NCBI GenBank assembly: GCA_026770705.1
Contig: JANJGN010000052.1
Coordinates: 1,612,001-1,676,000, forward strand
DNA: 64,000 nt
Reading direction: 5' to 3'
Origin: Isurus oxyrinchus
Taxonomy: Eukaryota
Shown here: one piece after another, positions 1 through 64,000 of the stretch
Numbering within the stretch: position 1 is the first letter of the stretch
How the letters are laid out: every line of letters begins with the position of its first letter
Notes under the pieces: model-generated
Told to the model about the DNA's origin: nothing
Databases searched by the model: none
The model's input: only the letters and a program-made list of their open reading frames with translations
Position numbers and translations under genes: made by a program

Positions 1-370
1 CTGAACGGGGTTTGATTATTGATACTGAACGGGGTTTGATTATTGATTCTGAACGGGGTTTGATTATTGATACTGAACGGGGTTTGATTATTGATTCTGA
101 ATGGAGTTTGATTATTGATACTGAACGGGGTTTGATTATTGATACTGATCGGGGTTTGATTATTGATACTGAACGGGGTTTGATTATTGATACTGATCGG
201 GGTTTGATTATTGATACTGAACGGGGTTTGATTATTGATACTGAACGGGGTTTGATTATTGATTCTGAACGGGGTTTGATTATTGATTCTGAACGGGGTG
301 TGATTATTGATTCTGAACGGGGTTTGATTATTGATACTGAACGGGGTTTGATTATTGATTCTGAACGGTG
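1..370. repeat. 24-bp tandem minisatellite (CTGAACGGGGTTTGATTATTGAT[A/T])
   Basis: About 15 near-identical head-to-tail units; the IIDTERGL ORF is just the unit translated. Confidence 0.95.
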
Positions 371-659
371 TTGGGTGTGAGTTTGGTTGGGTTTGGCAGT
401 GACTGTATAAAACATTGCAGATACAGGACTGGAGCAGCCATATCAATAACCAGGCTACTGGAGCAGCTGAGAGGCTGGGGATCCTGTGGTGTGTGACTCA
501 CCTGATTCCTCAAAGCCCAACCACGCTCACAGTTTTCATAAACAGGACCTCGATATTCATCAACACGATGGTTCGATTTGATTCCTGCTTTCCCCTCGCC
601 TCTCTTCTGTAATAGAGATGGAAATGGACAGAGTGACTATCAACATGATGTGTATTCGG

Positions 660-950
660 TGTTGGGTTTGATTATTGGGGAGAGAGTTCCAGATTTCCAC
701 TCCCCTTTGTGTGAAGAAGTGCTTCCTGACATCACCCCTGAACGGCCTGGCTCCAATCTGAAGTTCCAGCCCCCTTGTTCTGGACTCCACCCGACCCCCA
801 CCACCCACCCCCACCCGAGGGAATAGCTTCTCTCTATCGACCCTATCGAGTGTTTAATCAGTTTGAACCCCTCAATTAGATCCCTCCTTAATCTTCTAGA
901 CCCGAGGGAATATAATCGTAGACTGTGTGTAACCTGTCTGCATAATTTAA
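660..950 (-). mobile_element. CR1-type LINE 3' fragment
   Basis: Minus-strand peptides LYSLGSRRLRRDLIEGFK and RGDVRKHFFTQRGVEIWNSLP match the CR1 ORF2 C-terminus. Confidence 0.8.
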
Positions 951-952
951 CC

Positions 953-1270
953 AGAAAGATGTTCTGTACAACAAACCTGAGCCTCACACCCAGATCTCAA
1001 TAATCAGTAGAAATCTTTCAAAGGCATCAATCATTGGAATCTGTCTTTATAAAGTCACAACATCAACAAAGGATGGTGTTGGTGGTGGAAGTGAATTCCA
1101 ATCATTCCGTTACTTACCCAGGACCTGTCCGACTGCTCGCCTGGGGAGGAACTGCCCACACGCTCTGCTTGAGCTGAATGACCTCTTCCTGTGCTGCTCC
1201 CTCTGTGTATTTAATTAGAAAGGGTGGATGTGTCTCTGTGAGTCAAATCAGGAATTGGGGAACAATTGTG
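953..1270 (-). promoter_or_regulatory. Third copy of the Siglec-like promoter / non-coding first exon (donor GTAAGT at 1117-1112); gene would continue left of the window
   Basis: Near-identical to 12606-12912 and, inverted, to 21423-21730. Confidence 0.7.
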
Positions 1271-1896
1271 AAAACCCTTTCACTGAAATGTAGGGCCTTA
1301 GTGTTGTGTTGTAAGCAAACTGTTAACCCTTTGTGTCCTGACTCTGTGACGTGATTCCTGTGTAAAGCTGAGCAGTCGTTGAGCGACTTTCAATTCACTG
1401 CTCAGTCCAGATGTTGAGGTCGATCTTCTGAAGGAGCAGATGTTGCTCAGCACTCCTTAAAAATGTCAGATACTGAACATTGTGTAAGAGGACAAGAGAG
1501 AGAATGAGAAGGAGAGAATTATTGGAGATTGGAGAGAGAGTGAATGAGAGAGAGAGAATGAGAAGAGAGCATTAGTGGAGATAAGAGAGAGTGAATGAAA
1601 CATGGAAAATGGAAAGAGATTGCATTGAAAGGTTTTCATTTATATAGCACCTTTCACATCCTCAGGAGGTCACAATGTATTTTATGGTCCGGGTCAACAC
1701 TGCCTGTTACAGGACTGAGTTGTGAAACAGTGAAAGGTGGATGAGATGTTAAACAGTGAGTGAACATCAAAGCTCTTCAGGGGCTGTGAAGGGTTTTGGA
1801 TGGTAAAAGGTGCTATTGAAATGCAAGTTCTTTCTATAAGGAGAGAAGGTTGAAGAAAAAATGTTTGAAATCAACCAATTAAACCTTCGCACTTAC

Positions 1897-1993
1897 TTTC
1901 TCACACGCTTGGAGATGAAGAATCCACTCAGTCCAACACTCAAACAGATTCCAGCTCCAAACAATCCTGCTTTCCATTCATTGGAATCTCGCC
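1897..1993 (-). CDS. Gene A transmembrane exon (R)RDSNEWKAGLFGAGICLSVGLSGFFISKRVRK, uncharged TM
   Basis: tttacag acceptor, gtaagt donor, 97 nt, phase 1 to 2; same size and clear homology to the TM exon at 61346-61442. Confidence 0.85.
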
Positions 1994-2149
1994 CTGTAAA
2001 ATCAGCCAATGAATGACTCCGGTACAGTTTGAGAATGGTTCCCTATGTACATGTAGTAATTCTGAACTTGTGAAGTGATATTTTCTATGCATGAAAGGTC
2101 TATACAAATAACATATATCCATGTACATGCAGGTTTCTATAAGGAGGAT

Positions 2150-3195
2150 TCACATATAACAGAGGTGCCAAGCTGCTGAGGTGACACACAGGACTACATA
2201 CACACCAAACAGCGGAAACAACATGCTATAGACAGAGCAAAGCGATCCCACAACCAACGGGTCAGATCTAAGCTCTGCAGTCCTGCCACATCCAGTCATG
2301 AATGGTGATGGACAATTAAAGATCTAACAGGAGGAGGATGTTCCACAAATATCCCCATCCTTAATGATGGGGGAGCTCAGCACATCAGTGCAAACGACAA
2401 GGCTGAAGCATTGGCAACCATGTTCAGCCAGAAGTGCTGAGTGGATGCTCCATCTCGGCCTCCTCCAGAGGGTCCCAGCATCACAGATGTCAGCTTTCAG
2501 ACAATTCGATTGACTCCACGTGACATCAGCAATCAGCTGATGATACTGGATACAGCAAAGGCTATTGGCCCTGGCAACAACCCAGCAACTGGAAATAATG
2601 TGGCTACAAGAGCGGGTAAGAGGCTGGGAACTCTGTGGTGAGTAACTCACCTCCTGACTCCCCAAAGCCTGTCCACCATTGGACAAGGCACAAGTCAGGA
2701 GTCTGATGGAATAATCTCCACTTGGCTGGATGAGTGCAGCTCCAACAACACTCAAGAAGCTTGACACCATCCAGGAGCAGCTTGTTTGATCGACAGCCCA
2801 TCCACCAGCATAAACATTCATACCCTCCACCACTGGCACACAGTGGCAGCAGTGTGCACCATCTACAAGATGCACTGCAGCAACTCACCAAGGCTCCTTC
2901 GACAGCACCTTCCAAACCCTTAACCTCTTCCACCAAGACAGTTCCAAGTCAGTGTGGTGTGTGACTTGGAGGCGAACTTGTGGTGTTGGTCTTCCATGAG
3001 ATTTGGAAATATATCGGCCGTACCTTCACCGTCGCTGGGACAAAATCATGGAACTCCCTCCCTAACAGCACTGTGGGTGTACCTACACCACATGGACTGC
3101 AGTAGTTAAAGAAGGCAGCTCACCACCACCTTCTCAAGGGGCAGTTACAGATGGGCAATAATTTCTGGCCTTGTCAACAATGCCCATATCCCATG
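2150..3195 (+). mobile_element. Degenerate non-LTR LINE (CR1 group) fragments
   Basis: Same family recurs at 19100-19550, 35125-36230 and 56550-58600; the latter two carry the RT motif TIFSCFIND. Confidence 0.7.
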
Positions 3196-3234
3196 AGCTA
3201 ATAAAAACAGAATGTTCAATTCTGTGTAACTCAC

Positions 3235-3516
3235 GTTCCACAGTGATGGTTATGAACCCCTCCACTGCTCCATGTTCATTCTCTGCCACACACTGATAGT
3301 CTCCAGTGTCCCTGGATGTAACGTGAGGAATCACCAACCACAGCTCATTGTTGGAACTTGTTCTGTTCATTGGGACATTAAGATGTCGCCACGTCAGGTT
3401 AGAAGCTGGGAAGCTCTCGACAGAGCAGATTATCACTGCAGAATTCCCCTCAATTATATTGATCGATGAAGCGTTAATCATATCAAGAGAAGTAATTGAT
3501 AGGTTCCGTGGTGCAT
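3235..3516 (-). CDS. Gene A Ig C2-set exon 3 (membrane-proximal)
   Basis: 282 nt, phase 1-1, AG/GTGAGT; C..W..DxGxYxC Ig motifs (IICSVES, LTW, DTGDYQC). Confidence 0.9.
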
Positions 3517-4569
3517 CTAAATACAAATAAAGGTTTCATTGTGAGCAAACACAGTGCACAGCAAGACTCCATGATACATCTCTCTCTATTTGGTGTCTAT
3601 GTGCATTTCAAGGTTTCTGTCCAGTTTTAAGTTCCTATGTCAACTTTTATAATGGTCACTGCCGGCGTTTTTCTTTTTGTACTTTCATGGGAAGTGGCTG
3701 TATCTATCTAGACCAGCATTTATTACCCATCCCTAATAGCCCTTGAGGAGGTGGTGGTGAGTTTTTCACCCCCGCAGAATTCCCAGCCTCTGACCGGCTC
3801 CTGTAGCCACAGTATTTATTGGCCGGTCCAGTTAGGTGTTTGGTTAACATCCCCCAGGATGTTGATTGTGGGGGATTCAGTGATAGTAAACTCACTGAAC
3901 ATCAAGGGAAGTTGGTTAGATTCTCTCTTGTTGGACATGATCACTGCCTGGTGCTTGTGATGCATTATTTCTCATTTCTCAGCCCAAGCTGAGTGTTGCT
4001 AAGCTCTTGCTGCGTGTGGATATGTAAACTGTCACGCTGTAATTACAGCCTTCCACCAGAGGAGACACTGTCAGGCTAGGAGAAAAGAAAATGTCTTTCA
4101 CATCATCAGGATGTTCACAGGGATTTGACAGTGGAGGAATTGCTTTAGAATAATGGGGTATTGAGTGATAAACCTACAATTCTCTGTGCAGGGGGCTGCT
4201 CGTCCAATACAGGGTCTTGTTCAGCTGATGTCGTCAGTGTTTCAGAGCAGAATCTGGAGCAACACTCCAGTGCAGCACAGGGAGAACAGACAACACACAC
4301 ATGTCTGTGTGTGTGTGAGCAAGCACACGTGTGATTCTGTGTATGTTTCCTTCTGTGTGTGTGCATGCAGGTGTACACACCTGTGCACATGTGGGATTGC
4401 ANNNNNNNNNNNNNNNNNNNNNNNNNNNNNNNNNNNNNNNNNNNNNNNNNNNNNNNNNNNNNNNNNNNNNNNNNNNNNNNNNNNNNNNNNNNNNNNNNNN
4501 NNNNNNNNNNNNNNNNNNNNNNNNNNNNNNNNNNNNNNNNNNNNNNNNNNNNNNNNNNNNNNNNNNNAC

Positions 4570-4851
4570 ATTCCACAGTGATGGTTATGAATCCCTCCAC
4601 TGCTCCATGTTCATTCTCTGCCACACACTGATAGTCTCCAATGTCCCTGGATGTAACGTGAGGAATCACCAACCACAGCTCATTGTTGGAACTTGTTCTG
4701 TTCATTGGGACATTAAGATGTCGCCACGTCAGGTTAGAAGCTGGGAAGCTCTCGACAGAGCAGATTATCACTGCAGAATTCCCCTCAATTATATTGATCG
4801 ATGATGCATTAATCACATCAAGAGAAGTAATTGAGAGATTCTGTGGTGCAT
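4570..4851 (-). CDS. Gene A Ig C2-set exon 2
   Basis: 282 nt, phase 1-1, near-identical to 3235-3516; donor GT abuts an N gap. Confidence 0.88.
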
Positions 4852-4984
4852 CTAAAAACAAATAAACATCAATTAAGTTACACTGACTGTGAAGCACTTT
4901 GAAAGACACTGACAATGTGAAAGGTGTGATATCAATATAGGTTCTTTCACCACAAAGCCCATAATCCAGCCAGACACCTCAGTT

Positions 4985-5640
4985 CAGTACTGAGGGTGTG
5001 CTGCACTGTGGGAGGGTCAGTACTGAGGGAGTGCTGCACTGTCAGAGAGTCAGTACTGAGGGAGTACTGCACCATCAGAGATTCAGTACTGAGGGAGTGC
5101 TGTACTGTCGGTGGGTAAGTACTGAGGGAGTGCTGCACTGTCAGAGAGTCAGTAAGGAGGGAGTGCTGCACTGTCAGAGGTTCAGTACATAGGGACTGCT
5201 GCACTGTCTGATGGTCAGTACAGAGGGGTTGTTGCACTGTCGGAGGGTCAGAAATGAGGATGTGCTGCACTCTCAGAAGGTCAGTACTGAGGGGGTGCTG
5301 CACTGTCGAAGAGTCATTACTGAGGGGGTGCTGCACTGTGGGAGGGTCAGTACTGAGGGAGCACTGCACTGTTGAAGGGTCAGTACTGAGTGAGTGCTGC
5401 ACTGTCGAAGGGTCAGTACTGAGGGAGTGCTGCACTGTTAGAGGGTCAGTACAGAGGGAGTGCTGCACTGTCAGAGGGTCAGTACTGAGGGAGCACTGCA
5501 CTGTTGAAGGGTCAGTACTGAGGGAGTGCAGCACTGTCAAAGGGTCAGTACTGAGGGAGTGCTGCACTGTCAGAGGATCAGTACTGAGGGAGTGCTGCAG
5601 TGTTGGAGAGTCAGTATTCAAGGACTGCTGCAGTGTCAGA
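4985..5640. repeat. 33-bp SINE-derived minisatellite (AGTACTGACCCTCTGACAGTGCAGCACTCCCTC family, reverse orientation)
   Basis: About 20 degenerate units; the family recurs nine times in the window. Confidence 0.9.
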
Positions 5641-5761
5641 GGCGGATTTGTATCAGTTAAAGACTATTGATTTGTTGCTAAACACAATGCAGTTGTGGGA
5701 TCTTGCAGTGTACTATGAAGAGCATTCTAGCTAATGTAGATGGAAGGGTGTCCATTCTTAC

Positions 5762-6058
5762 ATTGCACAGTTAGTATGAGGGTCTGCTCCGATGAAACAG
5801 ATGGATATCTCACTCTGCAGCTGAGAGTGTGTCCGTGGTGTTTGAGTGATGGGATCAGGGTCAGAACAGAAGTATAGGTCAGAGTGACACCATGCTGAGT
5901 TACAGTGTTTGAGACTGATCCAGGTACGTCAGTGGGAGTGTCCCAGGTTAAGACAGGTGCTGCTGTTCCATTGCACATTGTGTTGAAGGTGCAGCTTACA
6001 TCCACACGCTTTCCTGCAATAATTTCAGCAGGGAATATCGTGGGTTTATCTGTGAAAT
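5762..6058 (-). CDS. Gene A Siglec domain-2-type C2 exon (DFTDKPTIFPAEIIAGKRVDVSCTFNTMCNG...LTVQ)
   Basis: 297 nt, phase 1-1, ttag/gtaaga; carries the extra B-C loop Cys (C-x5-C) that in Siglecs bonds to the V domain. Confidence 0.9.
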
Positions 6059-6429
6059 CTAACAGACAGGGAATGGATCCTTTTAGAGAAATATAATGTG
6101 AAGCATCAGTTCAAATAGAAACCACAGTCCCATAACAGAAAGCACTTTTACAAGGATGATATCAGAACTGAGATGTTTTAACGATCCTGATAGACTGTTA
6201 GACACGATTCGAGAGATCGATGGGAGTGGAATACATTTAATCATTGATATTAAAGTGAGTTTTAAATGTTGCTTTAGGACTGAACTGGAAGCTATCAGCA
6301 GGTTATTGAGAATCAGACAGTGTGTTATAATATGCTGTGTTTTGTGTTAATATGTAAACGTCACAGTTTGTGTTATTTCCCATTGAGTGTTGAATGTGAA
6401 TTGTTGAGTAATTATAACACAGCACTTAC

Positions 6430-6798
6430 CAGAAACGTGAAGCCGGGTTACAGGGTAATAGTTATGGCTCGGACCATTGTCAAATTCTATTCTGAAAAAA
6501 TAAGGTCCTGCATCTTCCCGTCTGATGTTGTTTATAATCAGGGAACAGTCGCCATCTTTCAGGTCTCCAGACAGCCGGGTCCGATGGTGGAACCGTGGTA
6601 ACTCGTGACTGTGATCCTTGGAGTGAAAGGCAATGGGAGCCCAGGGAATCTGTTTCTCATTATTAAACCAGACTCCATCTCGCGGTTGGTTTTCCAGACA
6701 CGATGGATAACTGTAATGAAATGGAATCTGTACACACGAACCTTCCTGCACTGTCACCTCTCGTGGAGTGTCACCTTTCCACTCTTGTGAGGGTTCAG
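6430..6798 (-). CDS. Gene A Siglec-type V-set exon 2
   Basis: 369 nt, phase 1-1; N-terminal W, GSCVQIP, DCSL, YFFR (essential Arg position); B-strand Cys replaced by Phe. Confidence 0.9.
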
Positions 6799-6849
6799 CT
6801 GGGGAGAGAAATCTCAATATTTATCTCTGGATGGTTTGTGGATCCACTG

Positions 6850-7725
6850 AACCCGATATTTACAGATGAGGCTGAATTGGGGGGATGGTCAATACTGAGG
6901 AGGACTGCAACAAATTGCAGGATGATATACATTCTGATGAAGAATCATACGGACTCGAAACATTAACTCTGTCTTCCTCTCCACAGATACTGTCAGACCT
7001 GCTGAGTTTTTCCTGCAATTTTTGTTTTAGTTACAGATTTCCAACAGCTGCAGAATTTTGCTTTTACATTACAGAAAGATATTAATAAACTTGCAGAATG
7101 GGCAGGTCATTGACAAATGAGTTTCTACGTTAATAAATGTGAGGCATTACATTTTGTTCAGGAAAATGAGGAGCTTGTATCTTACCTCGAAAATAAGAAT
7201 CTAATTGGGGTAGAGGAACAACGTGATCTGGGCCGGAAATACAGGAATCAGTAAATGTGGGGACACAGGTTAACAAGGGAATTAAACAATCAAACTAAAC
7301 ACTCAAGATTATTTCTCCAGGGATTGAATTGAAAAGTAGAGAAGTGATGTGAAACTTGTCCTGAACCTGGTCTGTCTGCACCTGGAGTCACGTGTGCAGT
7401 TCTGGTCCCCATATTGTAAAAAGGATATAGAGACACTGGAGAGGGTGGTAAAAAGCTTCACAAGGATGATCTCAGCAATGTGAGGCTTTACCTATCAGGA
7501 GAGGCTGAACAGGCTGGGTCTCTGTTCTCTTGAACAGAGAAGGTTGAGGGGTGACCTCATTTGACCTTTGAAGTAATGAAAGGTTTTGATCGAGTAGACA
7601 TGGAGAGAGTGTTTCCACTCCTCACAATGAACAAAACCAGAGGCTGACAATATAACATCCTCACTAATAAATCCAATGGGGAATTCAGAAGAAAATTATT
7701 TTCCCAGAGACTGGGGAGAATGTGT
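6850..7725 (+). mobile_element. CR1-type LINE 3' fragment with a nested Penelope-like end (6933-7065)
   Basis: EEDCNKLQDDI resumes after the insert (gaaagatattaataaacttgcagaatgg); typical CR1 ORF2 tail follows. Confidence 0.7.
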
Positions 7726-8454
7726 ACTTAAAGAATCACTTCATTGGCTGTGAATCAGTTTAGGATCGTCCTGAGGTGGTGAAAGGCGCTATGGAAATGT
7801 GAGACTTGCTTTTGTATTTTGAAAGCAGGTTTCCAAGATTGAGATGGGAACTGAGAGGTAACAACAATCAGCAGCAACTTTCCTATTTTCAAACTTGGTG
7901 GGGAATGTGTCACTGAGCTGAATACACTTTCACTCCCAGACCCTTGAATTGCCAACACTGGGGTGTGGGTGATGGAGCAGCCCACAGCTCATGGAACCCT
8001 GGCTCATCATTCTCTCAGAGATCTGGGTCACTGATCCCATTGCTCTCTGTGGGAGCTTCCTGTGTACAAACTCACTGCCACGTTAGACAGTGACTATACT
8101 TCAAGAATTTCTTCATTGTCTGTGAAGTGATTTGGTACGTGGTGAAAGGTGCTATAGAAATGCAAGTCTTTACTTTGTCGATTTGCCAGACTTTTAAATG
8201 GGGATTAGAGAGTTCTATGGGAGTGGATAACCTGATAACATTGATGGACACAGTCAACACATTTAACCATTGATATTAAAGTGAGTATTAGACGTTGCTT
8301 TAGGACTGAATTGGAAGCTATCACCAGGTTATTGAGATCAGACAGTGTGTTATAATAAGCTGTGTTTTGTGTTAATATGTAAACGTCACAGTTTGTGTTA
8401 TTTCCTACTGAGTGTTGAATGTGAATTGTTGAGTAATTATAACACAGCACTTAC

Positions 8455-8823
8455 CAGAAATGTGAAGCTGGGTTACAGGGTAATAGTTATGTCTCGGACC
8501 ATTGTCAAATTCTATTCTGAAAAAATAAGGTCCTGCATCTTCCCGTCTGATGTTGTTTATAATCAGGGAACAGTCGCCATCTTTCAGGTCTCCAGACAGC
8601 CGGGTCCGATGGTGGAACCGTGGTAACTCGTGACTGTGATCCTTGGAGTGAAAGGCAATGGGAGCCCAGGGAATCTGTTTCTCATTATTAAACCAGACTC
8701 CACCTCGTGGTTGGCTTTCCAAATGTGCTGGATAACTGTAATGACATGGAATCTGTACACACGAACCTTCCTGCGCTGTCACCTCTCGTGGAGTGTCACC
8801 TTTCCACTCTTGTGACAGTCCAA
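8455..8823 (-). CDS. Gene A Siglec-type V-set exon 1
   Basis: 369 nt, phase 1-1; GSCVQIPC, DCSL (Siglec B-E intrasheet disulfide pattern), YFFR. Confidence 0.92.
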
Positions 8824-10182
8824 CTGGGGAGAGAAATATCAATATTTAACTCTGGATGTTTTTTTGATCCATAATTCTTGATATCCACTCCCTCCATCAC
8901 TGGGGCACAGTGGCTGCAGTTTGGACCATCTACAGGACACACAAGTAACTCCCCAAGGTTTCACAATGGATCGATGAGAGTCCTGGACACAGGAGTGGAC
9001 AAGTTCATTCTACCTTGGTTCATGGTCCTCAGGACTCTATTTAGTTTTTTCAAATTATTCATTCATGGGATTTATTACCCATCCCATGTCCATCAGAGGC
9101 ATTTAATAGTCAACCACATTGCGGTGGGATTGGAGTGATATGTAGGCCACACTGGGTAAGGGTGGCAGATTTCCTTCCCTGAAGGTGATCAGTGAACCAG
9201 GCTTTTTAATCCCATTCATCTGCCATGATGGAATTCACACCCAGGGCCCCAGAGCATCACCCTGGGCCTCTGGAATACTAGCCCAGTGACAATACCTCTC
9301 TGCTACCGCTTCCCCTTAGTGAAGCCAGTCTTCTACCCAACACAGTGTCTACAAGACGCACTATTTGAGATCCATTCAATGCTGATTTACAAGACAGGAC
9401 AATGGATTAGGAGCCCTCAGAACTCCCCCCATTATCACCGTCATGAATCACTAATTAGCCTAACATTCCTGTCTGCTCTTCAACACAGCTGATTGAATCA
9501 GATTAGCCAATCTGATTGGTGTTCATTCCCTCTTCAACTTTTAAGGAATCACCAATCACTCGGCCTCTAGTTATTCCCCTGCCCACAAGAGGGAACATTC
9601 TCTGTCTACCCAGTCAACCAAAACATTTCATCTAATCCTAGTGGTGCTTGAGTATATAGTCGGGAATCCAGGGCAATGGAGCCTCAGGAGAAGAGATGGA
9701 AACGCTGTGAGGTGGAATGTCACTGAGGCCATCCGAGTTGAAGCGACTTTTGGAGAGAATTCCAAGGCAAGATCTTCGAAGTTGAAGATTGGAATCCCTC
9801 ATGAGAGAAACAGAGTTTCAGTGAGATTGGTTGACTGACAGTGTTCACTGATGTCCGGGTGGGTTGTTGTGAAATCCATGGGATCTGTCTTGGTCGCGTT
9901 TACAATTTAATGAATAATGTGGCTGTGAGACCACAGTTTGTCTGTTAATTCACATGAGCTAATGTTAATCCAGAATGTTAGGGTATAAGGTGGATATTGT
10001 GAATTATTTTATCTTTCTGAGCTGGTGCAGTCAAGTTTATTTCTGTTTGTTTAAAATCCATGGAATTTTGTAGCTTTATTCTCTTCGCAAGTGTCTTAAA
10101 TCTCAAACCTCTTCTACTTGAAACAAAATATTATTGGTTCCTAACTATAAATTTTCAAAAAAATTGGGTGTCTGTTCCTCCA

Positions 10183-11408
10183 TCAGCAACTCTTCAGAAT
10201 CCTGCTGAAGTCACGGATATTTCAGAAGGACAGGGAACAAGAAGTTTCTGGTATCAGCGTTTTGTGTGGGGCCCAGTTCAGTTTGAACAAATAAACAACA
10301 CCATCTTTGAAAGTCATGAACCCACCGCAGCGGCACCTCCGACACATGCAGAGCTCAGGCGAGAGGCGCTTTGTTAGTGTGTTTCACAGTGTCTGCTGGA
10401 GTAGGGTCAGTGCTGAGAGGGTCTGCTCAAGGATCATAACAACCTGCACTTGCACCTTCCAAGTAATAAGATTTTGTAAATGTATTCATTCATGGGATGT
10501 GGGCGTCGCTGCCAAGGCCAGCATTTGCTGCCCATCTCTAATGTCCCGTGACATAATCTCTGTAGCAGAGTAGAGACAATCATGATCACTCAGGATATTT
10601 GACATCTATCCACAAGAGCAGCTTAGGCTTCCTTCTCTCTTTCAGTTATCTTACTCCCTTATTGAAGTTTCTAGCATGGTGAGAACTGGATGGTTTGCTC
10701 GGACATTTCAGAGGAACCACGTTGCTATGAGTCTGGAGTCACATGTAGGCCAGACCAGATATAGACGGCAGATTTCCTTCCCTACAGGCCATTAGTGAAC
10801 CAGATGGGTGTGTATGACAATCGATGATAGTTTCATGGTCTCCATTACTGAGACTAACTCCCATTAGTGTAAACAGAGTGAACAGTTTTCCATTGATCCC
10901 ACCTTTCCCGTTCTCTCCGGTATTTTACACACTATTGCTCGATAATTTGATTCTGCCAAGGACCCCTTGGAAAATTATGGACACCAATTAGACAACCGAT
11001 GGAATAAGGAATCTCGTTGGATCCTCATTGTCTGAGGAATCTCTATGCATTCTCATTGTCTAAGGAATCTCTTTGGATCCTCATTGTCAAAGGGATTATT
11101 TCTGATCCAAACCCCATATTGTTGTATTGTTGATTCCGATGCAGCATTGTAGACTGACTTGTCCCCAAGCTCAGCACTGACCCTACTCCAGCAGACCCTG
11201 TGAAACACACTAACAAAGTGCCTCTAGCCTGAGCTCTGCATGAGTCGGAGGTGCCACTGTGGTGGGTTCATGACTTTCAAAGATGGTGTTGTCATTTTTT
11301 TTGTTCCAACTGAACTGGGCCCCACATGAAGTGTTGATACCAAAGACCTTGTGTTCCCTGTCCTTCTGAAACATCTGTGATTCAGCAGGATTCTGAAGAT
11401 TTGCTGAT
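10183..11408. repeat. Local inverted repeat, arms ~10183-10418 and ~11170-11408
   Basis: Arms align as reverse complements; both yield the ...PPTHAELR.EALC ORF on opposite strands. Confidence 0.85.
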
Positions 11409-12280
11409 AAGGGTCTTAAATTGTCTGATTGTTGATTGATACAACACAGGAGGAGCTCATGTGACCCATCGTGCATGTGCTGATTCTTTCCCAATTCCTC
11501 TCCAACACCTTTCGCACATTCCTGCAAATTTCCCTTCAAGTATTTATCCAGTTCCCCTTCTGAAAGTTCCTGTTGAATCTGCTTCCACCGCTCTTTCAGG
11601 CAGTGAGGCAATGGTCTCTCTCTGAGCTGCAAAGTGCCCAGATTCCGTGAAATTTAAACTATGCAGCAGATCAGAGACACTCATGATAACTAAGAATATT
11701 TGACACCTTTACACACAGACAGTTTTGCCTCCCTTCTCTCTTTCAGTTATCTTGCTCCCTTATTGAAGTATCTAGCAAGGTGAGAATGGACAGGAAGTGT
11801 GACACTGAACAGCCTGTCTATTCTAGGAGCTGCTGTGCTGTCTTCATGGGCAATTTTGAATAAAGGCAGCAAAGGATACAAATTTCAGGCCATTGCTATC
11901 GGAGACCTAACATTAGGATAGACTTCATCCCCCAGTTTTTATCCGTGCTTCTCGACTCAACCCATCACTCCCCATCGCTCACTGACCAACGTCCGATAGC
12001 ACCTGGATTTTAAGATTCTGCTCTCGCTGCTACAACCCTGCCTATCCCTGTAAACTCCTCCAGCCCCTACAACCCTGCAAGACCACTGGTCTCCTCCAAT
12101 TCTGCTGTCAGACAGGGAGTCAGTGTATATCAGTGAGCACAGGGGTGATGGGTGAATGGGACTTGGTGTGAGTTTGTACACTGGCACACTGCTGAATCAG
12201 TTCCCTATCAGAGCTCAATAAGAATGATCTTTTACAAAGACTATTAACCATAAATCTGTCTGAGCTGACAATGGTATTAC

Positions 12281-12320
12281 CTTGGAGAAGTGACAGGAGG
12301 AAGTAAGATTTCCCGATCAT
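12281..12320 (-). CDS. Gene A signal-peptide exon MIGKSYFLLSLLQ(G); exon with UTR 12281-12362
   Basis: ATG, hydrophobic core, CAAG/gtaat phase-1 donor, ctttcag acceptor upstream. Confidence 0.9.
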
Positions 12321-12770
12321 TGTCCACTCCCAGATATTTCCTCAGCTTCTAACTCTGAAGTTCTGAAAGAGAAAGGAGTTAATGAGACTTCACCTCTTGT
12401 CCGACAGCTCTCGAGAGATCAGAACTGCTTTTAGACAATATCTTCACAGACAAATTTGATTCTCTGTGGGATGATAGGTGCTCTGCAGAGAGTTACAAGG
12501 CTTTAAGAAAGAAAAACACTGAAGGACTTGCATTTCTATAGCACCTTTCACCACCTCAGGACACCCCAAAGCTCATGTCCCTGCTCTTCTCTCATCCCTT
12601 GAGCTAGAAAGATGTTCTGTACAACAGACTTGAGCCTCACACCCAGATCTCAATAATCAGTAGAAATCTTTCAAAGGCATCAATCATTGGAATCTGTCTT
12701 TATAAAGTCACAACATCAACAAAGGACGGTGTTGGTGGTGGAAGTGAATTCCAATCGTTCCGTTACTTAC

Positions 12771-12912
12771 CCAGGACCTGTCCGACTGCTCGCCTGGGGA
12801 GGAACTGCCCACACGCTCTGCTTGGGCTGAATGACCTCTTCCTGTGCTGATCCATCTGTGTATTTAATTAGAAAGGATTGATGTGTCTCTGTGAGACAAA
12901 ATGAGGAAGTTG
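12771..12912 (-). promoter_or_regulatory. Gene A non-coding first exon and proximal promoter with PU.1/ETS-type site AAAATGAGGAAGT (12898-12910)
   Basis: CTGG/GTAAGT donor; block conserved in three copies; the TSS is not determinable from sequence. Confidence 0.6.
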
Positions 12913-12989
12913 GAACAAAGTGAGTGAACAGCACTTTGCTGTGCACTGTCAGTAAACCCTGTGTCTGTATAAGAATATAAGAACAGAAC

Positions 12990-15920
12990 AAGTAGGATCA
13001 GCTGGACACCCTGACATTTTCACTCCTTATATTCCATCCACTCATTTTTTTATCCACTCACTGAAACTATTTATCTCCCTCTGCAGCCTCTTTGTGTCCT
13101 CCTCACAACTTGCTTTCCTGCCCAGCTTATATATTTCCTACCTATCTTCACCATACAGTCAGAAAATCTGCCGACAGTACAGTCAGTCCCTTCATCCAAG
13201 TCACTAATGTAGATTGTGAATAGTTGAGGCCTCAGCACTGATCCCTGTGGCTCTCCACTAGTTACAGTTTACCAAGCTGAAAATCACCCATTTATCCTGG
13301 CTCTCTGTTTCCTGTCAGTTAGCCAGTCCTCTATCCAAATTAATATATCCCCCCCGACACCATCCAATTTCACCCTGTGCAGTATCCTTTGATGTGGCTC
13401 CTTATCGAATGCCTTTTGGAAATGCAATGTCATGAAGAGATATTTGTGTGTAAAATGTGCTTGGAAATTATTAATAAAATAGAATTCTAGTGGTGGTCCA
13501 TGTATAGGTGTGTGTCTGGGTGTGTCTTAATTGGATTAAAGCCAACTGGTCTGTGTGTTTTGATGTTTAATAGTTTTGAGATGTTAATTGGGTGAATTGT
13601 GAGGAGAACAGTAAATTGTTCATTTGCAATTGTTGAATAAACCATTCCAGACAGGGGGTAAAATCTTGCACCTAGTTAGAAGGAGCCAAAAGATGTGTTT
13701 TTTCTTGAACTTACTAATGAAATTGGTGCTATGAAAGGGGGTTTTATTGTTCGAAGAGGTGGAGTTCAGAAGACCGAGTGATACAATGGAAAATTTACAT
13801 TCAAAGGGAAAGCTAGCTATATAAAGGAAGGAGTTTGTGTGTGTGAGGCAGGAGCATTTCAGACCTAACCAGCCTGTAGCCTCCAACCAACTTCTAAAGG
13901 AACCTCATTCGGAATTCATAATGTCAAATGTGCTTTGCCTGGTGTCTACATTATGTCAATGGTTCATTGTTGCCTTAGGAGAGATTTATGTACGGGTGAT
14001 TAATTTGGGGATTTGTTAAAATGTTATTATAGTAGTTATTTGTAGCCAATGTGTATGTGTTAAATTTGTTGTTAAATTAATAAATGGTTTATTTAGTTTT
14101 ATATAAAAAACCCACAATCCTCGGTGGTCTTATTCCTACTGAATTCAAAGTCTTCATCTCGACATTACAAACAGCAAAATTGGGTTACGACAGTTGTTTC
14201 AATTTTCCCTCTGGGATTTGAACAACTCAGCCTTTACCCTTGGCTGTGTCATAGTCCCTAATACACCACATCTACAGGTTCCCCTTTATCCAATCCACTT
14301 GTTACATCCTCGAGGAAATCTAATTATTTTTTCAAACATGATATCCCTTTCACAAACCCATGTTGACTCTGTCTGATTGAATTATGGATTTCTAAATGTC
14401 CTGCTGCTCCCTCCTTCATAATGAATTCTGGTATTTTCCCAATGACAGATGTTAGACTAACTGACCTGTAGTTTCTTGCTTTCTGCCTCCTCCCTTTATT
14501 GAACAGAAATGTTTCATTTATGTTTTTCCAATCCGCTGGGACCTTCCCATAATCTAAGGAATTCTGGAAGATTACAACCAATGCATCCACCGTCTCTGCA
14601 GCCATTTCCTTTCAGACCCTCACGTTCAGGCCGTCTGCTCCATGGGACTTGTCAGCATCTGTCTCATTAGTTTTCTTAATACTTTTTCTCTGGTGATAGT
14701 GATTGTTTTATGTTCCTCCCTCCTTGTTGCACCGTGACTTTCTCCTGCTATTGGGATGGTTTTAGAGATTTTTACTGTGAAGACAGACACAAAATTCTTG
14801 TTGAAAGTCTCTGTCATTTCCTGTTTCCCATTATTAATTCCCCAGTCTGATTTTCTATGTGTCCCATTATTACTGGAGCTTCTCTCTTATTTTAATGTAC
14901 AACATCTCACTGTCATTGTTTATGGTTCTTGCTAGTTTACTCTCATATCATCATTTCTGCCCCCTTATATTTCTTCCCTCACTTTTCTGGTTTCTCAAAT
15001 ATTCCCAATCTCCAGCCTATCACTAAGCATCCCAACATTGCCGGCTTTATCTCACAATTGGATACCGTCCTTAGCTTCCTGAGTTAGCCGCCGATGCTCC
15101 ATCCTTCTTATAGATTCTTTCTTTCTTACTGGAAAATATCTTCATTGGAATTTATGAAACATCTCTTTAGACGCCTATTACTCTTCACCTACCCACCCCC
15201 CTTTAACCTGCTGTCCCACTCTACTTGGGCCGACTCTACTTTTAACCCTTGTAATTGCCTTTAGTTAAGTTTATGACACTAGCTTAAGACCCAAGTTTCT
15301 AAACTGAATATTAAATTTCAACACCGTATGATTACTCTTCCCTTGAGGGTCCTTTACAATGAGATGTTAATTAGTCTTGTCTCATTAAACATTGCCAGGA
15401 CTAAAACAGCCTCTTCCCTGATTGGTTCCATGTTGGATTGTTCTAAAATACTGTCCTGAATACAATCTGTATAACCTCGCTGAAAGCTACATTTGCTAAT
15501 CTGATTTGGCTAATCCATATGACGATTGAAAACTCCCATGATTAATGTGGTGCCTTTCTCATAAACCTCCTCATGTATTGATTTATAATCTACCCCTGCA
15601 GTGTAACTACATTCAGGGGGGAGTATAAACCAACCCACCAGTGATTTCTTTCCCTTGCAATTCCTTATATTCACCCAAACTGACTGTGCATCTTGACATC
15701 TGAGCCAAAATCATTTCTCACTACTTTACAGGTCTCATCTTTTATTAACAGAGCGACCCCACCTCCTTTTCATTTTTCCTATCCTTTCAAAGATTCCAAA
15801 TATCCTTCAATTTTCAATTTCCAACCTTGGTCACTTTGCAACCAACTCTCTGCAGTGTCCATCTTATCGTACCCATTAATCTCTATTTGTGCTATAACTT
15901 CATTCATTTGTTCCAACTTT
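12990..15920 (-). mobile_element. Degenerate CR1 LINE ORF2 (endonuclease/RT), interrupted by a solo LTR
   Basis: Minus peptides VPADWK...NYRSVSLTSVIGKI...SQHGFVKG.SCL. Confidence 0.8.
13428..14255. mobile_element. Probable solo LTR
   Basis: Starts TG, interrupts the CR1, and is similar to 17988-18744. Confidence 0.55.
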
Positions 15921-17051
15921 ATATTTTATATATTCATTCTTCCATGGGAAGTGGGCATCACTGGCTAGGCCAGCATTTATGGCCCATCCTTAATTACCTT
16001 GAGAAGGTGGTGGTGAGCTGCCTTCCTGACCCTCTGCACTCCATGTGGTGTAGGTACACCCACAATGCAGTTAGAGAAGGAAGTCCAAGATTTTGACCCT
16101 AGTGGCAGTGAAGGGACGGCGATATATTTCAAAATCAGGATGATGTGTGTCTTGGAGGCGAACTTCCAGGTGGTGGTGTCTGGGCATTTCAATCCCTTGT
16201 GACAATAAATGTAATATTATAGAAAATGCAAAGGCTTCTTGTAATCTATCACAGAATAAACAAGTTGCAGAATTCAGAAAGCACTTTCTGAAATGTCAAC
16301 AAAGTTCAGTGACATCACATTTCTGCTAATTACTATTCGGCCATGTTGGCTGCACGCAGTCAGGCAGTCCCTCGGTTGTGATGTGTCCACACAGCAGTAC
16401 TGGGATGCATCAGCATCAAAGGACATGCTTAGTTGTTGCCGTGCAATGCATTTATTGCGAGGCTGTTGCACACACGCCCTGTCGATGGACCCTCCGAATT
16501 ACCATTCTGAATCGAGGCAAATCAACTTTCCTGCAACAACTTGCATTTATATGGCACACTTAATGTAACAAACTGTCCCCAATCTCTTCAGGGGATTGTC
16601 ACCTACATATAAATCCATCTCAGAGACACATAATGAGGTATTAGGGACAGGTGACAAAAAGCTGATTTCACAAAGCCAGTTAATNNNNNNNNNNNNNNNN
16701 NNNNNNNNNNNNNNNNNNNNNNNNNNNNNNNNNNNNNNNNNNNNNNNNNNNNNNNNNNNNNNNNNNNNNNNNNNNNNNNNNNNNNNNNNNNNNNNNNNNN
16801 NNNNNNNNNNNNNNNNNNNNNNNNNNNNNNNNNNNNNNNNNNNNNNNNNNNNACTGAATCTCTGTCCCCAATGACTCAGCATCAAGTCGTCACTGGGGAA
16901 ACATTTCATTCCAAACCACACCAACCACAGACCCATTCAGTCCCTTCCTCCCTCTCTCCCCCTCTCCCCCAGTGGGTTGTCTCATGTTCCCAAGAATCTT
17001 CATCCCTGCCACCATCCACAAACCTCCTGACCACCTCTGCCTTTTTCACGC

Positions 17052-17300
17052 TCAGTTTCTCTTGAATCTGATCTGTGCGTATTCCGTCTGCTCTTCCCTG
17101 TGGACAGACCCATCACCACTGGGCACCCTGAAGACTTAGGGATTGGCGTAGAGAAGCTCGTCGGGATTGTCAGGGTTCCCATGTCCAGCATCGCCTCCCA
17201 CTGCACATTCAGAGACACCCCGGGGAGCTGGGGTCTCCCCCTCGCTAGTTGTGTCTCTGGTTGTGTTCCGGGGCTCAGTAATCAGCACGTTCTGTTTACC
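17052..17300 (-). pseudogene. Orphan Siglec terminal tail exon with in-frame stop (…LLYANP*VFRVP…TEYAQIRFKRN*)
   Basis: 249-nt paralog of 58791-59039; TAA at 17138-17136 where the 20.1-kb copy has CAA. Confidence 0.85.
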
Positions 17301-17444
17301 CTACAGAGAAATGGAAACAGAAGACATCCTCACATCATTTACTGGCACTGATAGGGTTAAATTATTCTGCAGCCTCGTTAGTATCAGTCGTGGGTCAGTG
17401 GGTTTAACCCTCTCTTACATGTCTTATGAAAGAAAACACCTATG

Positions 17445-17860
17445 GCAGTGCAGTGCTCCCTCAGTACTGACCCTTCGATAGTGCAGCACTTCCTCAATGC
17501 TGACCATCCAACAGTGCAGCACTCCCTCAGTACTGACCCTCCGACAGTGCAGCGCTCCCTCAGTACTGACCCTCCAACAGTGCAGCGCTCCCTCAGTACT
17601 GACCCTCCGACAGTACAGGTCTTCCTCAGTACTGACCCTCTGACAGTGCAGCACACCCTCAGTACTGACCCTCTGACAGTGCAGCACTCCCTCAGTACTG
17701 ACCCTCCAACAGTGCAGCGCTCCCTCAGTACTGACCCTCCGACAGTACAGGTCTTCCTCAGTACTGACCCTCTGACAGTGCAGCACTCCCTCAGTACTGA
17801 CCCTCTGACAGTGCAGCACTCCCTCAGTGCTGACCCTCTGTCAGTCTCGCACTCCCTCGG
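17445..17860. repeat. 33-bp minisatellite
   Basis: Tandem units of the same family. Confidence 0.9.
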
Positions 17861-17987
17861 TAATGGCTCTGGCGAGTGTCGGCTTGGATTCTGCACTCAG
17901 GTGCCTGGTGTGAGGCTCAATAACATGAATCTTGTAATCAGAGAGAGGATGAGAGAGAGAGAGAGAGATGAAGGGTCAGAGACAGAG

Positions 17988-18744
17988 CGTTATGAATCTA
18001 TTAATGTATGTATTGTAATTGGAAATTGTCTTTTTAAACAGAGGTTCAGTCTGTGGGTGTGTGTGTGTGTGTTTTAATTGGATTAAAGCCAGCCGGTCTG
18101 GGTACTTTGATGTATAGTAGTTTTGAGATGTAAACAAAGAGGTAAAGAGGCATATTGCATTTTTAAAAGGAGGATTCAAAGCCTGGGAGTGAATTCTTAA
18201 ACCAATCAATGTTTATATTACTAATAAAATTGATACTATGAAACGGGAATTATAGTTAGAAGAGATGGAGATCAAAGGTCCTGATGATACAATGAGAATT
18301 TACATTCAAAGAGAAGAGCTGGGTATAACTTGAGCAGTTTTGTGTGTGCAGAGCAGAGGCTTGTAACATCAAAGCAGCTGTAAGCCTACACCTGTTAGCA
18401 AAGGAACCAAAGTGAAAGGAACCTCATTTGGAATTTGTGAGGTGAAAATGCTTTGCTTGGAATCTGCTTAAAGTCTATGGGTTGTCTTAGAGGACGTTAG
18501 TTTGGGAATTTGTTAAAAAGTTATGATAGTACTAGCTTGTAGCCATGTGCATATGATTAACTTGTGAAAATTAATAAATGTCTCATGTAGTTTGATATAA
18601 ACTCATCTCGAGAACTGGTGGTCTTATTCCTGAATTTAGAGATGCATCTCAAACATTCCACTGGGAAATATAGGTTATGACAGTTGTTTAAAGTTTCCCT
18701 CTGGGATTTTAAACAACAGCCTTTACCAGTTGCTGTGTCATAAC
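17988..18744. mobile_element. Probable solo LTR
   Basis: Ends CATAACA; absent from the paralogous intron of gene D (~60240); similar to 13428-14255. Confidence 0.6.
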
Positions 18745-18880
18745 AGAGAGACAGCATGATATTGAACCATTGCTGACTCCACAGGTACAAATCAGTGGGT
18801 AACTGGGCAGGGAATCTGTGACATGTGTTGTCTACACACTGAGATTGAAGATTTGGTGTAAGTGTAAACAGTTCCTGTAC

Positions 18881-18962
18881 CTGGTGCTTCACAGAGAGTG
18901 GACTGGGAGTCAAGGCAATGTCACTGGTCCCTGAAACTCTCTCCTCCATCGCTGTCTTTCTC
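18881..18962 (-). CDS. Orphan cytoplasmic exon RKTAMEERVSGTSDIALTPSPLSVKHQ
   Basis: 82 nt, phase 2 to 0, intact splice sites, same peptide as 60386-60467; no TM exon nearby upstream. Confidence 0.65.
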
Positions 18963-19099
18963 CTGTAATAACACAATATCACACTGTGGTTATCATATAG
19001 CAGAGAGTCAGTGTAGCACAGACACAGAGCCCACTGTAATCTTAGACCAACGACTGGGACTGTCTCTTTAAATCAGTTCTATACAAAGCACAGAATCAA

Positions 19100-19550
19100 G
19101 AAGCTTGACACCATCCAGGACAAAGCAGCCCGATTGATCCACACCCCATCCACCACATTAAACATTCACTCCCTCCACCATGAACACACAGAGGCAGCAG
19201 TGTGTGTACCATCTACAAGATGCACTGCAGCAACTCAGCAAGGCTCCTTCGACAGCACCTTCCAAACCCACGACCTCTACCATCTAGAAGGACAAGGGCA
19301 GCAGACACATGGGAACACCACCACCTGGAAGTTCCCCTCCAAGTCACTCACCATCCTGACTTGGAAATATATCATCGTTCCTTCACTGTCACTGGGTCAA
19401 AATCCCGGAACTCCCTCCCTAACAGCACTGTGGGTGTACCTACACCACATGGACTGCAGCGGGTCAAGAAGGCTGATCACCACCACCTTCTCAAGGGCAA
19501 TTAGGGATGGGCATTAATGCTGGCTTCACCAGTGACAGCCACATTTGATG
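19100..19550 (+). mobile_element. LINE 3' fragment
   Basis: Matches 2750-3190 and 56550-57000. Confidence 0.7.
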
Positions 19551-20135
19551 TAAGAATTAAAAATCTCACAGCTCAATGTATTTATTGGGATCCTCCTGCA
19601 CACACGCCCTGTCGAAGGAGCCTTTGTGGTTCCATTGTTAATCAAAGCAGATCAGACTTACTGCAACTACTTGCATTTATATAGCACCTTTAATGTAGCA
19701 AAATGTCCCAAGGCTCATCCGGGAATTGTTAGTCACATCTTCACCTGACTCTGAGGCACATGAGGAGATATAAGGGACAGGAGACCAACAGCTGAGTCAA
19801 CAAAGTCAGTTATTAACGGGCATCTTAAAGGAGGAGCTGGAGATAGAGAATGAGTGACAGACACAGAAAGAAAGACAGAGACAGGGAGAGAGAGAACAAG
19901 AGAGCGAGAGAGAGAGAGAGAGAGACAGAGAGAGACAGTGAATCTCTATCCCCAGTGGCTCAGCATCCAGTCCTCTCTGGAGAAGCATTTCATTCCAAAC
20001 CACACCAACCGCAGCCCAATCCCATCCCTTCCTCCCTCTCTCCCCCTCTCCCCCCGTGGGTTGTTTCCTGTTCCCAGGAATCTCAATCACTACCCCCACC
20101 CCCATACCTCCTCACTCCCTCTCCCCATTTTTCAT

Positions 20136-20384
20136 TCAGTTATGCTCGAACCTGATCTGTGCGTATTCCGTCTCCTGATCCCTGTGGACAGACCCATCAT
20201 CACTGGACATCCTCAATACTTGGGGATTGGCGTAGAGAAGGCCGTTGGGATTGTCGATGTGCCAATGTCCAGCATCGCCTCCCAATGCACCTTCAGAGAG
20301 ACCCCGGGGAGCTGGGGTCTCCCCCTCACTAGTTGTGTCTCTGGTTGTGTTCCGGGCCTCAGTAATCAGCACGTTCTGTTTACC
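20136..20384 (-). CDS. Orphan terminal tail exon: degenerate ITIM (LLYANP), intact ITSM (TEYAQI)
   Basis: Open 249-nt exon with ctctgtag acceptor; paralog of 58791-59039. Confidence 0.65.
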   Translation of the reverse strand, partial: GKQNVLITEARNTTRDTTSEGETPAPRGLSEGALGGDAGHWHIDNPNGLLYANPQVLRMSSDDGSVHRDQETEYAQIRFEHN

Positions 20385-20529
20385 CTACAGAGAAATGGAA
20401 ACAGAAGACATCCTCACATCAATTACTGGCACTGATAGGGTTAAATTATTGTGCAGCCTCGTTAGTGTCAGTCGTGTCTCAGTGGGTTTAACCCTCTCTC
20501 TCATGTCATCTGAAAGAAACCACCTATGG

Positions 20530-21200
20530 CAGTGCAGTGCTCCCTCAGTACTGACCCCCCCGACTGTGCAGCACATCCTCAATAGTGACCCTCTGTCAGT
20601 CTCGCACTCCCTCTGTACAGTGCAGCACTTCCTTAGCACTGACCCTCTGACAGTGCAGCACTCCCTCGGAACTGACCCTCCATCAGTGCAGCGCTCACTC
20701 AGTACTGACCCTCCAACAGTGCAGCACTCCCTTAGCACTGACCCTCTGACAGTGCAGCACTCACTCAGTACTGACCCTCCATCAGTGCAGCACTCCCTTA
20801 GCCCTGACCCTCTGACAGTGCAGCACTCCCTCACTACTGACCCTCCAACAATGCAGCACTGCCTTAGCGCTGACCCTCTGACAGTGCAGCACTCACTCAG
20901 TACTGACCCTCCAACAGTGCAGCACTCCCTTAGCCCTGACCCTCTGACAGTGCAGCACTCCCTCAGTACTGACCCTCCAACAGTGCAGCACTCCCTTTTC
21001 ACTGACCCTCTGACAGTGCAGCACTCCCTCAGTACTGACCCTGCAACAGTGCAGCACTTCCTTAGCACTGACCCTCTGATGGTGCAGTACTCCCACATTA
21101 CTGACCCTCTGACAGTGCAGCACTCACTCAGTACTGACCCCTCCAACATTGCAGCATTCCCTCTGCACTGACCCTCTGACAGTGCAGCACTCCCTCAGTA
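20530..21200. repeat. 33-bp minisatellite
   Basis: Tandem units of the same family. Confidence 0.9.
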
Positions 21201-21422
21201 ATGATACCACAGATTGTCGACATGGACCATATGGCCAGAGACCTGTATTGGGAACTCTTATCGCCTGAGTTTCAGCCTCCGAGGTGAGGGGAAGGGGTCT
21301 AATCCCACAGAGCCATTGGAGAAGCTTCATGACTACAGCTGCCCAAATATGAGCTGACAGATCACACATGGTAAACGTTTTGCTGAGAGCACAAAACATC
21401 CTCAATCTTCTCACTGATTACC

Positions 21423-21563
21423 CACTTCCTCATTTTGTCTCACAGTGACACATCAACCCTTTCTAATTAAACACACAGAGGGATCAGCACAGGAAGAGGT
21501 CATTCTGCCCAAGCAGAGCGGGTGGGCAGTTCCTCCCCAGGTGAGCAGTCGGACAGGTCCTGG
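21423..21563 (+). promoter_or_regulatory. Gene B promoter (PU.1 motif CACTTCCTCATTTT 21423-21436) and non-coding first exon (donor GTAAGT at 21564)
   Basis: Inverted copy of 12771-12912. Confidence 0.6.
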
Positions 21564-22013
21564 GTAAGTAACGGAACGATTGGAATTCACTTCCACCACC
21601 AACACCATCCTTTGTTGATGTTGTGACTTTATAAAGACAGATTCCAATGATTGATGCCTTTGAAAGATTTCTACTGATTATTGAGATCTGGGTGTGAGGC
21701 TCAAGTCTGTTGTACAGAACATCTTTCTAGCTCAAGGGATGAGGGAAGAGCAGAGACATGAGCTTTGGGACATCTTGAGGTGGTGAAAGGTGCTATAGAA
21801 ATGCAAACCCTTCATTGTTTTTCTTTGTTAAAGTCTTGTGACTCTCTGCAGAGCACCTATCATCCCACAGATAATCAAATTAGTCTGAGAAAACATTGTC
21901 TAAAAGCAGTTCTGATCTCTCGAGAGCTGTCGGACAATAGGTGAGGTCTCATTAACTCCTTTCTCTTTCACAGCTTGAGAGTCAGAAGTGGATGGAATAT
22001 CTGGGAGTGGACA

Positions 22014-22053
22014 ATGATCGGGAAATCTTACTTCCTCCTGTCACTTCTCCAAG
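22014..22053 (+). CDS. Gene B signal-peptide exon MIGKSYFLLSLLQ(G)
   Basis: Identical peptide to the gene A leader; phase-1 donor gtaat. Confidence 0.9.
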
Positions 22054-23298
22054 GTAATATCATCGTCAGCTCAGACAGATTTATGGCTAATAGTCTTTGT
22101 AAAAGATCATTCTTATTGAGTGTGATTGGGAACCGATTCAGCAGTGAGCCAGTGTACAAACTCACACCAAGTCCCATTCACCCATCACCCCTGTGCTCAC
22201 TGATATACACTGACTCCCTGTCTGACAGCAGAATTGGAGGAGAATAGAGATCTCAGAGGGTTGTAAGAACTGGAGGAGGTTACAGAGATAGGGAGGGGAG
22301 AGGGTGGATTGCGGGTAAGAAATCAATGATGAGAATTTGAAATTTGAGTCATTGCTGGACTGGGAGCCAATGTAGGTCAGCCAGTGACAGGGGAGCGATC
22401 GGCTGAATAGAGAAACAGGGATAAAAACTGGGGAATGAGGTCTATCCTGATGCTAGGACTCGGATAACAATGCCCTGAAATTTTGTGTCATTTGCTGATT
22501 TTAGTCAGAATTTCCCATGAAGACAACACAGCAGCTCCTAGAATAGACAGGCTGTTCAGTGTCACACTTCCTGTCCATTCTCACCATGCTAGATACTTCA
22601 ATAAGGGAGCAAGATAACTGAAAGAGAGAGGAAGGTAAAGCTGTCTGTGTGTAAAACTGTCAAATATTCTGAGTTATCATGATTGTCTCTGACCTGCTGC
22701 AGAGTTTAAAGTTCTCAGAACATTAGCACTTTGCAGCTCAGAGAGAGACCATTGACTCACTGCCTGAAAGGGCGGTGGAAGCAGATTCAACAGGAACTTT
22801 CAGAAGGGGAACTGGATAAATACTTGAAGGGGACATTTTGCAGGGCTGTGGAGGAGAGAGCAGAGGTTAGAGTGGGACTTATTGGACAGAACTTTCAAAG
22901 GTCCAGCACAGGCTCGATGGGCCAAATGACTTCCTTCTCTTCCAGATCATTCTACAATCTGATAAATTAAGCCCCACATCAATAACTCTTAAGGCTCCTG
23001 CTGCAGGGATGGATCTTTGAGAAGGACAGAGAATAAGAGGTTTCTGGTATCATTTTCATATTGTACTGAATCTTGCTGCCAGAATGTTTGGTCACCGCTG
23101 ATCACCATGTTGTGTTTTTATAATGATATAAAGGCACCAGCCACTGATACGGAATTGGGTAAATACATTGTGGGTTCAGTTATTTTGAATAGGGACATGA
23201 GAACAGATGTACAAGGATAGAAAGCTGGGAGACACCTGCAGCCAAACTGTGTGAGCTGTGTTCTGCTCACAGACCAAAGTGAAACTTGGACTGGATGG

Positions 23299-24569
23299 TG
23301 TTATCATCCCAGCTGATGTTACTACTGGGCAAGTCAGATCCCAGGGTGGAACTCAGCTTGATAGGTCCTAACTTATATTTTTTATTTAGGAATGTGGAGT
23401 GCGGCTACTGAACAGAGTCACAGGAGTCATCTGATGAACTTCTAACAAAAGAATAAAACATTTATTAAACTAGGAAAGACAAACTATATGACATTACTCC
23501 TTCACCCAGACCTATACATTTACAGTTTCATAAGGATAACACAATTACAATAACTAACTTATACTCTCATGTTCACACTAAGTACACAGTCGATGTAAAA
23601 CAGTAGACGACCTGGGGTCAGGGACACCACATTCTGAAACCAAGTGACAGAACCCACTTGGAACAAATGCTCCGGGTCCCTCCTCAACTGACTCTAGACG
23701 CTTGTTACACCGTGAGGCAACTGGTCTAACGAAACTGTATCTTTCACATGAGAGTTTCCAATCTCTACTCACCAAGTGCTCTCTTTGGAATCTTCTCCAA
23801 CATGACACTTTCACTCAGAGACCTTCCACAAGGGTCCACTTTCACTATTTCAAACTCTCCTTCCCATGTTCCTGCCCCCTGGATCGCCACGTGCATTCAG
23901 CCTTCCTTCCACGCCCTGTCTGTCCAATGCTCAGCCGTGTCAATGGAACACCATGGCTTCACATGGCCGTAGTAATGAGTCACCAACCTGTGGTGTCTCC
24001 TAGGATCTTCTGGCTTCTCATAAGCCTTTTTTGCTTTGGGTCTGTGTCCTTTTGCCCATTCTCTTTTAGCTTGGATCCCTCCTCTGAACCTCAACCTTAA
24101 CTTGACTTAACAGGACCTTGTCCAGATTCCTGATCTTCCTTGGACGAGAAGGTCTTCTTGGGCCCTTTCTCCTGTTCCACTCGATAGTTTTGGCTTCTTC
24201 TTTACTTTGGGACTGACTATCTGTCCCGCTCCTTTGCTGCTTCTCCTGGCAACTCCTTTCAACAGAACTGAAAGTACTTTTCTGTTTTTCTCGGTCTCTG
24301 TGGGTCCTTCCCTCTGCATCACTGTTGCTAGGCAACAGCACAGTTTCTTACACCTTGTATTTGGTTTGACTTCCCTTCAACAGTCACCAAACCCCATTAG
24401 ATTGCTGGCTTCTATAAAAATGAAACTAAAAGTCAAGTTTCCCCCTTTCTTAACACACAAATACAGAAATCAAACTAAACTTGAACTTAAAGATAGACCT
24501 TATGCCTAACACACACAAATACACATAGAACTTCCTTAACCTATCCCCAGTTCCTAAAATCACATGACA
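23299..24569. mobile_element. LTR-like insertion
   Basis: TG...CA termini; no counterpart seen in the matching intron of gene A. Confidence 0.45.
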
Positions 24570-24623
24570 CACTTCCCCTCGAGTGATGTCATGCTGCTAT
24601 CCCTGAAAGGCATATTACAACAG

Positions 24624-25552
24624 TGTTATCACTTGACAGGTGATGTGTGCCAGGCAGACCAAGTCCATGAGAGAAAGGTGGTCACACGATCATAATGATT
24701 TTGCAATTTGTATTTATTATGAGATGTGTGCACTGAATTCAGAAGCAATAATTACTCTAGGAACTTTAGAGATTTGAAAATTAAATTAAAATACTTGCTC
24801 TCAGAATAAATGATATCATGCATGTACATGACACTACAATTACCATTTTAATAATAATTCTTAAAATTCCGAAATAACCTGACTCCCAGTTACACTCCCT
24901 TTAAGGCAACGGTCCAAAAATAGAGTTTATATTTAAAACAAACCCAGCAAGTTAACACAATATAAAAGCAATACCCTGCACAGAGGAATTCCAAGTGGCT
25001 TTTCCCCAACTTCAGTTCTGTTGGATAGCAGGCTTGTGCACAAATGCTAGTGGTTTCATTAAGACTATATCACACACTCGTGTTAGATCTTACATGGCAT
25101 TCTGACACATAGCCTTTCATTCTCCCTGATAGATATATATTTCTCTCTTTGTAACATGAAAATTCTATTGTTCCAAATGTTTTTGAAACTGTATCTTCCT
25201 CATAACAAATTCTTTTGTGGTGCCCATATTGCCAGGAGCCTTTGAGAAAAATAAGCACATTCCTTAGTCTTGCTTATCTGGCTAGTTGGAAACAAACTAA
25301 GATTCCTTTGAAATCCAACAACCCCTTCATTGAAATAAAAATGCAAATTCTCTTCATACCTTCCATGCTAAGCAGCATCCATGTTTACTCAATAGCATGT
25401 CAAGCACCTAGCTCCTTTTGATCATTTTAAACTTCCAATCTAATTAACTCCAAATGTACTTAAATCACATGCAGACCCATCATGCGTACCCCCATAAACC
25501 TACTTCACAATATACTATAAAATTTTATGAAAATTATTATACTTTCATCACA
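24624..25552. mobile_element. Solo LTR
   Basis: TG...CA termini, 4-bp flanks acag/atag, colinear with 57610-58499. Confidence 0.6.
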
Positions 25553-25943
25553 ATAGGAACCACTGCCTTAGACACTGAGGATCTAGGACAGCTAGGCCAA
25601 TTCATGATTCATGATGGTGATAATGGGGGAATTCTGAAGGCTCCTAATCCATTGTCCTAGTTTGTAAATCAGCAGTGAACTCACTTCAATTAGTGTGTCT
25701 TGTAGACACTGTGTTGGGTGGAAGACTGGCTTCACTAAGCAGGTTCCTGAGGGCCATGAGCCAATGTAGAATGAACTTGTCCACTCCTGTATCCAGGATT
25801 CTCTTCAATGTGTTGTGAAACATTGGGGCATTCATTGTGAGTCCAGACTGCAGCCACTGTGCCCCAGTGATGGAGGGGGTGGATTTTGAGTCTAGTGGAT
25901 TGACAAAACATTCAGAGTTAAATATTGATATTTCTCCCCCTAG

Positions 25944-26309
25944 CTGGACTACCACAAGTGTGGAAAGGTGACACTCCACGAGAGGTGACAGCGCAGGAAG
26001 GTTCGTGTGTACAGATTCCGTGTCATTACAGCTACCCATCATATTTAGTACCGAGATCACCTGTTGGAATCTGGTATATGAGAAGGAATTGGGAAAGATG
26101 GTCTATAGCCTTTCACTCCAAGGATCACAGTCGCAAGTTACCACGGTTCCACCATCGGACCCGGCTTTCTGGAGACCTGAAAGATGGTGACTGTTCGCTG
26201 ATTATAAACAACATCAGACGGGAAGATGCAGGATATTATTTATTCAGAACAGATTTTGACAGCAGGAATAGATACAACGACCGTCCTGAAACCCAGCTTC
26301 ATGTTTCTG
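25944..26309 (+). CDS. Gene B Siglec-type V-set exon 1 (divergent loops)
   Basis: 366 nt, phase 1-1; GSCVQIPC, DCSL, YYLFR. Confidence 0.92.
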
Positions 26310-27189
26310 GTAAGTGCTGTGTTATAATTACTCAACAATTCACATCCAACACTCAATGGGAAATAATAGTGTTTGATTTGCTTGTTTTTTTGCCGTGTTA
26401 ACCAGCGTCACTATTTTTAATGATTTGTCTATTTCTGCTCCCAGATCCATGAGCTTATTGTGTGTGATTGAATCCACATCATAGCTGTAACGTAAACCGA
26501 GCTGAGGGGTGATGACACCTCCCCCCTGAGTAAAGTGTCTCCTCCCCACTACACCTTCCACCCCTCACACTGTCTGTGTAATCTCCCGTCCCATCCCCAG
26601 CCTCTCTTTCCCCTCCAAAGTCCTGCAACGTGTTTCCATCTCCCGAATCCGTTCCCATCTTTCCCGGAACTCCATGTTTGAATCCCTTCAATCAGGTTCC
26701 CACCCCAGCCACTGTGCTGAAACAGCTCTTATTTTTATTGAGCCAATGCCAAGCCCCGATACCGAGCGAGAGCCTCCTCATTTGCTGAGTTTAAGGTGAT
26801 GAGTCAGCCCCTTAGTCCGTAGAGGGGATTCTCCTCGGTAATGTGCAGCCTTGTTTGTGTCTCTCCACAAGCGCATGAGGGATTTGTACAGAGGCTGCAG
26901 CGCTGGAGGGGGTCTGCACAGGGGTCCTGGCCTGTCCTGAGCCAGTTTTAGCAAGGACAACTCTGGCCTTGGCAGCTGAAAGCCAGCCATTGGACAGACG
27001 GGGCCTGTCACAAGGAGCCTGTTAGTCACTCCCCCCCGTGTCTCCTGTGCTCGGATCCAGACCATGTTGGCTGGTGGATCTGGCTCAGGAAGGGTCCTCC
27101 CCATGGGACCCCCCGATGGAAGGTGGGTCGAGCGGGTCATTCACTTGCATGTTTATTCTGCAGCTTTAATATTTTAAGAAGGTAAGAAT

Positions 27190-27920
27190 GTAGGAACATA
27201 AGAAATAGGGACAGGAGCAGGCCATTCGGTCCCTCCAGCCTGCTCTCACTGATCTGGTTGCGGCCTTAACTCCATTTTCCTGCTTGTCCCCCAAACCCTT
27301 GACTCCCTTGTCGATCAAAAACCTGCCTCACTCAGCCTTGAGTCTATTCAATGGCCCAGCCTCCACTGCTCTCTGGGGAAGAGAATTCCACAGGCTAGCG
27401 CCCCTCTGAGAGAGGAAATTCCTCCTCATCTCAGTCTTAAATGGGAGAGCCCTCATTCCGAAACTGTGCTCCCTGGTTCTAGATTCCCCCACGAGGGGGA
27501 AACATCCTCCCAGCATCCACCCTGTCAAGCCCCCTCGGAATCGGATATGTTTCAATAAGCTCACCCCTCATTCTTCTAAACTCCAATGGATACAGGCCCA
27601 ACCTGCTCAACATTTCCTCACAGGACAAACCCTTTAATCCCAGGAATCAGCCCAGTGAAGCTTCTCTGAACTGCCTGTACACAATGATCCTGTTACAATC
27701 TCACTAACACCCTGTGCAGCTGTTGCAAGACTTCCCTCCTTTTATACTCCATCCCTTTGCAATAAAGACCAACATTCCACTTGCCTTCCTCATTCTGTGG
27801 TGTTCCTGAATGCTGACTTTCTGTGATTCATGTACCAGGACACCCAGATCCCTCTGTACTGCATTCTGCAGCCTGTCTCCATTTAAATTATATCCTGTTT
27901 TTCTATTCTTCCTGACAATA
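27190..27920 (-). mobile_element. CR1 LINE 3' fragment
   Basis: FKTEMRRNFLSQRGASLWNSLPQRAVEA and VQRDLGVLVH. Confidence 0.85.
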
Positions 27921-28039
27921 TAATTTGTTGCCATTCTCCTCAGTATTGACCATCCCCCCAATTCAGCCTCATCTGTAAATATTGGGTTCAGTGGATCCAC
28001 AAACCATCCAGAGATAAATATTGAGATTTCTCTCCCCAG

Positions 28040-28405
28040 CTGAACCCTCGCAAGAGTGGAAAGGTGACAATCCACGACAGGTGACAGTGCAGGAAGGTTC
28101 CTGTGTACAGATTCCATGTCATTACAGTTATCCATCGTGTCTGGAAAACCAACCGCGAGGTGGAGTCTGGTTTAATAATGAGGAATGGAGAACATCGTCT
28201 ATAGCCTTTCACTCCAAGGATCACAGTCACGAGTTACCACGGTTCCACCATTGGACCCGGCTGTCTGGAGACCTGAAAGATGGCGACTGTTCCCTGATTA
28301 TAAACAACATCAGACGGGAAGATGCGGGTCCTTATTTTTTCAGAATAGAATTTGACAATGGTCCGAGCCATAACTATTACCCTGTAACCCAGCTTCACGT
28401 TTCTG
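28040..28405 (+). CDS. Gene B Siglec-type V-set exon 2
   Basis: 366 nt, phase 1-1; GSCVQIPC, extra Cys in PSCL, DCSL, YFFR. Confidence 0.92.
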
Positions 28406-29133
28406 GTAAGTGCTGTGTTATAATTACTCAACAATTCACATTCAACACTCAATGGGAAATAACACAAACTGTGACATTTACATATTAACACAAAACACAG
28501 CTTATTATAACACACTGTCTGATTCTCAATAACCTGGTGATAGCTTCCAATTCACTCCTAAAGCAACCTCTAATACTCACTTTAATATCAATGATTAAAT
28601 GTATTGACTGTGTCCATCAATGTTATCAGGTTATCCACTCCTATCGATCTCTCTAATCCTGTCTCGAAGTCTGACTTAGCGACAGAAGAAAGATTCACAT
28701 TTCTGTAGCACCTTTCACCACCTCAGCATGGACCAAATCACTTCACAGCCAATGAGCTGATTCCTGAATTGTAGTTACTATTGTAATGTGGGAAACACAG
28801 CAACCAATTTGCATACAGCAAGCTCCCACAAATTGCAAAGTAAAAAATGGCCCAGATCGCTGAGGGACTGATGGGTTAGTGCACTCCAAACTCTGGTCTG
28901 CTCCACCACCCTCACCCACTATTATCAGTTCAAGTGTCTCGGAGTGAACGTGTATTAAGCTGAGAGACAGAAACACCAAAGTCTCAAAGCAGGAAATTCT
29001 CTCCTAATCATTGTAACCTCTCAGATCTGATATCATCCTTGTAAACGTGCTTTTTCTTGTGGGACTGTGATTTCTATTTGAACTGATGCTTCACGTTATA
29101 TTTCTCTAAAAGGATCCATTCTCTGTCTGTTAG

Positions 29134-29430
29134 ATTTCACAGATAAACCCACGATATTCCCTGCTGAAATTATTGCAGGAAAGCCTGTGGATGTAAGCTG
29201 CACCTTCAACACAACGTGCAATGGAACAGCAGCACCTGTCTTAACCTGGGACACTCCCACTGACGTACCTGGATCAGTCTCAAACACTGTAACTCAGCAT
29301 GGTGTCACTCTGACCTATACTTCTGTTCTGACCCTGATCCCATCACTCCAACACCACAGACACACTCTCAGCTGCAGAGTGAGATATCCATCTGTTTCAT
29401 CGGAGCGGACCCTCGTACTAACTGTGCAAG
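29134..29430 (+). CDS. Gene B Siglec domain-2-type C2 exon
   Basis: 297 nt, phase 1-1, near-identical to 5762-6058. Confidence 0.9.
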
Positions 29431-29753
29431 GTAATTACATACACCTTTCATTCTACATCAGCACTCCCTCAGTGCTGACCCTCTGACAGTGCAGCCCGTT
29501 CTCAGTGTCCACATTCTCAGGCCACTCAAAGTGCTTCACAGTCGATAGAAGTTAACTGATCTTTATTTGATTGTTGCTGAATGAAGAGACAAGCTGTCTA
29601 AACTTTACATCTCACACACATTATTTTCCATGGCAACACCTCCTCCAATCAGAGACCACTTGCTGATTAACCAACACTCTCTTCCCTTTAAATATAAATT
29701 GTTGTTCACTTTCTGTTGGTAAACCTGCAATCTGTCTTGTTGAGTCCGGTCCT

Positions 29754-29905
29754 GACATCTGAATATCACAATGAACAGAACAAGTTCCAACAATGAGCTG
29801 TGGTTGGTGATTCCTCACGTTACATCCAGGGATACTGGAGACTATCAGTGTGCTCAGAGAATGAACATGGAGCAGTGGAGGGGTTCATAACCATCACTGT
29901 GGAAC
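29754..29905 (+). pseudogene. Dead C2 exon of gene B (5' half missing, 1-nt frameshift)
   Basis: Matches the 3' half of the 282-nt C2 exon; TGTGCTCAGAG versus intact TGTGTGGCAGAG. Confidence 0.85.
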
Positions 29906-31019
29906 GTTAGTTAAGACAAACTTCAACATCTCTCTCAGATTGAAACACTACAGAAACACACATAAATATCCAGCCTTAAATAGACACCTGCAGACACACA
30001 ATCCCACATCTATGAGCACACACAAAGACACACTCACAAACAAACACACTAGCACATACTCCCCTGTGGATTACCTGACCTCCCTCAGTGCTGCACCGGA
30101 GAGTTGACCTGGATTCTGGGATTTGTGTTCCCTTTCATATTTATGGAAGAATATGGAAATTGCAAAGTCTATTACAGACACTCAGATGCACAGAGATACT
30201 CACAGATACTCTCTGCCTCTCCAACTCTCTATCCTCCTTTAAGAACCTTCCTGAAATCTAACTCTTTGACCAGTCACCAGTCCCAATTCCTCCTTACGTG
30301 ATTTTGTGTGAAATTTTGTTTGAGTATCTGAGAGTAAGAGGGAAGTGGAGAGGTTTAGGAAGGGAATTCCTGTTGCTGAAAAGCTTACATCAAGTTCTCA
30401 GCTTTCCAGTGCCCATTTTTCACATGATGTCCATGTTCATAATGGGGATTGCCTATGTAAACGTCACGCTGTAGTTACACTCTCCCACCAGTGGTAGCAC
30501 GGTAACACTTAACCCTTGCATCTCCAAGCTTTTCAAGCAATTTCACTTCCTAATTTCCTACTATTCACCTCAACCATTCCCTGTGGGAGTGAGTTCCATA
30601 TTCTCCCCTCTCTCTGGGTAAAGATTGGAACTGTTTATTAAGCGGGGGGTGTAAGTCCGTGGGGGAGTCCATCCCGATACTGCCCGATTCGCACACACGG
30701 CTGAGATGGATTTTCACCCGGCACTAAAGGTTTCCAGAATTTTCTACAGCACAATCCTGTACACAGCGATGGAGAGAAACATTGGACAGGGAGTCCAACA
30801 GCACAATGATCCATTCTCACCAATGTTCCACGCTAAGGGGAAAGTTCCGATTGTCCACTCTTAGAGTGTTTACAATGAAAACATTCATTCCACATTGAAT
30901 CCCAGTGGATGGGTCAATATTACAGCAAATGTTGCAGTGATATGAAGCTTGATTGTTCAGCCAGAGTGAGAGATTGAAAGCGGAGAGTCAGTGATGATTT
31001 CTTTCTGTGTGTTCTCTAG

Positions 31020-31159
31020 ACAGTGGAGGAGAGATTCTGCACGTGATCCTGATCCTGGGAATACGAGCTGTGATATTCCTTGTGGCTGTGGTTATCACTA
31101 TCACTGGAGTCTGTGTCTGGGAGAGACAAACAGTGAAAGGAAGTCGACAGACTGTTTGA
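31020..31159 (+). CDS. Gene B terminal TM exon (D)SGGEILHVILILGIRAVIFLVAVVITITGVCVWERQTVKGSRQTV*, Arg in TM, activating type
   Basis: Pyrimidine tract ttctttctgtgtgttctctag; phase 1 matches the upstream donor; long hydrophobic stretch; stop at 31157-31159. Not in the ORF track. Confidence 0.8.
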
Positions 31160-31542
31160 AGCTTTGTACAGCAACAATCTGGTCAGTCAGTGCGGACAAA
31201 TAACGTGTGATGTTGTGTTAAGTTGTAATGAAACTGGTCAGTGTCCTGGTTATAATCATCTCCGTATCATCGAATCATTCCTGCAATGGAGGAGGACATT
31301 TGGCCCATTGAGTCTATGCTGTCTCTCTGTAAAGCAATCCACTCAGTCCCATCCCCTGCTCTATCCCCGTATCCCTGCAAATTTATTTCCAATTTCCGTC
31401 CAATTTCCTTTTGAAATTGTTCATCGAATAGGAATGAACAGAAATGTGACGTTGCTAAACTCTGTTCTCTGATTGGAATGTGCTTTCTGAATGCTGCACC
31501 TTTTTCATGCTGCGATAGATTGTAAGAAGCATTTGGCTTATG

Positions 31543-31548
31543 AATAAA
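31543..31548 (+). terminator. Candidate polyadenylation signal AATAAA for gene B
   Basis: About 385 nt after the stop; ATTAAA follows at ~31571. Confidence 0.4.
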
Positions 31549-31889
31549 ATTACATTGATTAACTCAAGTGATTAAAATGCTCAACCTGTTCTGTAGATAT
31601 TTAAAGATTAAAATTCTTGTTTTGCTGCAAAATACTTGGCTCAAAGACATAGCTTCCTGTTGTCACGTTTTCCAATCAGATGAATTCCTCTGTCCATCTT
31701 TATAATAGAAATTTCCAATGTAAACATGTCACATTGTAACTGCACACTCTTGCCAGTGGCTGGTGTGATACCAAAGCTGTCTTGCTGCAGAGAAACAGCG
31801 AGAAATATTCCTGTTGTGTGCATGAACTTCATGTTAGCATGAGACACAGGCATCAGATGAAATTTTGTGCAATTTGTACAATGTTCTTT

Positions 31890-32375
31890 AGACAGTGCAG
31901 CACTCCCTCAGATCAGACCCTCCGACAATGCAGCACTCCCTCAGTTCAAACCCTCCGACAGTGCAGCACTCCCTCAGTTCAGACCCTCCGACTGTGCAGC
32001 ACTCCCTCAGTTCAAACCCTCCGACAGTGCAGCACTCCCTCAGTTCAGACCCTCTGACAGTGCAGCTCTCCCTCATTTCAGACCCTCTGACAGTGCAGCA
32101 CTCCCTCAGTTCAGAGCCTCCGACAGTGCAGCACTCCCTCAGTTCAGACCCTCCGACAGTGCAGCACTCCTTCAGTTCAGACCCTCCGACAGTGCAGCAC
32201 TCCCTCAGTTCAAACCATCCGACAGTGCAGCACTTCCTCAGTTCAAGCCCTCCGACAGTGCAGCTCTCCCTCAGTTCATACCCTCCGACAGTGCAGCACT
32301 CCCTCAGTACTGAACCTCCGACAGTGCAGCACTCCCTCAGTACTGAACCTCCGACAGTGCAGCACCCCCTCAGTT
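31890..32375. repeat. 33-bp minisatellite, variant unit (…CTCAGTTCAGACCC…)
   Basis: Tandem units. Confidence 0.9.
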
Positions 32376-33499
32376 CTTCTCTGCCGATGCTGCCAGACCA
32401 GCTGAGTTTTTCCAGGTATTTCTGTTTCTGTTTCTGTTTTGGATTTCCAGCATCCGCAGTTTTTTTGCTTTTAGTGCTGGGCAGTTCCTCATCAAGGATT
32501 CGGGCCACAAAACATTGCGAGTGCTGTGGGTCTGCGCCACGATTTAGAGAGCTGTGCTTGGCATGCCTATTCTAGTCCCAGTCCAGTGTGGTGGGGACAG
32601 CCTGGCAGTCCTGGGTTGGTGGTGCCCAGCATGGTGTGCAGGACGTGGTCAGTCCCTCACACACGTCCATCCTGGGGGTGGGTGGCTTGATACTAGGCCG
32701 CAGGTGGCACAATCCCAGTCAGGGGAGGCATCTGCAGCCTGTCAGTGGGGAGCAGGTAATATAGAGAGTAGGGGTGGGGGTGGGAATCGAGGGGGGCCGG
32801 TGGTCTCTGTAAGTCACAGTACAATGGGCCTCTAGTTGGAGAGAGGTCAGGTCTACATGGGGCATTGGGATGTCAACATCAGACAGTCTAGGGAGGAGGA
32901 CTGGGATGTCAACCCCGAACACAATAAGATCAAGGATTAGAGAGGAAGGGAGGAGACTGATTGGAAGAAGGGGAATGTGCACATTATGCTCCTCCAGCAC
33001 GATGGGAGGGACTGTGATGGTTACGGGGGTTGGGGGGGGTGAAGTGGGAGGGGATAGAAGCTTACCTGGTGGTATTGCCTCAGCCCCACCCTTTTTCAAG
33101 CTGATCCAATGTCGCAGTTGAAGAATAAGCTACAAAACAAATTGGCAGGGGAGGTCTCCCAGGGCCTGTGGGAGACATCACCCACTGCACTCGTAGGCCT
33201 GTTTGAAGGGGCACCCGAACAATTCCGGCTTTTCCAAATGATGAGGAAGACACAGCTGCACCCCGAGTCCCCTACTGGGGATCCAGACGGTTGCAATAGC
33301 GCTGCGAGGGACTCATGGGCTCCACAGTGACTCCCTAATTAGCGACTGGAAGGTTTATGTTCATTTATCTTTATTATCCGTTCATATTGAGCAATGGAGC
33401 TCCTGATTTGTCACCTTTCTGTACCTCGTCCAATGCTTCTGTTATCAGGACTTCCACATCGATGTGAAAGAGCCATGATGATAGCAGACAGTCGCACAA

Positions 33500-33710
33500 T
33501 GGGAATGGCACTAGGCCAGTGATCCAGAGGCCCAGGTGAATGCTTTGAAGGCACGGGTTCAAATCCCACCACGGCAGCTGGAGGAATTTCGATTCGATTA
33601 ATCAATAAATTTAATTGATTGATACATTTTTTTCTTATTCATTTCAGGGATGTTGGTGTCACTGGCTAGGCCAGTATTTGTTGCCCATCCCCAATTGCCT
33701 TTGAGAACAT
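33500..33710 (+). mobile_element. tRNA-derived SINE head plus LINE-like tail
   Basis: B-box-like GGTTCAAATCCC at ~33556. Confidence 0.55.
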
Positions 33711-33719
33711 ATGGATATC

Positions 33720-34650
33720 TGAGTTAGGATCAGGAGTAGGTCACTCAGCCCCTCGAACCTGCTCCGCCATTCAGTAAGATCATGGCTGATCTGATTGTCA
33801 CCTCAACCTCACATTCCTGTCTACCCCCAATGACCTTTCACCCCCTTGTTAATCAAGAATCTATCTAGCTCTGCCTTAAAAATATTCAAAGACCCAGTTT
33901 CCACTGCCTTTTGAGGCAGAGTGTTCCAAAGACTTACTACCCTCTGAGAGAAAACATTTCGCCTCATCTCTATCTTAAATGAGCGACCCCTTATTTTTAA
34001 ACCATGACCGCCTAGTTCTAGATTCTCACACAACAGGGAACATCCTCTCCATATCCACCCTGTCAAGACTCACCTGGATCTTAAAGGTTTTAATTAAGTT
34101 GCCTCTTACTCTTCTAAACTCCAGTGGATACAAGCCTAACCTGTCCAACCTGACCTCATAAGACAACCCGACCAATCCTGGTATTAGTCTAGTAAACCTT
34201 CTCTGAACTGCTTCTAATGCATTTACATCTTTCTTTAAGTAAGGTGACCTTACTGTACAGAGTACTCCAGATGTGGTCTCACCAGTGCCCTGTACAACTG
34301 AACATAACCTCCCTACTTTTCTATTCAATTCCCCACACAGTAAATTATAACATCCCATTAGCTTTCCTCATGACCTGCTGTATCTGCAAACCAGCCTTTT
34401 GTGATTCATGCACGAGGACACCCAGATCCCTCTGCATCTCAGAGCTCTACCATCTCTCACCTTTTAGATAATAATCTTCCTTCTTGTTCTTTCTGACAAA
34501 ATGAACACTTTCACATGCGCCCACATTATTCTCCATTTGTCAGATCTTTGCCCACTCACTTAACCTATCGATGTCACTTTCTAACCACCTTACATCCTCT
34601 TCACAATTTACTTTCCAACCTATCTTTGTGTCAGCAGCTCATTTAGCCGC
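33720..34650 (-). mobile_element. CR1 LINE 3' fragment
   Basis: LEAVQRRFTRLIPGL, FKIEMRRNVFSQRVVSLWN. Confidence 0.88.
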
Positions 34651-35124
34651 CATTCCTGGGCAGTCCAGGTGCTTCTCCACCGAGGTTCAAATGAGCACAG
34701 TTTATATATTTTTTACTCTCAGTTACAAGGTAATGGTATTAGTTAGACAAAGGCCACAGCACAATGACCCTCCGGTGGGCTGATAATTGTGTTCTTGTAC
34801 AGTAATTACAGGGCAGAGACTGGCTATTGTCCTTTTGAGACAGCAAAGAATCTATGTTTGTTCGCTACAAAAGGTTTCCGGAGGCTGACTGGATGTGGTT
34901 CAAGGCCAATCGGAGGGTGTGAAATAACCTTCCCCATTTCTTGATTGAGTCACCCTGTGTCCTTGTGTGTGTGTCTCCCATTTCCTCATTGCAAATTTAC
35001 AGCTGAACCCTTTGTACAGGTTTTTAGCTTTCACGTAAGGATGTGATTGTCTGTGTACGCTTTGTCACCCTAGCTGCTGGTCCTGGCTGGCTCTTTAAAA
35101 TAAATCCAAATTTTCTGCACCTTC

Positions 35125-36230
35125 AGTGAGATTCTCTCTTGTTGGAGCTGGTCATTGCCTGGCACTTGTGTGGCATGAATGTTACTTATCACCTGTCAGC
35201 CCAAGCCTGGATGTTGTCCAGGTCTTGCTGCATTTGGACATAACTTGCTTCAGTATCTGAGGAGCCGTGAATGATGCTGAACATTGTGCAAACATCAGCA
35301 AACATCCCCACTTCTGACCTTATGATGGAAGGAAGGTCATTGATGAAGCAGCTGAAGATGGTTGGGCCTAGGACACTACCCTGAGTAACTCCTGCAGTGA
35401 TGTCCTGGAACTGAGATGATTGACCCCCAATAATCACAACCATCGTCCTTTGTGCTGGGTATGACTCCAAGCAGCAGAGAGTTTTCCCCCGATTCCCATT
35501 GACTCCAGTTTTGCTCGGGCTCCTTGATTTGCCACACTCAGTCAAATGCTGCCTTGATGTCAAGGACAGTCACTCTCACCTCACCTCTGGAGTTCAGCTC
35601 ATTTGTGCATGTTTGAACCAAGGCTGTAATGAGGCCAGGAGCTGAATGATCCTGGTGGAACACAAACTGAGCGTCAGTGAGCAGGTTCTTGCTAAGCAGG
35701 TGCTGCTTGAAAGCGCTGTTGATGACCCCTTCAATCACTTTAGTAATGATCAAGAATAGACTGCTGGGTAATTGGCTGGGTTGGATTTGTCCTGCTTTTT
35801 GTGTACAGGACGTACCCCATAGCCGGGTAGTTGCCAGTGTTGCAGCTGTACTAGAAAATTCCAGAAAAGCTTGGCTAGGGGCGCAGCAAGTTCTGGAGCA
35901 CAAGTCTTCAGTACTATTGCCAGAATATTTTCAGGGCCTGGAGCATTTACAATATCCAGTGCCTTCAGCCCTTTCTTGATATCACGTGGAATTAATCGAA
36001 TTGGCTAAAGATTGGCATCTCTGATGCTGGGGACCTCCGGAGGAGGCCGAGATGGATCACCCACTCAGCACTTCTGGCTGAAGATTGTTGCGCATGCTTC
36101 AGTCTTGTCTTTTGCACCGATGTGCTGGGCTCCTCCATCATTGAGGATGGGGATATTTGTGGAGACTCCTCCTCCAGTGAGTTGTTTAATTGTCCACGAC
36201 TGGATGTGACATCTGGAATGCGAAGCTAGT
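35125..36230 (-). mobile_element. LINE reverse-transcriptase fragment
   Basis: LDIKAAFD, GVTQGSVLGPTIFSCFINDL, MFAD. Confidence 0.88.
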
Positions 36231-38064
36231 CTCAGTAATGGTGACCATGAAACTAAGGCCAATTGTTGCAAAAACCCATCTGGGTCACTATTGCCCTTTG
36301 GGGAAGGAAACCTGCCGTTCTTACCCATTCTGGCCTACGTGTGACTCCTGACCCACAGCAATGTGGTTGACTCTTAACTGGCCCCTGAAATGGCCGAGCA
36401 AGCCACTGAGTTATATCAAAACCCGCCACAGCCCAGTCAAACCAGGCGAACTGCAGCACTTCGAAAAGGCAGCTCAGCACCCCCTTCTCCAGGGCTCAGT
36501 CAGGAACAGGTAACAAACGCTGTCCACATCCCGTGAAAGAATTCTGGTAAAAAGGTAGCCGTGTATCACCACCCACGGCCAGCGCCAACCCCCCCACCCC
36601 TACCTGATTGCACCAGTTTCAGATTACACCAGGTCAATGAACGGATAGAAACCCAAACCAATGAGATGAGCACAGAGAAGGATCAAGCCAGAGAGAGTTG
36701 GTGGGAAGAATTGGGAAAGCAACAAAAAAGGCAGAGCGGACACTAACACTATAACAAAGTAAAGACCAGAGGAGGAAGGAAGCAAGTGCGAAGAGGAATT
36801 GAGAGCAGAGCTGGTAGGCTGCTTGTCGAAGCCAAGGACCCTCCATAGGGCACATCCACAGTGCTGTTGGGGAGGGTGATACATGATTTTGACCCAGGAT
36901 CATCAAGTGTTGCACTGGCAGAGCCTTTAAAGTAAAGGGACCTTTACTACCCATGCACCCCCCCCGCCCTACAAAGCTGTTGACCTGCTGAGTCCACCTG
37001 TACAGGCAACCTCCAGACAGTTGGCTACAGAGGCCATTGCAGCTGCTGAATATGACTTCCAGTTTCAAACCCTTCATGAATGCAAGGTTGGAGAATTCAG
37101 CAGGAATAGTCCTGCACACCCTGTGGCAGATCCTGTAAATAAAAGGGACCTTCACTCACTCCCCAAAGCTGCTGACCTGCTGATTCACATCTACAGGCAA
37201 CCTCCAAATAGTCAACTAGAGAAGACAACGCAGCTGCTGAATGTGACTCCTAGTTTTAAACACTTCACTCTGGAAAGAAGGAATCCAGAGCAATGGCCTC
37301 AGTATGATTCTTCACAGAAACTGATTTTAAATCTCATCTCTAAGTATTATTTTTCCTTTGCTTACATTTTAATCCCTGCACCTGATGGCTTTATCGCTTC
37401 AACTTAAATAACTTTCAGCAGGAGCCAGGTTCAAATTGAATGGACAAGCTGGCTTGGGGGGCCAAAAGGCCTACTCCTGCTTCTGTTTATTTATGTTTGT
37501 GTTGTTATGTAGTGGAACTAGAGAGGTTATAGCAGTTATGAGAACATTAAGCAAACAGCAGCAAGAATTGAACACCTACGTTGTGGTTTATGAAAAGGTT
37601 TTCAACCTGGTCAACTGGTAAAATCTGTTGAAAGTGGGCTATCATGGCGTGTGCCCTTTGTGAGATATTTGTAACAACGTTCTCGATGTCGGAACAGCTT
37701 GCATTGAACAAAGCTGATCTTTACCCAGAACTTCAGAGGAAGGGGGGACAATTGTTCCCTGGTGTGGGGGGGCATGGTGGGGGGGGAGGGTGAGGGGGAG
37801 ACAAGTAGCCTGAAATACCAAGCTAGACACTTTGTGAAGACAAAAGTTGTTTATTCATGTTTTTTTACAAATCATAATCTTTACAATTAAAGTCCCGACA
37901 AGATAATGGTGAATCATGAACACATTGTCGGGGTGAATCTGTGCCCGGGAGCATAAAGCAGCAAAATCAGGAGCCTGCTTTACATCTCTCTGAATTTTAA
38001 CTATCATTAACCCCAGTTACATCCATTCAAATGACTTAGTCATAAGATTCCTCACACATTCACT

Positions 38065-38420
38065 TGCACACTCACACACCCACACCCACACAGACACACT
38101 GACACACTAACTCATTCACATTGACACACACTGACACAGTCAAACACACCCACACAGACACACTGACACACTCACTCATTCACATTGACACACACTGACA
38201 GTCACACACACCCACACAGACACACTGACACACTGACTCATTCACACTGACACACACTGACAGTCACACACACCCACACAGACACACTGACACACTCACT
38301 CATTCACATTGACACACACTGACAGTCACACACACCCACACAGACACACTGACACACTCACTCATTCACATTGACACACACATATTGACAGTCACACACA
38401 CACACACACACACACGCTCA
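38065..38420. repeat. ~62-bp CA-rich tandem repeat
   Basis: About 5 units of CACACAGACACACTGACACACTCACTCATTCACATTGACAC…. Confidence 0.85.
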
Positions 38421-38599
38421 TAAAGACAGACACAAACACAGTCACGTGAGGTGAATAGTGTCGATGTATTTAAGGGGAAGCTGGATAAACACACGAGGGA
38501 GAAATGAATAGAAGGATATGGTGATGGGGTGAGATGGAGAAGGGGTGGGCGGAGACTCGTGTGGAGCAGAAACACCAGCACGGAGCAGATGGGCCAAAT

Positions 38600-39010
38600 G
38601 ACTCTCTGACAATGCAGCACACCCTCAGTACTGACCCTCCGACAATGCAGCACTCCCTCAAAACTCACCCTCCGAGAATGCAGCACTCCCTCAAGAGTGA
38701 CTCTCTGAGAATGCAGCACAACTTCAGTACTAACCCTCCAAGAGTGCAGCACTCCTTCAAGACTGACCCTCTGACAGTGCAGCACTCCTTCAAGACTGAC
38801 CCTCTAACAGTGCAGCACACCCTCAGTACTGACCCTCTGACAGTGCAGCACACCCTCAGTACTGACCCTCTGACAGTGCAGCACTCCCTCAGTACTGACC
38901 CTCTGACAGTGCAGCACTCCCTCAGTACTGACACTCTGACAGTGCAGCACTCCCTCTGTACTGACCCTCTGACAGTGCAGCACTCCCTCAGTACTGACCC
39001 TCTGACAGCT
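38600..39010. repeat. 33-bp minisatellite
   Basis: Tandem units. Confidence 0.9.
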
Positions 39011-40711
39011 CGGTAATTTCTCAATTACGCCTGGTGGTCCTTTTAACTCAGAGCTGAGAGTTGCAGAGAATTGAGCAGACACCCTGAACTGACACTTGCA
39101 GTGCAAGTACTGGGAGTGCGCTGGTCATTATCATGCTGCTGTCTGTGGGATCTTACTGTGCGCCAATGGCTGTTGCTTTTCCCACAGTACATCAGTGACC
39201 TCACATGAAAGAAAAAAGCACTTGATTGTCTGCGAAACACTTTGGGACGTCCTGATGTGTGGGAAGGCGCTAGAGAAATGCAAGTCCTCTTTGTCTTTCA
39301 CTCGATCCTCTAAGGTGTCTGTTGATTAACCAGCCTCTCGGTGTTTGATGTAGGCCTGGTTATAAACAGTTAGAAGGATCAAATATCAAAAATGCTTTGG
39401 CTGACAGTCAAATCGATTGTGCATTCGGAGAGATTAGATATGGTCTGCACACAATGACTCCAATCTCTGGCACTGACTGCCGCCTGGGGTCTCCATTCCA
39501 CATAACACTCACAACTTGCATTTACACAGCACCTCTGACATTGCAAAATGTCCCAGCCCACATTACCGGAGCGTAAATCAGAGAGAAGTCTAACACTGAG
39601 TCACATATGGAGATATTAGGGATAGGTGACCAAAAGCTTGGTCAAAGATGTCAGTTTTTAAGGAGCGTCTTAAAGGAGAGAGAGAGAGAGAGGCAGAGAG
39701 GTTAAGGGAGGGTATTCCGGAGCTCAGGGCCCCAGGCAGCTGAAGGCACGGCCACCAATGGTGGAGCGATGGGAATCAGGGGGTCCCGGGAGATGCAGTA
39801 ATTTCAGAGATTTTGGAGGAACATTGGGACCGGAGGAGGTGTTCTCCTGCTCCATATCTCTCTCTCTCTTCCTCTCATCCACTCCTCCTCTCCCTGTCTC
39901 TCTCTCTCCTACTCTTCCTCTCAATTGCCCTCTCTCCCAATCTTTCTCTCCTCTCTCCCTTTTCCTGTCTCTCTCCCTCTCTCTCTCCCTGTCTCATTCT
40001 CCCACTCTGTATCTCTCCCTCTCTCTCACACTATTTTTGTAACTTTCGCTCACTCTGTAACTCTCCCTTTCCTGTTAATTTCTCTCTCTTGGACAATCTC
40101 TCTTCTCTTTTCACTTTCCCTCACTCTGCATCTCTTCTTTAATTTCTCCCTCTGTCACTCTCTCCCACCTATTTTCTTTCCCTTTCACCCCTCCCCGTCC
40201 CACTCTCTGTCTCTCTCTTCCAATCCCTCCCTCCCCCATTCCATCCCTCTCTCCGACTCTCGACTCCCAGCCTCTCTTTAACCCACTCCCAGGCTGGATC
40301 AGTCTCCCTCTCACTATTCCCGGCGTGGGTTACATTTAAAATTCCTGTGGGGATATGTTCACTTCCTTGGAATTGCCTCTTCCCAGCTTTGCAAAAAAGT
40401 TGGGCGGGGGGGGGGGGGGGGGGGCTCGATTTCAAACCTGCCTCCTGAGTATAACCGAGACAGACTGCCACTGAAATCAGCTTGAAATCAGAAAACTTTC
40501 TGTGGAAGAAACGAGCAGGGAGAAACCTTAAAATAAGGAATGAATTTCCACCTACCGTGTCCGGGGAATCCACAGATTTCTCAATCGTCGAAGAACCTAA
40601 AGCAGTGTCAACCTGCAAAAAGAAAGAATTTATCAGGGAGAAAGTGAGAGGAGGATTGAGGGAGAGGGAGAGAGAGAGAGAGAGGTACAGGAGAGAGAGA
40701 GGGAGGAGGAC

Positions 40712-41290
40712 AGACTTGCATTTCTCTAACGCCTTTCACCACATCCCAAAGCATTTCACAGCCACTGAAGGATGTTTTTGAAGTGCACTCACACTGTAGG
40801 AAATGTGGCAGCTGATTTGTGCACAGCAAGATCCCACAAATAGCAATGTGATCATGGCCTAGATCATCTGTTTTTGGTGATGTTGGGTGAGGGATAAATA
40901 TTGGTCCCAGGACACCGGGGAGAACACCCCCTGCTCTTCCTCCAAATAGTGGCTGTGGGATCTTTCACACCCGCCCGAGAGGGCAGACGGGGGACTCAGT
41001 TTAATGTCTCATTCAACATTGATGTGCTCCCTCAGTACTAACCCTTTGACACTGCAGCACTCCCTCAGTACTGACCCTCCGACAGTGCAACACTTCCACA
41101 GTACTGACCCTGTAACAATGCAGCACTTCCTCAGTACTGACTTCCGACAGTATAGCACTCACTCAGTACTGTCCCTCCAATAGTGCAACACTTCCACACT
41201 ACTGACCCTCTGACAGTGCAGCACTCCCTCAGCACGGAGTGTTGACCTACGTTATGGGACTGAATTCCCTGGAGTGAGACTCAGACCAGA
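40712..41290 (-). mobile_element. Deu-domain-type SINE with internally expanded 33-bp unit
   Basis: SINE body (inverted copy at 50330-50610) runs directly into about six 33-bp units, then resumes. Confidence 0.6.
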
Positions 41291-41299
41291 GATTTAGGT

Positions 41300-42120
41300 A
41301 GGGTTGTTCCGGCTGGAGGAGGTTACAGAGATAGGGAGGGTTGTAGAGGCTGTAGGAGGTAACAGAGATAGGGAGGATTCTAGAGGCTGTAGGAGGTTAC
41401 AGAGATAGGGAGGGTTGTAGGGGCTGTAGGAGGTTACAGAGATAGGGAGGTGAGTAGGGGCTGTAGGAGGTTAATGAGATGGGGGGGTTGTGGGTGCTGG
41501 AGGAGGTTACAGAGGTAGGGAGGGTTGTAGAGGCTGGAGGAGGTTACCAAAATAGATACTGTTGTAGGGGCCACAGTAGGTTACAGAGATAGGGAGAGTT
41601 ATAGTGTGGAGAGGACGTTATAGAGTTCATGAGCATTGTAGGGGCTGGAGGAGGTTACAGTGATTCTGAGGGTCGTGGGGCCTGGAGGAGGTTACAGAGA
41701 TAGGGAGGGTTGTAGGGTCTGGAGGAGGTTACAGAGATAGGGAGGGTTGTAGGGGCTGGAGCAGGTTACAGAGATAGGGAGGGTTGTAGGGTCTAGAGGA
41801 GGTTACAGTGATCATGAGGGTTGTGGGGCCTGGGGGAGGTTACAGAGATAGGTAGGGTTGTAGGGGCTGGAGGAGGTAACAGAGATAGGGACAGTTGTAG
41901 GGGCTGGAGGAAGTTACAGAGATAGGGAAGGTTGTAGGGGCTGGAGGAGGTTACAGAGATGGGGATTGTTGTAGGGACTGGAGGAGGTTACAGATATAGG
42001 GAGGGTTGTAGCGGCTGGAGGAGGTTACAGAGATAGGGAGGGTTGTAGGGGCTGGAGGAGTTTACAGAGATAGGGAGGGTTGTACGGGCTGGAGGAGGTT
42101 ACAGAGATAGGGAGTCGCTG
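41300..42120. repeat. 37-bp G-rich minisatellite (GAGATAGGGAGGGTTGTAGGGGCTGGAGGAGGTTACA)
   Basis: About 22 units; inverted array at 42858-43080. Confidence 0.92.
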
Positions 42121-42857
42121 AGGAGGGATTGAAAACAAGAATGAGAATTTCAGGGGAAACGACAGAAGGAAATGATGTTAAATTCATAGAGGGCGACAAT
42201 ATTAAAGGCACGAACATAATAATATCAACCTGCAGAAGAGACCAGTCTATCTGGGTGATAGACGTAGAGTCATGTGCAAGAAACACCTCACCCAGAGGGA
42301 CATCTCTTAGCTTACCCTCGACAAGGAGAAGAAGTGACTCAGCTGCAGGGAGAGCAGCAAAGTCAGAGTGAACAAGACAAGTCGCCATTTCATCTGGGAG
42401 CTTCCCATCTCTGCCTGTCTCTTCTGATCTTCTGGCTCTGCTTTGATGCTTTGGTTTGTAACTAGAGGAGCTTCCTGCTCTTATACCTGAAACACTTGAA
42501 GGGGACAGCCGGGGGCGGGTAGCTGTGTGGTATCACACCCATTTCTGGATATTGCAGTGTCGATGTTCCCTGTCCCACTGGCCTGGGACCAGCAGTAAGG
42601 TCACTGGGACATTGACTGTCTGGCGCCGAGAACTATCAGTCCCTCCGCAACGCCCTTCACCTTGTGCAAATATGTGTTCATATTGATGCAACACAACATA
42701 GCAAAAACATAGGGGCTGGTTCTTATGTCGGCAAATCAGGTGAAGCGCACGCCCCCTAACCCCTTACTCCTCTCATTGCTACACTTACTATTTTACAAAT
42801 TGTGTGCGTTGCTTTTATTTTGGACAAGGGGCCTCGAGGGGGAACTGATTTACAATT

Positions 42858-43080
42858 TGTAACCTCCTCCAGCCCCTACAACCCTCCCTATACCTGTAAC
42901 CTCCTCCAGCCCCTACAACCCTCCCTATCTCTGGAACAGCTTCCAGCACCTACAACCCTCCCTATCTCTGTAACCTCCTCCAGCCCCTACAACACTCCTT
43001 ATCTCTGTAACCTCCTCCAGCCCCTACAACCCTCCCTATCTCTGTAACCTCCTCCAGCCCCTGTAACCCTCCCCATCTCT
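42858..43080. repeat. 37-bp minisatellite, opposite orientation
   Basis: About 6 units, reverse complement of the 41300-42120 unit. Confidence 0.9.
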
Positions 43081-43464
43081 TGAAGGGTTCTCAAAATTTC
43101 CAACTGTCAAGGAACCCTGGGTTGGTGAGCGTGACCCCTGACCTCTCCTAGTGCAATTTAGTTAGGGTTTGGGGGTGGGACAAGGGTAAGGGCATTAGTA
43201 GCGTGATTCTCCCTCGTTATGCCGTGTGTTCCCCATTCTTAACTCAGTGTACTTTGTAAGTCTGTATAATCTCAGTGTCATCCTAATGTTAGAAGTTCAT
43301 TTGTGACTTCAGTAAACTCAGTTTTTGTCTTGCACCAAAACCAGTTGTCTGCTGCACTTTGTGACAAGCCCCGAATAAGTCCAAGGTCTAGAACCCAGGG
43401 ATTGGGAGCGATTCAGACGGCTCAGAAGTCGCAGGTGAAGCTGACACACACCACCACACCCTAC

Positions 43465-43790
43465 AAGGGGCTGAATGGCCTCCTCCTGTTCCTGTGTAAT
43501 GGGCTTCAGTGGCTGAATGGCCTCCTCTTGTTCCTGTATAACGGACATAAGTGGCAGAATGGCCTCCTCCTGTTTCTGTGTAACAGTCTTGAGGGGGCTG
43601 AATGGCCTCCTCCTGTTTCTGTGTAACAGTCTTGAGGGGGCTGAATGGCCTCCTCCTGTTCCTGTGTAACAGTCTCGAGGGGACTGAATGGCCTCCTCCT
43701 GTTCCTGTGTAACAGGCTTGAGGGGGCTGAATGGCCTCCTCCTGTTCCTGTGTAACAGGCTCAAGGGGCTGAATGGCCTCCTTCTGCACT
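43465..43790. repeat. 43-bp minisatellite from a CR1 3' end (GGGGCTGAATGGCCTCCTCCTGTTCCTGTGTAACAGTCTTGAG)
   Basis: About 7 units. Confidence 0.85.
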
Positions 43791-44059
43791 GTAAAATTGT
43801 TGTGATACTGTAACTGCCTCTTTGGTTTCATTCAGCTGAATCTTCAGCTCTTCAGTCTCTTCCTTGTATCTCTTGCCTTCCTCCTGGAACATTGGACATG
43901 GTTGGGTCTTCCCTGCCAACTGTTTCTTCAGTTTGCTCAGAGCGGCACAGAATTCGCTTTCTTTCTCTTCAGGATTTTCCAGTGGAACCAACTCTGACCT
44001 GAGGGACACTTGCAGCCTGTGAGGATGCTTCAATTCTTCAAACTCATTCCGAGATACAC

Positions 44060-45155
44060 TCTCATATTCCCCCAGCAACTCAGCAACTCCTCCAGTGAAA
44101 CATTTCAGAGCAGCTGAGCTTGGTTTTCTGGAACCAGTCTCGGCCCAGAAGACTAGGGCCCTCACCTGTCGCTATGATCACTGGAAGCTGGGCTGTCTGC
44201 TGCCTGTAGGACACAGGTACTGGGATGAGGTCCTTTCCCTGTATGGATTCTCCAGTGTGTGTCTTCAGCTGATCCATTGTTGGCTCTAAATTCAGCGTCT
44301 GGGTTCCTTCATTTAGCTGTTTAAATGTGGGCTCTTCCACCACTGTGTCTGAGGCTCCCGTATCTGCCCCATTACTAGTGGCTGCCCATTCACTTGGGTT
44401 GTGATGGTTATAGGTTCAGTTTTTACCACTGTGACATTGGACAGGGAATAGACATCGGTATCAGCAGCTTCAGGCTCTGTGATATTATTCACTTCCATCA
44501 TGTTGGTGCACTGCCTGATGGGCTGTCTCGATTTCACCCTGCATTGCATTATTACCTGCCCCTTTCTTGTGGCAGTGATGGCATTCTGCCCCCTTGAACC
44601 TGCAGGTGTCCGGTACGAGCTCACTCCCCCCCACATCGAGAACAGGCCAACTTCGGAGTTGCTGCTGAAATACTCCCACGAAGCCTTTTAGTTTCTGGAG
44701 CGGCAGAGACTGTCTCTCGCTTGGCGGCTGTCTCTCTCTCTCTCTCTCCAGTTTGAGCCTCACGCCCGGTGGTTGGTTCCTGTCCCAGCTGAGGACTGGC
44801 GCCATGTTGTACATCCTGTAAATCCCGCCAGTCTCTCCCAGCACTTTCCATGCCTGGCGCTATTTCCATGGTGCGCTTCAAATCGATGTCGGCTTCTGCG
44901 AGTAAACGGCTCTGAATGGCGTTGGGGTGAACGACACAAACCAATCGGCCCCGCAACATGTCATTGAGTGTGTCTCCGAGGTCCCAGTGCTCAGTCACCT
45001 GCTTCCACTTCACTGTATAGGTTGCGATGGACTCACCCGGGGCCCTTACTCTGGAGTTAAACTTAAACCTTTTCATTATTACCCACGGCTTCAGCTGAAA
45101 ACACATCTTCATGAGGTCGACTAATTGGTGAAAAGATTTAGAATTGGGTGCAATG
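44060..45155 (-). mobile_element. Degenerate Ty3/Gypsy gag, zinc knuckle and protease fragment
   Basis: RFKFNSR…GESI…LNDMLRGRLVC, CSRCGG / CRFKGAECHHCHKKG, GPSLLGRDW. Confidence 0.85.
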
Positions 45156-45424
45156 CACGTCACTGTCTTCAGCTCTGAGACTGTCAATCCTCACCAAACA
45201 ATTCTTCCCTTCCAAGTCGCCGATTATTTTAGCACGTCCCACGAATGTGGGATCTTTGGTGTATGTGATGGTATATTTCCATCTATACCAATATTTATAC
45301 CAAGCTCCGTGCAGTGCTGTGTAAGAGTGGGAAGGAAAGTCAAAGCTACACGGAATAACCACACAAGAGCTGCTGATGGCCCTCCGAGGCAGCGCCTTCA
45401 TAGACCATCCCTCTGACTTGACTC
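45155..45424 (-). pseudogene. Gene E divergent Siglec-type V exon, 3'-truncated
   Basis: tttcag acceptor phase 1; GW…SSCVVIPCSFDFP…W…GDLEGKNC…EDSD, then Gypsy sequence; no donor. Confidence 0.85.
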
Positions 45425-45469
45425 CTGAAAGGCAACAAGGGAGGGGACTGAACATCAAAAAGCAGAATA

Positions 45470-45925
45470 TTACTTCAATGGAGAGAAGTATGCGGTACAG
45501 AGGGATCTGGGTGTCCATGTACATGAATCACAGAAAGTCAGCATTCAGGAACAGCACGGAATGAGGAAGGCAAGTGGAATGTTGGCCTTTATTGCAAAGG
45601 GATGGAGTATAAAAGGAGGGGCGTCTTGCTACAACTGTACAGGGCGTTGGTGAGATTGTATCAGGAGCAGTGTGTACAGTTCTGGTCTCCTTACTTAGGG
45701 AGGGATAGACTCTGCATTGGAGGCAGCTCAGAGGAGGATCACTGGGCTGATTCCTGGGATGAAGGGGGTTTGTCTTATGAGGAAATGTTGAGCAGGTTGG
45801 GCCCTGTATCCATTGGAGTTTAGAAGAATGAGAGGTGATCTTATTGAAACATATAAGATTCTGAGGTGGTGGGGGGTTTGACAGGGTGGATGCTGAGGGG
45901 ATGTTACCCCTTGTGGGGGAATCCT
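45470..45925 (+). mobile_element. CR1 LINE fragment
   Basis: LLQLYRALVR…CVQFWSPY. Confidence 0.85.
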
Positions 45926-46238
45926 GTGAAGCAATAAGGATGTTTTACTGCATTAAAGGCGCTATATAAATGCACTGTCATTCCTATTGAAACAAGCTCT
46001 CTGATGCACAAACAGAAAATGCTGGAAAAACTCAGCAGGTCTGACAGCATCTGTGGAGAGAGAAACAGAGTTGGTGTTTCGAGTCCGTATGAGGCTTTTG
46101 CTTTTGCTATATTCTCTGACTCGCTATTCACTCACTCTCTGTGTGATCACTAACCCTGTTCTCTAAAATTAAATGTTCACTTCCTCACTCCAGGAAAGAA
46201 TCCAATTCCCTGAGTTCCGATCAGTAATGAATTTGTAC

Positions 46239-46284
46239 CTTGCAGCAAGCTGATGAAGATCAATATCAGACCGACCTCTCCCAT
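46239..46284 (-). CDS. Gene E signal-peptide exon MGEVGLILIFISLLQ(G)
   Basis: ATG, hydrophobic core, SLLQ G/gtac phase-1 donor like the other leaders. Confidence 0.75.
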
Positions 46285-46549
46285 CTTCAGTTCCTCATCT
46301 AAATGGAAATGATAAAGACAGAGACTTTTTCAGAAATTGTCCCCAGTGTTTCTTCCTCAAACAACAACTTGTGGTTAAATGGCACCTTTCAGTGAGTTAA
46401 ACAGCCCCAGGGAATAAACTAATGTCAAGACAAGGAAGGAGAGATTGAGAAGGGACATCGCAAACCGATTCACCAAACACGGCAAAAATTCATTGTTCCC
46501 TCAATCCCTCTGCTGGGTGTCCAGCTTTTTCTCTCAGTGAGTTTAGTCC

Positions 46550-49500
46550 TCACAATATCTATCTATCACACTCTTCTGCTCTCTCTCTCTCTCTCACACA
46601 CACATTCTCTCTCTAACACTCACAATCTCTCTCTATCACACTCCTCTGCTCTATCTCTCTCTCTCACACACACACATTCTCTCTCTAACACTCACAATCT
46701 CTCTCTATCACACACTTCTTCTCTATCTCTCTCTCTCACACACACACATTCTCTCTCTAACACTCACAATCTCTCTCTATCGCACTCTTCTGCTCTATCT
46801 CTCTCTCTCACACACACATTCTCTCTCTAACACTCACAATCTCTCTCTATCACACTCTTCTGCTCTATCTCTCTCTCTCTCACACACACACATTCTCTCT
46901 ACAACACTCACAATCTCTCTCTATCACACTCTTCTGCTCTGTCTCTCTCTCTCACACACACACATTCTCTCTCTAACACTCACAATCTCTCTCTATCACA
47001 CTCCTCTGCTCTCTCTCTCTCTCACACACACACATTCTCTCTCTAACACTCACAATCTCTCTCTATCACACTCTTCTGCTCTATCTCTCTCTCTCTCTCA
47101 CACACATTCTCTCTCTAACACTCACAATCTCTCTCTATCACACTCTTCTGCTCTATCTCTCTCTCTCTCTCACACACACACATTCTCTCTCCAACACTCA
47201 CAATCTCTCTCTATCACACTCTTCTGCTCTGTCTCTCTCTCTCACACACACACATTCTCTCTCTAACACTCACAATCTCTATCACACTCTTCTGCTCTAT
47301 CTCTCTCTCTCACTCACACTTTCTCTCTCTAACATTCACAATCTCTCTCTATCACACTCTTCTGCTCTATCTCTCTCTCACACACACACACATTCTCTCT
47401 CTAACACTCACAATCTCTCTCTATCACACTCTTCTGCTCTATCTCTCTCTCTCTCACTCACACTTTCTCTCTCTAACATTCACAATCTCTCTCTATCACA
47501 CTCTTCTGCTCTATCTCTCTCTCTCTCACTCACACTTTCTCTCTCTAACATTCACAATCTCTCTCTATCACACTCTTCTGCTCTGTCTCTCTCTCTCACA
47601 CACACATTCTCTCTCTAACACTCAATCTCTCTCTATCGCACTCTTCTGCTCTATCTCTCTCTCACACACACACACATTCTCTCTCTAACACTCACAATCT
47701 CTCTCTATCGCACTCTTCTGCTCTATCTCTCTCTCTCTCAGACACACACATTCTCTCTCTAACATTCACAATCTCTCTCTATCACACTCTTCTGCTCTAT
47801 CTCTCTCACACACACACATTCTCTCTCTAACACTCACAATCTCTCTCTATCACACTCTTCTGCTCTATCTATCTCTCTCTCTCACACACACACATTCTCT
47901 CTCTAACACTCACAATCTCTCTCTATCACACTCTTCTGCTCTGTCTCTCTCTCTCACACACACACATTCTCTCTCTAACACTCACAATCTCTCTCTATCA
48001 CACTCCTCTGCTCTCTCTCTCTCTCACACACACACATTCTCTCTCTAACACTCACAATCTCTCTCTATCACACTCTTTTGCTCTATCTCTCTCTCTCTCT
48101 CACACACATTCTCTCTCTAACACTCACAATCTCTCTCTATCACACTCTTCTGCTCTATCTCTCTCTCTCTCTCACACACACACATTCTCTCTCCAACACT
48201 CACAATCTCTCTCTATCACACTCTTCTGCTCTGTCTCTCTCTCTCACACACACACATTCTCTCTCTAACACTCACAATCTCTATCACACTCTTCTGCTCT
48301 ATCTCTCTCTCTCACTCACACTTTCTCTCTCTAACATTCACAATCTCTCTCTATCACACTCTTCTGCTCTATCTCTCTCTCTCTCATCACACTTTCTCTC
48401 TCTAACATTCACAATCTCTCTCTATCACACTCTTCTGCTCTATCTCTCTCTCTCTCACTCACACTTTCTCTCTCTAACATTCACAATCTCTCTCTATCGC
48501 ACTCTTCTGCTCTATCTCTCTCTCTCACACACACATTCTCTCTCTAACACTCACAATCTCTCTCTATCGCACTCTTCTGCTCTATCTCTCTCTCACACAC
48601 ACACACATTCTCTCTCTAACACTCACAATCTCTCTCTATCACACTCTTCTGCTCTATCTCTCTCTCTCTCACTCACACTTTCTCTCTCTAACATTCACAA
48701 TCTCTCTCTATCACACTCTTCTGCTCTATCTCTCTCTCTCTCACTCACACTTTCTCTCTCTAACACTCACAATCTCTCTCTATCGCACTCTTCTGCTCTA
48801 TCTCTCTCTCACACACACACACATTCTCTCTCTAACACTCACAATCTCTCTCTATCGCACTCTTCTGCTCTATCTCTCTCTCTCTCAGACACACACATTC
48901 TCTCTCAAACATTCACAATCTCTCTCTATCACACTCTTCTGCTCTATCTCTCTCACACACACACATTCTCTCTCTAACACTCACAATCTCTCTCTATCAC
49001 ACTCTTCTGCTCTATCTATCTCTCTCTCTCACACACACACATTCTCTCTCTAACACTCACAATCTCTCTCTATCACACTCCTGTGCTCTATCTCTCTCTC
49101 TCACACACACACATTCTCTCTCTAACAAATCTCTCTCTATCACACTCTTCTGCTCTGTCTCTCTCTCTCTCAAACACACACATTCTCTCTCTAACACTCA
49201 CAATCTCTCTCTATCGCACTCTTCTGCTCTATCTCTCTCTCTCTCACACACACATTCTCTCTCTAACACTCACAATCTCTCTCTATCGCACTCTTCTGCT
49301 CTATCTCTCTCTCTCTCACACACACATTCTCTCTGTCTCCCTCCCTCAAATACATTCTCTCTCTCTCTCAGACACAAACACTCTCTCACACACTCACACA
49401 CTTTCCCTAAAACTAACACAATCTCTCTTTCTGTCAAGCACACACTCTCTCTCACACACACACACTCTCTCTCTCAGACACACACATTCTCTCTCTCTCA

Positions 49501-49760
49501 AACATTTAACATTTCTCTTCATCTCGATCTTCTGCTGTCTCTCTCTTTCTCTCCCTCGCACACACACACACTCTCTGTCACAAACACACGCTCTCTCCCA
49601 CACACTCTCTCTCACACACTCTCACATGCACACTCTCTCCCTCATATACAAACACTCTCCCTCACACATGCACACACTCTCTCTATCTCTTTTTCTCTCT
49701 CACACAGTCTCTCTGTCTCTCTCTGTCTCTCAGACACTCTCTCTCTCTCTGATACAGAAT
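46550..49760. repeat. ~70-bp compound CT/CA satellite (about 40 units) grading into simple CT/CA sequence
   Basis: Unit CTCTCTAACACTCACAATCTCTCTCTATCACACTCTTCTGCTCTAT(CT)n(CA)nTT. Confidence 0.95.
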
Positions 49761-50650
49761 GTTTTTAAGACCTGTTCATGATTTCAGCTCAAAACCCAGG
49801 TAGATTCTCCCCAGTGAGGGAGTGGTGAGGGAGTGCTGCACTGTCGGAGGATCAGTACTGAGGGCGTGCTGCACTGTCAGAGGGTAAGTACTGAGGGAGT
49901 GCTGCACTGTCGGAGGATCAGTACTGAACACAATGTCCATTCAGAACAGCTCGGTCCCCGATCAGAGAAACAGCCTCAGACAGAACCAACTGACGCTGGA
50001 ATCCATACAATTCATCAACGTGTTGGGAGTTAGTTTGATGTCGGAGATGGAGTGTTACTGGGAAGGAGGGAACCCGTCAGGATGAACAGCTCGATGTACG
50101 ACAAGGAAAGGATGAGCTAAGAGGGGTTGGCCACGGACAGACGGAGCATGTGAAGACTCAACAACCTAATGGCAGGTGAAGAGCTGGAAAGGTGTCTTTT
50201 CAACGCAAGGTTTAGACACAGAACTCGATGTTTGATCGGGTATTTCAAACCAGAGAAACTCTTTACAGGGTGAATGGACCTTGTCAATAATCCATCCAGC
50301 CAACCTCGCCTGGAGATTAGTCCAATATTAGACACTAAACCGAGTCCCCCGTCTGCCCTCTCGGGCGGGTGTGAAAGATTCCACAGCCACTATTTGGAGG
50401 AAGAGCAGGGGGGAGATCTCCCCGGTGTCCTGGGACCAGTATTTATCCCTCAACCAACATCACCAAAAACAGATGATCACATTGCTGTTTGTGGGAGCAT
50501 GCTGTGCGCTAATTGGCTGCTGCGTTTCCTACATTACAACAGTAACCACACTTCGAAAAAAGGGTGTACTCAACTGTAAAGTGTTCTGGGACATCCAGAG
50601 ACCATGCTGTACAGAAGAGATTTGACAGGAGCAGCAAGTGTTTTACTTAC

Positions 50651-50970
50651 AGGAGAATGAGTCCCCAGGGTTGTAGAGTCAATCCTGTCAGATGAATGTC
50701 TAACTGGAGACACTTCAGGGAGCTGATCTAATTCTGGAAATGTTCAGTTTACCAGGATCGGAGGAGAGATGATCTTCCTCTCCTGACTGCATCGGACACG
50801 AGGTGAACTGGCTCTGGGAGGAGGGTCAGTGTTAACCCAGTTTTTCTGTGTTTGAGGGAGATGTGAAACTGGGGAAGTCACGTGGTTTTTTGGTGTGGTA
50901 ACTCCATGTCTTTATTTGGTGCAGCACTCATTTAGTTCCTGTCGTTGTTTCAATGCTACAAAACCACAGC
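50651..50970 (-). promoter_or_regulatory. Candidate first exon and promoter of gene E
   Basis: GTAAGT donor at 50650-50645; GGGGAAGT, CACGTG, TGTGGT and AACCACA motifs at 50871-50968. Confidence 0.35.
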
Positions 50971-52009
50971 GCATTCTGGACTATTTCTGCCTGACCTGCT
51001 GTCAGATACACACAGTCTGACAGAGAGGCGGAAAAGTGGTCCCTAGCAACGTGTGTAACTGTNNNNNNNNNNNNNNNNNNNNNNNNNNNNNNNNNNNNNN
51101 NNNNNNNNNNNNNNNNNNNNNNNNNNNNNNNNNNNNNNNNNNNNNNNNNNNNNNNNNNNNNNNNNNNNNNNNNNNNNNNNNNNNNNNNNNNNNNNNNNNN
51201 NNNNNNNNNNNNNNNNNNNNNNNNNNNNNNNNNNNNNNNNNNNNNNNNNNNNNNNNNNNNNNNNNNNNNNNNNNNNNNNNNCACTCTTTTGCACAAACAC
51301 TCTTTCACGCACACACATGCACACACACACACGCACACAAACGCACAAACTCACTCACACACAAACCCTCACACACACACAGACACAAACATTAGCACAC
51401 ACACACACACACACACTCACACATGCGCACATACTCTCAAACACACACTGTTTTGCACAAACACTTTCTCTTTCACACACACACATACACACACACTCTC
51501 TCTCTCACACACATGTTCTCTCTCACTCCCTGTCTCAAACACACAATCTCCCCCTCCCTCAAACACTCACACCATCTCTTTCTCGCACACTCCCTCTCTC
51601 AAACACACACACCCTCTTTCTCAAACACACACACACACACGATCTCACACACACACTCTCACATACACAAACACTCTCTCACAGACACACACTCTCTTTT
51701 GCACACACACTATCTCACACGCACATTCTCTCTATCTTTCTCTCTCACACATAAATTCTCTCTCACTCTCACAGACGTTCTCTTTCTCTCACACACACTC
51801 TCTCTCTCACACACACAAGCTACCTCCCTCTCTCATGCACACACACTCTACCTCTCTTTTGCTCTCACACACATACACACTCTCAGTCTCTCACACATAC
51901 ATTGTCTCTCTCTCTCACATAAATGCACTGTCTCTCTCTGAGATGGAAGGTTGGGATTTTGAGACCGTCTCAAGGTTTCAGCTTAAAATGCGGACGGACT
52001 CTTCCCAGT

Positions 52010-52295
52010 GGGGGAGTGCTGCACTGTTGGAGGGTCAGTACTGAGGGAGTGCTGCACTGTCAGAGGGTCAGTACTGAGAGAGTGCTGCACTGTTGAAGGG
52101 TTAGCACTGAGGGAGTGCTGCACTTCCAGAGGGTCGGTACTGAGGGAGAGCTGCACTCCCAGAGGGTCAGTGCTGAGGGAGTGCTGCACTCCCAGAGGGT
52201 CAATACTGAAGGAGTGCTGCACTCTCAAAGGGTCAATGCTGAGGGAGTGCTGCACTGTCAGAGGGTGGGCACTGAGGGAATGCTGCTCTGTCAGA
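52010..52295. repeat. 33-bp minisatellite (reverse orientation)
   Basis: Tandem units. Confidence 0.88.
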
Positions 52296-52696
52296 CCTGC
52301 CATATTTCAGATGACATTTGAAATTAGCAACATGCCTCATGTATAATTATATATCATCAGCTCAAAATAAATAGATTATTCCTGTACGTTTCACTTTACT
52401 GTAAATTGTTTGCAGTTTCATTTCCTTAGAAACCAGGCTTGTGTGATCATTATTTTTAAATAACGTTAATAATAAAGATGCAACAATCCACACGCACACA
52501 TGTACACACACACACACACTCACTCACAAGGGTACATAGACAGACACACACTCACNNNNNNNNNNNNNNNNNNNNNNNNNNNNNNNNNNNNNNNNNNNNN
52601 NNNNNNNNNNNNNNNNNNNNNNNNNNNNNNNNNNNNNNNNNNNNNNNNNNNNNNNNNNNNNNNNNNNNNNNNNNNNNNNNNNNNNNNNNNNNNNNN

Positions 52697-54880
52697 NGTT
52701 AGAGTCCAATAAAAATTTAAAAGAATATATGATTAATACAATTGCTTGTCTTTGAGGTGTAGATTGTTGACGTTTGCAGCTGTTCAAGGTTAATTGGTTT
52801 CCTGTGACATCCTGGTGGTGATTTGATTCAGATTTGCACTTTGTTGAAGATGCGCTGTTAGCTTCAGAAAGAGAGAGAGAGAGAGAGAGAGAGAATTTCT
52901 GCTCTTTTCCAGCAGTGTTTTTGGGTGACTGCCATCTTTCTTTTTCCTCCTACTTTCTCTTATATCTGCTTGACAGAACCTGTTGTTAAACTCCTGTCTG
53001 TATATTCCCAAAGGGAATTCGATCAGCATGTCTTGCATTCATTGTCGCAGACCAAGTTATCCCTTTTTTGATCTTTGCATCTCTGAAGCATTTGATGCAT
53101 TTCAAGATATAAATCAACAGGAGATGAAGGCATTTCATCCTCCACAAGAGGTTTTGAATGACTGATGAATATTTGCATGGTGAGCAGTTCCCATTAGCTT
53201 GATAGACCTACAGTGATCAGAGTCCAGCGCTTTACATTTTTAATGGAGTCCCTGTTTCAGGTGGACCCTGACACACCTCAGTGAGAACTTTCATGCAACA
53301 TGTCTGTAGTGCAATTCATTTGAAGCTTTCCAGAGAAGTGATCAAGTTTGCAGTATCAGCAATCAGGTGACTCGTGACAGCCATTTTTGATCAATGCCTA
53401 ATCTTGTACTTTTGAAAAACAGGTCTCCTTTAAACAGTTCAATACGTTTTTGGCTCGTTGGTTAAGTTGAAGGAAGCTCTGTTATGACATAACAGATGGT
53501 AAATGCTGAGCTGTTCAAATCCTGGAGGGAAACTTGAAACAACTGTCACAACTAATTTCCAACTTGTATGTTTTGAGATGTGGGCTTTGAATTCAGTAGT
53601 AATGAGATTAAGATGTTTAAGAGGTAATTATGGTTGGTTGAAAAAAAGGGTTTAAAATATATTTTCCCCCAAATGCAATTTCCAAAGCAAGTCTCTTTGA
53701 TTGTTAAGAATGAACCAATTAAACCACGTTTGGTGGAGTCAAAGAAAGAGTAAGTTTATTAGTTACCTAACTGGAGGAAAAATAATTAAAATGGGACAAA
53801 ACACACACACAAATGCACACATACACACACACACACACACACAAACGCACATACACACAGATAGGTGCACAGACATACACACACAGACAGATACACACAG
53901 ACAGGCTCACATGCANNNNNNNNNNNNNNNNNNNNNNNNNNNNNNNNNNNNNNNNNNNNNNNNNNNNNNNNNNNNNNNNNNNNNNNNNNNNNNNNNNNNN
54001 NNNNNNNNNNNNNNNNNNNNNNNNNNNNNNNNNNNNNNNNNNNNNNNNNNNNNNNNNNNNNNNNNNNNNNNNNNNNNNNNNNNNNNNNNNNNNATAATTA
54101 TAGAGTCCAATAAAAAATTAAAAGAGTCGTTTGCTTGTACTACAACGTAGGCTGTGAAGTTTGAAGCTGTTTTAAATTAGTTGGTTTTCTGTAGATTCCT
54201 GTATTTTATCTGGCTCAGACTTGCACATTGTTGAAGACATTCTGTTAGCTTCAGACAGAGAGAGAGAGAGGGAGAAATCATTTCTGCTCTTTTCCAGCAG
54301 TGTTTGTGGAAGACTGCCATATTTCTTTTTCCCCTCCTTTCTCTTATATCTGCTTGGCAGAACCATTTGTTAAACTCCTGTCTGTATATCCCTGAAGTCA
54401 ATTCGATCAGCATGTTTTGCATTCATTGTTATAGACCAAGTATTCCCATTTTTTTATCTTTGCATCTCTGAAACCTTTGATGCATTTCAAGATATAAATC
54501 AACAGGAGACGGGGGTATTGTATCCTCCACAGGGGGTTTTGAATGGTTGATGATTATCCGCTTGGTGAGCAGTTCCCAATGTTTTGATTGAACTACAGCT
54601 GATCAAAGTCCAGCACTTTACATTTTAATGCCTTCCTTTTAAGAGTGTCTCTATTTGAAGTGGACCCTGACACACCCCAGGCGTGAACTTCCATGCAACA
54701 GGTCTGCAGTGCAATTCATTTGAACCTTTCCAGAGAAGTGATCAACTTCACAGTATCAGCAATCAGGTGACTTGTGTCAGCCATTTTTGATCTGTGTACA
54801 ATCTTGTATTTCTTTGAAAAACAGGTCGCTATTAGACAGTTCAATATGTCTTTGGTCTCTTAGTTAAGTTGTAGGAAGCT
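52697..54880. repeat. Two diverged direct copies of an LTR-like element (52697-53480 and 54097-54880)
   Basis: Colinear similarity over ~780 bp; each follows a CA tract and N gap. Confidence 0.7.
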
Positions 54881-56549
54881 CTTAATCGCAGTTTGTTGTC
54901 ATTGGGATATTGTCTTTGTGTGTGTGTTTGTGTGTGAGTGAGTGTGTGAGTGAATGTGTGTGAGTGAATGTGTGTGTGTGTGTGTGAATGTGTGTGTTTG
55001 TGTCTGTCTGNNNNNNNNNNNNNNNNNNNNNNNNNNNNNNNNNNNNNNNNNNNNNNNNNNNNNNNNNNNNNNNNNNNNNNNNNNNNNNNNNNNNNNNNNN
55101 NNNNNNNNNNNNNNNNNNNNNNNNNNNNNNNNNNNNNNNNNNNNNNNNNNNNNNNNNNNNNNNNNNNNNNNNNNNNNNNNNNNNNNNNNNNNNNNNNNNN
55201 NNNNNNNNNNNNNNNNNNNNNNNNNNNNNNNNNNNNNNNNNNNNNNNNNNNNNNACAGAGTGAAACCTCCTTGAGTCTGGCCACTGTGTTTAACATTTAA
55301 GCCACACAGACAGGATGTGGTTAAAAGGTGAAACCACAAGGAGTGAGTGACTTTCTCAGTGACTGTCTCTCTGTGGGTTTCCTGTGGGTTTCTGTGAACT
55401 GCCTGTGGTTTTAAAAAAAATCTTCCAACCCCACATGCACGGCATCAAATAAGGATTTGGAAGCTGCTGCTCAGAGAGTAACTAGTCCCCCGAGAATTCA
55501 CAGCCCCTCAAACACAGATTAACAGCATTAATCCTGACCGTCAGCCCACTCACTCATTGCCTCTTGTCTCAGACACTAGAAAGTGGAAGTTAAGGCCGGA
55601 TTTTCACTCCCGGGTCGGGGGACACAGAGACGGCAGGAAAAAATAACAAAATATGTCTCGAGCACACAGAGCTCCAAGGGAAGGGTCGTGCTGCAGCTAA
55701 GGTGTGAGACATGGCACATTCCGCGGATGCAGCATTGAGGCTTGTATGTCTACACAGCTGATGTAGGTGCACATGGAACACATGTGAATGAGCACTGTGA
55801 TGCACACACACCCTGGAGAGTAATATCCCTCCATGCACTACATATCAGGCTAACATCAACTCATGTTGTCATTGCTGACTCACAGGGTTGAAGCAGGTCA
55901 CAGAGACGGCTCATCTTAAACCCCTCGATTAGATCACCCCTTAATCTTCGAGACTCGAGGGAACACAAGCCTGGTCTGTGCAACCTGTCCTCGGGATTTA
56001 ACCCTTTCAGCCCCGGGATCATTCTGGTGACTCTGCACAGCACCCCCTCCAAGGACAATATATCCTTCCTAAGCTGCTGGACCCAGAACTGAACCCAGTG
56101 ACACCAGATTGGATGTGAGGGGACCTTAATAAAACTGTGCCAGACACTTCAAAAATCTCTTCAATTCAACCTTGTAAACGCAGTAGGAAAAATCCTACGG
56201 GGCCATTGTATCTTAGCAACATCGTAAACTTGGCCAAAAGAATCCCCCTGGTCACTCCTGAGTGTTACTTATATTGTAAACACAACGTTTCCAGCTCCTC
56301 CAGTCTCTGAGAAGCAAAACTAGGACACTAAAGCACCACCACTGGTAGGAGGCTGTAATTACAGTGTGACATGTTTACATGGGAATGTTCCATTACCAAT
56401 GACACAGGAATTTAAATAATCAGAAGGGCATGTGACAACAGGAAGTGGTGCCTTGGAGAATGAAATTATTCACTAGAGTACGTATTTAATTTGATAAAAC
56501 TGTACAGAAATGTCAGGGCATTTTAATTGCTTCTTTTTTTTATTCATTC

Positions 56550-58600
56550 ACTGTCACTGGCGAGGCCAGAATTTATTGCCCATCCCTAATTGTCCTTGAG
56601 AATATGGGGGTGAGCTGCCTTCCTGAGCTGCTGCAGTCCCTGTGGTGTATGTACACCCACAGAACTGTTTGGGAGGGAGTTGCAGGATTCTGACCCAGCG
56701 ACAGTGAAGGAACGGTGATATATTTGCAAGTCAGGATGGTGAGTGACTTGGAGGGGAACTTCCAGGTGGTGGTGTTCCCATGTGTCTGCTGCCCTTGTCC
56801 TTCGAGATGGTAGTGATCATGTGTTTGGAAGGTGCTGTCTAAGGAGGCTTGGTGACTCCCTGCATTGCATCTTGTAGATGGTACACACACTGCTGCCACT
56901 GTGCGTCAGTTGTAGAGGGAGAGAATGTTTGTGGATGGGGCGCAAATCAAGCGGGGCTGCTTTGTCCTGGACGGTGTCGAGCTTCTTGAGTGTTGTTGGA
57001 GCTGCACTCATCTAGGAAAGTGGAGAGTATTCCATCACTTCTGACCTGTGCCTTGAGGTTGGTGGACAGGCTTTGGGGAGTCAGGAGGTGAGTTACTCAC
57101 CACAGGATTCCCAGGCTCTGGCCTGCTCTTATAGTCACAGTGTTTATATGGCTAGTACAGTTCAGTTTCTAGTCATTGGTAACCCCCAGAGTGTTGATAG
57201 TGTGGGATTCAGCAATGGTGATGCTATTGGACATTAAGGGGAGATGGATATATTCTCTCTGGTTGGAAATGGTCATTGCCTGGCACTTGTGTGGCATGAA
57301 TGTTACTTGCCACTTGTCAGGCCAAGCCTGGATATTGTCCAGGTCTTGCTGCATTTGGACATGGACTGCTTCAGCATCTGATGAGTCATGAATGATGTTG
57401 AACGTTGTGCAATCAACAGCGACCTTCCATAATTCTGACCATCTGATAGAATGAATGTCATTGATGAAGCAGCTGAAGATGGTTGGGCCTAGGACACTAC
57501 ACTGAGCAACTCCTGCAGTGATGTCCTGGAACTGAGATGACTGACCTCCAACAAGCACAACCACCTTCCTTTGTACTTGGTATGAATCCAACGAGTGGAG
57601 AGTTTTCCCTGTGACATGACATGGCAGATGATGTGTGCTTGGTGCTCCAAATCCACAAGGGAAAATTGTTCAAGCTATCACAATAGTTTTGCAATTTGTA
57701 TTTATTACAAGAAGCGTGCACTGAATTCAGGAGTAATGAGATGACCACAACCTTTAGAGATTTTAAAAATTCAATTAAGATATTTATTAACAAAATAAAA
57801 GATTTCAAGCACAGACATAATACCACGGTTAGTTACAGCTAAAATATATTCTCAAATTCCTAATTAACCTGACTCCCAGTTACAGAGCCTGTTTAAGGCA
57901 ACAGTCCAAAATAAGATTTTAGATTAAAAACAAATCCAGCGAGTTAACACAGCACACACTTGACACTGGAATTCTAAATGGATTTCTCCAACTTTATTTA
58001 CTGAACATAACAGACTTATGCACAAATGCCTGGAGGCTTCTTCAAGCCTGTTTCACACACTCCTGTTAGATCTTACATGGCCCCCAACATAGCCTTTCAT
58101 TCTCCTTTATACATGTTTCTCTCTCTTTGATGTGTAAATTCTTTGGAACTGTACCTTTCCCATAATATAAACTTTCATGTTGCCAATATTGTCAATGAAG
58201 TTTGGGTAAAATTAAAAAAAAACTCCTTTGCTTATTGGGCTTGTCCTAAACAGACCAACATCCCTTTGAAATCTAAACAGCCCCTTCACACCTTACATGC
58301 TAAGGCAGCCTCCATGTGTTCTCATTAGCATTTCAAGTACATTTCTACACCTAGCTTCTTTTGATAATCTCAAACTTGCAGTCTACCTGTCTCCAGATGT
58401 AATTAAACTACACAGACAGACCCATCTACACTCACACCCATAAACCTAGTTTACAACAAACCAGGAAAATATTAAGCAAATTATTATACTTTCGTACCAC
58501 CCCTGATACCCATTGACTCCAGTTTTGCTCGGGCTCCTAGATGCCACACTCGGTCAAATGCAGACTTGATGTCAAAGGCAGTCACTGTCACCTCACCTTG
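56550..58600 (-). mobile_element. LINE RT/3' fragment interrupted by a solo LTR at 57610-58499
   Basis: SVLGPTIFSCFINDI; insert has TG…CA ends, and the LINE (gagagttttccc|…gatacccattgactcc) resumes as at 35477-35510. Confidence 0.8.
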
Positions 58601-58790
58601 TATTAACAGATGTTAAATTATACATAATTCATAAGCTTCTCACAATCTTTTACAGCATGGAAAAAGGTGCAGCATTCAGAAAGCTCAGTTAAAACCAATA
58701 AAAAAAAGTTGAGCAACATCATATTTGTGTTCATTACTATTTGGCCATGTTGGCTGCACACACCCCACAGCCCCGCTCCCTGTTTCACAC

Positions 58791-59039
58791 TCAGTTTTTC
58801 TGGAACCTGATCTGTGCGTATTCCGTGTCCTCGCTCCTGTGCACAGTCCTGTCACCGCTGGGCAGCTTTGAAAAGTTGATGTTGGCGTAGAGAAGCTCGT
58901 CGGTATTGTCGGGGTTCCCATGTCCAACATCGCCTCCCACTGGACCTTCAGAGAGACCCCGGGGAGCTGGGGTCTCCCCCTCACTAGTTGTGTCTCTGGT
59001 TGTGTTCCGGGGCTCAGTAATCAGCACTTTCTGTTTACC
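58791..59039 (-). CDS. Gene D terminal exon with ITIM (LLYANI) and ITSM (TEYAQI)
   Basis: ctctgtag acceptor, phase 0, open to TGA; motif pair as in CD33-related Siglec tails. Confidence 0.92.
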   Translation of the reverse strand, partial: GKQKVLITEPRNTTRDTTSEGETPAPRGLSEGPVGGDVGHGNPDNTDELLYANINFSKLPSGDRTVHRSEDTEYAQIRFQKN

Positions 59040-59489
59040 CTACAGAGAAATAGAAACAGAAGACATCCTCACATCATTTACTGGCACTGATAGGGTTAAG
59101 TTATTCTGCAGCCTCGTTAGTGTCAGTCGTGTCTCAATGGGTTTAACCCTCTTTTTCACTCTCTTTCTCTGTCTCCTTTTTTTCAATCTCTTTCTCTGTC
59201 TCTCTTTCTCTCTCTCTCTCTTGCTTTCTCGCTCTATTTATCATGTAATCTCTCTCGCTATCGCAGACCTGAGTCTTGAAGTCCTATGTTACCATCCCAA
59301 TCATGAGATTTGTGCCCCATTATTCACAAACACAGACACACAAAGAACCTCACGCCAATGAAGGAATTTTATTGAAGGGCGACACTGCTACAGTGTTGGA
59401 AATGTGGCCATGGGACCAGATAAGATGGTAAACATGGTCAGCATTATACAACTATTCTGAAAGAGGCACCTCGAACACTGCAATGTTCT

Positions 59490-60175
59490 CTCAGTGCTGA
59501 CTCCTGACAGTGCAGCACTCCCTCGGAACTGCCCCTTCAAGAGGGCAGCGCCCCTGGAAAATGGACTCTTCGACAGTGCAGCACTCGCTCAGTACTGTCC
59601 TCAGTACTGACCATCCGACAGTGCAGCACTCCCTGAGTACTGACCCTCCGACAGTGCAGCACTCCCTCAGTTCAGACACTCCGACAGTCCAGCACTCCCT
59701 CAGTACTGACCCTATGACAGCACAGCACTCCCTCAGTACTGACACTCTGACAGTGCAACACTCCCTCAGTACTGACCCTCCAACAGTGCAGCACTTCCTC
59801 AGCACAGACCGTCTGACAGTGCAGCACTCCCTCAGTACTGACCCTCCAACAGTGCAACACTCCCTCAGTACTGACCCTCTGACAGTGCAGCACTTCCTCA
59901 GCACAGACCGTCTGACAGTGCAGCACTCCTTCAGTACTGACCTTTTGACAGTCCAGCAATCCCTCAGTACTGACCCTCTGACAGTGCAGCACTCCCTCAG
60001 TACAGACACTCTGACAGTGCAGCACTCCCTCAGTACTGACCTTCTGACTGTCCAGCACTCCCTCAGCACAGACCCTATGACAGTCCAGCAATCCCTCAGT
60101 ACTGACCCTCCCACAGTCCAGCACTCCCTCAGCACAGACCCTATGACAGTGCAACACTCCCTCAGTACTGACATC
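59490..60175. repeat. 33-bp minisatellite
   Basis: Tandem units. Confidence 0.9.
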
Positions 60176-60385
60176 AGGTGCCTTGTCATTATTGTGTTCA
60201 GGTTTCTGGTCAAAGAGCGAGTGATGGAGGGAGAGAGGGGGAGGGAGCGAGAGACAGTGCTACCTACTGAGCCATTGCTGACTCCACAGGTAGATATCTG
60301 TGGGTAACCTGGCTGGGAATCTGGGACATGTGTTGTCTACACACTGAGATTGAAACTTTGGAGTGTGTGTAAACAGCTCCTGTAC

Positions 60386-60467
60386 CTGGTGTTTCACAGA
60401 GAGTGGACTGGGGGTCAATGCAATGTCACTGGTCCCTGAAACTCTCTCCTCCATCGCTGTCTTTCTC
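60386..60467 (-). CDS. Gene D cytoplasmic exon RKTAMEERVSGTSDIALTPSPLSVKHQ
   Basis: 82 nt, phase 2 to 0, joins the TM and terminal exons in frame. Confidence 0.88.
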
Positions 60468-61345
60468 CTGCAATAACACAATATCACACTGTGGTTATCA
60501 TATAGCAGAGAGTCAGTGCAGCACAGACACAGAGCCCACTGTAACCTTACACCAACGACTGGACTGTCTCTAGTTCCAATAAGGGGTATCAGCGTGAAAT
60601 CACTATAATGGAAGTGTGTCCTGTGATCCAATATTAGTTTCACTTTTGCTTTGAGCAGAACACACACACACAGCTCTGATGCCTTCAATCTTTATCCGTA
60701 TGTATAACTGTTCTCGTGCCGAGTCTTGATTAACGAGCCCATAACATTCTCACCCAATCCCTGTGAGCGATTGGTGCTTTGTTTCTTGTACAGTAAATAA
60801 GCCTAAGGTATAATATCATTATAATAACACGCCATATCTTTGACCCCCCCTCCACCCCTGCTCTTCCCCCCATAGCCTTTCAAATGTTCCCCCTTCAAGT
60901 ATTTATCCAATTCCCTTTTTGAAAGTTCCTATTGAATCTGCTTCCACCGCCCTTTCAGGCAGAATCTTCCAGATCACAGCAACTGATTATTATTCATCTG
61001 GATAACGGGCAATGAAAAACACTGTCTGGATCGTAAGGGACAAAAGAGACCAGTTACGGAGAGGCATCTGGCGCTTAACACAAGGGAAACAATCACCGAC
61101 TTCAGGAAAGAACATTGAAGCAAATATTTATCCCGGAGTAATCGTGCAGAGTGAGGAATCTCTGGGTCTCGTGATTGTTTACCTGGATACAGGACAATGA
61201 AAGGTTCTCTCCGGATCAGAGTGGACGCAGGGACCACTTACAGAGAGGGAACTGGTGCTGATCCCAAGGGAAACAATCACCGACTTAAGGAAAGAACATT
61301 GAAGCAAATGTTTATATTAAAATCAAGTTAAATCTTCAGACTTAC

Positions 61346-61442
61346 TTTCTCACACAGATGAAGATGAAGATTCCAGCCAGGAAAACACTCAACATGATCC
61401 CAGCCGTGAATAATCCTACTGTCCATTTACTGGAGTCTCTAC
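61346..61442 (-). CDS. Gene D transmembrane exon (C)RDSSKWTVGLFTAGIMLSVFLAGIFIFICVRK
   Basis: 97 nt, phase 1 to 2, tttacag/gtaagt, uncharged hydrophobic helix. Confidence 0.9.
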
Positions 61443-62259
61443 CTGTAAAAACAGCCATTAATTACTGCACTACAGGTTTACAATGATGCTCCGATGTATC
61501 TCGAGAAGCGATACACTCACTCAATGTTTAAATACTCATTCTCGGGCAATGCTGACATTTATTGTCCATCCCTAGTTTCCCCTTGAGAAGGTGGTGGGGG
61601 GTCTTCCTCCTGAACCACTGGTTTGTCCCAAACTGGGAGACCAGTTCAGAGGGCAGGTCAGAGTTAACCATGTTGGTGTCTGAGACTGGAGTCACATCCA
61701 CATCGAGACATGCTTCCCTCCCTAAAGGGTATGTAGTCTCTACACATGTAACAACCAACCTCACTGAAATAATTGACTATCAGCTCATTATCACATGGTG
61801 GTTTGCGGGATCTTGCTGTGCACAAATCAGTACCTGTGTTTCCTACATTACAACAGTGAGCTCACTTCGATAATGCTTCACTGGCTGTTGAATGTTTAGT
61901 AATTTCTAAGCAATTTATGAATACAGGTGTTGCATTTCAAAGTAATCCATGTAACATTTATATATAATATTTATCAATTAAAGAATGAGAAGTTCAGCAA
62001 TTAAAAGGGTTGTTCAGGACAGTTAGAGAGAGAAAGGTCGTCAAGTATGGAGATTGGAAACGAAGACCTGACAGCCTTGTCCTCACAACCATTGAAGGAG
62101 AAACTGAGAGCAAAAACAGAAAGGGAGAGGAAAAATTGGATGTGTGGATAACGTGGACTGAGCGAGGATTGAAGAAAACTGGATTAAAAACAACACGATC
62201 CCAATGGCTCCACGGAGACCACGGAGACAACAAACAAACAAATGTATCTCCACACTCAC

Positions 62260-62541
62260 ATTCCACAGTGATGGTTATGAACCCCTCCACTGCTCCATGT
62301 TCATTCTCTGCCACACACTGATAGTCTCCAGTGTCCCTGGATGTAACGTGAGGAATCACCAACCACAGCTCATTGTTGGAACTTGTTCTGTTCATTGGGA
62401 CATTAAGATGTCGCCACGTCAGGTTAGAAGCTGGGAAGCTCTCGACAGAGCAGATTATCACTGCAGAATTCCCCTCAATTATATTGATTGATGAAGCGTA
62501 AATCATATTAAGCGAAGTAAATGAGAGATCCTGTGGTGCAT
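62260..62541 (-). CDS. Gene D membrane-proximal C2 exon
   Basis: 282 nt, phase 1-1, AG/GTGAGT. Confidence 0.9.
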
Positions 62542-63350
62542 CTAAAAACAAATCAAATGTTTAATGTGAGCAAACCTATTGCACAGCAAGACTCCATGCA
62601 TCATCTCTCTGTATCTGATGTCTGAATGCATTTCCAGGTAACTTCCCTCAGGATAACGTCTTATGCCACATTTTTAATGGACACTGCCTATGTAAACTGT
62701 CACACTGCAGTTGCATTCTCCCACCAGTAGAGGTGTTGTCCATCTAGAATGAAAGAAGCTTGCTTTCACATCCTCAGGATTTCGCAAAGGGCTGGACAGG
62801 CAATGAATTGTATTTGATTGATGGAGCACTGAGGGGTAAATCTACAATTCTCTGTTCAGGAGGTTGCTCATCCAATTCAGGGTCTTGTTGATCTAGAGTT
62901 TACCTTCCTTCAACACAGAATCGGAGCTGATACCAAGACTCCAGTGCGGCACTGAGAGAGGAGAGGGAACTCACGTGTGTGTATCTGTGTGTTTGTGTTT
63001 CTGCACATGTGAGTGTGTTTGTGTGTGTATGCACACGTGTGTCTGTGTGTGCGCATGCGCATGTGTCTGTGTGTCTAGGTCTGTCCATGAGTGAGAGTAT
63101 GTGCATGTGTGTGTCTATGTGTGGGCATGAATGTGTGTGTGTGTTTGAGATGGGTGTGTATTTTCCTGTGTATGTGTTTGTATGTGTATGACTGTGTGTG
63201 GATAATTATGCATGTGTGNNNNNNNNNNNNNNNNNNNNNNNNNNNNNNNNNNNNNNNNNNNNNNNNNNNNNNNNNNNNNNNNNNNNNNNNNNNNNNNNNN
63301 NNNNNNNNNNNNNNNNNNNNNNNNNNNNNNNNNNNNNNNNNNNNNNTCAC

Positions 63351-63631
63351 GTTCCACAGTGATGGTTATGAACCCCTCCACTGCTCCATGTTCATTCTCT
63401 GCCACACACTGATAGTCTCCAGTGTCCCTGGATGTAACGTGAGGAAACACCAACCACAGCTCATTGTTGGAACTTGTTCTGTTCATTGGGACATTAAGAT
63501 GTCGCCACGTCAGGTTAGAAGCTGGGAAGCTCTCGACAGAGCAGATTATCACTGCAGAATTCCCCTCAATTATATTGATCGATGAAGCGTTAATCATATC
63601 AAGAGAATTAATTGAGAGATTCTGGGTGCGT
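63351..63631 (-). pseudogene. Gene D C2 exon with a 1-nt deletion near its 5' end
   Basis: 281 nt versus 282; ag|ACGCACC-CAGAAT versus ag|ATGCACCACAGAAT. Confidence 0.7.
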
Positions 63632-64000
63632 CTAAAAGAAATAAAGATTTTAATGTGAGCAAGCGTAGTGCACAGCAAGACTCCATGCATCATCTCTCTG
63701 TATCTGATGTTGGAATGCTTTTCCAGGTACCTTCCCTCATGAAAAATTACTGTCATATTTATAATGGACACTTCCTATGTAAACTGTCACACTGCAGTTG
63801 CTTCCTCCCACCAGTAGAGTTGCTAACCCTCTAGAATGAAAGAAACATCCTTTAACACTCTCAAGATGTCCCCAAGGGCTTGATAGGCAATGAATTGTAT
63901 TTGATCGATGGAGCACTGAGGGCTAAATCTACATTTCTCTGTTCAGGAGGTTGCTCATCCAATTCAGGGTCTTGCTGATCTGGAGTTTACCTTCCTTCAG

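What the first reader, a model, noticed from the sequence alone, without database searches (positions are those of the whole stretch)
1897..63631. Paired activating/inhibitory Siglec-like receptor system in a probable cartilaginous fish
Seen: closely related ectodomain exons are attached to two opposite signalling ends. Gene D has an uncharged TM plus ITIM/ITSM; gene B has an Arg-containing TM plus a short Tyr-free tail. Gene A links them, sharing leader, V and C2 exons with B and C2 and TM exons with D. Known: this is the logic of mammalian paired Siglecs (Siglec-5/14, Siglec-11/16), where a basic TM residue recruits DAP12. Inference: a lineage-specific, probably independently evolved paired sialic-acid receptor family. 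I cannot confirm that it is undescribed.
Basis: partly seen in the sequence, partly recalled or inferred. Interest (0 to 1): 0.92.

Follow-up and report, generated by a model that had tools for sequence, protein, structure and literature searches.

The report
Shark activating/inhibitory Siglec-like receptor cluster
This stretch of a shark genome holds several closely related Siglec-type immune receptor genes, one ending in inhibitory motifs and another in an arginine-bearing membrane anchor typical of activating receptors, so the paired on/off design known from primate Siglecs also exists in sharks.

Summary
The window carries four Siglec-type V-set exons, Siglec-type C2 exons, and three kinds of membrane and tail ends.

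- **Gene B (+ strand):** leader, two V exons, one C2 exon and a unique last exon, 31020-31159. That exon encodes a membrane span with a buried Arg and a 12-residue Tyr-free tail.
- **Gene D (- strand):** uncharged membrane span plus ITIM (LLYANI) and ITSM (TEYAQI).
- **Gene A (- strand):** its V and C2a exons are about 95% identical to B's, and its C2b exons about 96% identical to D's. Its membrane exon is a different class from D's (23 of 35 residues), and its tail lies off the window.

The V domains are Siglec by sequence (Siglec-5, E 5e-16), by fold (the top ~37 listed PDB matches are all Siglecs) and by the conserved Cys and Arg residues.

Contigs from three public runs (two organisms, three studies) splice C2a directly to the Arg exon at GT..AG. 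These contigs are 97-99% identical to the window, not exact.

The Arg cassette is conserved in two other shark species. The V domains cluster by species rather than by signalling type, which suggests concerted evolution of the ectodomains.

No exon spans an assembly gap.

Sialic-acid binding and the adaptor partner are untested.

RefSeq already holds automatic "Siglec" models of these genes in many elasmobranchs, and I found no paper on them. This scan noted the same system on other pieces of this genome.

The parts
22014..22053 (+). Gene B leader exon (MIGKSYFLLSLLQ, donor G|GTAAT, phase 1)
   Evidence: The coding sequence reads the same as gene A's leader.
25944..26309 (+). Gene B distal V-set exon (V25.9), phase 1/1. 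It has the CxxxPC and DC cysteines and the Arg in YLFRTD.
   Evidence: It is 83% identical in DNA to the other V exons.
28040..28405 (+). Gene B proximal V-set exon (V28), with the YFFRIE arginine. It is 94.9% identical to A's V6.
   Evidence: A spliced joint 28404->29133 is seen in runs X1, X6 and X8.
29134..29430 (+). Gene B C2-set exon (C2a, Siglec domain-2 type)
   Evidence: A joint to 31020 is seen in three runs.
29756..29905 (+). Remnant 3' half of a C2b exon in gene B. It has no acceptor and is out of frame in the window.
   Evidence: One contig (X5, about 93% alike, with one extra T at 29852) splices it to 31020.
31020..31159 (+). Gene B last coding exon: membrane span with a buried Arg (codon 31064-31066), a 12-residue Tyr-free tail and the stop codon
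   Evidence: It is unique in the window. The cassette is conserved in P0006, P0157, P0022 and P0098. Spliced use is seen.
12281..12320 (-). Gene A leader exon
8455..8823 (-). Gene A distal V-set exon (V8), with the full Siglec Cys pattern and the Arg
6430..6798 (-). Gene A proximal V-set exon (V6). The Arg is kept, but the second Cys of CxxxPC is Phe.
5762..6058 (-). Gene A C2a exon
4570..4851 (-). Gene A first C2b exon. The assembly gap starts 2 nt after its end.
3235..3516 (-). Gene A second C2b exon
1897..1993 (-). Gene A uncharged membrane exon (EWKAGLFGAGICLSVGLSGFFISKRVRK), donor AA|GTAAGT
   Evidence: It is 87% identical to great white shark P0017.
1118..1202 (-). Gene A first cytoplasmic exon. 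The rest of the tail lies off the window.
63351..63631 (-). Gene D C2b exon, 1 nt shorter than its paralogs. An assembly gap follows it.
62260..62541 (-). Gene D second C2b exon
61346..61442 (-). Gene D uncharged membrane exon (KWTVGLFTAGIMLSVFLAGIFIFICVRK)
60386..60467 (-). Gene D cytoplasmic exon 1 (RKTAMEERVSG...KHQ)
58791..59039 (-). Gene D tail exon with ITIM LLYANI (58878-58895), ITSM TEYAQI (58809-58826) and the stop codon
17052..20384 (-). Orphan D-type 3' exons in the centre of the palindrome. Tail copy 20384-20136 reads LLYANP plus TEYAQI and is open. cyt1 copy is at 18962-18881. Tail copy 17300-17052 has an in-frame TAA at 17138-17136.
45162..45461 (-). Divergent Siglec-type V-like exon fragment. 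It ends before the F-strand Arg, beside a gag-like ORF.
   Evidence: It has no Pfam hit.

Best explanation
The window is part of a multigene cluster of Siglec-family receptors in a shark.

What each gene encodes:
- Each gene has a leader, one or two sialic-acid-type V-set domains, and C2-set domains.
- Gene D ends in an uncharged membrane span and a tail with an ITIM and an ITSM 23 residues apart. Two tetrapod relatives in the CD33-related V clade (P0035, P0027) have the same motifs. The inferred role is recruitment of SHP-type phosphatases to damp signalling.
- Gene B has lost its C2b domain. Its C2a exon is spliced straight to a conserved cassette exon that encodes a membrane span with a buried arginine and almost no tail. 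The inferred role is pairing with an acidic residue in an ITAM adaptor chain to give an activating signal.

How A and B relate:
- They are the two arms of an inverted duplication (about 5.7-12.9 kb against 29.5-21.4 kb).
- Their V and C2a exons are kept about 95% alike, probably by gene conversion, while their membrane ends are unrelated.
- This is the paired-receptor design of primate Siglec-5/14 and Siglec-11/16, arrived at separately in elasmobranchs.

Shown here: the exon structure, Siglec membership of the V domain, the motifs, spliced use of the Arg exon (this copy or a near-identical one), and conservation of the cassette in other sharks.

Inferred only: sialic-acid binding, the identity of the adaptor, and the signalling outcome.

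Siglec identity:
- Pfam V-set and Ig_CD22 match.
- By PDB phmmer, the 17 best hits are all Siglecs, E 5e-16 to 2e-12.
- The AlphaFold2 model has pLDDT 91.5.
- By Foldseek, the top ~37 listed matches are all Siglec V-sets, TM 0.8-0.89.
- The Cys21/Cys26/Cys83/Arg101 columns are conserved across 25 sequences, including tetrapod CD33-related ones.

Transcription:
- GT..AG joints 29430->31020 are seen in X1, X6 and X8. These are two organisms and three studies.
- Joint 28405->29134 is seen in the same runs.
- Joint 29905->31020 is seen in X5.
- A V-to-V joint is seen in X1.

Conservation of the Arg cassette:
- The motif ..VILILGIRA.IF.. followed by ER.TVKGSRQTV occurs in S. torazame (P0006, P0157), Chiloscyllium punctatum (P0022) and P0098.
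- P0157 has the same C2a-to-cassette junction as gene B.

Tail homology:
- Shark ELLYANINFSKLP..TEYAQIRF compares with turtle DLHYASVDFSK..TEYSEIRLK, with the same 23-residue Tyr-Tyr spacing.

Concerted evolution:
- V domains of Arg-cassette proteins group with ITIM proteins from the same genus (the two Scyliorhinus species), or with the neighbouring gene in this window. S. torazame P0006 and P0157 group with S. canicula P0001 at 100/100, and window V28 groups with V6.
- The whole elasmobranch clade has support 99/92.
Against: - No binding or signalling data exist.
- The RNA contigs are 97-99% identical to the window, not exact. They may come from another individual, a sister species, or a paralogous copy on another piece of this genome. 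The C2a contigs carry gene-A-type letters at 29185, 29349 and 29358.
- The C2a side of the key joint is only 22-30 letters long.
- The runs are labelled 'RNA?' by guess. Only the spliced joints argue that they are RNA.
- B carries a dead half exon and sits in a rearranged palindrome with orphan exons.
- A 2014 survey found no FcR-gamma in sharks (PMC4016189), so the adaptor is not established.
- The ITIM gene that shares B's V domain is not seen whole. A's tail and D's V exons are both off the window.
- D's first C2b exon has a 1-nt deletion.
Confidence: 0.7

Rival explanations
1. Gene B is a decaying by-product of the inverted duplication. On this view it is a truncated copy of A that happens to lie upstream of a cassette exon, and it makes no functional activating receptor in this species.
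For: - B has a half C2b exon with a frameshift and no acceptor.
- The surrounding palindrome holds orphan and stop-containing exons.
- No laid contig matches the window exactly.
Against: - The leader, both V exons, C2a and the Arg exon are all open, with canonical sites and matching phases.
- The same C2a-to-cassette architecture exists in S. torazame P0157.
- Spliced contigs with this joint are seen in three runs.
- The Arg and the short tail are conserved between orders of sharks.
Confidence: 0.12
2. The receptors are Siglec-fold proteins that no longer bind, or never bound, sialic acid. They would recognise another ligand, so the 'sialic-acid receptor' label would be wrong even if the paired signalling logic holds.
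For: - Binding is untested.
- The V domains form their own elasmobranch clade, apart from tetrapod CD33-related Siglecs.
- The C-C' region differs sharply between the four V copies.
- V6 lacks one canonical Cys.
Against: - The essential F-strand Arg sits in the Y-F-F-R-x-E context in V8, V6 and V28, and as Y-L-F-R-T-D in V25.9. This column is conserved in at least 90% of the 25 aligned relatives.
- The best structural matches are ligand-bound Siglec V-sets.
Confidence: 0.15
3. The duplicated and inverted arrangement is an assembly artefact, caused by collapsed or mis-joined haplotypes around seven gaps. On this view A and B would be alleles or mis-placed copies of one gene.
For: - There are seven N gaps, two of them directly after C2b exons.
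- The region is rich in a 33-bp satellite.
Against: - The arms are 83-95% identical, not near 100%, and the identity differs between segments.
- The 3' ends are unrelated in sequence.
- Both end types exist as separate genes in other sharks.
- No gap lies between B's exons.
Confidence: 0.03

Closest known systems
Primate paired Siglecs (Siglec-5/Siglec-14, Siglec-11/Siglec-16)
   Same: - The V and first C2 exons are near-identical between partners.
- One partner has ITIM-type tyrosine motifs. The other has a basic residue in the membrane span and a short tail.
- The ectodomains appear to be kept alike by gene conversion.
- The genes are neighbours in one cluster.
   Different: - This system arose separately, inside an elasmobranch-only V clade.
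- The Arg cassette is old. It is shared by carcharhiniform and orectolobiform sharks, so it is not a recent lineage event.
- The genes are arranged head to head in a palindrome.
- Tandem V exons are present.
- The adaptor is unknown.
- The comparison with the primate pairs rests on established knowledge, not on a test made here.
CD33-related Siglecs of tetrapods (Siglec-3, -5, -7, -8, -10)
   Same: - They are the best PDB sequence matches.
- They share the Cys pattern and the F-strand Arg.
- Domain 2 is of the same C2-set_2 type.
- The tail carries L-x-Y-A-x-(I/L/V) plus T-E-Y-x-x-I with the same 23-residue spacing.
   Different: - The V domains do not nest within the tetrapod CD33-related clade, which has support 100/99 as a separate group.
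- Orthology is therefore not shown.
Human Siglec-12 (two V-set domains)
   Same: - Two V-set exons lie in tandem.
- A V-to-V spliced contig is seen.
- RefSeq names several shark models 'Siglec-12'.
   Different: - All four shark V copies keep the essential Arg.
- The resemblance is architectural only.
- That human Siglec-12 has two V-sets is from my own knowledge.
RefSeq predicted proteins of elasmobranchs
   Same: - The models include XP_072326180.1 and XP_072326181.1 (S. torazame), XP_072409577.1 (C. punctatum), XP_041037179.1 and XP_041037180.1 (C. carcharias), and XP_078389734.1 (C. maximus).
- They belong to the same family, at 66-92% identity per exon.
- They carry the same three kinds of membrane and tail end.
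   Different: - These are automatic models with borrowed mammalian names.
- No paper in the searched library describes them as a paired system.

Membership tests
Siglec family (I-type lectins) | N-terminal V-set Ig domain of Siglec type, by sequence and by fold | tested here: met
   - Pfam V-set and Ig_CD22 match.
- By phmmer against the PDB, the 17 best hits are all Siglecs, with Siglec-5 at E 5e-16.
- The AlphaFold2 model has pLDDT 91.5, and Foldseek's top ~37 listed matches are all Siglec V-sets.
Siglec family (I-type lectins) | Essential arginine on the F strand (Y-F-F-R-x-E context) | tested here: met
   - It is present in all four V exons: YFFRIE three times and YLFRTD once.
- It aligns to the YFFRVE Arg of Siglec-5.
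- The column is at least 90% conserved in alignment A2.
Siglec family (I-type lectins) | Unusual cysteine pattern: B-strand and E-strand Cys, plus an extra Cys (C-x-x-x-P-C) for the link to domain 2 | tested here: met
   - V8, V25.9 and V28 have SCVQIPC...DCSL.
- V6 has Phe in place of the second Cys.
- C2a has the extra Cys, in VSCTFNTMC.
- The disulfide bonds themselves were not checked in a model.
Siglec family (I-type lectins) | C2-set Ig domains following the V-set | tested here: met
   - C2a matches Pfam C2-set_2, and C2b matches Ig_3 and I-set.
- C2a hits MAG (E 4e-5) and CD33 (E 9e-4). Nectin-4 scores slightly better, at E 1.5e-6.
Siglec family (I-type lectins) | Binding of sialylated glycans | not testable with these tools
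   This needs glycan arrays or cell binding with Arg mutants.
CD33-related Siglec subgroup | Tail with a membrane-proximal ITIM and a distal ITIM-like motif or ITSM | tested here: met
   - Gene D has LLYANI and TEYAQI, 23 residues apart.
- The turtle protein P0035 and the protein P0027 have the same motifs; the 23-residue spacing was counted against P0035.
CD33-related Siglec subgroup | V domain groups with tetrapod CD33-related Siglecs in a tree | tested here: not met
   - The elasmobranch clade (99/92) is separate from the tetrapod CD33-related clade (100/99).
- The tree is unrooted and has only 123 columns.
- The cluster therefore works like CD33-related Siglecs but is not shown to be orthologous to them.
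Paired activating/inhibitory receptors | Near-identical ectodomains joined to different signalling ends | tested here: met
   - A and B are about 95% identical over V and C2a, while B's last exon has no similarity to any other exon in the window.
- The C2b exons of A and D are 96-97% identical.
Paired activating/inhibitory receptors | Activating member has a basic residue inside the membrane span and a short tail without signalling motifs | tested here: met
   - The Arg lies within a hydrophobic stretch of about 27-29 residues.
- The tail is ERQTVKGSRQTV and has no Tyr.
Paired activating/inhibitory receptors | Inhibitory member with the same ligand-binding domain carries an ITIM | tested here: inconclusive
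   - D has the ITIM, but its V exons are off the window.
- A shares B's V domain, but its tail is off the window.
- In other sharks the same V type is found with ITIM/ITSM tails, for example P0002 and P0015.
Paired activating/inhibitory receptors | Activating member is expressed and uses its charged membrane exon | tested here: met
   - GT..AG joints 29430->31020 are seen in three runs.
- The contigs are 97-99% identical to the window, so the copy of origin is not certain.
Paired activating/inhibitory receptors | Association with an ITAM adaptor (DAP12, FcR-gamma or CD3-zeta) | not testable with these tools
   - No shark adaptor sequence was available through the tools.
- A 2014 survey found no FcR-gamma in sharks.
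- Unchecked scan notes claim an FcR-gamma-like gene elsewhere in this genome.

The most novel reading that the evidence does not exclude
The CD33-type Siglec signalling module, and an adaptor-coupled activating counterpart, were already in use in early jawed vertebrates. The module here means an ITIM plus an ITSM at fixed spacing. In sharks, a single conserved Arg-membrane cassette exon has been kept for more than 150-200 million years. It is repeatedly re-paired with fast-evolving V domains that gene conversion keeps homogenised. That would be an ancient arms race over sialic-acid mimicry with pathogens, and the adaptor could be a non-mammalian one.
Probability: 0.3. Interest if true: 0.75.

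Novelty: new member of a known kind. Interest (0 to 1): 0.6.

Why it matters
Reviews treat Siglec-1, CD22, MAG and Siglec-15 as the ancient, conserved Siglecs. They treat the CD33-related group, with its inhibitory and activating pairs, as a fast-evolving feature described mainly in mammals (PMC9630641, citing Bornhofft 2018).

This cluster shows three things in elasmobranchs:
- A multigene Siglec family with CD33-type ITIM/ITSM tails.
- Arg-membrane activating partners.
- Signs of concerted evolution of the ectodomains.

The paired design is therefore either much older than thought or has been reinvented. Either way, it gives a concrete system for testing how sharks read sialic acids and which adaptor chain they use. 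That question is open, because FcR-gamma was reported missing from sharks.

Tried and rejected
- **Leader exons next to the V exons:** I looked first and found none. tblastn with shark homologues then placed them 3.4-3.9 kb upstream.
- **A's tyrosine tail:** I searched 1-1900 with the C-termini of P0017 and P0007 at relaxed E-values. Only cyt exon 1 matched.
- **More bearers of the Arg cassette:** The search for homologous proteins on the last 53 residues of P0006 returned only two proteins, because of its word-index and length limits.
- **Literature:** searches for Siglecs in cartilaginous fish, sharks and elasmobranchs, for shark DAP12/TYROBP, and for shark paired Ig receptors found no paper on this system.
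- **dN/dS between copies:** computed, but the counts are too small to read selection from them.
- **Retroelement ORFs:** Pfam on ORFs near 35 kb and 57 kb gave only weak reverse-transcriptase matches. The gag-like ORF beside the 45-kb V fragment had no hit.
- **Joined models:** Every search used single exons by reference, so no full-length model of A, B or D was scored.
- **Assembly gaps:** I did not fill or look up any gap.

Full report
**What the window is.** It is vertebrate DNA rich in a 33-bp satellite, CA/TC simple repeats and LINE fragments. It has seven N gaps. Six-frame reading and Pfam show a set of Ig exons: four V-set exons that also match the CD22-type first Ig domain, two CD80-like C2-set exons, and four Ig_3/I-set exons plus one half copy.

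**Exon map.** Borders and phases were read directly from the sequence.

| Gene | Strand | Exons |
|---|---|---|
| A | - | leader 12320-12281; V 8823-8455; V 6798-6430; C2a 6058-5762; C2b 4851-4570; C2b 3516-3235; uncharged TM 1993-1897; cyt1 1202-1118 |
| B | + | leader 22014-22053; V 25944-26309; V 28040-28405; C2a 29134-29430; dead half C2b 29756-29905; last exon 31020-31159 |
| D | - | C2b 63631-63351; C2b 62541-62260; uncharged TM 61442-61346; cyt1 60467-60386; tail 59039-58791 |

- A's remaining tail lies beyond the start of the window.
- D's 5' end lies beyond the end of the window.
- All Ig exons are phase 1/1 with AG...GT borders.
- B's last exon starts in phase 1, so it fits directly after C2a.
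- That exon encodes SGGEILHVILILGIRAVIFLVAVVITITGVCVW ERQTVKGSRQTV stop. It has one Arg deep in the hydrophobic span and no Tyr in the tail.
- D's tail carries LLYANI, a canonical ITIM, and TEYAQI, an ITSM.

**Gaps, tested first.**
- No exon spans a gap.
- Gap 4402-4567 begins two bases after the last base of A's first C2b exon, so only the GT of the donor is kept.
- Gap 63219-63346 begins four bases after D's first C2b exon.
- Both sit in the same CA/TG-rich intron of two paralogs. This makes a single unsized intron the simplest reading, but continuity and the number of C2b exons remain unverified.
- The other gaps are in simple-repeat DNA away from any exon.

- A's TM exon is homologous to D's but shares only 23 of 35 residues. 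In the great white shark, the A-type TM (P0017) and the D-type TM (P0013) belong to neighbouring genes with different tails.
- A's tyrosine tail is not in the window.
- D's first C2b exon is 281 nt against 282 nt in its three paralogs. This is a 1-nt deletion that would shift the frame unless the exon is skipped or the base is an assembly error.
- Both A and B have two tandem V exons.
- A and B are the arms of an inverted duplication (about 5730-12913 against 29462-21421). Identity varies along it: 95% over V6/V28 and C2a, 83% over V8/V25.9, and 89-93% around the leaders.
- The centre of the palindrome holds orphan D-type 3' exons, one of them with an in-frame stop.
- A divergent, truncated Siglec-type V fragment lies at 45.2-45.5 kb beside a gag-like ORF.

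**Is it a Siglec?**
- The V exon's 17 best PDB sequence matches are all Siglecs: Siglec-5 at 5e-16, then Siglec-7, -8 and -10, MAG, CD33 and sialoadhesin. The first non-Siglec, pIgR, follows at 2e-8 over a partial stretch.
- The alignment to Siglec-5 lines up the SCVxxPC and DCSL cysteines and the YFFR(I/V)E arginine.
- These columns are conserved across 25 aligned relatives, including tetrapod CD33-related proteins.
- An AlphaFold2 model of B's V28 exon has mean pLDDT 91.5.
- Its top ~37 listed Foldseek matches in the PDB are all Siglec V-sets, with TM 0.8-0.89.
- C2a is the C2-set_2 type and matches MAG and CD33 domain 2, with nectin-4 scoring slightly better.
- Sialic-acid binding itself cannot be tested here.

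**Whose genome?** The nearest proteins among 1.8 billion representatives are RefSeq models from sharks and rays. The species are Scyliorhinus canicula and S. torazame, Cetorhinus, Carcharodon, Mustelus, Chiloscyllium, Stegostoma, Hemiscyllium, Hypanus, Hemitrygon, Pristis, Mobula, Rhinoraja and Narcine. Identity is 66-92% per exon, and the models are named Siglec-8/10/11/12/13/14, CD33-like or MAG-like. 'Probable cartilaginous fish' is supported. The species is not identified.

**Is B real?** Three lines of evidence bear on this.
1. *Intact reading frame.* All of B's coding exons are open and splice-compatible.
2. *Conserved cassette.* The Arg cassette recurs in S. torazame (P0006, P0157), Chiloscyllium punctatum (P0022) and P0098. 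The motif VILILGIRA.IF and the tail ER.TVKGSRQTV are preserved. P0157 joins C2a directly to the cassette, as B does.
3. *Spliced contigs.* Contigs from public runs laid on 25850-31350 show GT..AG joints:
   - 28405->29134, in X1, X6 and X8.
   - 29430->31020, in X1, X6 and X8, which are two organisms and three studies.
   - 29905->31020, in X5, on a contig about 93% alike whose extra T at 29852 restores the remnant's frame.
   - A joint from the end of a V25.9-type exon to a V8-type exon start, which shows that V-V transcripts exist.

There are limits. These are assembled contigs, 97-99% identical to the window. The C2a contigs carry A-type letters at three positions. The C2a side of the key joint is only 22-30 letters long. 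So the evidence is for this exon class being used as predicted, in this copy or a near-identical one.

**Evolution.** A careful maximum-likelihood tree of 64 V domains (123 columns) gives these results:
- All four window V domains sit in an elasmobranch-only clade with support 99/92.
- That clade is separate from the tetrapod CD33-related clade (100/99).
- Inside the elasmobranch clade, V domains of Arg-cassette proteins group with ITIM-tailed proteins of the same or a sister species. S. torazame P0006 and P0157 group with S. canicula P0001 at 100/100, and window V28 groups with V6.

The cassette is conserved across species while the ectodomains cluster by species. This is the pattern expected from gene conversion between paired receptors.

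D's tail resembles that of two relatives in the tetrapod CD33-related V clade (turtle P0035 and P0027) in both motifs, and its 23-residue Tyr-Tyr spacing matches P0035. The signalling module may therefore be ancestral, even though the V domains are not shown to be orthologous.

**Mechanism.** D-type receptors would recruit SHP-type phosphatases through the ITIM and ITSM. B-type receptors would need an ITAM adaptor with an acidic membrane residue. Both steps are inferred from how the mammalian families work. The adaptor is unknown:
- A 2014 survey reported no FcR-gamma in sharks (PMC4016189).
- Unchecked first-reader notes of this scan claim an FcR-gamma-like gene elsewhere in this genome.

**Novelty.**
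- I found no paper on shark Siglec pairs in the library searched.
- A review places only Siglec-1, -2, -4 and -15 in the vertebrate ancestor (PMC9630641).
- The genes are already present as automatic RefSeq models.
- This scan has noted the same system on other pieces of this genome (s1-868674, s1-866815). A follow-up report exists on the same cassette (s1-300793).

I class it as a new member of a known kind.

**Not done.**

Noticed in passing
window 4984-5642, 17446-17862, 20609-21198, 29459-29495, 31891-32376, 38599-39008, 41027-41232, 52012-52295, 59599-60172: A 33-bp satellite (about CCCTCAGTACTGACCCTCTGACAGTGCAGCACT) is scattered through the cluster. It sits exactly where A-B homology ends, just after C2a (5730 against 29462). 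It is at very high depth in the run contigs. It could be the substrate for the rearrangements that remodel these genes.
   Followed up: partly
window 45162-45461 (-), with ORFs 44080-45187 (-): This is a divergent Siglec-type V-like exon fragment. Its best PDB hits are MAG (1.5e-7) and sialoadhesin (5.6e-7). It stops before the F-strand Arg, right beside a gag-like ORF. It is probably a V exon cut by a retroelement insertion. Pfam gives no hit for either the fragment or the ORF.
   Followed up: partly
window 953-1265 (-), 12606-12918 (-), 21418-21728 (+): A segment of about 310 bp holding A's first cytoplasmic exon occurs three times, at 95% identity. One copy is in place after A's TM exon. 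The other two are orphans about 500 bp upstream of the A and B leader exons, mirrored by the palindrome.
   Followed up: partly
window 17052-17300 (-) and 20136-20384 (-): Two extra copies of the ITIM/ITSM tail exon read LLYANP instead of LLYANI, so the ITIM is lost, but both keep TEYAQI. The 17-kb copy has an in-frame TAA where great white shark P0013 has Gln. P0013 shows that the LLYANP variant is a real tail type in another shark.
   Followed up: partly
window 6430-6798 (-) against 8455-8823 (-), 25944-26309 (+) and 28040-28405 (+): The four V copies differ most in the stretch after WFNN/WYMR: KQIPWAP, EWRTSS and RNWERWS. This lies between the predicted C (39-44) and C' (54-57) strands of the V28 model. 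From my own knowledge, this loop sets ligand preference in Siglec-7, so the tandem V domains may differ in specificity.
   Followed up: no
window 35189-35903 (-) and 57169-57591 (-): These are LINE-type reverse-transcriptase fragments (Pfam RVT_1, E about 1e-5, below the curated cut-off), 87% identical to each other.
   Followed up: partly
window 1-372; 46549-49334: There is a 24-bp tandem repeat at the start of the window. A 2.8-kb array with a 72-bp unit has extreme GC skew (about -0.7).
   Followed up: no

What the first reader, a model, noticed from the sequence alone, without database searches (positions are those of the whole stretch)
5762..29430. Genes A and B form a head-to-head inverted duplication that could swap V domains between signalling ends
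Seen: inverted homology of promoter, leader and intron (~11560-12912 vs ~21423-22830), of V exons with flanks, and of the C2 exon (5762-6058 vs 29134-29430). Inference: a crossover between the arms would invert the inner segment and move each V set from the inhibitory-type TM to the Arg TM and vice versa, while non-crossover events would homogenise them. Human SIGLEC11/16 has the same head-to-head layout with documented gene conversion.
Basis: partly seen in the sequence, partly recalled or inferred. Interest (0 to 1): 0.75.

Follow-up and report, generated by a model that had tools for sequence, protein, structure and literature searches.

The report
Shark Siglec paired receptors shuffling heads
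Two shark immune-receptor genes of the Siglec type face away from each other and share near-identical outer domains but end in different signalling tails, likely because the whole gene family trades these outer domains by gene conversion, as human paired Siglecs do; a flip that swaps them is possible but untested.

Summary
The inverted homology is real, but patchy: about 4 kb in five blocks, 82-95% identical, longest perfect run 136 bp. Genes A and B are Siglec-like receptors of a shark (relatives 85-90% identical in white and basking shark). (1) The shared 'promoter' block starts with a copy of gene A's own first cytoplasmic exon. (2) Gene A carries a third tail class with YxN motifs, not the ITIM tail. 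(3) ITIM-class tail exons lie headless between A and B, cut off at a composite 33-bp minisatellite; B's original neighbour was probably an ITIM-class gene since deleted or collapsed in assembly. Exchange of outer domains is supported: the V exons are mosaic (p=0.00025), and across sharks the first C2-set domain groups by lineage rather than by tail class (AU p=0.001). But A and B are no more alike than same-orientation paralogs 57 kb away, and only two short targets (84 and 133 bp perfect) could swap the V sets by inversion. No data show the flipped allele, and orientation was not independently tested. Verdict: a new member of a known kind (SIGLEC11/16, SIGLEC5/14, CEACAM), mainly interesting as paired Siglecs in sharks.

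The parts
502..606 (-). Gene A cytoplasmic exon 2 (YxN motif, VYENC); further tail exon(s) expected left of the window
   Evidence: tblastn with the tail of basking-shark model P0043, 88.6% over 35 aa, AG/GT ends
1118..1202 (-). Gene A cytoplasmic exon 1 (phase 2 to 0); source of the copies upstream of both leaders
   Evidence: block 953-1265 is 95% identical to 12606-12918 and 21418-21728
1897..1993 (-). Gene A TM exon, uncharged, 'Y class'
   Evidence: translation; class in homologues
3235..3516 (-). Gene A third constant Ig exon
4570..4851 (-). Gene A second constant Ig exon (donor GT abuts an N run)
5762..6049 (-). Gene A first C2-set exon; inverted arm 5730-6185, holds the 133-bp perfect match 5844-5976
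   Evidence: 281/288 identical to B's
6430..6798 (-). Gene A V exon 2 (Siglec Arg kept; B-strand Cys replaced by Phe)
8455..8823 (-). Gene A V exon 1, mosaic: 5' flank and start like B-V1, body like V2
12281..12362 (-). Gene A leader exon (ATG at 12320)
   Evidence: same leader starts relatives P0053, P0077, P0020
12771..12855 (-).
   Evidence: 82/85 identical to the original
17055..17300 (-). Headless ITIM-class final tail exon (O2): TEYAQI kept, ITIM lost, in-frame stop
18881..18962 (-). Headless ITIM-class first tail exon
   Evidence: 79/82 identical to gene C's
20136..20384 (-). Headless ITIM-class tail exon (O1), resembling the first of the doubled tail exons in white-shark model P0031
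20530..21204 (.). Composite 33-bp minisatellite; homology to the tail-type array ends at about 20614 and another array variant follows (candidate deletion or mis-join junction)
21479..21563 (+). Copy of A's cytoplasmic exon 1 upstream of B's leader
   Evidence: 80/85 identical
21974..22053 (+). Gene B leader exon (ATG at 22014)
25944..26309 (+). Gene B V exon 1 (divergent type, 70% aa to B-V2; Arg kept)
28040..28405 (+). Gene B V exon 2; best PDB match Siglec-5
29143..29430 (+). Gene B C2-set exon; inverted arm 29007-29462
29754..29905 (+). Broken 3' half of a constant Ig exon (5' half missing, frameshifted)
31020..31159 (+). Gene B terminal exon: TM with Arg and a short tail without tyrosine ('R class')
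   Evidence: 8 of 101 homologues carry this TM; one contig joins 29905 to 31020
58790..63632 (-). Gene C, 3' part: two constant exons, TM, tail exons with ITIM (LLYANI) and TEYAQI ('I class'); outside the finding, used as a same-orientation control

Best explanation
Genes A and B are oppositely oriented members of a shark Siglec-like receptor cluster that share near-identical leader, V and C2-set exons but end in different signalling tails, likely because the whole family trades these outer exons by gene conversion and unequal crossing-over. Shown: three tail classes exist (Arg-TM with short tail on B; uncharged TM with YxN tail on A; uncharged TM with ITIM plus TEYAQI on C), the V exons are mosaic, and the outer domains do not follow tail class across sharks. 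Inferred: B signals through an ITAM adaptor via its TM arginine, and exchange keeps ligand specificity matched between opposing receptors. Also inferred: the A/B head-to-head pairing is secondary. An ITIM-class gene X stood between them, facing away from B, and lost its head at the 33-bp minisatellite near 20.6 kb, leaving its doubled tail exons. An A-B crossover inversion would swap the V sets, but it is predicted to be a rare event rather than a working switch.
For: V domains: Pfam V-set and Ig_CD22 in 4 of 4; top PDB hits Siglec-5, -8, CD33, -7, -10, with the Arg aligned. All 101 longer homologues come from sharks and rays where a species is named (100 of 101). Tail classes; the Arg-TM is 89-93% identical in white shark and 78-82% in catsharks. 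First C2-set tree of 44 rows: a mainly lamniform clade (SH-aLRT 96) mixes R, I and Y; R needs 7 changes against a shuffled mean of 7.5; the AU test rejects one R clade, p=0.001. A catshark Arg-TM model and an ITIM model share an identical first V domain. Mosaic: 19 informative sites in 3 runs, p=0.00025; a 210-bp perfect run between A-V1 and A-V2, 1 of 20000 shuffles. No A-B excess identity. The headless tails match the doubled tail of white-shark model P0031; basking-shark model P0007 has TM and tail exons on the same strand ahead of the next leader. No V, C, TM or tail exon that could be X's head lies between 31.2 and 58.7 kb. The array is composite. A contig of one probable RNA run of a relative joins the exon donor at 29905 to the TM acceptor at 31020.
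Against: Homologues are automated gene models and some are clearly read-through chimeras (P0007, P0021), which could inflate the mixing of tail labels. The C2-set tree has only 95 columns, with 4 of 41 branches starred, and A+B as sisters is not rejected (AU p=0.23). Informative sites cluster in one hypervariable loop and are not independent; selection can also make identity patchy. Single-breakpoint tests on the V1 and V2 arms were not significant (39/500 and 70/500), and the significant ones in the 5' and C2-set arms fall at the edges of homology. The deletion of X's head rests on one assembly and on protein models from other species, with no genomic comparison. Adaptor binding and sialic-acid binding are untested.
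Confidence: 0.68

Rival explanations
1. Crossovers between the A and B arms recur in the germ line, so a 22-23 kb inversion that swaps the leader+V sets between the Arg-TM and the YxN tail segregates as a polymorphism.
For: The geometry works for crossovers in the C2-set exon or the V2 3' end. The C2-set exons are 97.6% identical. A's V domains are nearest to a white-shark Arg-TM model (95-96%), as a past swap would give. Inversions between oppositely oriented CEACAM subclusters are reported in mammals (PMC2832619). NAHR on matches under 50 bp is reported for repeats 5 kb apart (PMC2583991).
Against: The swap-competent perfect matches are only 133 and 84 bp, about 23 kb apart; PMC2583991 gives a 20-fold drop at 134 bp and 300-500 bp for human meiosis. 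A and B are no more alike than same-orientation paralogs or another species' paralogs. The introns between the blocks are largely unrelated. An apparent SIGLEC11/16 inversion call turned out to be gene conversion (PMC12770363).
Confidence: 0.12
2. The head-to-head layout is an assembly artefact: the contig was mis-joined or collapsed in the 33-bp array at 20.5-21.2 kb, so B does not sit opposite A.
For: The junction lies in a repeat with at least nine arrays in this window. B is flanked by arrays on both sides. X's head is missing although lamniform relatives have it. No independent read crosses the junction.
Against: The junction is sharp, with diagnostic first and last tail-type units followed by a different variant, which a germ-line deletion gives equally well. 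Both flanks of the N run at 16685-16852 are collinear with two paralogous copies. A 2.8-kb minisatellite is assembled through at 46.5-49.3 kb, which suggests long reads (inference).
Confidence: 0.15
3. A and B are simply recent duplicates in a birth-and-death array, and their likeness reflects age rather than exchange.
For: Family-wide exon identities of 94-98% are similar to the between-species level.
Against: The V exons show switching ancestry along their length. Heads are near-identical while the TM exons of A and B share no detectable similarity, and the Arg-TM class is shared with catsharks, so heads and tails have different histories.
Confidence: 0.05

Closest known systems
Primate SIGLEC11 / SIGLEC16 (PMC5701461; passages read)
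   Same: Head-to-head genes about 9 kb apart (here the leaders are 9.7 kb apart), similar V and C2-set exons, fragmented conversion, one partner with a charged TM.
   Different: There the partner is ITIM-bearing and about 3 kb is continuously similar. Here A has a YxN tail, the homology is broken into five blocks, each gene has two V exons, and headless ITIM-class tail exons fill the spacer. The term 'inversion' does not occur in that paper's main text.
Human SIGLEC5 / SIGLEC14 and the SIGLEC14/5 fusion (PMC4042635; passages read)
   Same: Paired receptors with converted 5' regions; loss of one partner by a deletion between similar sequences.
   Different: There the activating gene is lost by a gene-to-gene fusion. 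Here the inferred loss is the head of the ITIM-class gene, with the junction in a minisatellite.
Mammalian and Xenopus CEACAM paired receptors (PMC2832619, PMC5112662; passages read)
   Same: ITIM and activating genes in opposite orientation, conversion of ligand-binding exons, and inversions between subclusters proposed as the trace of intrachromosomal recombination.
   Different: Different family; those inversions are fixed differences between species over large distances, not a local 23-kb segment.
NCBI-annotated shark and ray 'SIGLEC10/12/13/14-like, CD33-like, MAG-like' models
   Same: Direct relatives, up to 90% identical in V; the same three TM classes in sharks.
   Different: They are automated names only. 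My three literature searches on shark Siglecs found no paper describing the pairing or the tail classes.

Membership tests
Siglec | N-terminal V-set domain of Siglec type followed by C2-set domains | tested here: met
   Pfam V-set and Ig_CD22 above cut-off in 4 of 4 V exons, C2-set_2 in the next exon; the 18 best of 30 PDB sequences are Siglecs
Siglec | Essential F-strand arginine | tested here: met
   FFR aligns with Siglec-5 and Siglec-8 FFR; FFR or LFR in 4 of 4 V exons
Siglec | Extra cysteines for the intra-sheet and V-C2 disulfides (feature recalled; positions seen in the alignment) | tested here: inconclusive
   All three V cysteines align with Siglec-5 in B-V2 and are present in B-V1 and A-V1; A-V2 has Phe for the B-strand Cys. 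Bonds not shown.
Siglec | Sialic-acid binding | not testable with these tools
   needs a glycan array
CD33-related Siglecs | Orthology to the mammalian CD33r clade and its syntenic cluster | not tested
   Only similarity ranks: Siglec-5 55 bits, sialoadhesin 46, MAG 44, Siglec-15 32, CD22 28. No tree with mammalian Siglecs and no genome was available.
CD33-related Siglecs | Proximal ITIM plus distal ITIM-like motif in the inhibitory member | tested here: met
   Met for gene C (LLYANI, TEYAQI), against the signature quoted in PMC7226832
Inhibitory/activating pair of SIGLEC11/16 type (A with B) | One partner carries the ITIM-class tail | tested here: not met
   A's in-window tail is the YxN class. 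Its last exon is outside the window; in relatives it ends in motifs such as SVYGNV that fit the loose ITIM signature, so an inhibitory role is not excluded.
Inhibitory/activating pair of SIGLEC11/16 type (A with B) | One partner has a basic TM residue and no tail motif | tested here: met
   B's TM exon; criterion as stated in PMC6288428. Adaptor binding itself is untested.
Inhibitory/activating pair of SIGLEC11/16 type (A with B) | Concerted evolution of ectodomain exons | tested here: met
   Met family-wide; not specific to A and B
Recurrent NAHR inversion polymorphism | Both orientations present among haplotypes | not testable with these tools
   only short contigs were available and none spans the arms
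Recurrent NAHR inversion polymorphism | Long near-perfect inverted repeats (about 200-500 bp uninterrupted) | tested here: not met
   longest 136 bp; 133 bp in a swap-competent position; thresholds from PMC2583991

The most novel reading that the evidence does not exclude
Sharks run a three-way Siglec switchboard: the same pool of V exons is moved among an activating Arg-TM end, an ITIM end and a YxN end, and at this locus a live 22-23 kb inversion toggles whole V sets between two of these ends within a population, with minisatellite-bounded deletions removing the ITIM partner in some haplotypes.
Probability: 0.12. Interest if true: 0.72.

Novelty: new member of a known kind. Interest (0 to 1): 0.4.

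Why it matters
A paper on teleost Siglecs states that fish genomes lack inhibitory CD33-related Siglecs (PMC7226832). This locus and its relatives show ITIM-bearing and Arg-TM Siglec-like receptors with exchanged ectodomains in sharks. Paired Siglecs would then be either far older than mammals or independently re-invented, which a tree with synteny could decide. The locus also offers a compact test of whether oppositely oriented paired receptors exchange heads by conversion alone or also by inversion, which for CEACAMs has only been inferred from fixed species differences. The mechanism itself is known.

Tried and rejected
No whole genome is held for this window, so synteny and copy number could not be checked.

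Sequencing runs: 24 listed, all kept as contigs, best share 0.55. I laid 4 of the 24 on 21205-31880 only. No piece spans the stretch, the longest record shown is 674 nt, and 15 of 667 joints were shown, none changing strand. Because only B's side was laid, an inversion could not have appeared, and the array junction at 20.6 kb remains untested. Single-contig depths from about 200 to 3500 in one DNA run hint at many B-like copies, but there is no single-copy baseline, so I do not use this.

Rejected: reading the 12771/21479 block as a plain promoter or first exon (it is a tail-exon copy; use as a 5'UTR exon remains possible). Rejected: gene A truncated after its TM (two tail exons found). Rejected as less parsimonious: a simple inversion between inverted minisatellites that moved B, since it should leave X's head on the + strand beyond B and none is found. 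Rejected: gene C as the head of the headless tails, since it has its own final exon.

The single-breakpoint tests on the arms were uninformative. The Fisher value for array variants (6 of 9 against 0 of 29) is descriptive only, as units are not independent, and the pattern scored only part of the units. The V tree (50 rows) is poorly resolved.

Three look-ups of earlier scan findings returned nothing. Literature searches for shark Siglecs and a broader one gave no description of this family; subscription papers are not covered and no supplements were read.
Full report
Observation. A masked self-comparison and a more sensitive A-versus-B comparison confirm inverted homology between 5.7-12.9 kb and 21.4-29.5 kb. 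It comes in separate blocks: the 5' block (85.6%), a short upstream block (85.9%), V1 with flank (81.8%), V2 with flanks (94.9%) and the first C2-set exon with flanks (93.9%). A-V1 with its downstream intron also matches B-V2 with its intron (84.1%). About 4.1 of 7.2 kb of A's head and 4.0 of 8.1 kb of B's align. The longest perfect inverted matches are 136, 133, 126, 96 and 84 bp.

What the genes are. All four V exons score above cut-off for Pfam V-set and Ig_CD22. The best solved structures are Siglec-5, -8, CD33, -7 and -10, with the essential arginine aligned. A search among longer proteins gave 101 hits of 114 candidates; the 100 with a species name are all shark or ray models, the closest from white and basking shark at 85-90%. 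The window is therefore from a shark, probably lamniform (inference). Gene A (minus strand) is leader-V-V-C2set-C-C-TM-tail. Gene B (plus) is leader-V-V-C2set-(broken C)-TM with arginine and a short tail. Gene C (minus, 58.8-64 kb, 3' part only) ends in an ITIM and a TEYAQI motif. A-V2 has lost one conserved cysteine.

First correction: the 'promoter'. The shared 5' block begins with a segment that also occurs at 953-1265. Comparison with homologue tails shows that 1118-1202 is gene A's first cytoplasmic exon and 502-606 its second. The copies at 12771-12855 and 21479-21563 are 96.5% and 94.1% identical to it. White- and basking-shark models (P0049, P0045, P0007) also run from this exon into a leader, so the arrangement is older than this species. 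Whether the copy serves as a 5'UTR exon is untested.

Second correction: tail classes. The homologues fall into three TM classes: I (ITIM plus TEYAQI, like C), Y (like A, with repeated YxN motifs) and R (arginine, like B). R occurs in 8 of 101 proteins: 3 white shark, 5 catshark. Gene A is class Y. Its last exon lies outside the window, and in relatives it ends in a motif that fits the loose ITIM signature, so its sign is open. That YxN motifs bind Grb2 is recalled, not tested.

Third correction: the spacer. Three class-I tail exons lie on the minus strand between A and B (17055-17300, 18881-18962, 20136-20384), with no TM, C or V exon upstream of them on that strand before gene C's own final exon. 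They resemble, in order, the doubled tail of white-shark model P0031, which has V-V-C2set-TM in front. Homology to the neighbouring tail unit stops inside the 33-bp array. Units 20530-20614 carry the first and last diagnostic units of the tail-type array, then another variant follows (6 of 9 scored units against 0 of 29). The simplest reading, inferred, is that an ITIM-class gene X faced away from B and lost its head by one deletion between two same-direction arrays, in the germ line or in the assembly. B's V2 shares a loop type with P0031's V2, a weak hint of past X-B exchange. The flanks of the N run at 16685-16852 are collinear with two paralogous copies, so that gap does not look like an orientation error.

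Evidence for exchange. Among the four V exons, 19 informative sites fall into 3 runs (p=0.00025): A-V1 groups with B-V1 for the first 10 sites, then with A-V2. A-V1 and A-V2 share 210 identical bases (1 of 20000 shuffles). The sites cluster in a hypervariable loop, so the p-values overstate independence. For the cross-species test I labelled 72 of the 101 homologues (11 shark species; the 29 left out are rays, skate, sawfish, sawshark, sevengill and one unnamed protein). Of 64 C2-set domains, 20 without a recognised TM were dropped, leaving 44 rows including the two from the window. A mainly lamniform clade (SH-aLRT 96; 14 lamniform rows plus two others) mixes R, I and Y; R needs 7 changes against 7.5 shuffled; one R clade is rejected (AU p=0.001). 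A catshark R model and I model share an identical first V. The models are automated and some are chimeric, which weakens this.

Evidence on the A-B swap. Crossovers in the 5' block flip only the 9-kb spacer. Crossovers at the V2 3' end or in the C2-set exon flip 22-23 kb and would swap leader+V sets, so the geometry is right. Against a working switch: these targets have 84 and 133 bp of perfect match, below the 200-500 bp usually efficient in mammalian cells, although events on under 50 bp are reported for close repeats (PMC2583991, passages). A-B exon identity (leader 91.5, V2 94.5, C2-set 97.6%) is no higher than A-C identity in the same orientation 57 kb away (96.1-97.9%). Each window domain is nearer to a white-shark or basking-shark model than to its A/B partner. 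For a past swap: A's V domains are nearest to a white-shark R model, and A+B as sisters is not rejected.

Reads. All 24 listed runs are contigs. Four were laid on gene B. None spans the arms, so orientation is untested. One contig from a probable RNA run of a relative joins 29905 to 31020, exactly donor to acceptor, consistent with a spliced Arg-TM transcript; this is one contig from one run whose RNA status is a guess.

Comparison with what is known. SIGLEC11/16 are head-to-head about 9 kb apart with fragmented conversion (PMC5701461, passages). An apparent inversion call there was re-read as conversion (PMC12770363, passage). SIGLEC14 is lost by fusion with SIGLEC5 (PMC4042635, passages). 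PMC12632684 (one figure legend seen) describes the same geometry for gene-pseudogene pairs and has no Siglec mention. The charged-TM criterion is from PMC6288428 (passages). PMC7226832 (passages) says fish lack inhibitory CD33-related Siglecs and does not mention sharks; PMC8455134 (one passage) names Siglecs only in a list. Searches found no description of this shark family; the library lacks most subscription journals and I read no supplements.

Verdict. The locus works like a paired-Siglec cluster under concerted evolution; membership of the CD33-related clade is untested. The inverted pairing is real in this assembly and probably secondary; the V-swapping inversion is possible but unshown. 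New member of a known kind; interest 0.4.

Noticed in passing
window:12771-12855 and 21479-21563: A cytoplasmic exon has been copied in front of the leader exons, and the same order appears in white- and basking-shark gene models; it may have been recruited as a 5'UTR exon across the family.
   Followed up: partly
window:17055-20384: Both headless final tail exons have lost the ITIM (LLYANP in place of LLYANI) but keep TEYAQI. White-shark models carry the same ITIM-less variant in open tails, which suggests a fourth signalling variant.
   Followed up: partly
P0007, P0008, P0009: Relatives carry 1 to 7 tandem V domains per model, which is unusual for Siglecs (recalled: one, two in Siglec-12); alternative splicing or V-exon copy-number variation is possible.
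   Followed up: no
window:29643-29905: A contig of a probable RNA run covers the intron in front of the broken C half-exon and joins it to the TM exon. Contigs in three of the four runs carry one more base at 29852 than the window.
   Followed up: no
window:31425-31765: B's 3' region is 73-77% similar, inverted, to the regions downstream of the ITIM-class tails (16181-16339, 58597-58741, 56334-56458), so R and I genes share an old 3' end although their TM exons show no similarity.
   Followed up: no
window:45162-45368: A decayed V-like stretch (29% to B-V2, E 2.7e-5) on the minus strand lies beside open frames at 43761-45190 that look retroelement-like to me (recalled); Pfam gave nothing above cut-off.
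   Followed up: partly
window:4984-5642, 17446-17838, 20530-21204, 31891-32376, 38599-39008, 41027-41232, 49826-49927, 52012-52295, 59599-60172: Nine arrays of one 33-bp minisatellite in both orientations, plus 37-, 43-, 62-, 72- and 24-bp tandem arrays; likely substrates for rearrangement.
   Followed up: partly
window:4402-4567, 16685-16852, 51063-51281, 52556-52697, 53916-54093, 55011-55254, 63219-63346: Seven N runs of 128-244 bases, most at or beside simple-repeat tracts; two abut exon donor sites.
   Followed up: partly

Follow-up and report, generated by a model that had tools for sequence, protein, structure and literature searches.

Siglec-like receptors of sharks and rays can carry two or more adjacent V-set domains, and a V domain that follows another V domain in these chains usually has a cysteine that N-terminal V domains almost always lack. 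This cysteine probably bonds to the first Cys of the preceding V domain, so that the V-C2 disulfide of Siglecs would be reused between V(n) and V(n+1) in true multi-V receptors. We describe two such genes in a stretch of 64,000 nt of DNA from Isurus oxyrinchus (the window), together with homologues that extend the pattern to other elasmobranchs.

Results

Two genes with tandem V exons

The window contains gene A on the forward strand, gene B on the reverse strand and the 3′ part of a third gene, C. Gene A is ordered leader-V1-V2-C2, followed by a broken remnant of a second C2 exon and a transmembrane (TM) exon with a short tail, and gene B is ordered leader-V1-V2, followed by three C-type domains, TM and tail exons (Table 1). 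An N gap at 16685-16852 sits between A and B, and their relative orientation therefore depends on the assembly. We took the splicing of the TM and tail exons of both genes from homologues. The second C2 remnant of A is probably skipped in splicing, as in the homologues P0021 and P0027, which join the first C2 straight to the TM exon. Strand letters, ITIM and the other names of domains and motifs are used as is customary and as in the cited papers. The best homologues of A V2 are proteins of Carcharodon (up to 90%) and Cetorhinus (up to 85%). We rejected the idea that A and B are two alleles of one gene: their V1 exons differ at 70 of 369 columns, and their TM and tail differ as well.

Table 1 Exons and diagnostic residues of genes A and B (positions in the window)
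Feature	Position	Strand	Residues and basis
Gene A leader exon, coding part, phase 1	22014..22053	+	Direct sequence; matches homologue N-termini
A V1 exon	25944..26309	+	First Cys 26006-26008; B-strand Cys 26021-26023; Tyr at +7; F-strand Arg 26246-26248; Pfam V-set and Ig_CD22
A V2 exon	28040..28405	+	First Cys 28102-28104; B-strand Cys 28117-28119; F-strand Arg 28342-28344
A V2 +7 Cys, B-C loop, proposed partner of V1 first Cys	28138..28140	+	TGT; loop placement from DSSP of homologue models
A first C2 exon	29134..29430	+	+6 B-C loop Cys 29217-29219 (proposed partner of V2 first Cys); aligns with CD33 C2 cysteines via P0011
A second C2 exon remnant	29754..29907	+	Only 3′ half left; frame broken
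A transmembrane and short-tail exon	31020..31159	+	TM Arg 31064-31066; 93% identity to P0021 end
Gene B leader exon, coding part, phase 1	12281..12320	-	Sequence
B V1 exon	8455..8823	-	First Cys 8761-8759; His at +7; 5′ part V1-type, 3′ part and downstream intron V2-type
B V2 exon	6430..6798	-	First Cys 6736-6734; Phe for B-strand Cys (6721-6719); +7 Cys 6700-6698
B first C2 exon	5762..6058	-	+6 Cys 5975-5973
B second C-type Ig exon	4570..4851	-	Sequence
B third C-type Ig exon	3235..3516	-	Sequence
B transmembrane exon	1897..1993	-	TM segment without charged residue
B cytoplasmic exons, boundaries approximate	502..1210 (about 1210-1103, 609-502)	-	tblastn of P0009 and P0022 plus translation; tyrosine motif in second

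A preliminary description of this DNA stated that A and B each contain two V exons, phase 1-1 and with the F-strand Arg retained, that both V2 domains and neither V1 have an extra Cys, and that the first C2 domain has a Cys at +6. All of this is seen in the sequence. The four V exons have AG/GT ends, lengths divisible by three and phase 1-1, and each lies above the cut-off for both Pfam V-set and Ig_CD22. The Arg is present in every one of them; that of A V2 lines up with the FFR motif in Siglec-5 and Siglec-8. The extra Cys is encoded by TGT in both V2 exons and stands seven residues past the B-strand Cys position (C-HYSYPS-C; hereafter +7), a place occupied in V1 by Tyr (A) or His (B). The C2 motif reads C-TFNTT-C in A and C-TFNTM-C in B. 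The residues of the B-E strand Cys pair are complete in A V1, A V2 and B V1. B V2 has Phe (TTT) for the B-strand Cys, a change seen once in the 150 domains that have a residue in that column; it may reflect allelic variation, decay or a mistake in the assembly, and the loss may leave a free E-strand Cys or a poorly folding domain.

A V2 and B V2 have a common 5′ flank, with 94.9% identity across 687 nt of exon and flank. The two +7 cysteines are therefore not independent gains. Two of two V2 domains against none of two V1 domains, in related copies, is in itself little proof against chance, and we take the pattern to be real from the homologue tally described below rather than from the window.

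The cysteine follows domain position in sharks and rays

Three homologue searches, one of which listed 120 of 232 matches, gave 148 proteins, 145 of them taken as elasmobranch (144 named, one unnamed). The homologues, V-V junctions included, are database gene models, some of them fused or incomplete. Among the 145 listed proteins, the maximum number of V domains in an unbroken row was one in 113, two in 20, three in six, four in three, five in one, seven in one and zero in one; that is, 31 of 145 have two to seven adjacent V domains. We tallied 203 V domains, four of them from the window, and dropped 11 that lacked a B strand.

If the cysteine pairs with a preceding V domain, it should occur in V domains preceded by a V and be missing from N-terminal ones. 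The homologues agree with this prediction: among the matches listed, the +7 Cys is present in 40 of 51 V domains that follow another V, in one of 131 first V domains and in none of 10 other V domains. With identical domains removed, the counts among these matches are 36 of 47 against one of 118 (Fisher p = 2e-25, a value inflated by kinship, as the tally counts relatives and not independent events). The one first V domain with the cysteine, in P0032, comes from a partial model that has no leader and starts three residues before a V2-type N-terminus, and within multi-V proteins none of 22 distinct first V domains has it. The +7 column is the strongest marker of position among 121 columns (MCC 0.83; next, 0.57). 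The first Cys, its proposed partner, is kept in all 49 V domains that precede a V among the matches listed, and the B-E pair is intact in 39 of the 40 Cys-bearing internal V domains. At the Arg position, 53 internal V domains among the matches listed have 45 Arg, seven Lys and one Ser. The preliminary proposal that the V2 Cys is the partner of the V1 first Cys in a V1-V2-C2 chain thus gains comparative support.

The cysteine was found in 11 species (Cetorhinus, Carcharodon, two Scyliorhinus, Mustelus, Chiloscyllium punctatum, Hemiscyllium, Rhincodon, Pristiophorus, Mobula and Hypanus), representing lamniform, carcharhiniform and orectolobiform sharks, a sawshark and two rays. Given this spread, it either predates the shark-ray split, roughly 270-300 million years ago, or was gained repeatedly at the same place. 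The preliminary description had regarded it as new in V2; it is instead old and common to sharks and rays, and an origin in Isurus oxyrinchus or at this locus is rejected.

A disulfide at this place would not be obligatory, since 11 of the 51 V-after-V domains among the matches listed lack the cysteine. Three of the 11 belong to P0001, a model that begins with 240 residues from another gene's tail, and two of these three cluster with first-V domains in a tree of V domains. The V2 of P0031 is a near copy of its V1 (88% identical), and four are V2 or V4 domains of rays with a different Cys after the C-strand Trp. For the V2 domains of P0007, P0009 and P0022 we have no explanation. The ray proteins concerned, P0010 and P0012, have four V domains each, with the +7 Cys in V3; in their V2 and V4, Lys replaces the Arg and a Cys stands five residues past the C-strand Trp. 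The seven V domains of P0001, from Cetorhinus, alternate between V1-type and V2-type, which suggests duplicated V1-V2 units or fused gene models. P0019 (Cetorhinus isoform X3) is a V1-V2-TM model without C2, in which the V2 first Cys would stay unpaired.

Outside elasmobranchs, three listed proteins have several V domains, and none of these has a +7 Cys: one is a frog V-V-C protein, and two are teleost proteins whose V domains are split by C domains. The frog protein (P0146, Hyperolius, residues 9-242) is Siglec-like and has three extra cysteines in V2, none at +7; it is possibly a separate duplication with another solution.

Position versus ancestry

We built a tree of 148 V domains with the +7 column removed. 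It is poorly resolved, with 60 of 129 inner branches open, and an independent-pairs test on it, with only three supported pairs, had no power. Cys-bearing domains are scattered in this tree. B V1, which has His at +7, sits with V2 domains of lamniforms, sharing 96% identity with P0021 V2, and the V2 domains of Mustelus cluster with Mustelus V1 domains. The +7 Cys is kept in six V2 domains with a V1-type N-terminus (P0014, P0016, P0018, P0020, P0021 and P0027).

Gene B is itself mosaic. Its V1 and V2 differ at 27 of 564 aligned positions, and eight of these differences fall within one 30-nt interval over the Cys codon (permutation p = 0.003). At the informative sites in the window, from the intron to exon position 115, V1 sorts with V1 and V2 with V2, whereas exon positions 146-166 (the C-C′ region) sort by gene and not by position. 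The intron after B V1 is V2-type (84% across 1071 nt). Conversion or unequal crossing-over therefore mixed V1 and V2, with the Cys region still position-specific. Taken together, these comparisons indicate that the +7 Cys tracks domain position rather than domain ancestry, even where V1 and V2 have been mixed. Linkage contributes, since the whole 5′ third of the exon, and not the Cys codon alone, sorts by position; linkage to the 5′ flank can explain part of the pattern. V1 and V2 of gene B have a common C-C′ region, different from that of gene A, which suggests within-gene homogenisation of a specificity loop; in MAG, this region forms part of the ligand site.

Placement of the cysteines in structure models

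We read the confidence and DSSP assignments of AlphaFold2 models of Cetorhinus homologues, rather than of the window proteins: P0011, a V-V-C2 model (mean pLDDT 71.7, pTM 0.45), and P0019, a V-V-TM model (mean pLDDT 68.1, pTM 0.48). In these models, with pTM <0.5, the V2 +7 Cys and the C2 +6 Cys are each assigned to the loop right after strand B, and the first Cys lies just ahead of strand B. In Ig topology the B-C loop faces the preceding domain, and the first Cys and the B-C loop Cys are at facing poles of successive domains.

The modelled V2-C2 pair superposes on MAG Ig1-2 with Z 19.2 and rmsd 4.0 over 213 residues, and on Siglec pairs overall with rmsd 3.4-4.7. These Siglec V-C2 pairs fit the modelled V1-V2 less well, end to end at rmsd 6.1-9.7, with other two-domain rows of the comparison at 11.9-17.3; JAML fits V1-V2 about as well as the Siglec V-C2 pairs do (rmsd 7.4-7.5). 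The fits show an extended arrangement and no more; the models are compatible with a V1-V2 disulfide. A complex prediction without alignment, in which the V domains of P0019 were given as separate chains, scored 0.00, which is not evidence either way.

A disulfide between successive V domains and its alternatives

The account that we favour would begin with tandem duplication of a V-set exon, both copies being spliced into one chain, leader-V1-V2-C2...-TM. In an ordinary Siglec, the first Cys of the V domain bonds the B-C loop Cys of the next C2 domain; after the duplication, the first Cys of V1 would face a V domain and be left unpaired. The +7 Cys in the B-C loop of the internal V domain would then take the role of the C2 Cys and restore the pair, giving V1-V2 and V2-C2 disulfides. 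An internal V domain with both a donor and an acceptor Cys would be a repeatable unit, in agreement with the homologues that have three to five such domains in a row. The likely effect would be a chain with no free thiol, a stiffer and longer ectodomain, and more than one Arg-bearing, putative sialic acid site.

The preliminary description also allowed that V1 and V2 are alternative cassettes, used as L-V1-C2 or L-V2-C2, in which case V1-V2 chains would be rare or annotation artefacts. Skipping would indeed preserve the frame, every V exon being phase 1-1, and cassette use of V1-V2 units is possible in P0001, which alternates the two types over its seven V domains and belongs to a cluster of 20 member sequences. 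However, the 31 of 145 models among the matches listed that join V to V disfavour this reading, as does the finding that a leader stands directly before a +7-Cys V in none of the 131 first V domains among those matches. No V domain of a single-V protein is at least 93% identical to a V domain of a multi-V protein (no matches between 69 and 86 domains), an L-V2 isoform would bare a free Cys at its tip, and the V1-V2 introns, of 1730 and 1656 nt with ordinary splice sites, contain nothing that forces exclusion. We regard exclusive use of the two exons as very unlikely. Alternatively, the +7 Cys could be neutral: fixed once in an ancestral second V exon, it would have been carried along with the 5′ flank, unbonded. 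The common ancestry of both window cases fits this, as do the position-sorted informative sites from the intron to exon position 115, the absence of the cysteine from 11 of 51 internal V domains among the matches listed, and the lack of power of the phylogenetically independent test with its three supported pairs. Yet the cysteine persists in shark and ray domains with no more than about 50-60% identity to the query, and it survives where the 5′ end of V2 is V1-type. Nor does it ever occur in a leader-bearing first V domain, although 14 Arg and 10 Tyr stand at this place among the 118 distinct first V domains (matches listed), and a single step separates CGY and TAY codons from Cys. A passive origin of the whole pattern is, in our view, unlikely.

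The +7 Cys might also be functional and pair elsewhere, either between chains in a covalent dimer or within V2, for example with the E-strand Cys of B V2, which is orphaned there. Mouse Siglec-E is described as a disulfide-linked dimer (PMC6829431), and the extra cysteines of the ray V2 and V4 domains and of the frog V-V protein mean that other pairings may exist. Dimerisation, however, gives no reason for the absence of the cysteine from first V domains, and it would leave free a V1 first Cys that is kept in 49 of 49 cases among the matches listed; pairing inside the domain would have to contend with a B-E pair intact in 39 of 40 Cys-bearing internal domains. We consider such a partner improbable, and read the +7 Cys, in what follows, as the candidate partner of the preceding V domain's first Cys.

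Relation to Siglecs and other known systems

The best PDB sequence matches of the V domains are Siglec-5, Siglec-8, CD33, Siglec-7, Siglec-10, sialoadhesin and MAG. Sequence matches place CD33-related Siglecs slightly above MAG and sialoadhesin, and the structure match places MAG first. The residues of the Siglec inter-domain disulfide (first V Cys and C2 B-C loop Cys) are present in A and B and align with those of CD33 via P0011. Type I membrane features are also present, namely the leader, C2-set_2 and TM exons, the TM Arg of A and the tyrosine motif in the tail of B. A and B have, in their V domains, the F-strand Arg, the first Cys and, apart from B V2, the B-E pair, and in their first C2 domain the Cys at +6, of the V-C2 module of MAG/Siglec-4, CD33/Siglec-3, Siglec-5 and Siglec-10; instead of the usual single V domain, the shark genes put a second V, with its own B-C loop Cys, between V1 and C2. 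Judged by sequence, A and B belong to an expanded Siglec family in elasmobranchs, and their sialic acid binding, including that of V2, is putative.

The inter-domain disulfide has described roles in single-V Siglecs. The MAG bond C37-C165 is reported to help restrict inter-domain flexibility (PMC5150538). C36 of CD33 is described as normally bonded to C169, with a free C36 leading to disulfide-linked oligomers, and the B-E pair of CD33 as C41-C101, from which we take the shark B-E bond (PMC6669322). Mutation of either Cys in Siglec-6 is reported to abolish one glycolipid-binding activity (PMC10122656).

Primate Siglec-12 (Siglec-XII), like A and B, has two N-terminal V-set domains, and is described as the sole Siglec to do so (PMC7876704, PMC6829431, PMC6288428). 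Both V domains of human Siglec-XII reportedly lack the critical Arg (PMC7876704), which is retained in each of the four V domains of the window, and elasmobranch models have up to seven V domains rather than two. NCBI automatic names include 'lectin 12' on many multi-V shark models. Among the matches listed in the three homologue searches there was no mammalian Siglec-12 sequence. V1 and V2 are 55-91% identical within one shark gene, pointing to a duplication separate from that of Siglec-12.

The layout of the window resembles that of paired Siglecs. The TM of A contains an Arg and is followed by a short tail; B combines a neutral TM with a tyrosine motif, and gene C (61441-58790, -) a neutral TM with two tyrosine motifs resembling an ITIM and an ITIM-like motif. 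The pairs Siglec-5/14 and Siglec-11/16 are described as having near-identical V domains, kept alike through gene conversion, with a charged-TM, short-tail member and a tyrosine-motif partner (PMC13358205, PMC6288428); they differ from A and B in being single-V receptors. The top Foldseek matches of the V1-V2 model are JAML and pIgR, which also have V domains arranged head to tail and share only 17-20% identity with shark V1-V2. Neither is known as a sialic acid-binding lectin.

A teleost study describes fish genomes as lacking CD33-related Siglecs (PMC7226832), and the whale shark genome paper, in the text available, mentions Siglecs once in passing (PMC8455134). Our literature search, which covered mainly open papers, found no account of elasmobranch multi-V Siglecs or of a V-V disulfide; gene-family tables in genome-paper supplements could list such proteins. 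Multi-V models are already in public annotation, and what is new here is the cysteine rule and its reading.

The published picture of Siglecs, as given in PMC7876704, is of a single V-set domain with Siglec-12 as sole exception; elasmobranchs have many members with two to seven Arg-bearing V domains and with tails paired as activating and inhibitory. If the V-V disulfide is real, it would be a clear case of a compensating cysteine after domain duplication, kept in position despite gene conversion, and would offer a natural blueprint for multivalent sialic acid sensors made of one chain. It would also allow a test of what the inter-domain disulfide of Siglecs is chiefly for, eliminating a free thiol or fixing the binding domain's geometry. 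A bolder reading, which we offer tentatively and think somewhat doubtful, is that elasmobranchs possess a V repeat that locks to itself, separate from Siglec-12: disulfide-locked rods of two to five or more sialic acid-binding V domains, multivalent within a single chain and used in pairs of activating and inhibitory receptors, in which each V domain would bind glycan.

Additional features of the window

A leader and a sialoadhesin/MAG-like V exon lie at 46284-46239 and 45424-45138 (-). The exon ends before the F-strand Arg, its best PDB matches are sialoadhesin and MAG, and it is probably a pseudogene. Between B and A there are orphan copies of gene C-type tail exons at 17339-17055, 18982-18857 and 20423-20139 (-), of which the copy at 17339-17055 has an in-frame stop. 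A cytoplasmic exon of B type has a copy upstream of each leader, at 12848-12771 (-) and 21486-21563 (+), and the two copies fall in a 1.6 kb inverted duplication (11335-12924 / 21410-23052).

What the first reader, a model, noticed from the sequence alone, without database searches (positions are those of the whole stretch)
31020..31159. Hidden activating-type TM exon with intramembrane Arg
Missed by the ORF track. Read in phase 1 from a strong acceptor it gives ILHVILILGI-R-AVIFLVAVVITITGVCVW, then ERQTVKGSRQTV*. The Arg codon is 31064-31066, and a His lies earlier in the helix. It shows no evident similarity to the 97-nt TM exons of A and D, so it appears to be a separate module rather than a point-mutated inhibitory TM. 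An Arg in the N-terminal half of a TM is typical of FcRgamma/CD3zeta-coupled receptors (LILRA, NKp46), while Siglec-14 uses Arg with DAP12, so the adaptor is open.
Basis: partly seen in the sequence, partly recalled or inferred. Interest (0 to 1): 0.85.

Follow-up and report, generated by a model that had tools for sequence, protein, structure and literature searches.

The report
Shark Siglec activating-type membrane-anchor exon
This 140-base stretch is a real, spliced last exon that gives a shark Siglec-type immune receptor a membrane anchor with a buried arginine and almost no tail, which is the usual mark of an "accelerator" receptor that signals through a helper chain. The same anchor is already predicted in gene models of at least eight shark species, although I found no paper describing it.

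Summary
Positions 31020-31159 (+) follow a pyrimidine tract and an AG. Read in phase 1 they give SGGEILHVILILGIRAVIFLVAVVITITGVCVWERQTVKGSRQTV*, with Arg at 31064-66.

- **Splicing.** Contigs from two independent studies carry the exact GT..AG junction 29430|31020. One 850-nt contig spans the C2 exon, this exon and the 3'UTR.
- **Gene.** The gene is leader, V, V, C2, TM (402 codons). Both V domains are Siglec-type and keep the canonical sialic-acid-binding Arg.
- **Conservation.** The cassette forms the C-terminus of 15 annotated proteins from 8 shark species in three orders (best E = 3e-13). The motif ILGIRA-IF is invariant in all 16 sequences, and the predicted VQ-D-SGGE junction is reproduced.
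- **Separate module.** The exon shows no similarity to the 97-nt uncharged TM exons of the neighbouring paralogues. A decayed C2' exon lies in the intron upstream of it.
- **Not tested.** Adaptor coupling and adaptor identity are inferred only. The "helix His" is Asp or Ser in other sharks, so it is probably a boundary residue.

Verdict: a confirmed activating-type Siglec terminal exon, one more member of a kind this scan has already found elsewhere in this genome and that NCBI gene models already predict, though I found no paper on it. Interest is moderate.

The parts
22014..22053 (+). Leader (signal-peptide) exon, MIGKSYFLLSLLQ, ending in phase 1 with a GT donor
   Evidence: Read. It was located with a 30-nt loose end that lies upstream of the V1 acceptor in run X3, which matches with 3 mismatches. 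The leader is 13/13 identical to that of S. canicula P0014.
25944..26309 (+). V1 exon: Siglec-type V-set domain, phase 1-1
   Evidence: Pfam V-set 5.7e-14 and Ig_CD22 2.6e-9. The best solved relative is sialoadhesin at 1e-15, with the ligand-binding Arg aligned (YLFR). Splice sites were read.
28040..28405 (+). V2 exon: Siglec-type V-set domain, phase 1-1
   Evidence: Pfam V-set 8.3e-11 and Ig_CD22 2.2e-10. The best solved relative is Siglec-5 at 7e-14, with YFFR aligned to the essential Arg. The junction 28405|29134 is seen in all 4 runs.
29134..29430 (+). C2-set exon, phase 1-1; its donor is the one used for the TM exon
   Evidence: Pfam C2-set_2 1e-8. It is 96% identical to the C2 domain of Carcharodon P0012. 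The donor G|GTAATT was read.
29754..29907 (+). Decayed remnant (3' half) of a membrane-proximal C2' exon, lying in the intron; not coding
   Evidence: It is 93-95% identical at nucleotide level to intact exon copies at 4722-4568, 3387-3212, 63503-63349 and 62412-62254. It carries an in-frame TGA at 29753-55 and a 1-nt deletion near 29853, and its 5' half has diverged. The RNA junction skips it.
31000..31019 (+). Polypyrimidine tract and AG acceptor
   Evidence: Sequence read. The joint with GT..AG ends is reported.
31020..31159 (+). Terminal coding exon (140 nt): short stalk SGGE, TM helix with Arg, 12-residue Tyr-less tail, stop at 31157-59
31064..31066 (+). CGA codon for the intramembrane Arg, inside the invariant ILGIRA-IF motif
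   Evidence: Invariant in 16 of 16 sequences.
31160..31595 (+). Probable 3'UTR, with AATAAA at 31543 and ATTAAA at 31571
   Evidence: Poly(A) signals were found. The X5 contig (record 30) ends at 31595. Contigs cannot prove an RNA end, so the limit is approximate. In some contigs 31182-31423 is replaced by 218 other letters.
1897..1993 (-). Comparator: 97-nt uncharged TM exon of the head-to-head paralogue (gene A)
   Evidence: A loose end behind 29906 in run X2 reads the start of this exon, which fits a paralogue's C2' exon spliced to it.
61346..61442 (-). Comparator: 97-nt uncharged TM exon of a second paralogue (gene D)
   Evidence: Loose ends behind 29907 in runs X1-X3 read the start of this exon.

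Best explanation
Positions 31020-31159 are the last coding exon of an intact, transcribed Siglec-type receptor gene on the + strand.

**Gene model.** Leader 22014-22053, V1 25944-26309, V2 28040-28405, C2 29134-29430, TM/tail 31020-31159. That makes 402 codons.

**What the exon encodes.** A four-residue stalk, a hydrophobic helix with a buried arginine set in the invariant motif ILGIRA-IF, and a 12-residue cytoplasmic tail without tyrosine.

**Proposed mechanism (inferred).** With no signalling motif of its own, the receptor most likely pairs its membrane Arg with the membrane Asp of an ITAM (or YxxM) adaptor dimer: DAP12-like, FcR-gamma or CD3-zeta. It would need that adaptor for stable surface expression and would deliver an activating signal when its sialic-acid-binding V domains are engaged.

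**Context.** The gene sits head-to-head with a paralogue (gene A). Gene A has 82-95% identical ectodomain exons, two extra C2' domains, an uncharged 97-nt TM exon and a Tyr-bearing tail. The pair therefore has the layout of an activating/inhibitory receptor pair.

**Origin.** The activating copy arose by loss of the C2'/TM/tail exons and use of a separate 140-nt cassette, not by mutation of the old TM.

**Shown:** the exon, its splicing, the architecture, the conservation of the Arg, and the independence from the 97-nt TM exons.
**Inferred:** adaptor coupling, the activating sign of the signal, and sialic-acid binding.
For: **Sequence and frame:**

**Splicing:**
- The junction 29430|31020 (GT..AG) is found in X1-X3 (one sample) and in X5 (another study).
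- X5 record 30 (850 nt) covers 29133-29428, 31018-31181 and 31424-31595.
- The V2|C2 junction is seen in all four runs.

**Conservation:**
- phmmer against 1.84e9 proteins gives 9 hits, the best at 3e-13. Eight carry the cassette, each at its C-terminus. Seven further proteins with the cassette came from cluster and word-index searches.
- Carcharodon P0012 has the same V-V-C2-TM layout. Its C2 is 96% identical and its TM 93% identical, and it has the same VQ-D-SGGE junction.
- Arg, and the whole ILGIRA-IF motif, are invariant in 16/16 sequences. The residues on the Arg face of the helix (I11, L12, I18, F19, T26, G29) are invariant or nearly so.

**Tail:** ERQTVKGSRQTV contains no Tyr.

**Siglec identity:** Pfam Ig_CD22 and V-set match both V exons. 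The best solved relatives are Siglec-5, Siglec-8, CD33 and sialoadhesin, with the essential Arg aligned.

**Separate module:** no similarity to the 97-nt TM exons, and no other copy in the window.

**Rearrangement:** a pseudo-exon remnant lies in the intron.

**Mammalian paradigm:** activating CD33-related Siglecs lack ITIMs and use a charged TM residue to bind DAP12 (PMC8198044).
Against: - No adaptor binding, surface-expression or signalling test was possible.
- The runs are only guessed to be RNA and are held as contigs. The contigs are 95-99% alike to the window, with three fixed differences in the C2 exon. The junction could therefore come from an allele or a near-identical paralogue rather than this exact copy.
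- The leader-V1 and V1-V2 junctions were seen only with paralogue-like flanking letters (tables 5c and 7). Inclusion of V1 in the same mRNA is inferred.
- I could not inspect the Arg codon base by base in the reads, because only the best-supported differences are listed.
- The gene A tail was checked only superficially.
Confidence: 0.72

Rival explanations
1. The exon is real, but the product is a tail-less, non-signalling form (a decoy or ligand sink). The Arg would serve only as a quality-control or retention signal, or be tolerated without a partner.
For: The tail has no signalling motif. No adaptor interaction has been shown. The hydrophobic stretch is long (29 residues), which could let the Arg sit nearer the interface.
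Against: The Arg and its eight flanking residues are the most conserved part of the cassette, across three shark orders and several ectodomain types. That fits a protein-protein contact inside the membrane better than a passive anchor. A conserved helical face is aligned with the Arg.
Confidence: 0.15
2. The Arg couples to a non-ITAM partner, for example a DAP10-like YxxM adaptor or another membrane protein. The output would then be co-stimulatory (PI3K-type) or of another kind, not classically activating.
For: The sequence alone cannot name the partner. The tail ends in -RQTV, which looks like a class I PDZ ligand and hints at other interactions.
Against: Nothing specific supports this over an ITAM adaptor. 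The -QTV ending is missing from the orectolobiform, SLAM-like and multi-V gene models.
Confidence: 0.1
3. A chance ORF in an intron or 3' region that is not part of any mRNA, or an inhibitory TM exon that merely acquired a point mutation to Arg.
For: The ORF is short (46 codons) and sits at the threshold of ORF listing.
Against: The exact spliced junction is seen in two studies. Homologues reach E = 3e-13, each at the C-terminus of an annotated protein. There is no similarity to the 97-nt TM exons, while those two align strongly to each other.
Confidence: 0.02

Closest known systems
Primate Siglec-14 (paired with Siglec-5) and Siglec-16 (paired with Siglec-11)
   Same: A Siglec ectodomain very similar to that of a neighbouring inhibitory-type gene. 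A TM with a basic residue. A short tail without ITIM. An identity step along the gene pair (82-85% at leader/V1, 94-95% at V2/C2) recalls the gene conversion described for Siglec-5/14. The mammalian paradigm is taken from PMC8198044 and my own knowledge.
   Different: The pair arose independently in a shark lineage. The architecture has two tandem V domains. The TM cassette is unrelated in sequence to the paralogue's TM and is shared with other receptor types. The adaptor is unknown (DAP12 in mammals).
Annotated shark gene models, e.g. [quoted passage not shown]
   Same: The same cassette at 82-93% identity. The same VQ-D-SGGE junction. P0012 has the same V-V-C2-TM layout, with the C2 domain 96% identical.
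   Different: These are automatic predictions in other genomes or paralogues. None is identical to the window's product, and none was found described in a paper.
KIR2DL4 and macaque activating KIR (TM Arg at position 4, FcR-gamma) versus human activating KIR (TM Lys at position 9, DAP12)
   Same: An adaptor-coupled IgSF receptor with a basic TM residue. In macaques the activating form was likewise made by recombining a foreign TM region onto an inhibitory-type ectodomain (PMC8102735).
   Different: The shark Arg lies about 8 residues after the polar boundary (His/Asp7), or 11 after Glu4. Its residue type matches the FcR-gamma class and its depth matches the DAP12 class, so the rule gives no clear answer.
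Siglec-15 (TM Lys, DAP12/DAP10; conserved across vertebrates)
   Same: A Siglec with a basic TM residue in non-mammalian vertebrates (own knowledge). The window's V domains match the solved Siglec-15 structure 7zoz only weakly (8e-7 and 4e-6).
   Different: The window's V domains are much closer to Siglec-5, Siglec-8, CD33 and sialoadhesin (1e-13 to 1e-15). The residue is Arg, not Lys. The gene is a member of a lineage-specific expanded cluster.

Membership tests
Siglec family (sialic-acid-binding Ig-like lectins) | N-terminal V-set domain of the Siglec/CD22 type | tested here: met
   Pfam Ig_CD22 (PF24518) and V-set score above their curated cut-offs for both V exons. The top solved relatives are Siglec-5, Siglec-8, CD33, Siglec-7, sialoadhesin and MAG.
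Siglec family (sialic-acid-binding Ig-like lectins) | Conserved Arg on strand F that binds the sialic-acid carboxylate | tested here: met
   V2 GPYFFRIE aligns to Siglec-5 GSYFFRVE. V1 GYYLFRTD aligns to sialoadhesin GTYNFRFE.
Siglec family (sialic-acid-binding Ig-like lectins) | Actual binding of sialylated glycans | not testable with these tools
   Needs glycan-array or cell-binding assays with Fc fusions.
Adaptor-coupled activating IgSF receptors (Siglec-14/16, activating KIR, LILRA, NKp46 type) | Basic residue buried in the TM helix | tested here: met
   Arg15 of the exon lies inside a 29-residue hydrophobic stretch with a Kyte-Doolittle score of 2.93. It is invariant in 16/16 sequences.
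Adaptor-coupled activating IgSF receptors (Siglec-14/16, activating KIR, LILRA, NKp46 type) | Short cytoplasmic tail without ITIM, ITSM or any Tyr motif | tested here: met
   The tail is ERQTVKGSRQTV followed by the stop. It has 12 residues and no Tyr.
Adaptor-coupled activating IgSF receptors (Siglec-14/16, activating KIR, LILRA, NKp46 type) | Physical association with an Asp-bearing ITAM adaptor, and adaptor-dependent surface expression | not testable with these tools
A scan note (s1-863553) reports an FcR-gamma gene in this genome; I did not check it.
Paired activating/inhibitory receptors | Neighbouring gene with a closely similar ectodomain but an uncharged TM and an inhibitory tail | tested here: inconclusive
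   Gene A (minus strand) has V2 90% and C2 94% identical at protein level and an uncharged 97-nt TM exon. Loose ends in the contigs fit use of that exon in RNA. Downstream ORFs hold YxN and TxYxxI-like motifs, but I did not build or verify the tail exons or an ITIM. Part of the tail lies at or beyond the window edge.
CD33-related Siglec subfamily (orthology with mammalian CD33rSiglecs) | Phylogenetic grouping with mammalian CD33-related Siglecs rather than Siglec-1, -2, -4 or -15 | not tested
   Only best-hit lists are available. V2 is nearest Siglec-5, Siglec-8 and CD33, while V1 is nearest sialoadhesin and MAG. No tree was built. The NCBI names (Siglec-12, -13, -14, CD33-like) are automatic labels.

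The most novel reading that the evidence does not exclude
The 140-nt Arg cassette is a shark-wide, portable "activating module". It has been grafted by exon shuffling or gene conversion onto several IgSF receptor types: V-type Siglecs, V-less CD22-like proteins, single-V sialoadhesin-like proteins, and in a diverged form SLAM-like proteins. It is kept alike within each shark order.

On this reading, sharks built paired activating/inhibitory Siglecs independently of mammals, more than 200 million years ago. All these receptors would feed one conserved adaptor through the ILGIRA-IF contact face.
Probability: 0.45. Interest if true: 0.6.

Novelty: new member of a known kind. Interest (0 to 1): 0.4.

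Why it matters
Paired "brake and accelerator" Siglecs are described in papers for mammals. The reviews and searches available here returned no paper on shark Siglecs. This locus gives a clean, expressed example in a cartilaginous fish, and it shows how the activating copy was made: the membrane-proximal Ig, TM and tail exons were lost (a decayed exon is still visible) and a separate Arg-bearing terminal exon was used instead.

The strict conservation of ILGIRA-IF across three shark orders defines a concrete membrane contact motif. That motif can be used to find the shark adaptor and to count activating receptors in elasmobranch genomes.

The value is limited. The same cassette is already present in automatic gene models of eight species. 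This scan has already reported sister cases in the same genome. The functional claim remains inferred.

Tried and rejected
- **Other copies in the window.** tblastn and blastn found no second copy of the TM exon. The cassette is single-copy here.
- **Relation to the 97-nt TM exons.** Protein and DNA alignments score no better than shuffled sequence. The "mutated inhibitory TM" idea is rejected.
- **Remnants of the old 3' end.** I looked for the old TM and tail downstream of 31160 on the + strand and found none. There were only satellite and repeat hits.
- **Pfam and solved structures for the TM exon.** No match (at E<=10), as expected for a TM peptide.
- **The window's own protein.** Word-index searches with the C-terminal regions of P0002, P0001 and P0012 did not return it. 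Those searches saw only 7-8 candidates each, so this says little.
- **Carcharodon locus.** I could not compare exon and intron conservation or synteny.
- **Adaptors in sharks, from the literature.**
  - PMC4016189 (2014) states that the FcR-gamma chain was not found in cartilaginous fish. A scan note (s1-863553) says this genome has such a gene. I could not test either statement.
  - PMC11372145 shows cd247 (CD3-zeta) expressed in bamboo shark T cells.
  - Searches for tyrobp or fcer1g in sharks gave nothing useful.
- **Reads.** Only one read-laying run was allowed, so I could not re-lay the Arg codon or the V1-V2 junction.

Full report
**1. The observation**

Positions 31000-31019 read tctttctgtgtgttctctag, a pyrimidine tract ending in AG. 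From 31020 the sequence, read with its first two bases completing a split codon, gives SGGEILHVILILGIRAVIFLVAVVITITGVCVWERQTVKGSRQTV and then TGA at 31157-59.

The stretch Ile5 to Trp33 has 29 residues. Only His7, Arg15, Thr26 and Thr28 are polar. Its best 21-residue Kyte-Doolittle mean is 2.93. In the six-frame translation of the window, only (GT)n-type low-complexity runs reach that value. The ORF listing reports the frame as a 50-aa ORF from a GTG at 31007, so it is at the listing threshold rather than invisible.

**2. The gene it belongs to**

All exons lie on the + strand, and all junctions are phase 1.

| Exon | Coordinates | Notes |
|---|---|---|
| Leader | 22014-22053 | MIGKSYFLLSLLQ, GT donor |
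| V1 | 25944-26309 | Siglec-type V-set |
| V2 | 28040-28405 | Siglec-type V-set |
| C2 | 29134-29430 | ends G\|GTAATT |
| TM/tail | 31020-31159 | stop at 31157-59 |

The G at 29430 plus AC at 31020-21 gives Asp, so the junction reads TVQ-D-SGGE and the whole model has 402 codons.

- Pfam gives V-set plus Ig_CD22 for both V exons and C2-set_2 for the third exon.
- V2 is nearest to human Siglec-5 (7e-14), Siglec-8 and CD33, with GPYFFRIE aligned to GSYFFRVE.
- V1 is nearest to sialoadhesin (1e-15), with the essential Arg aligned.

Each exon was searched by reference.

**3. Is the exon used?**

I searched the run index with 31020-31640. I then laid four runs on 25651-31650. X1-X3 come from one sample and X5 from another study.

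- All four runs hold a joint that skips 1589 bases with GT..AG ends. It is equivalent to 29430|31020.
- All four also hold the V2|C2 joint 28405|29134.
- In X5 a single 850-nt contig lies on 29133-29428, 31018-31181 and 31424-31595. That is C2, then the TM exon, then the 3'UTR, ending about 20 nt after ATTAAA at 31571.
- Summed contig depth over the TM exon is 30-60 times that of the intron bins at 30251-30450. The tool warns that depth from contigs cannot rank anything.

Caveats:
- The runs are only guessed to be RNA, although spliced contigs show that cDNA is present.
- They are contigs, 95-99% alike to the window, with three consistent differences in the C2 exon. The junction belongs to this gene, an allele, or a near-identical copy.
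- The leader|V1 and V1|V2 joints appear only with paralogue-like letters (tables 5c and 7). Inclusion of V1 is therefore inferred. Two things support it: there is a single leader in the locus, and S. torazame models have the same AEPSQEW start following another V domain.

**4. Conservation**

phmmer with the 45 residues against 1.84 billion representatives gave nine hits at E<=1e-3, the best at 3e-13. Eight of them carry the cassette at their extreme C-terminus. The ninth (P0008) lacks the motif. Seven further proteins with the cassette came from cluster and word-index searches.

In all, 15 annotated proteins carry the cassette. They come from Carcharodon carcharias, Scyliorhinus torazame, S. 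canicula, Mustelus asterias, Chiloscyllium punctatum, Hemiscyllium ocellatum and Rhincodon typus. With the window's own species that makes eight species, provided the window is not itself Carcharodon.

- Anchored on the motif, the alignment is gapless.
- L6, the run I11-L-G-I-R-A16, I18-F19, V23, G29, C31 and V32 are invariant in 16/16 sequences.
- Thr26 is nearly invariant.
- I11, L12, I18, F19, T26 and G29 fall on the same helical face as the Arg.

The closest relatives are the great white shark models P0012 and P0013 (TM 93%, C2 93-96%) and P0015 (TM 89%, C2 93%, V2 90%). P0012 has the same V-V-C2-TM layout and the same VQ-D-SGGE junction. The window therefore comes from a lamniform shark or from a paralogue in that species.

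It is better read as the polar outer boundary of the helix.

**5. A separate module**

- The uncharged TM exons of the paralogues lie at 1993-1897 and 61442-61346 on the minus strand, and each is 97 nt.
- They align strongly to each other (score 85 against 19.5 ± 4.2 for shuffles).
- The Arg exon aligns to neither above shuffles (p = 0.28 and 0.12 for protein; 0.18 and 0.68 for DNA).
- The cassette has no other copy in the window.
- In other sharks it follows different ectodomains: V plus C2 plus four I-set domains (P0003), four C2-type domains without a Siglec V (P0005), a single Siglec V (P0006), and Ig_3-only SLAM-like proteins (P0007, P0009).

Over the 29-residue helix, cassettes of Siglec-like and CD22-like proteins group by shark order. 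Identity is 25-29/29 within an order and 20-24/29 between orders. The SLAM-like cassettes form their own group. This points to shuffling or homogenisation within lineages, but such short sequences cannot prove it.

**6. How the activating copy arose**

The + gene and gene A (minus strand; leader near 12309, V exons at 8842 and 6817, C2 at 6005-5763) are an inverted duplication.

| Region | Nucleotide identity |
|---|---|
| Leader | 85% |
| V1 | 82% |
| V2 | 95% |
| C2 | 94% |

Gene A goes on with two C2' exons (ending at 4568 and 3212) and the 97-nt TM exon. In the + gene only the 3' half of one C2' exon remains, at 29754-29907. It has an in-frame TGA at 29753-55, a 1-nt deletion near 29853 and a diverged 5' half. 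The RNA junction skips it.

No remnant of the old TM or tail lies downstream of 31160 on the + strand. The activating form was therefore made by loss of the C2'/TM/tail exons and use of the Arg cassette.

Loose ends behind 29906/29907 read the starts of the uncharged TM exons of A and D. This fits contigs of the paralogues' own C2' exons spliced to those TM exons.

**7. Mechanism and adaptor**

The tail has no Tyr, so signalling has to come from a partner. In mammals, activating CD33-related Siglecs lack ITIMs and use a charged TM residue to bind DAP12 (PMC8198044). Among KIRs, Lys at TM position 9 goes with DAP12 and Arg at position 4 with FcR-gamma (PMC8102735).

Here the Arg is residue 8 after the His/Asp boundary, or residue 11 after Glu4. 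If a 21-23-residue core is instead counted back from Trp33, the Arg is at position 3-5. The residue type suggests FcR-gamma and the depth from the outer boundary suggests DAP12, so the sequence does not decide.

On whether sharks have these adaptors:
- A 2014 survey reported no FcR-gamma in cartilaginous fish (PMC4016189).
- A follow-up note of this scan (s1-863553) reports a transcribed FcR-gamma gene in this genome. I did not test that.
- CD3-zeta is expressed in bamboo shark T cells (PMC11372145).

Adaptor coupling and the activating sign of the signal are inferences. I put them at about 0.7.

**8. Novelty**

The kind (an Arg-TM, tail-less partner of an inhibitory Siglec) is well known from mammals. 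The cassette is already in NCBI gene models of several sharks. This scan has already followed up sister cases in this genome (s1-300793 and several "paired Siglec" clusters). I found no paper on shark Siglecs. I therefore file it as a new member of a known kind, of moderate interest.

Noticed in passing
29754-29907 (+): Decayed 3' half of a membrane-proximal C2' exon inside the intron. It is 93-95% identical to intact copies at 4722-4568, 3387-3212, 63503-63349 and 62412-62254, but has an in-frame TGA (29753-55) and a 1-nt deletion near 29853.
   Followed up: yes
21500-29462 (+) versus 12834-5730 (-): Nucleotide identity between the + gene and the head-to-head gene A steps from 82-85% (leader, V1) to 94-95% (V2, C2 and flanking intron). 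This looks like a gene-conversion tract or a mosaic of different ages.
   Followed up: partly
31182-31423 (+): In contigs of X5 and X2 this part of the 3'UTR is replaced by 218 other letters and the match resumes at 31424. Contigs of X1 and X3 are collinear with the window. The skipped ends are GT..CA, so it is not a canonical intron. It is probably an allele or a paralogue UTR variant.
   Followed up: no
31145-31156 (+): The tail ends in -RQTV, which fits a class I PDZ-ligand pattern. The ending is kept in Carcharodon and S. torazame models, and S. canicula ends -RRTV. It is absent from the orectolobiform, SLAM-like and S. torazame multi-V (P0011) models, which end earlier.
   Followed up: partly
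31110-31112 (+): Cys31 of the exon (in GVCVW), near the inner leaflet, is invariant in all 16 cassettes. It is a candidate palmitoylation site.
   Followed up: no
28180-28200 (+) versus about 6660 (-): The V2 domains of the + gene and of gene A differ mainly in the C-C' loop: EEWRTSS against EKQIPWAP, with a 3-residue length difference. The framework is 90% identical.
   Followed up: no
31891-32376 (+) and at least 8 other places (e.g. 4980-5640, 17440-17865, 20520-21200, 38600-39008, 59470-60170): A 33-bp satellite (14.7 copies here, 92% matches) recurs throughout the window on both strands and yields long spurious ORFs.
   Followed up: partly
45368-45162 (-): Another, distant Siglec-like V-set exon (29% identical to V2; SCVVIPCSFDFPSH...), belonging to a different gene.
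   Followed up: no
17034-20503: Copies of the region downstream of the D-type TM exon (87-92% identical to 58772-60571) lie between the two divergent leaders.
   Followed up: no
1-1896 (-): Downstream of the uncharged TM exon of gene A, ORFs carry YxN motifs (CYINEN, VYENC) and a TxYxxI-like motif (TVYDYI). The exon structure of the tail was not worked out.
   Followed up: partly
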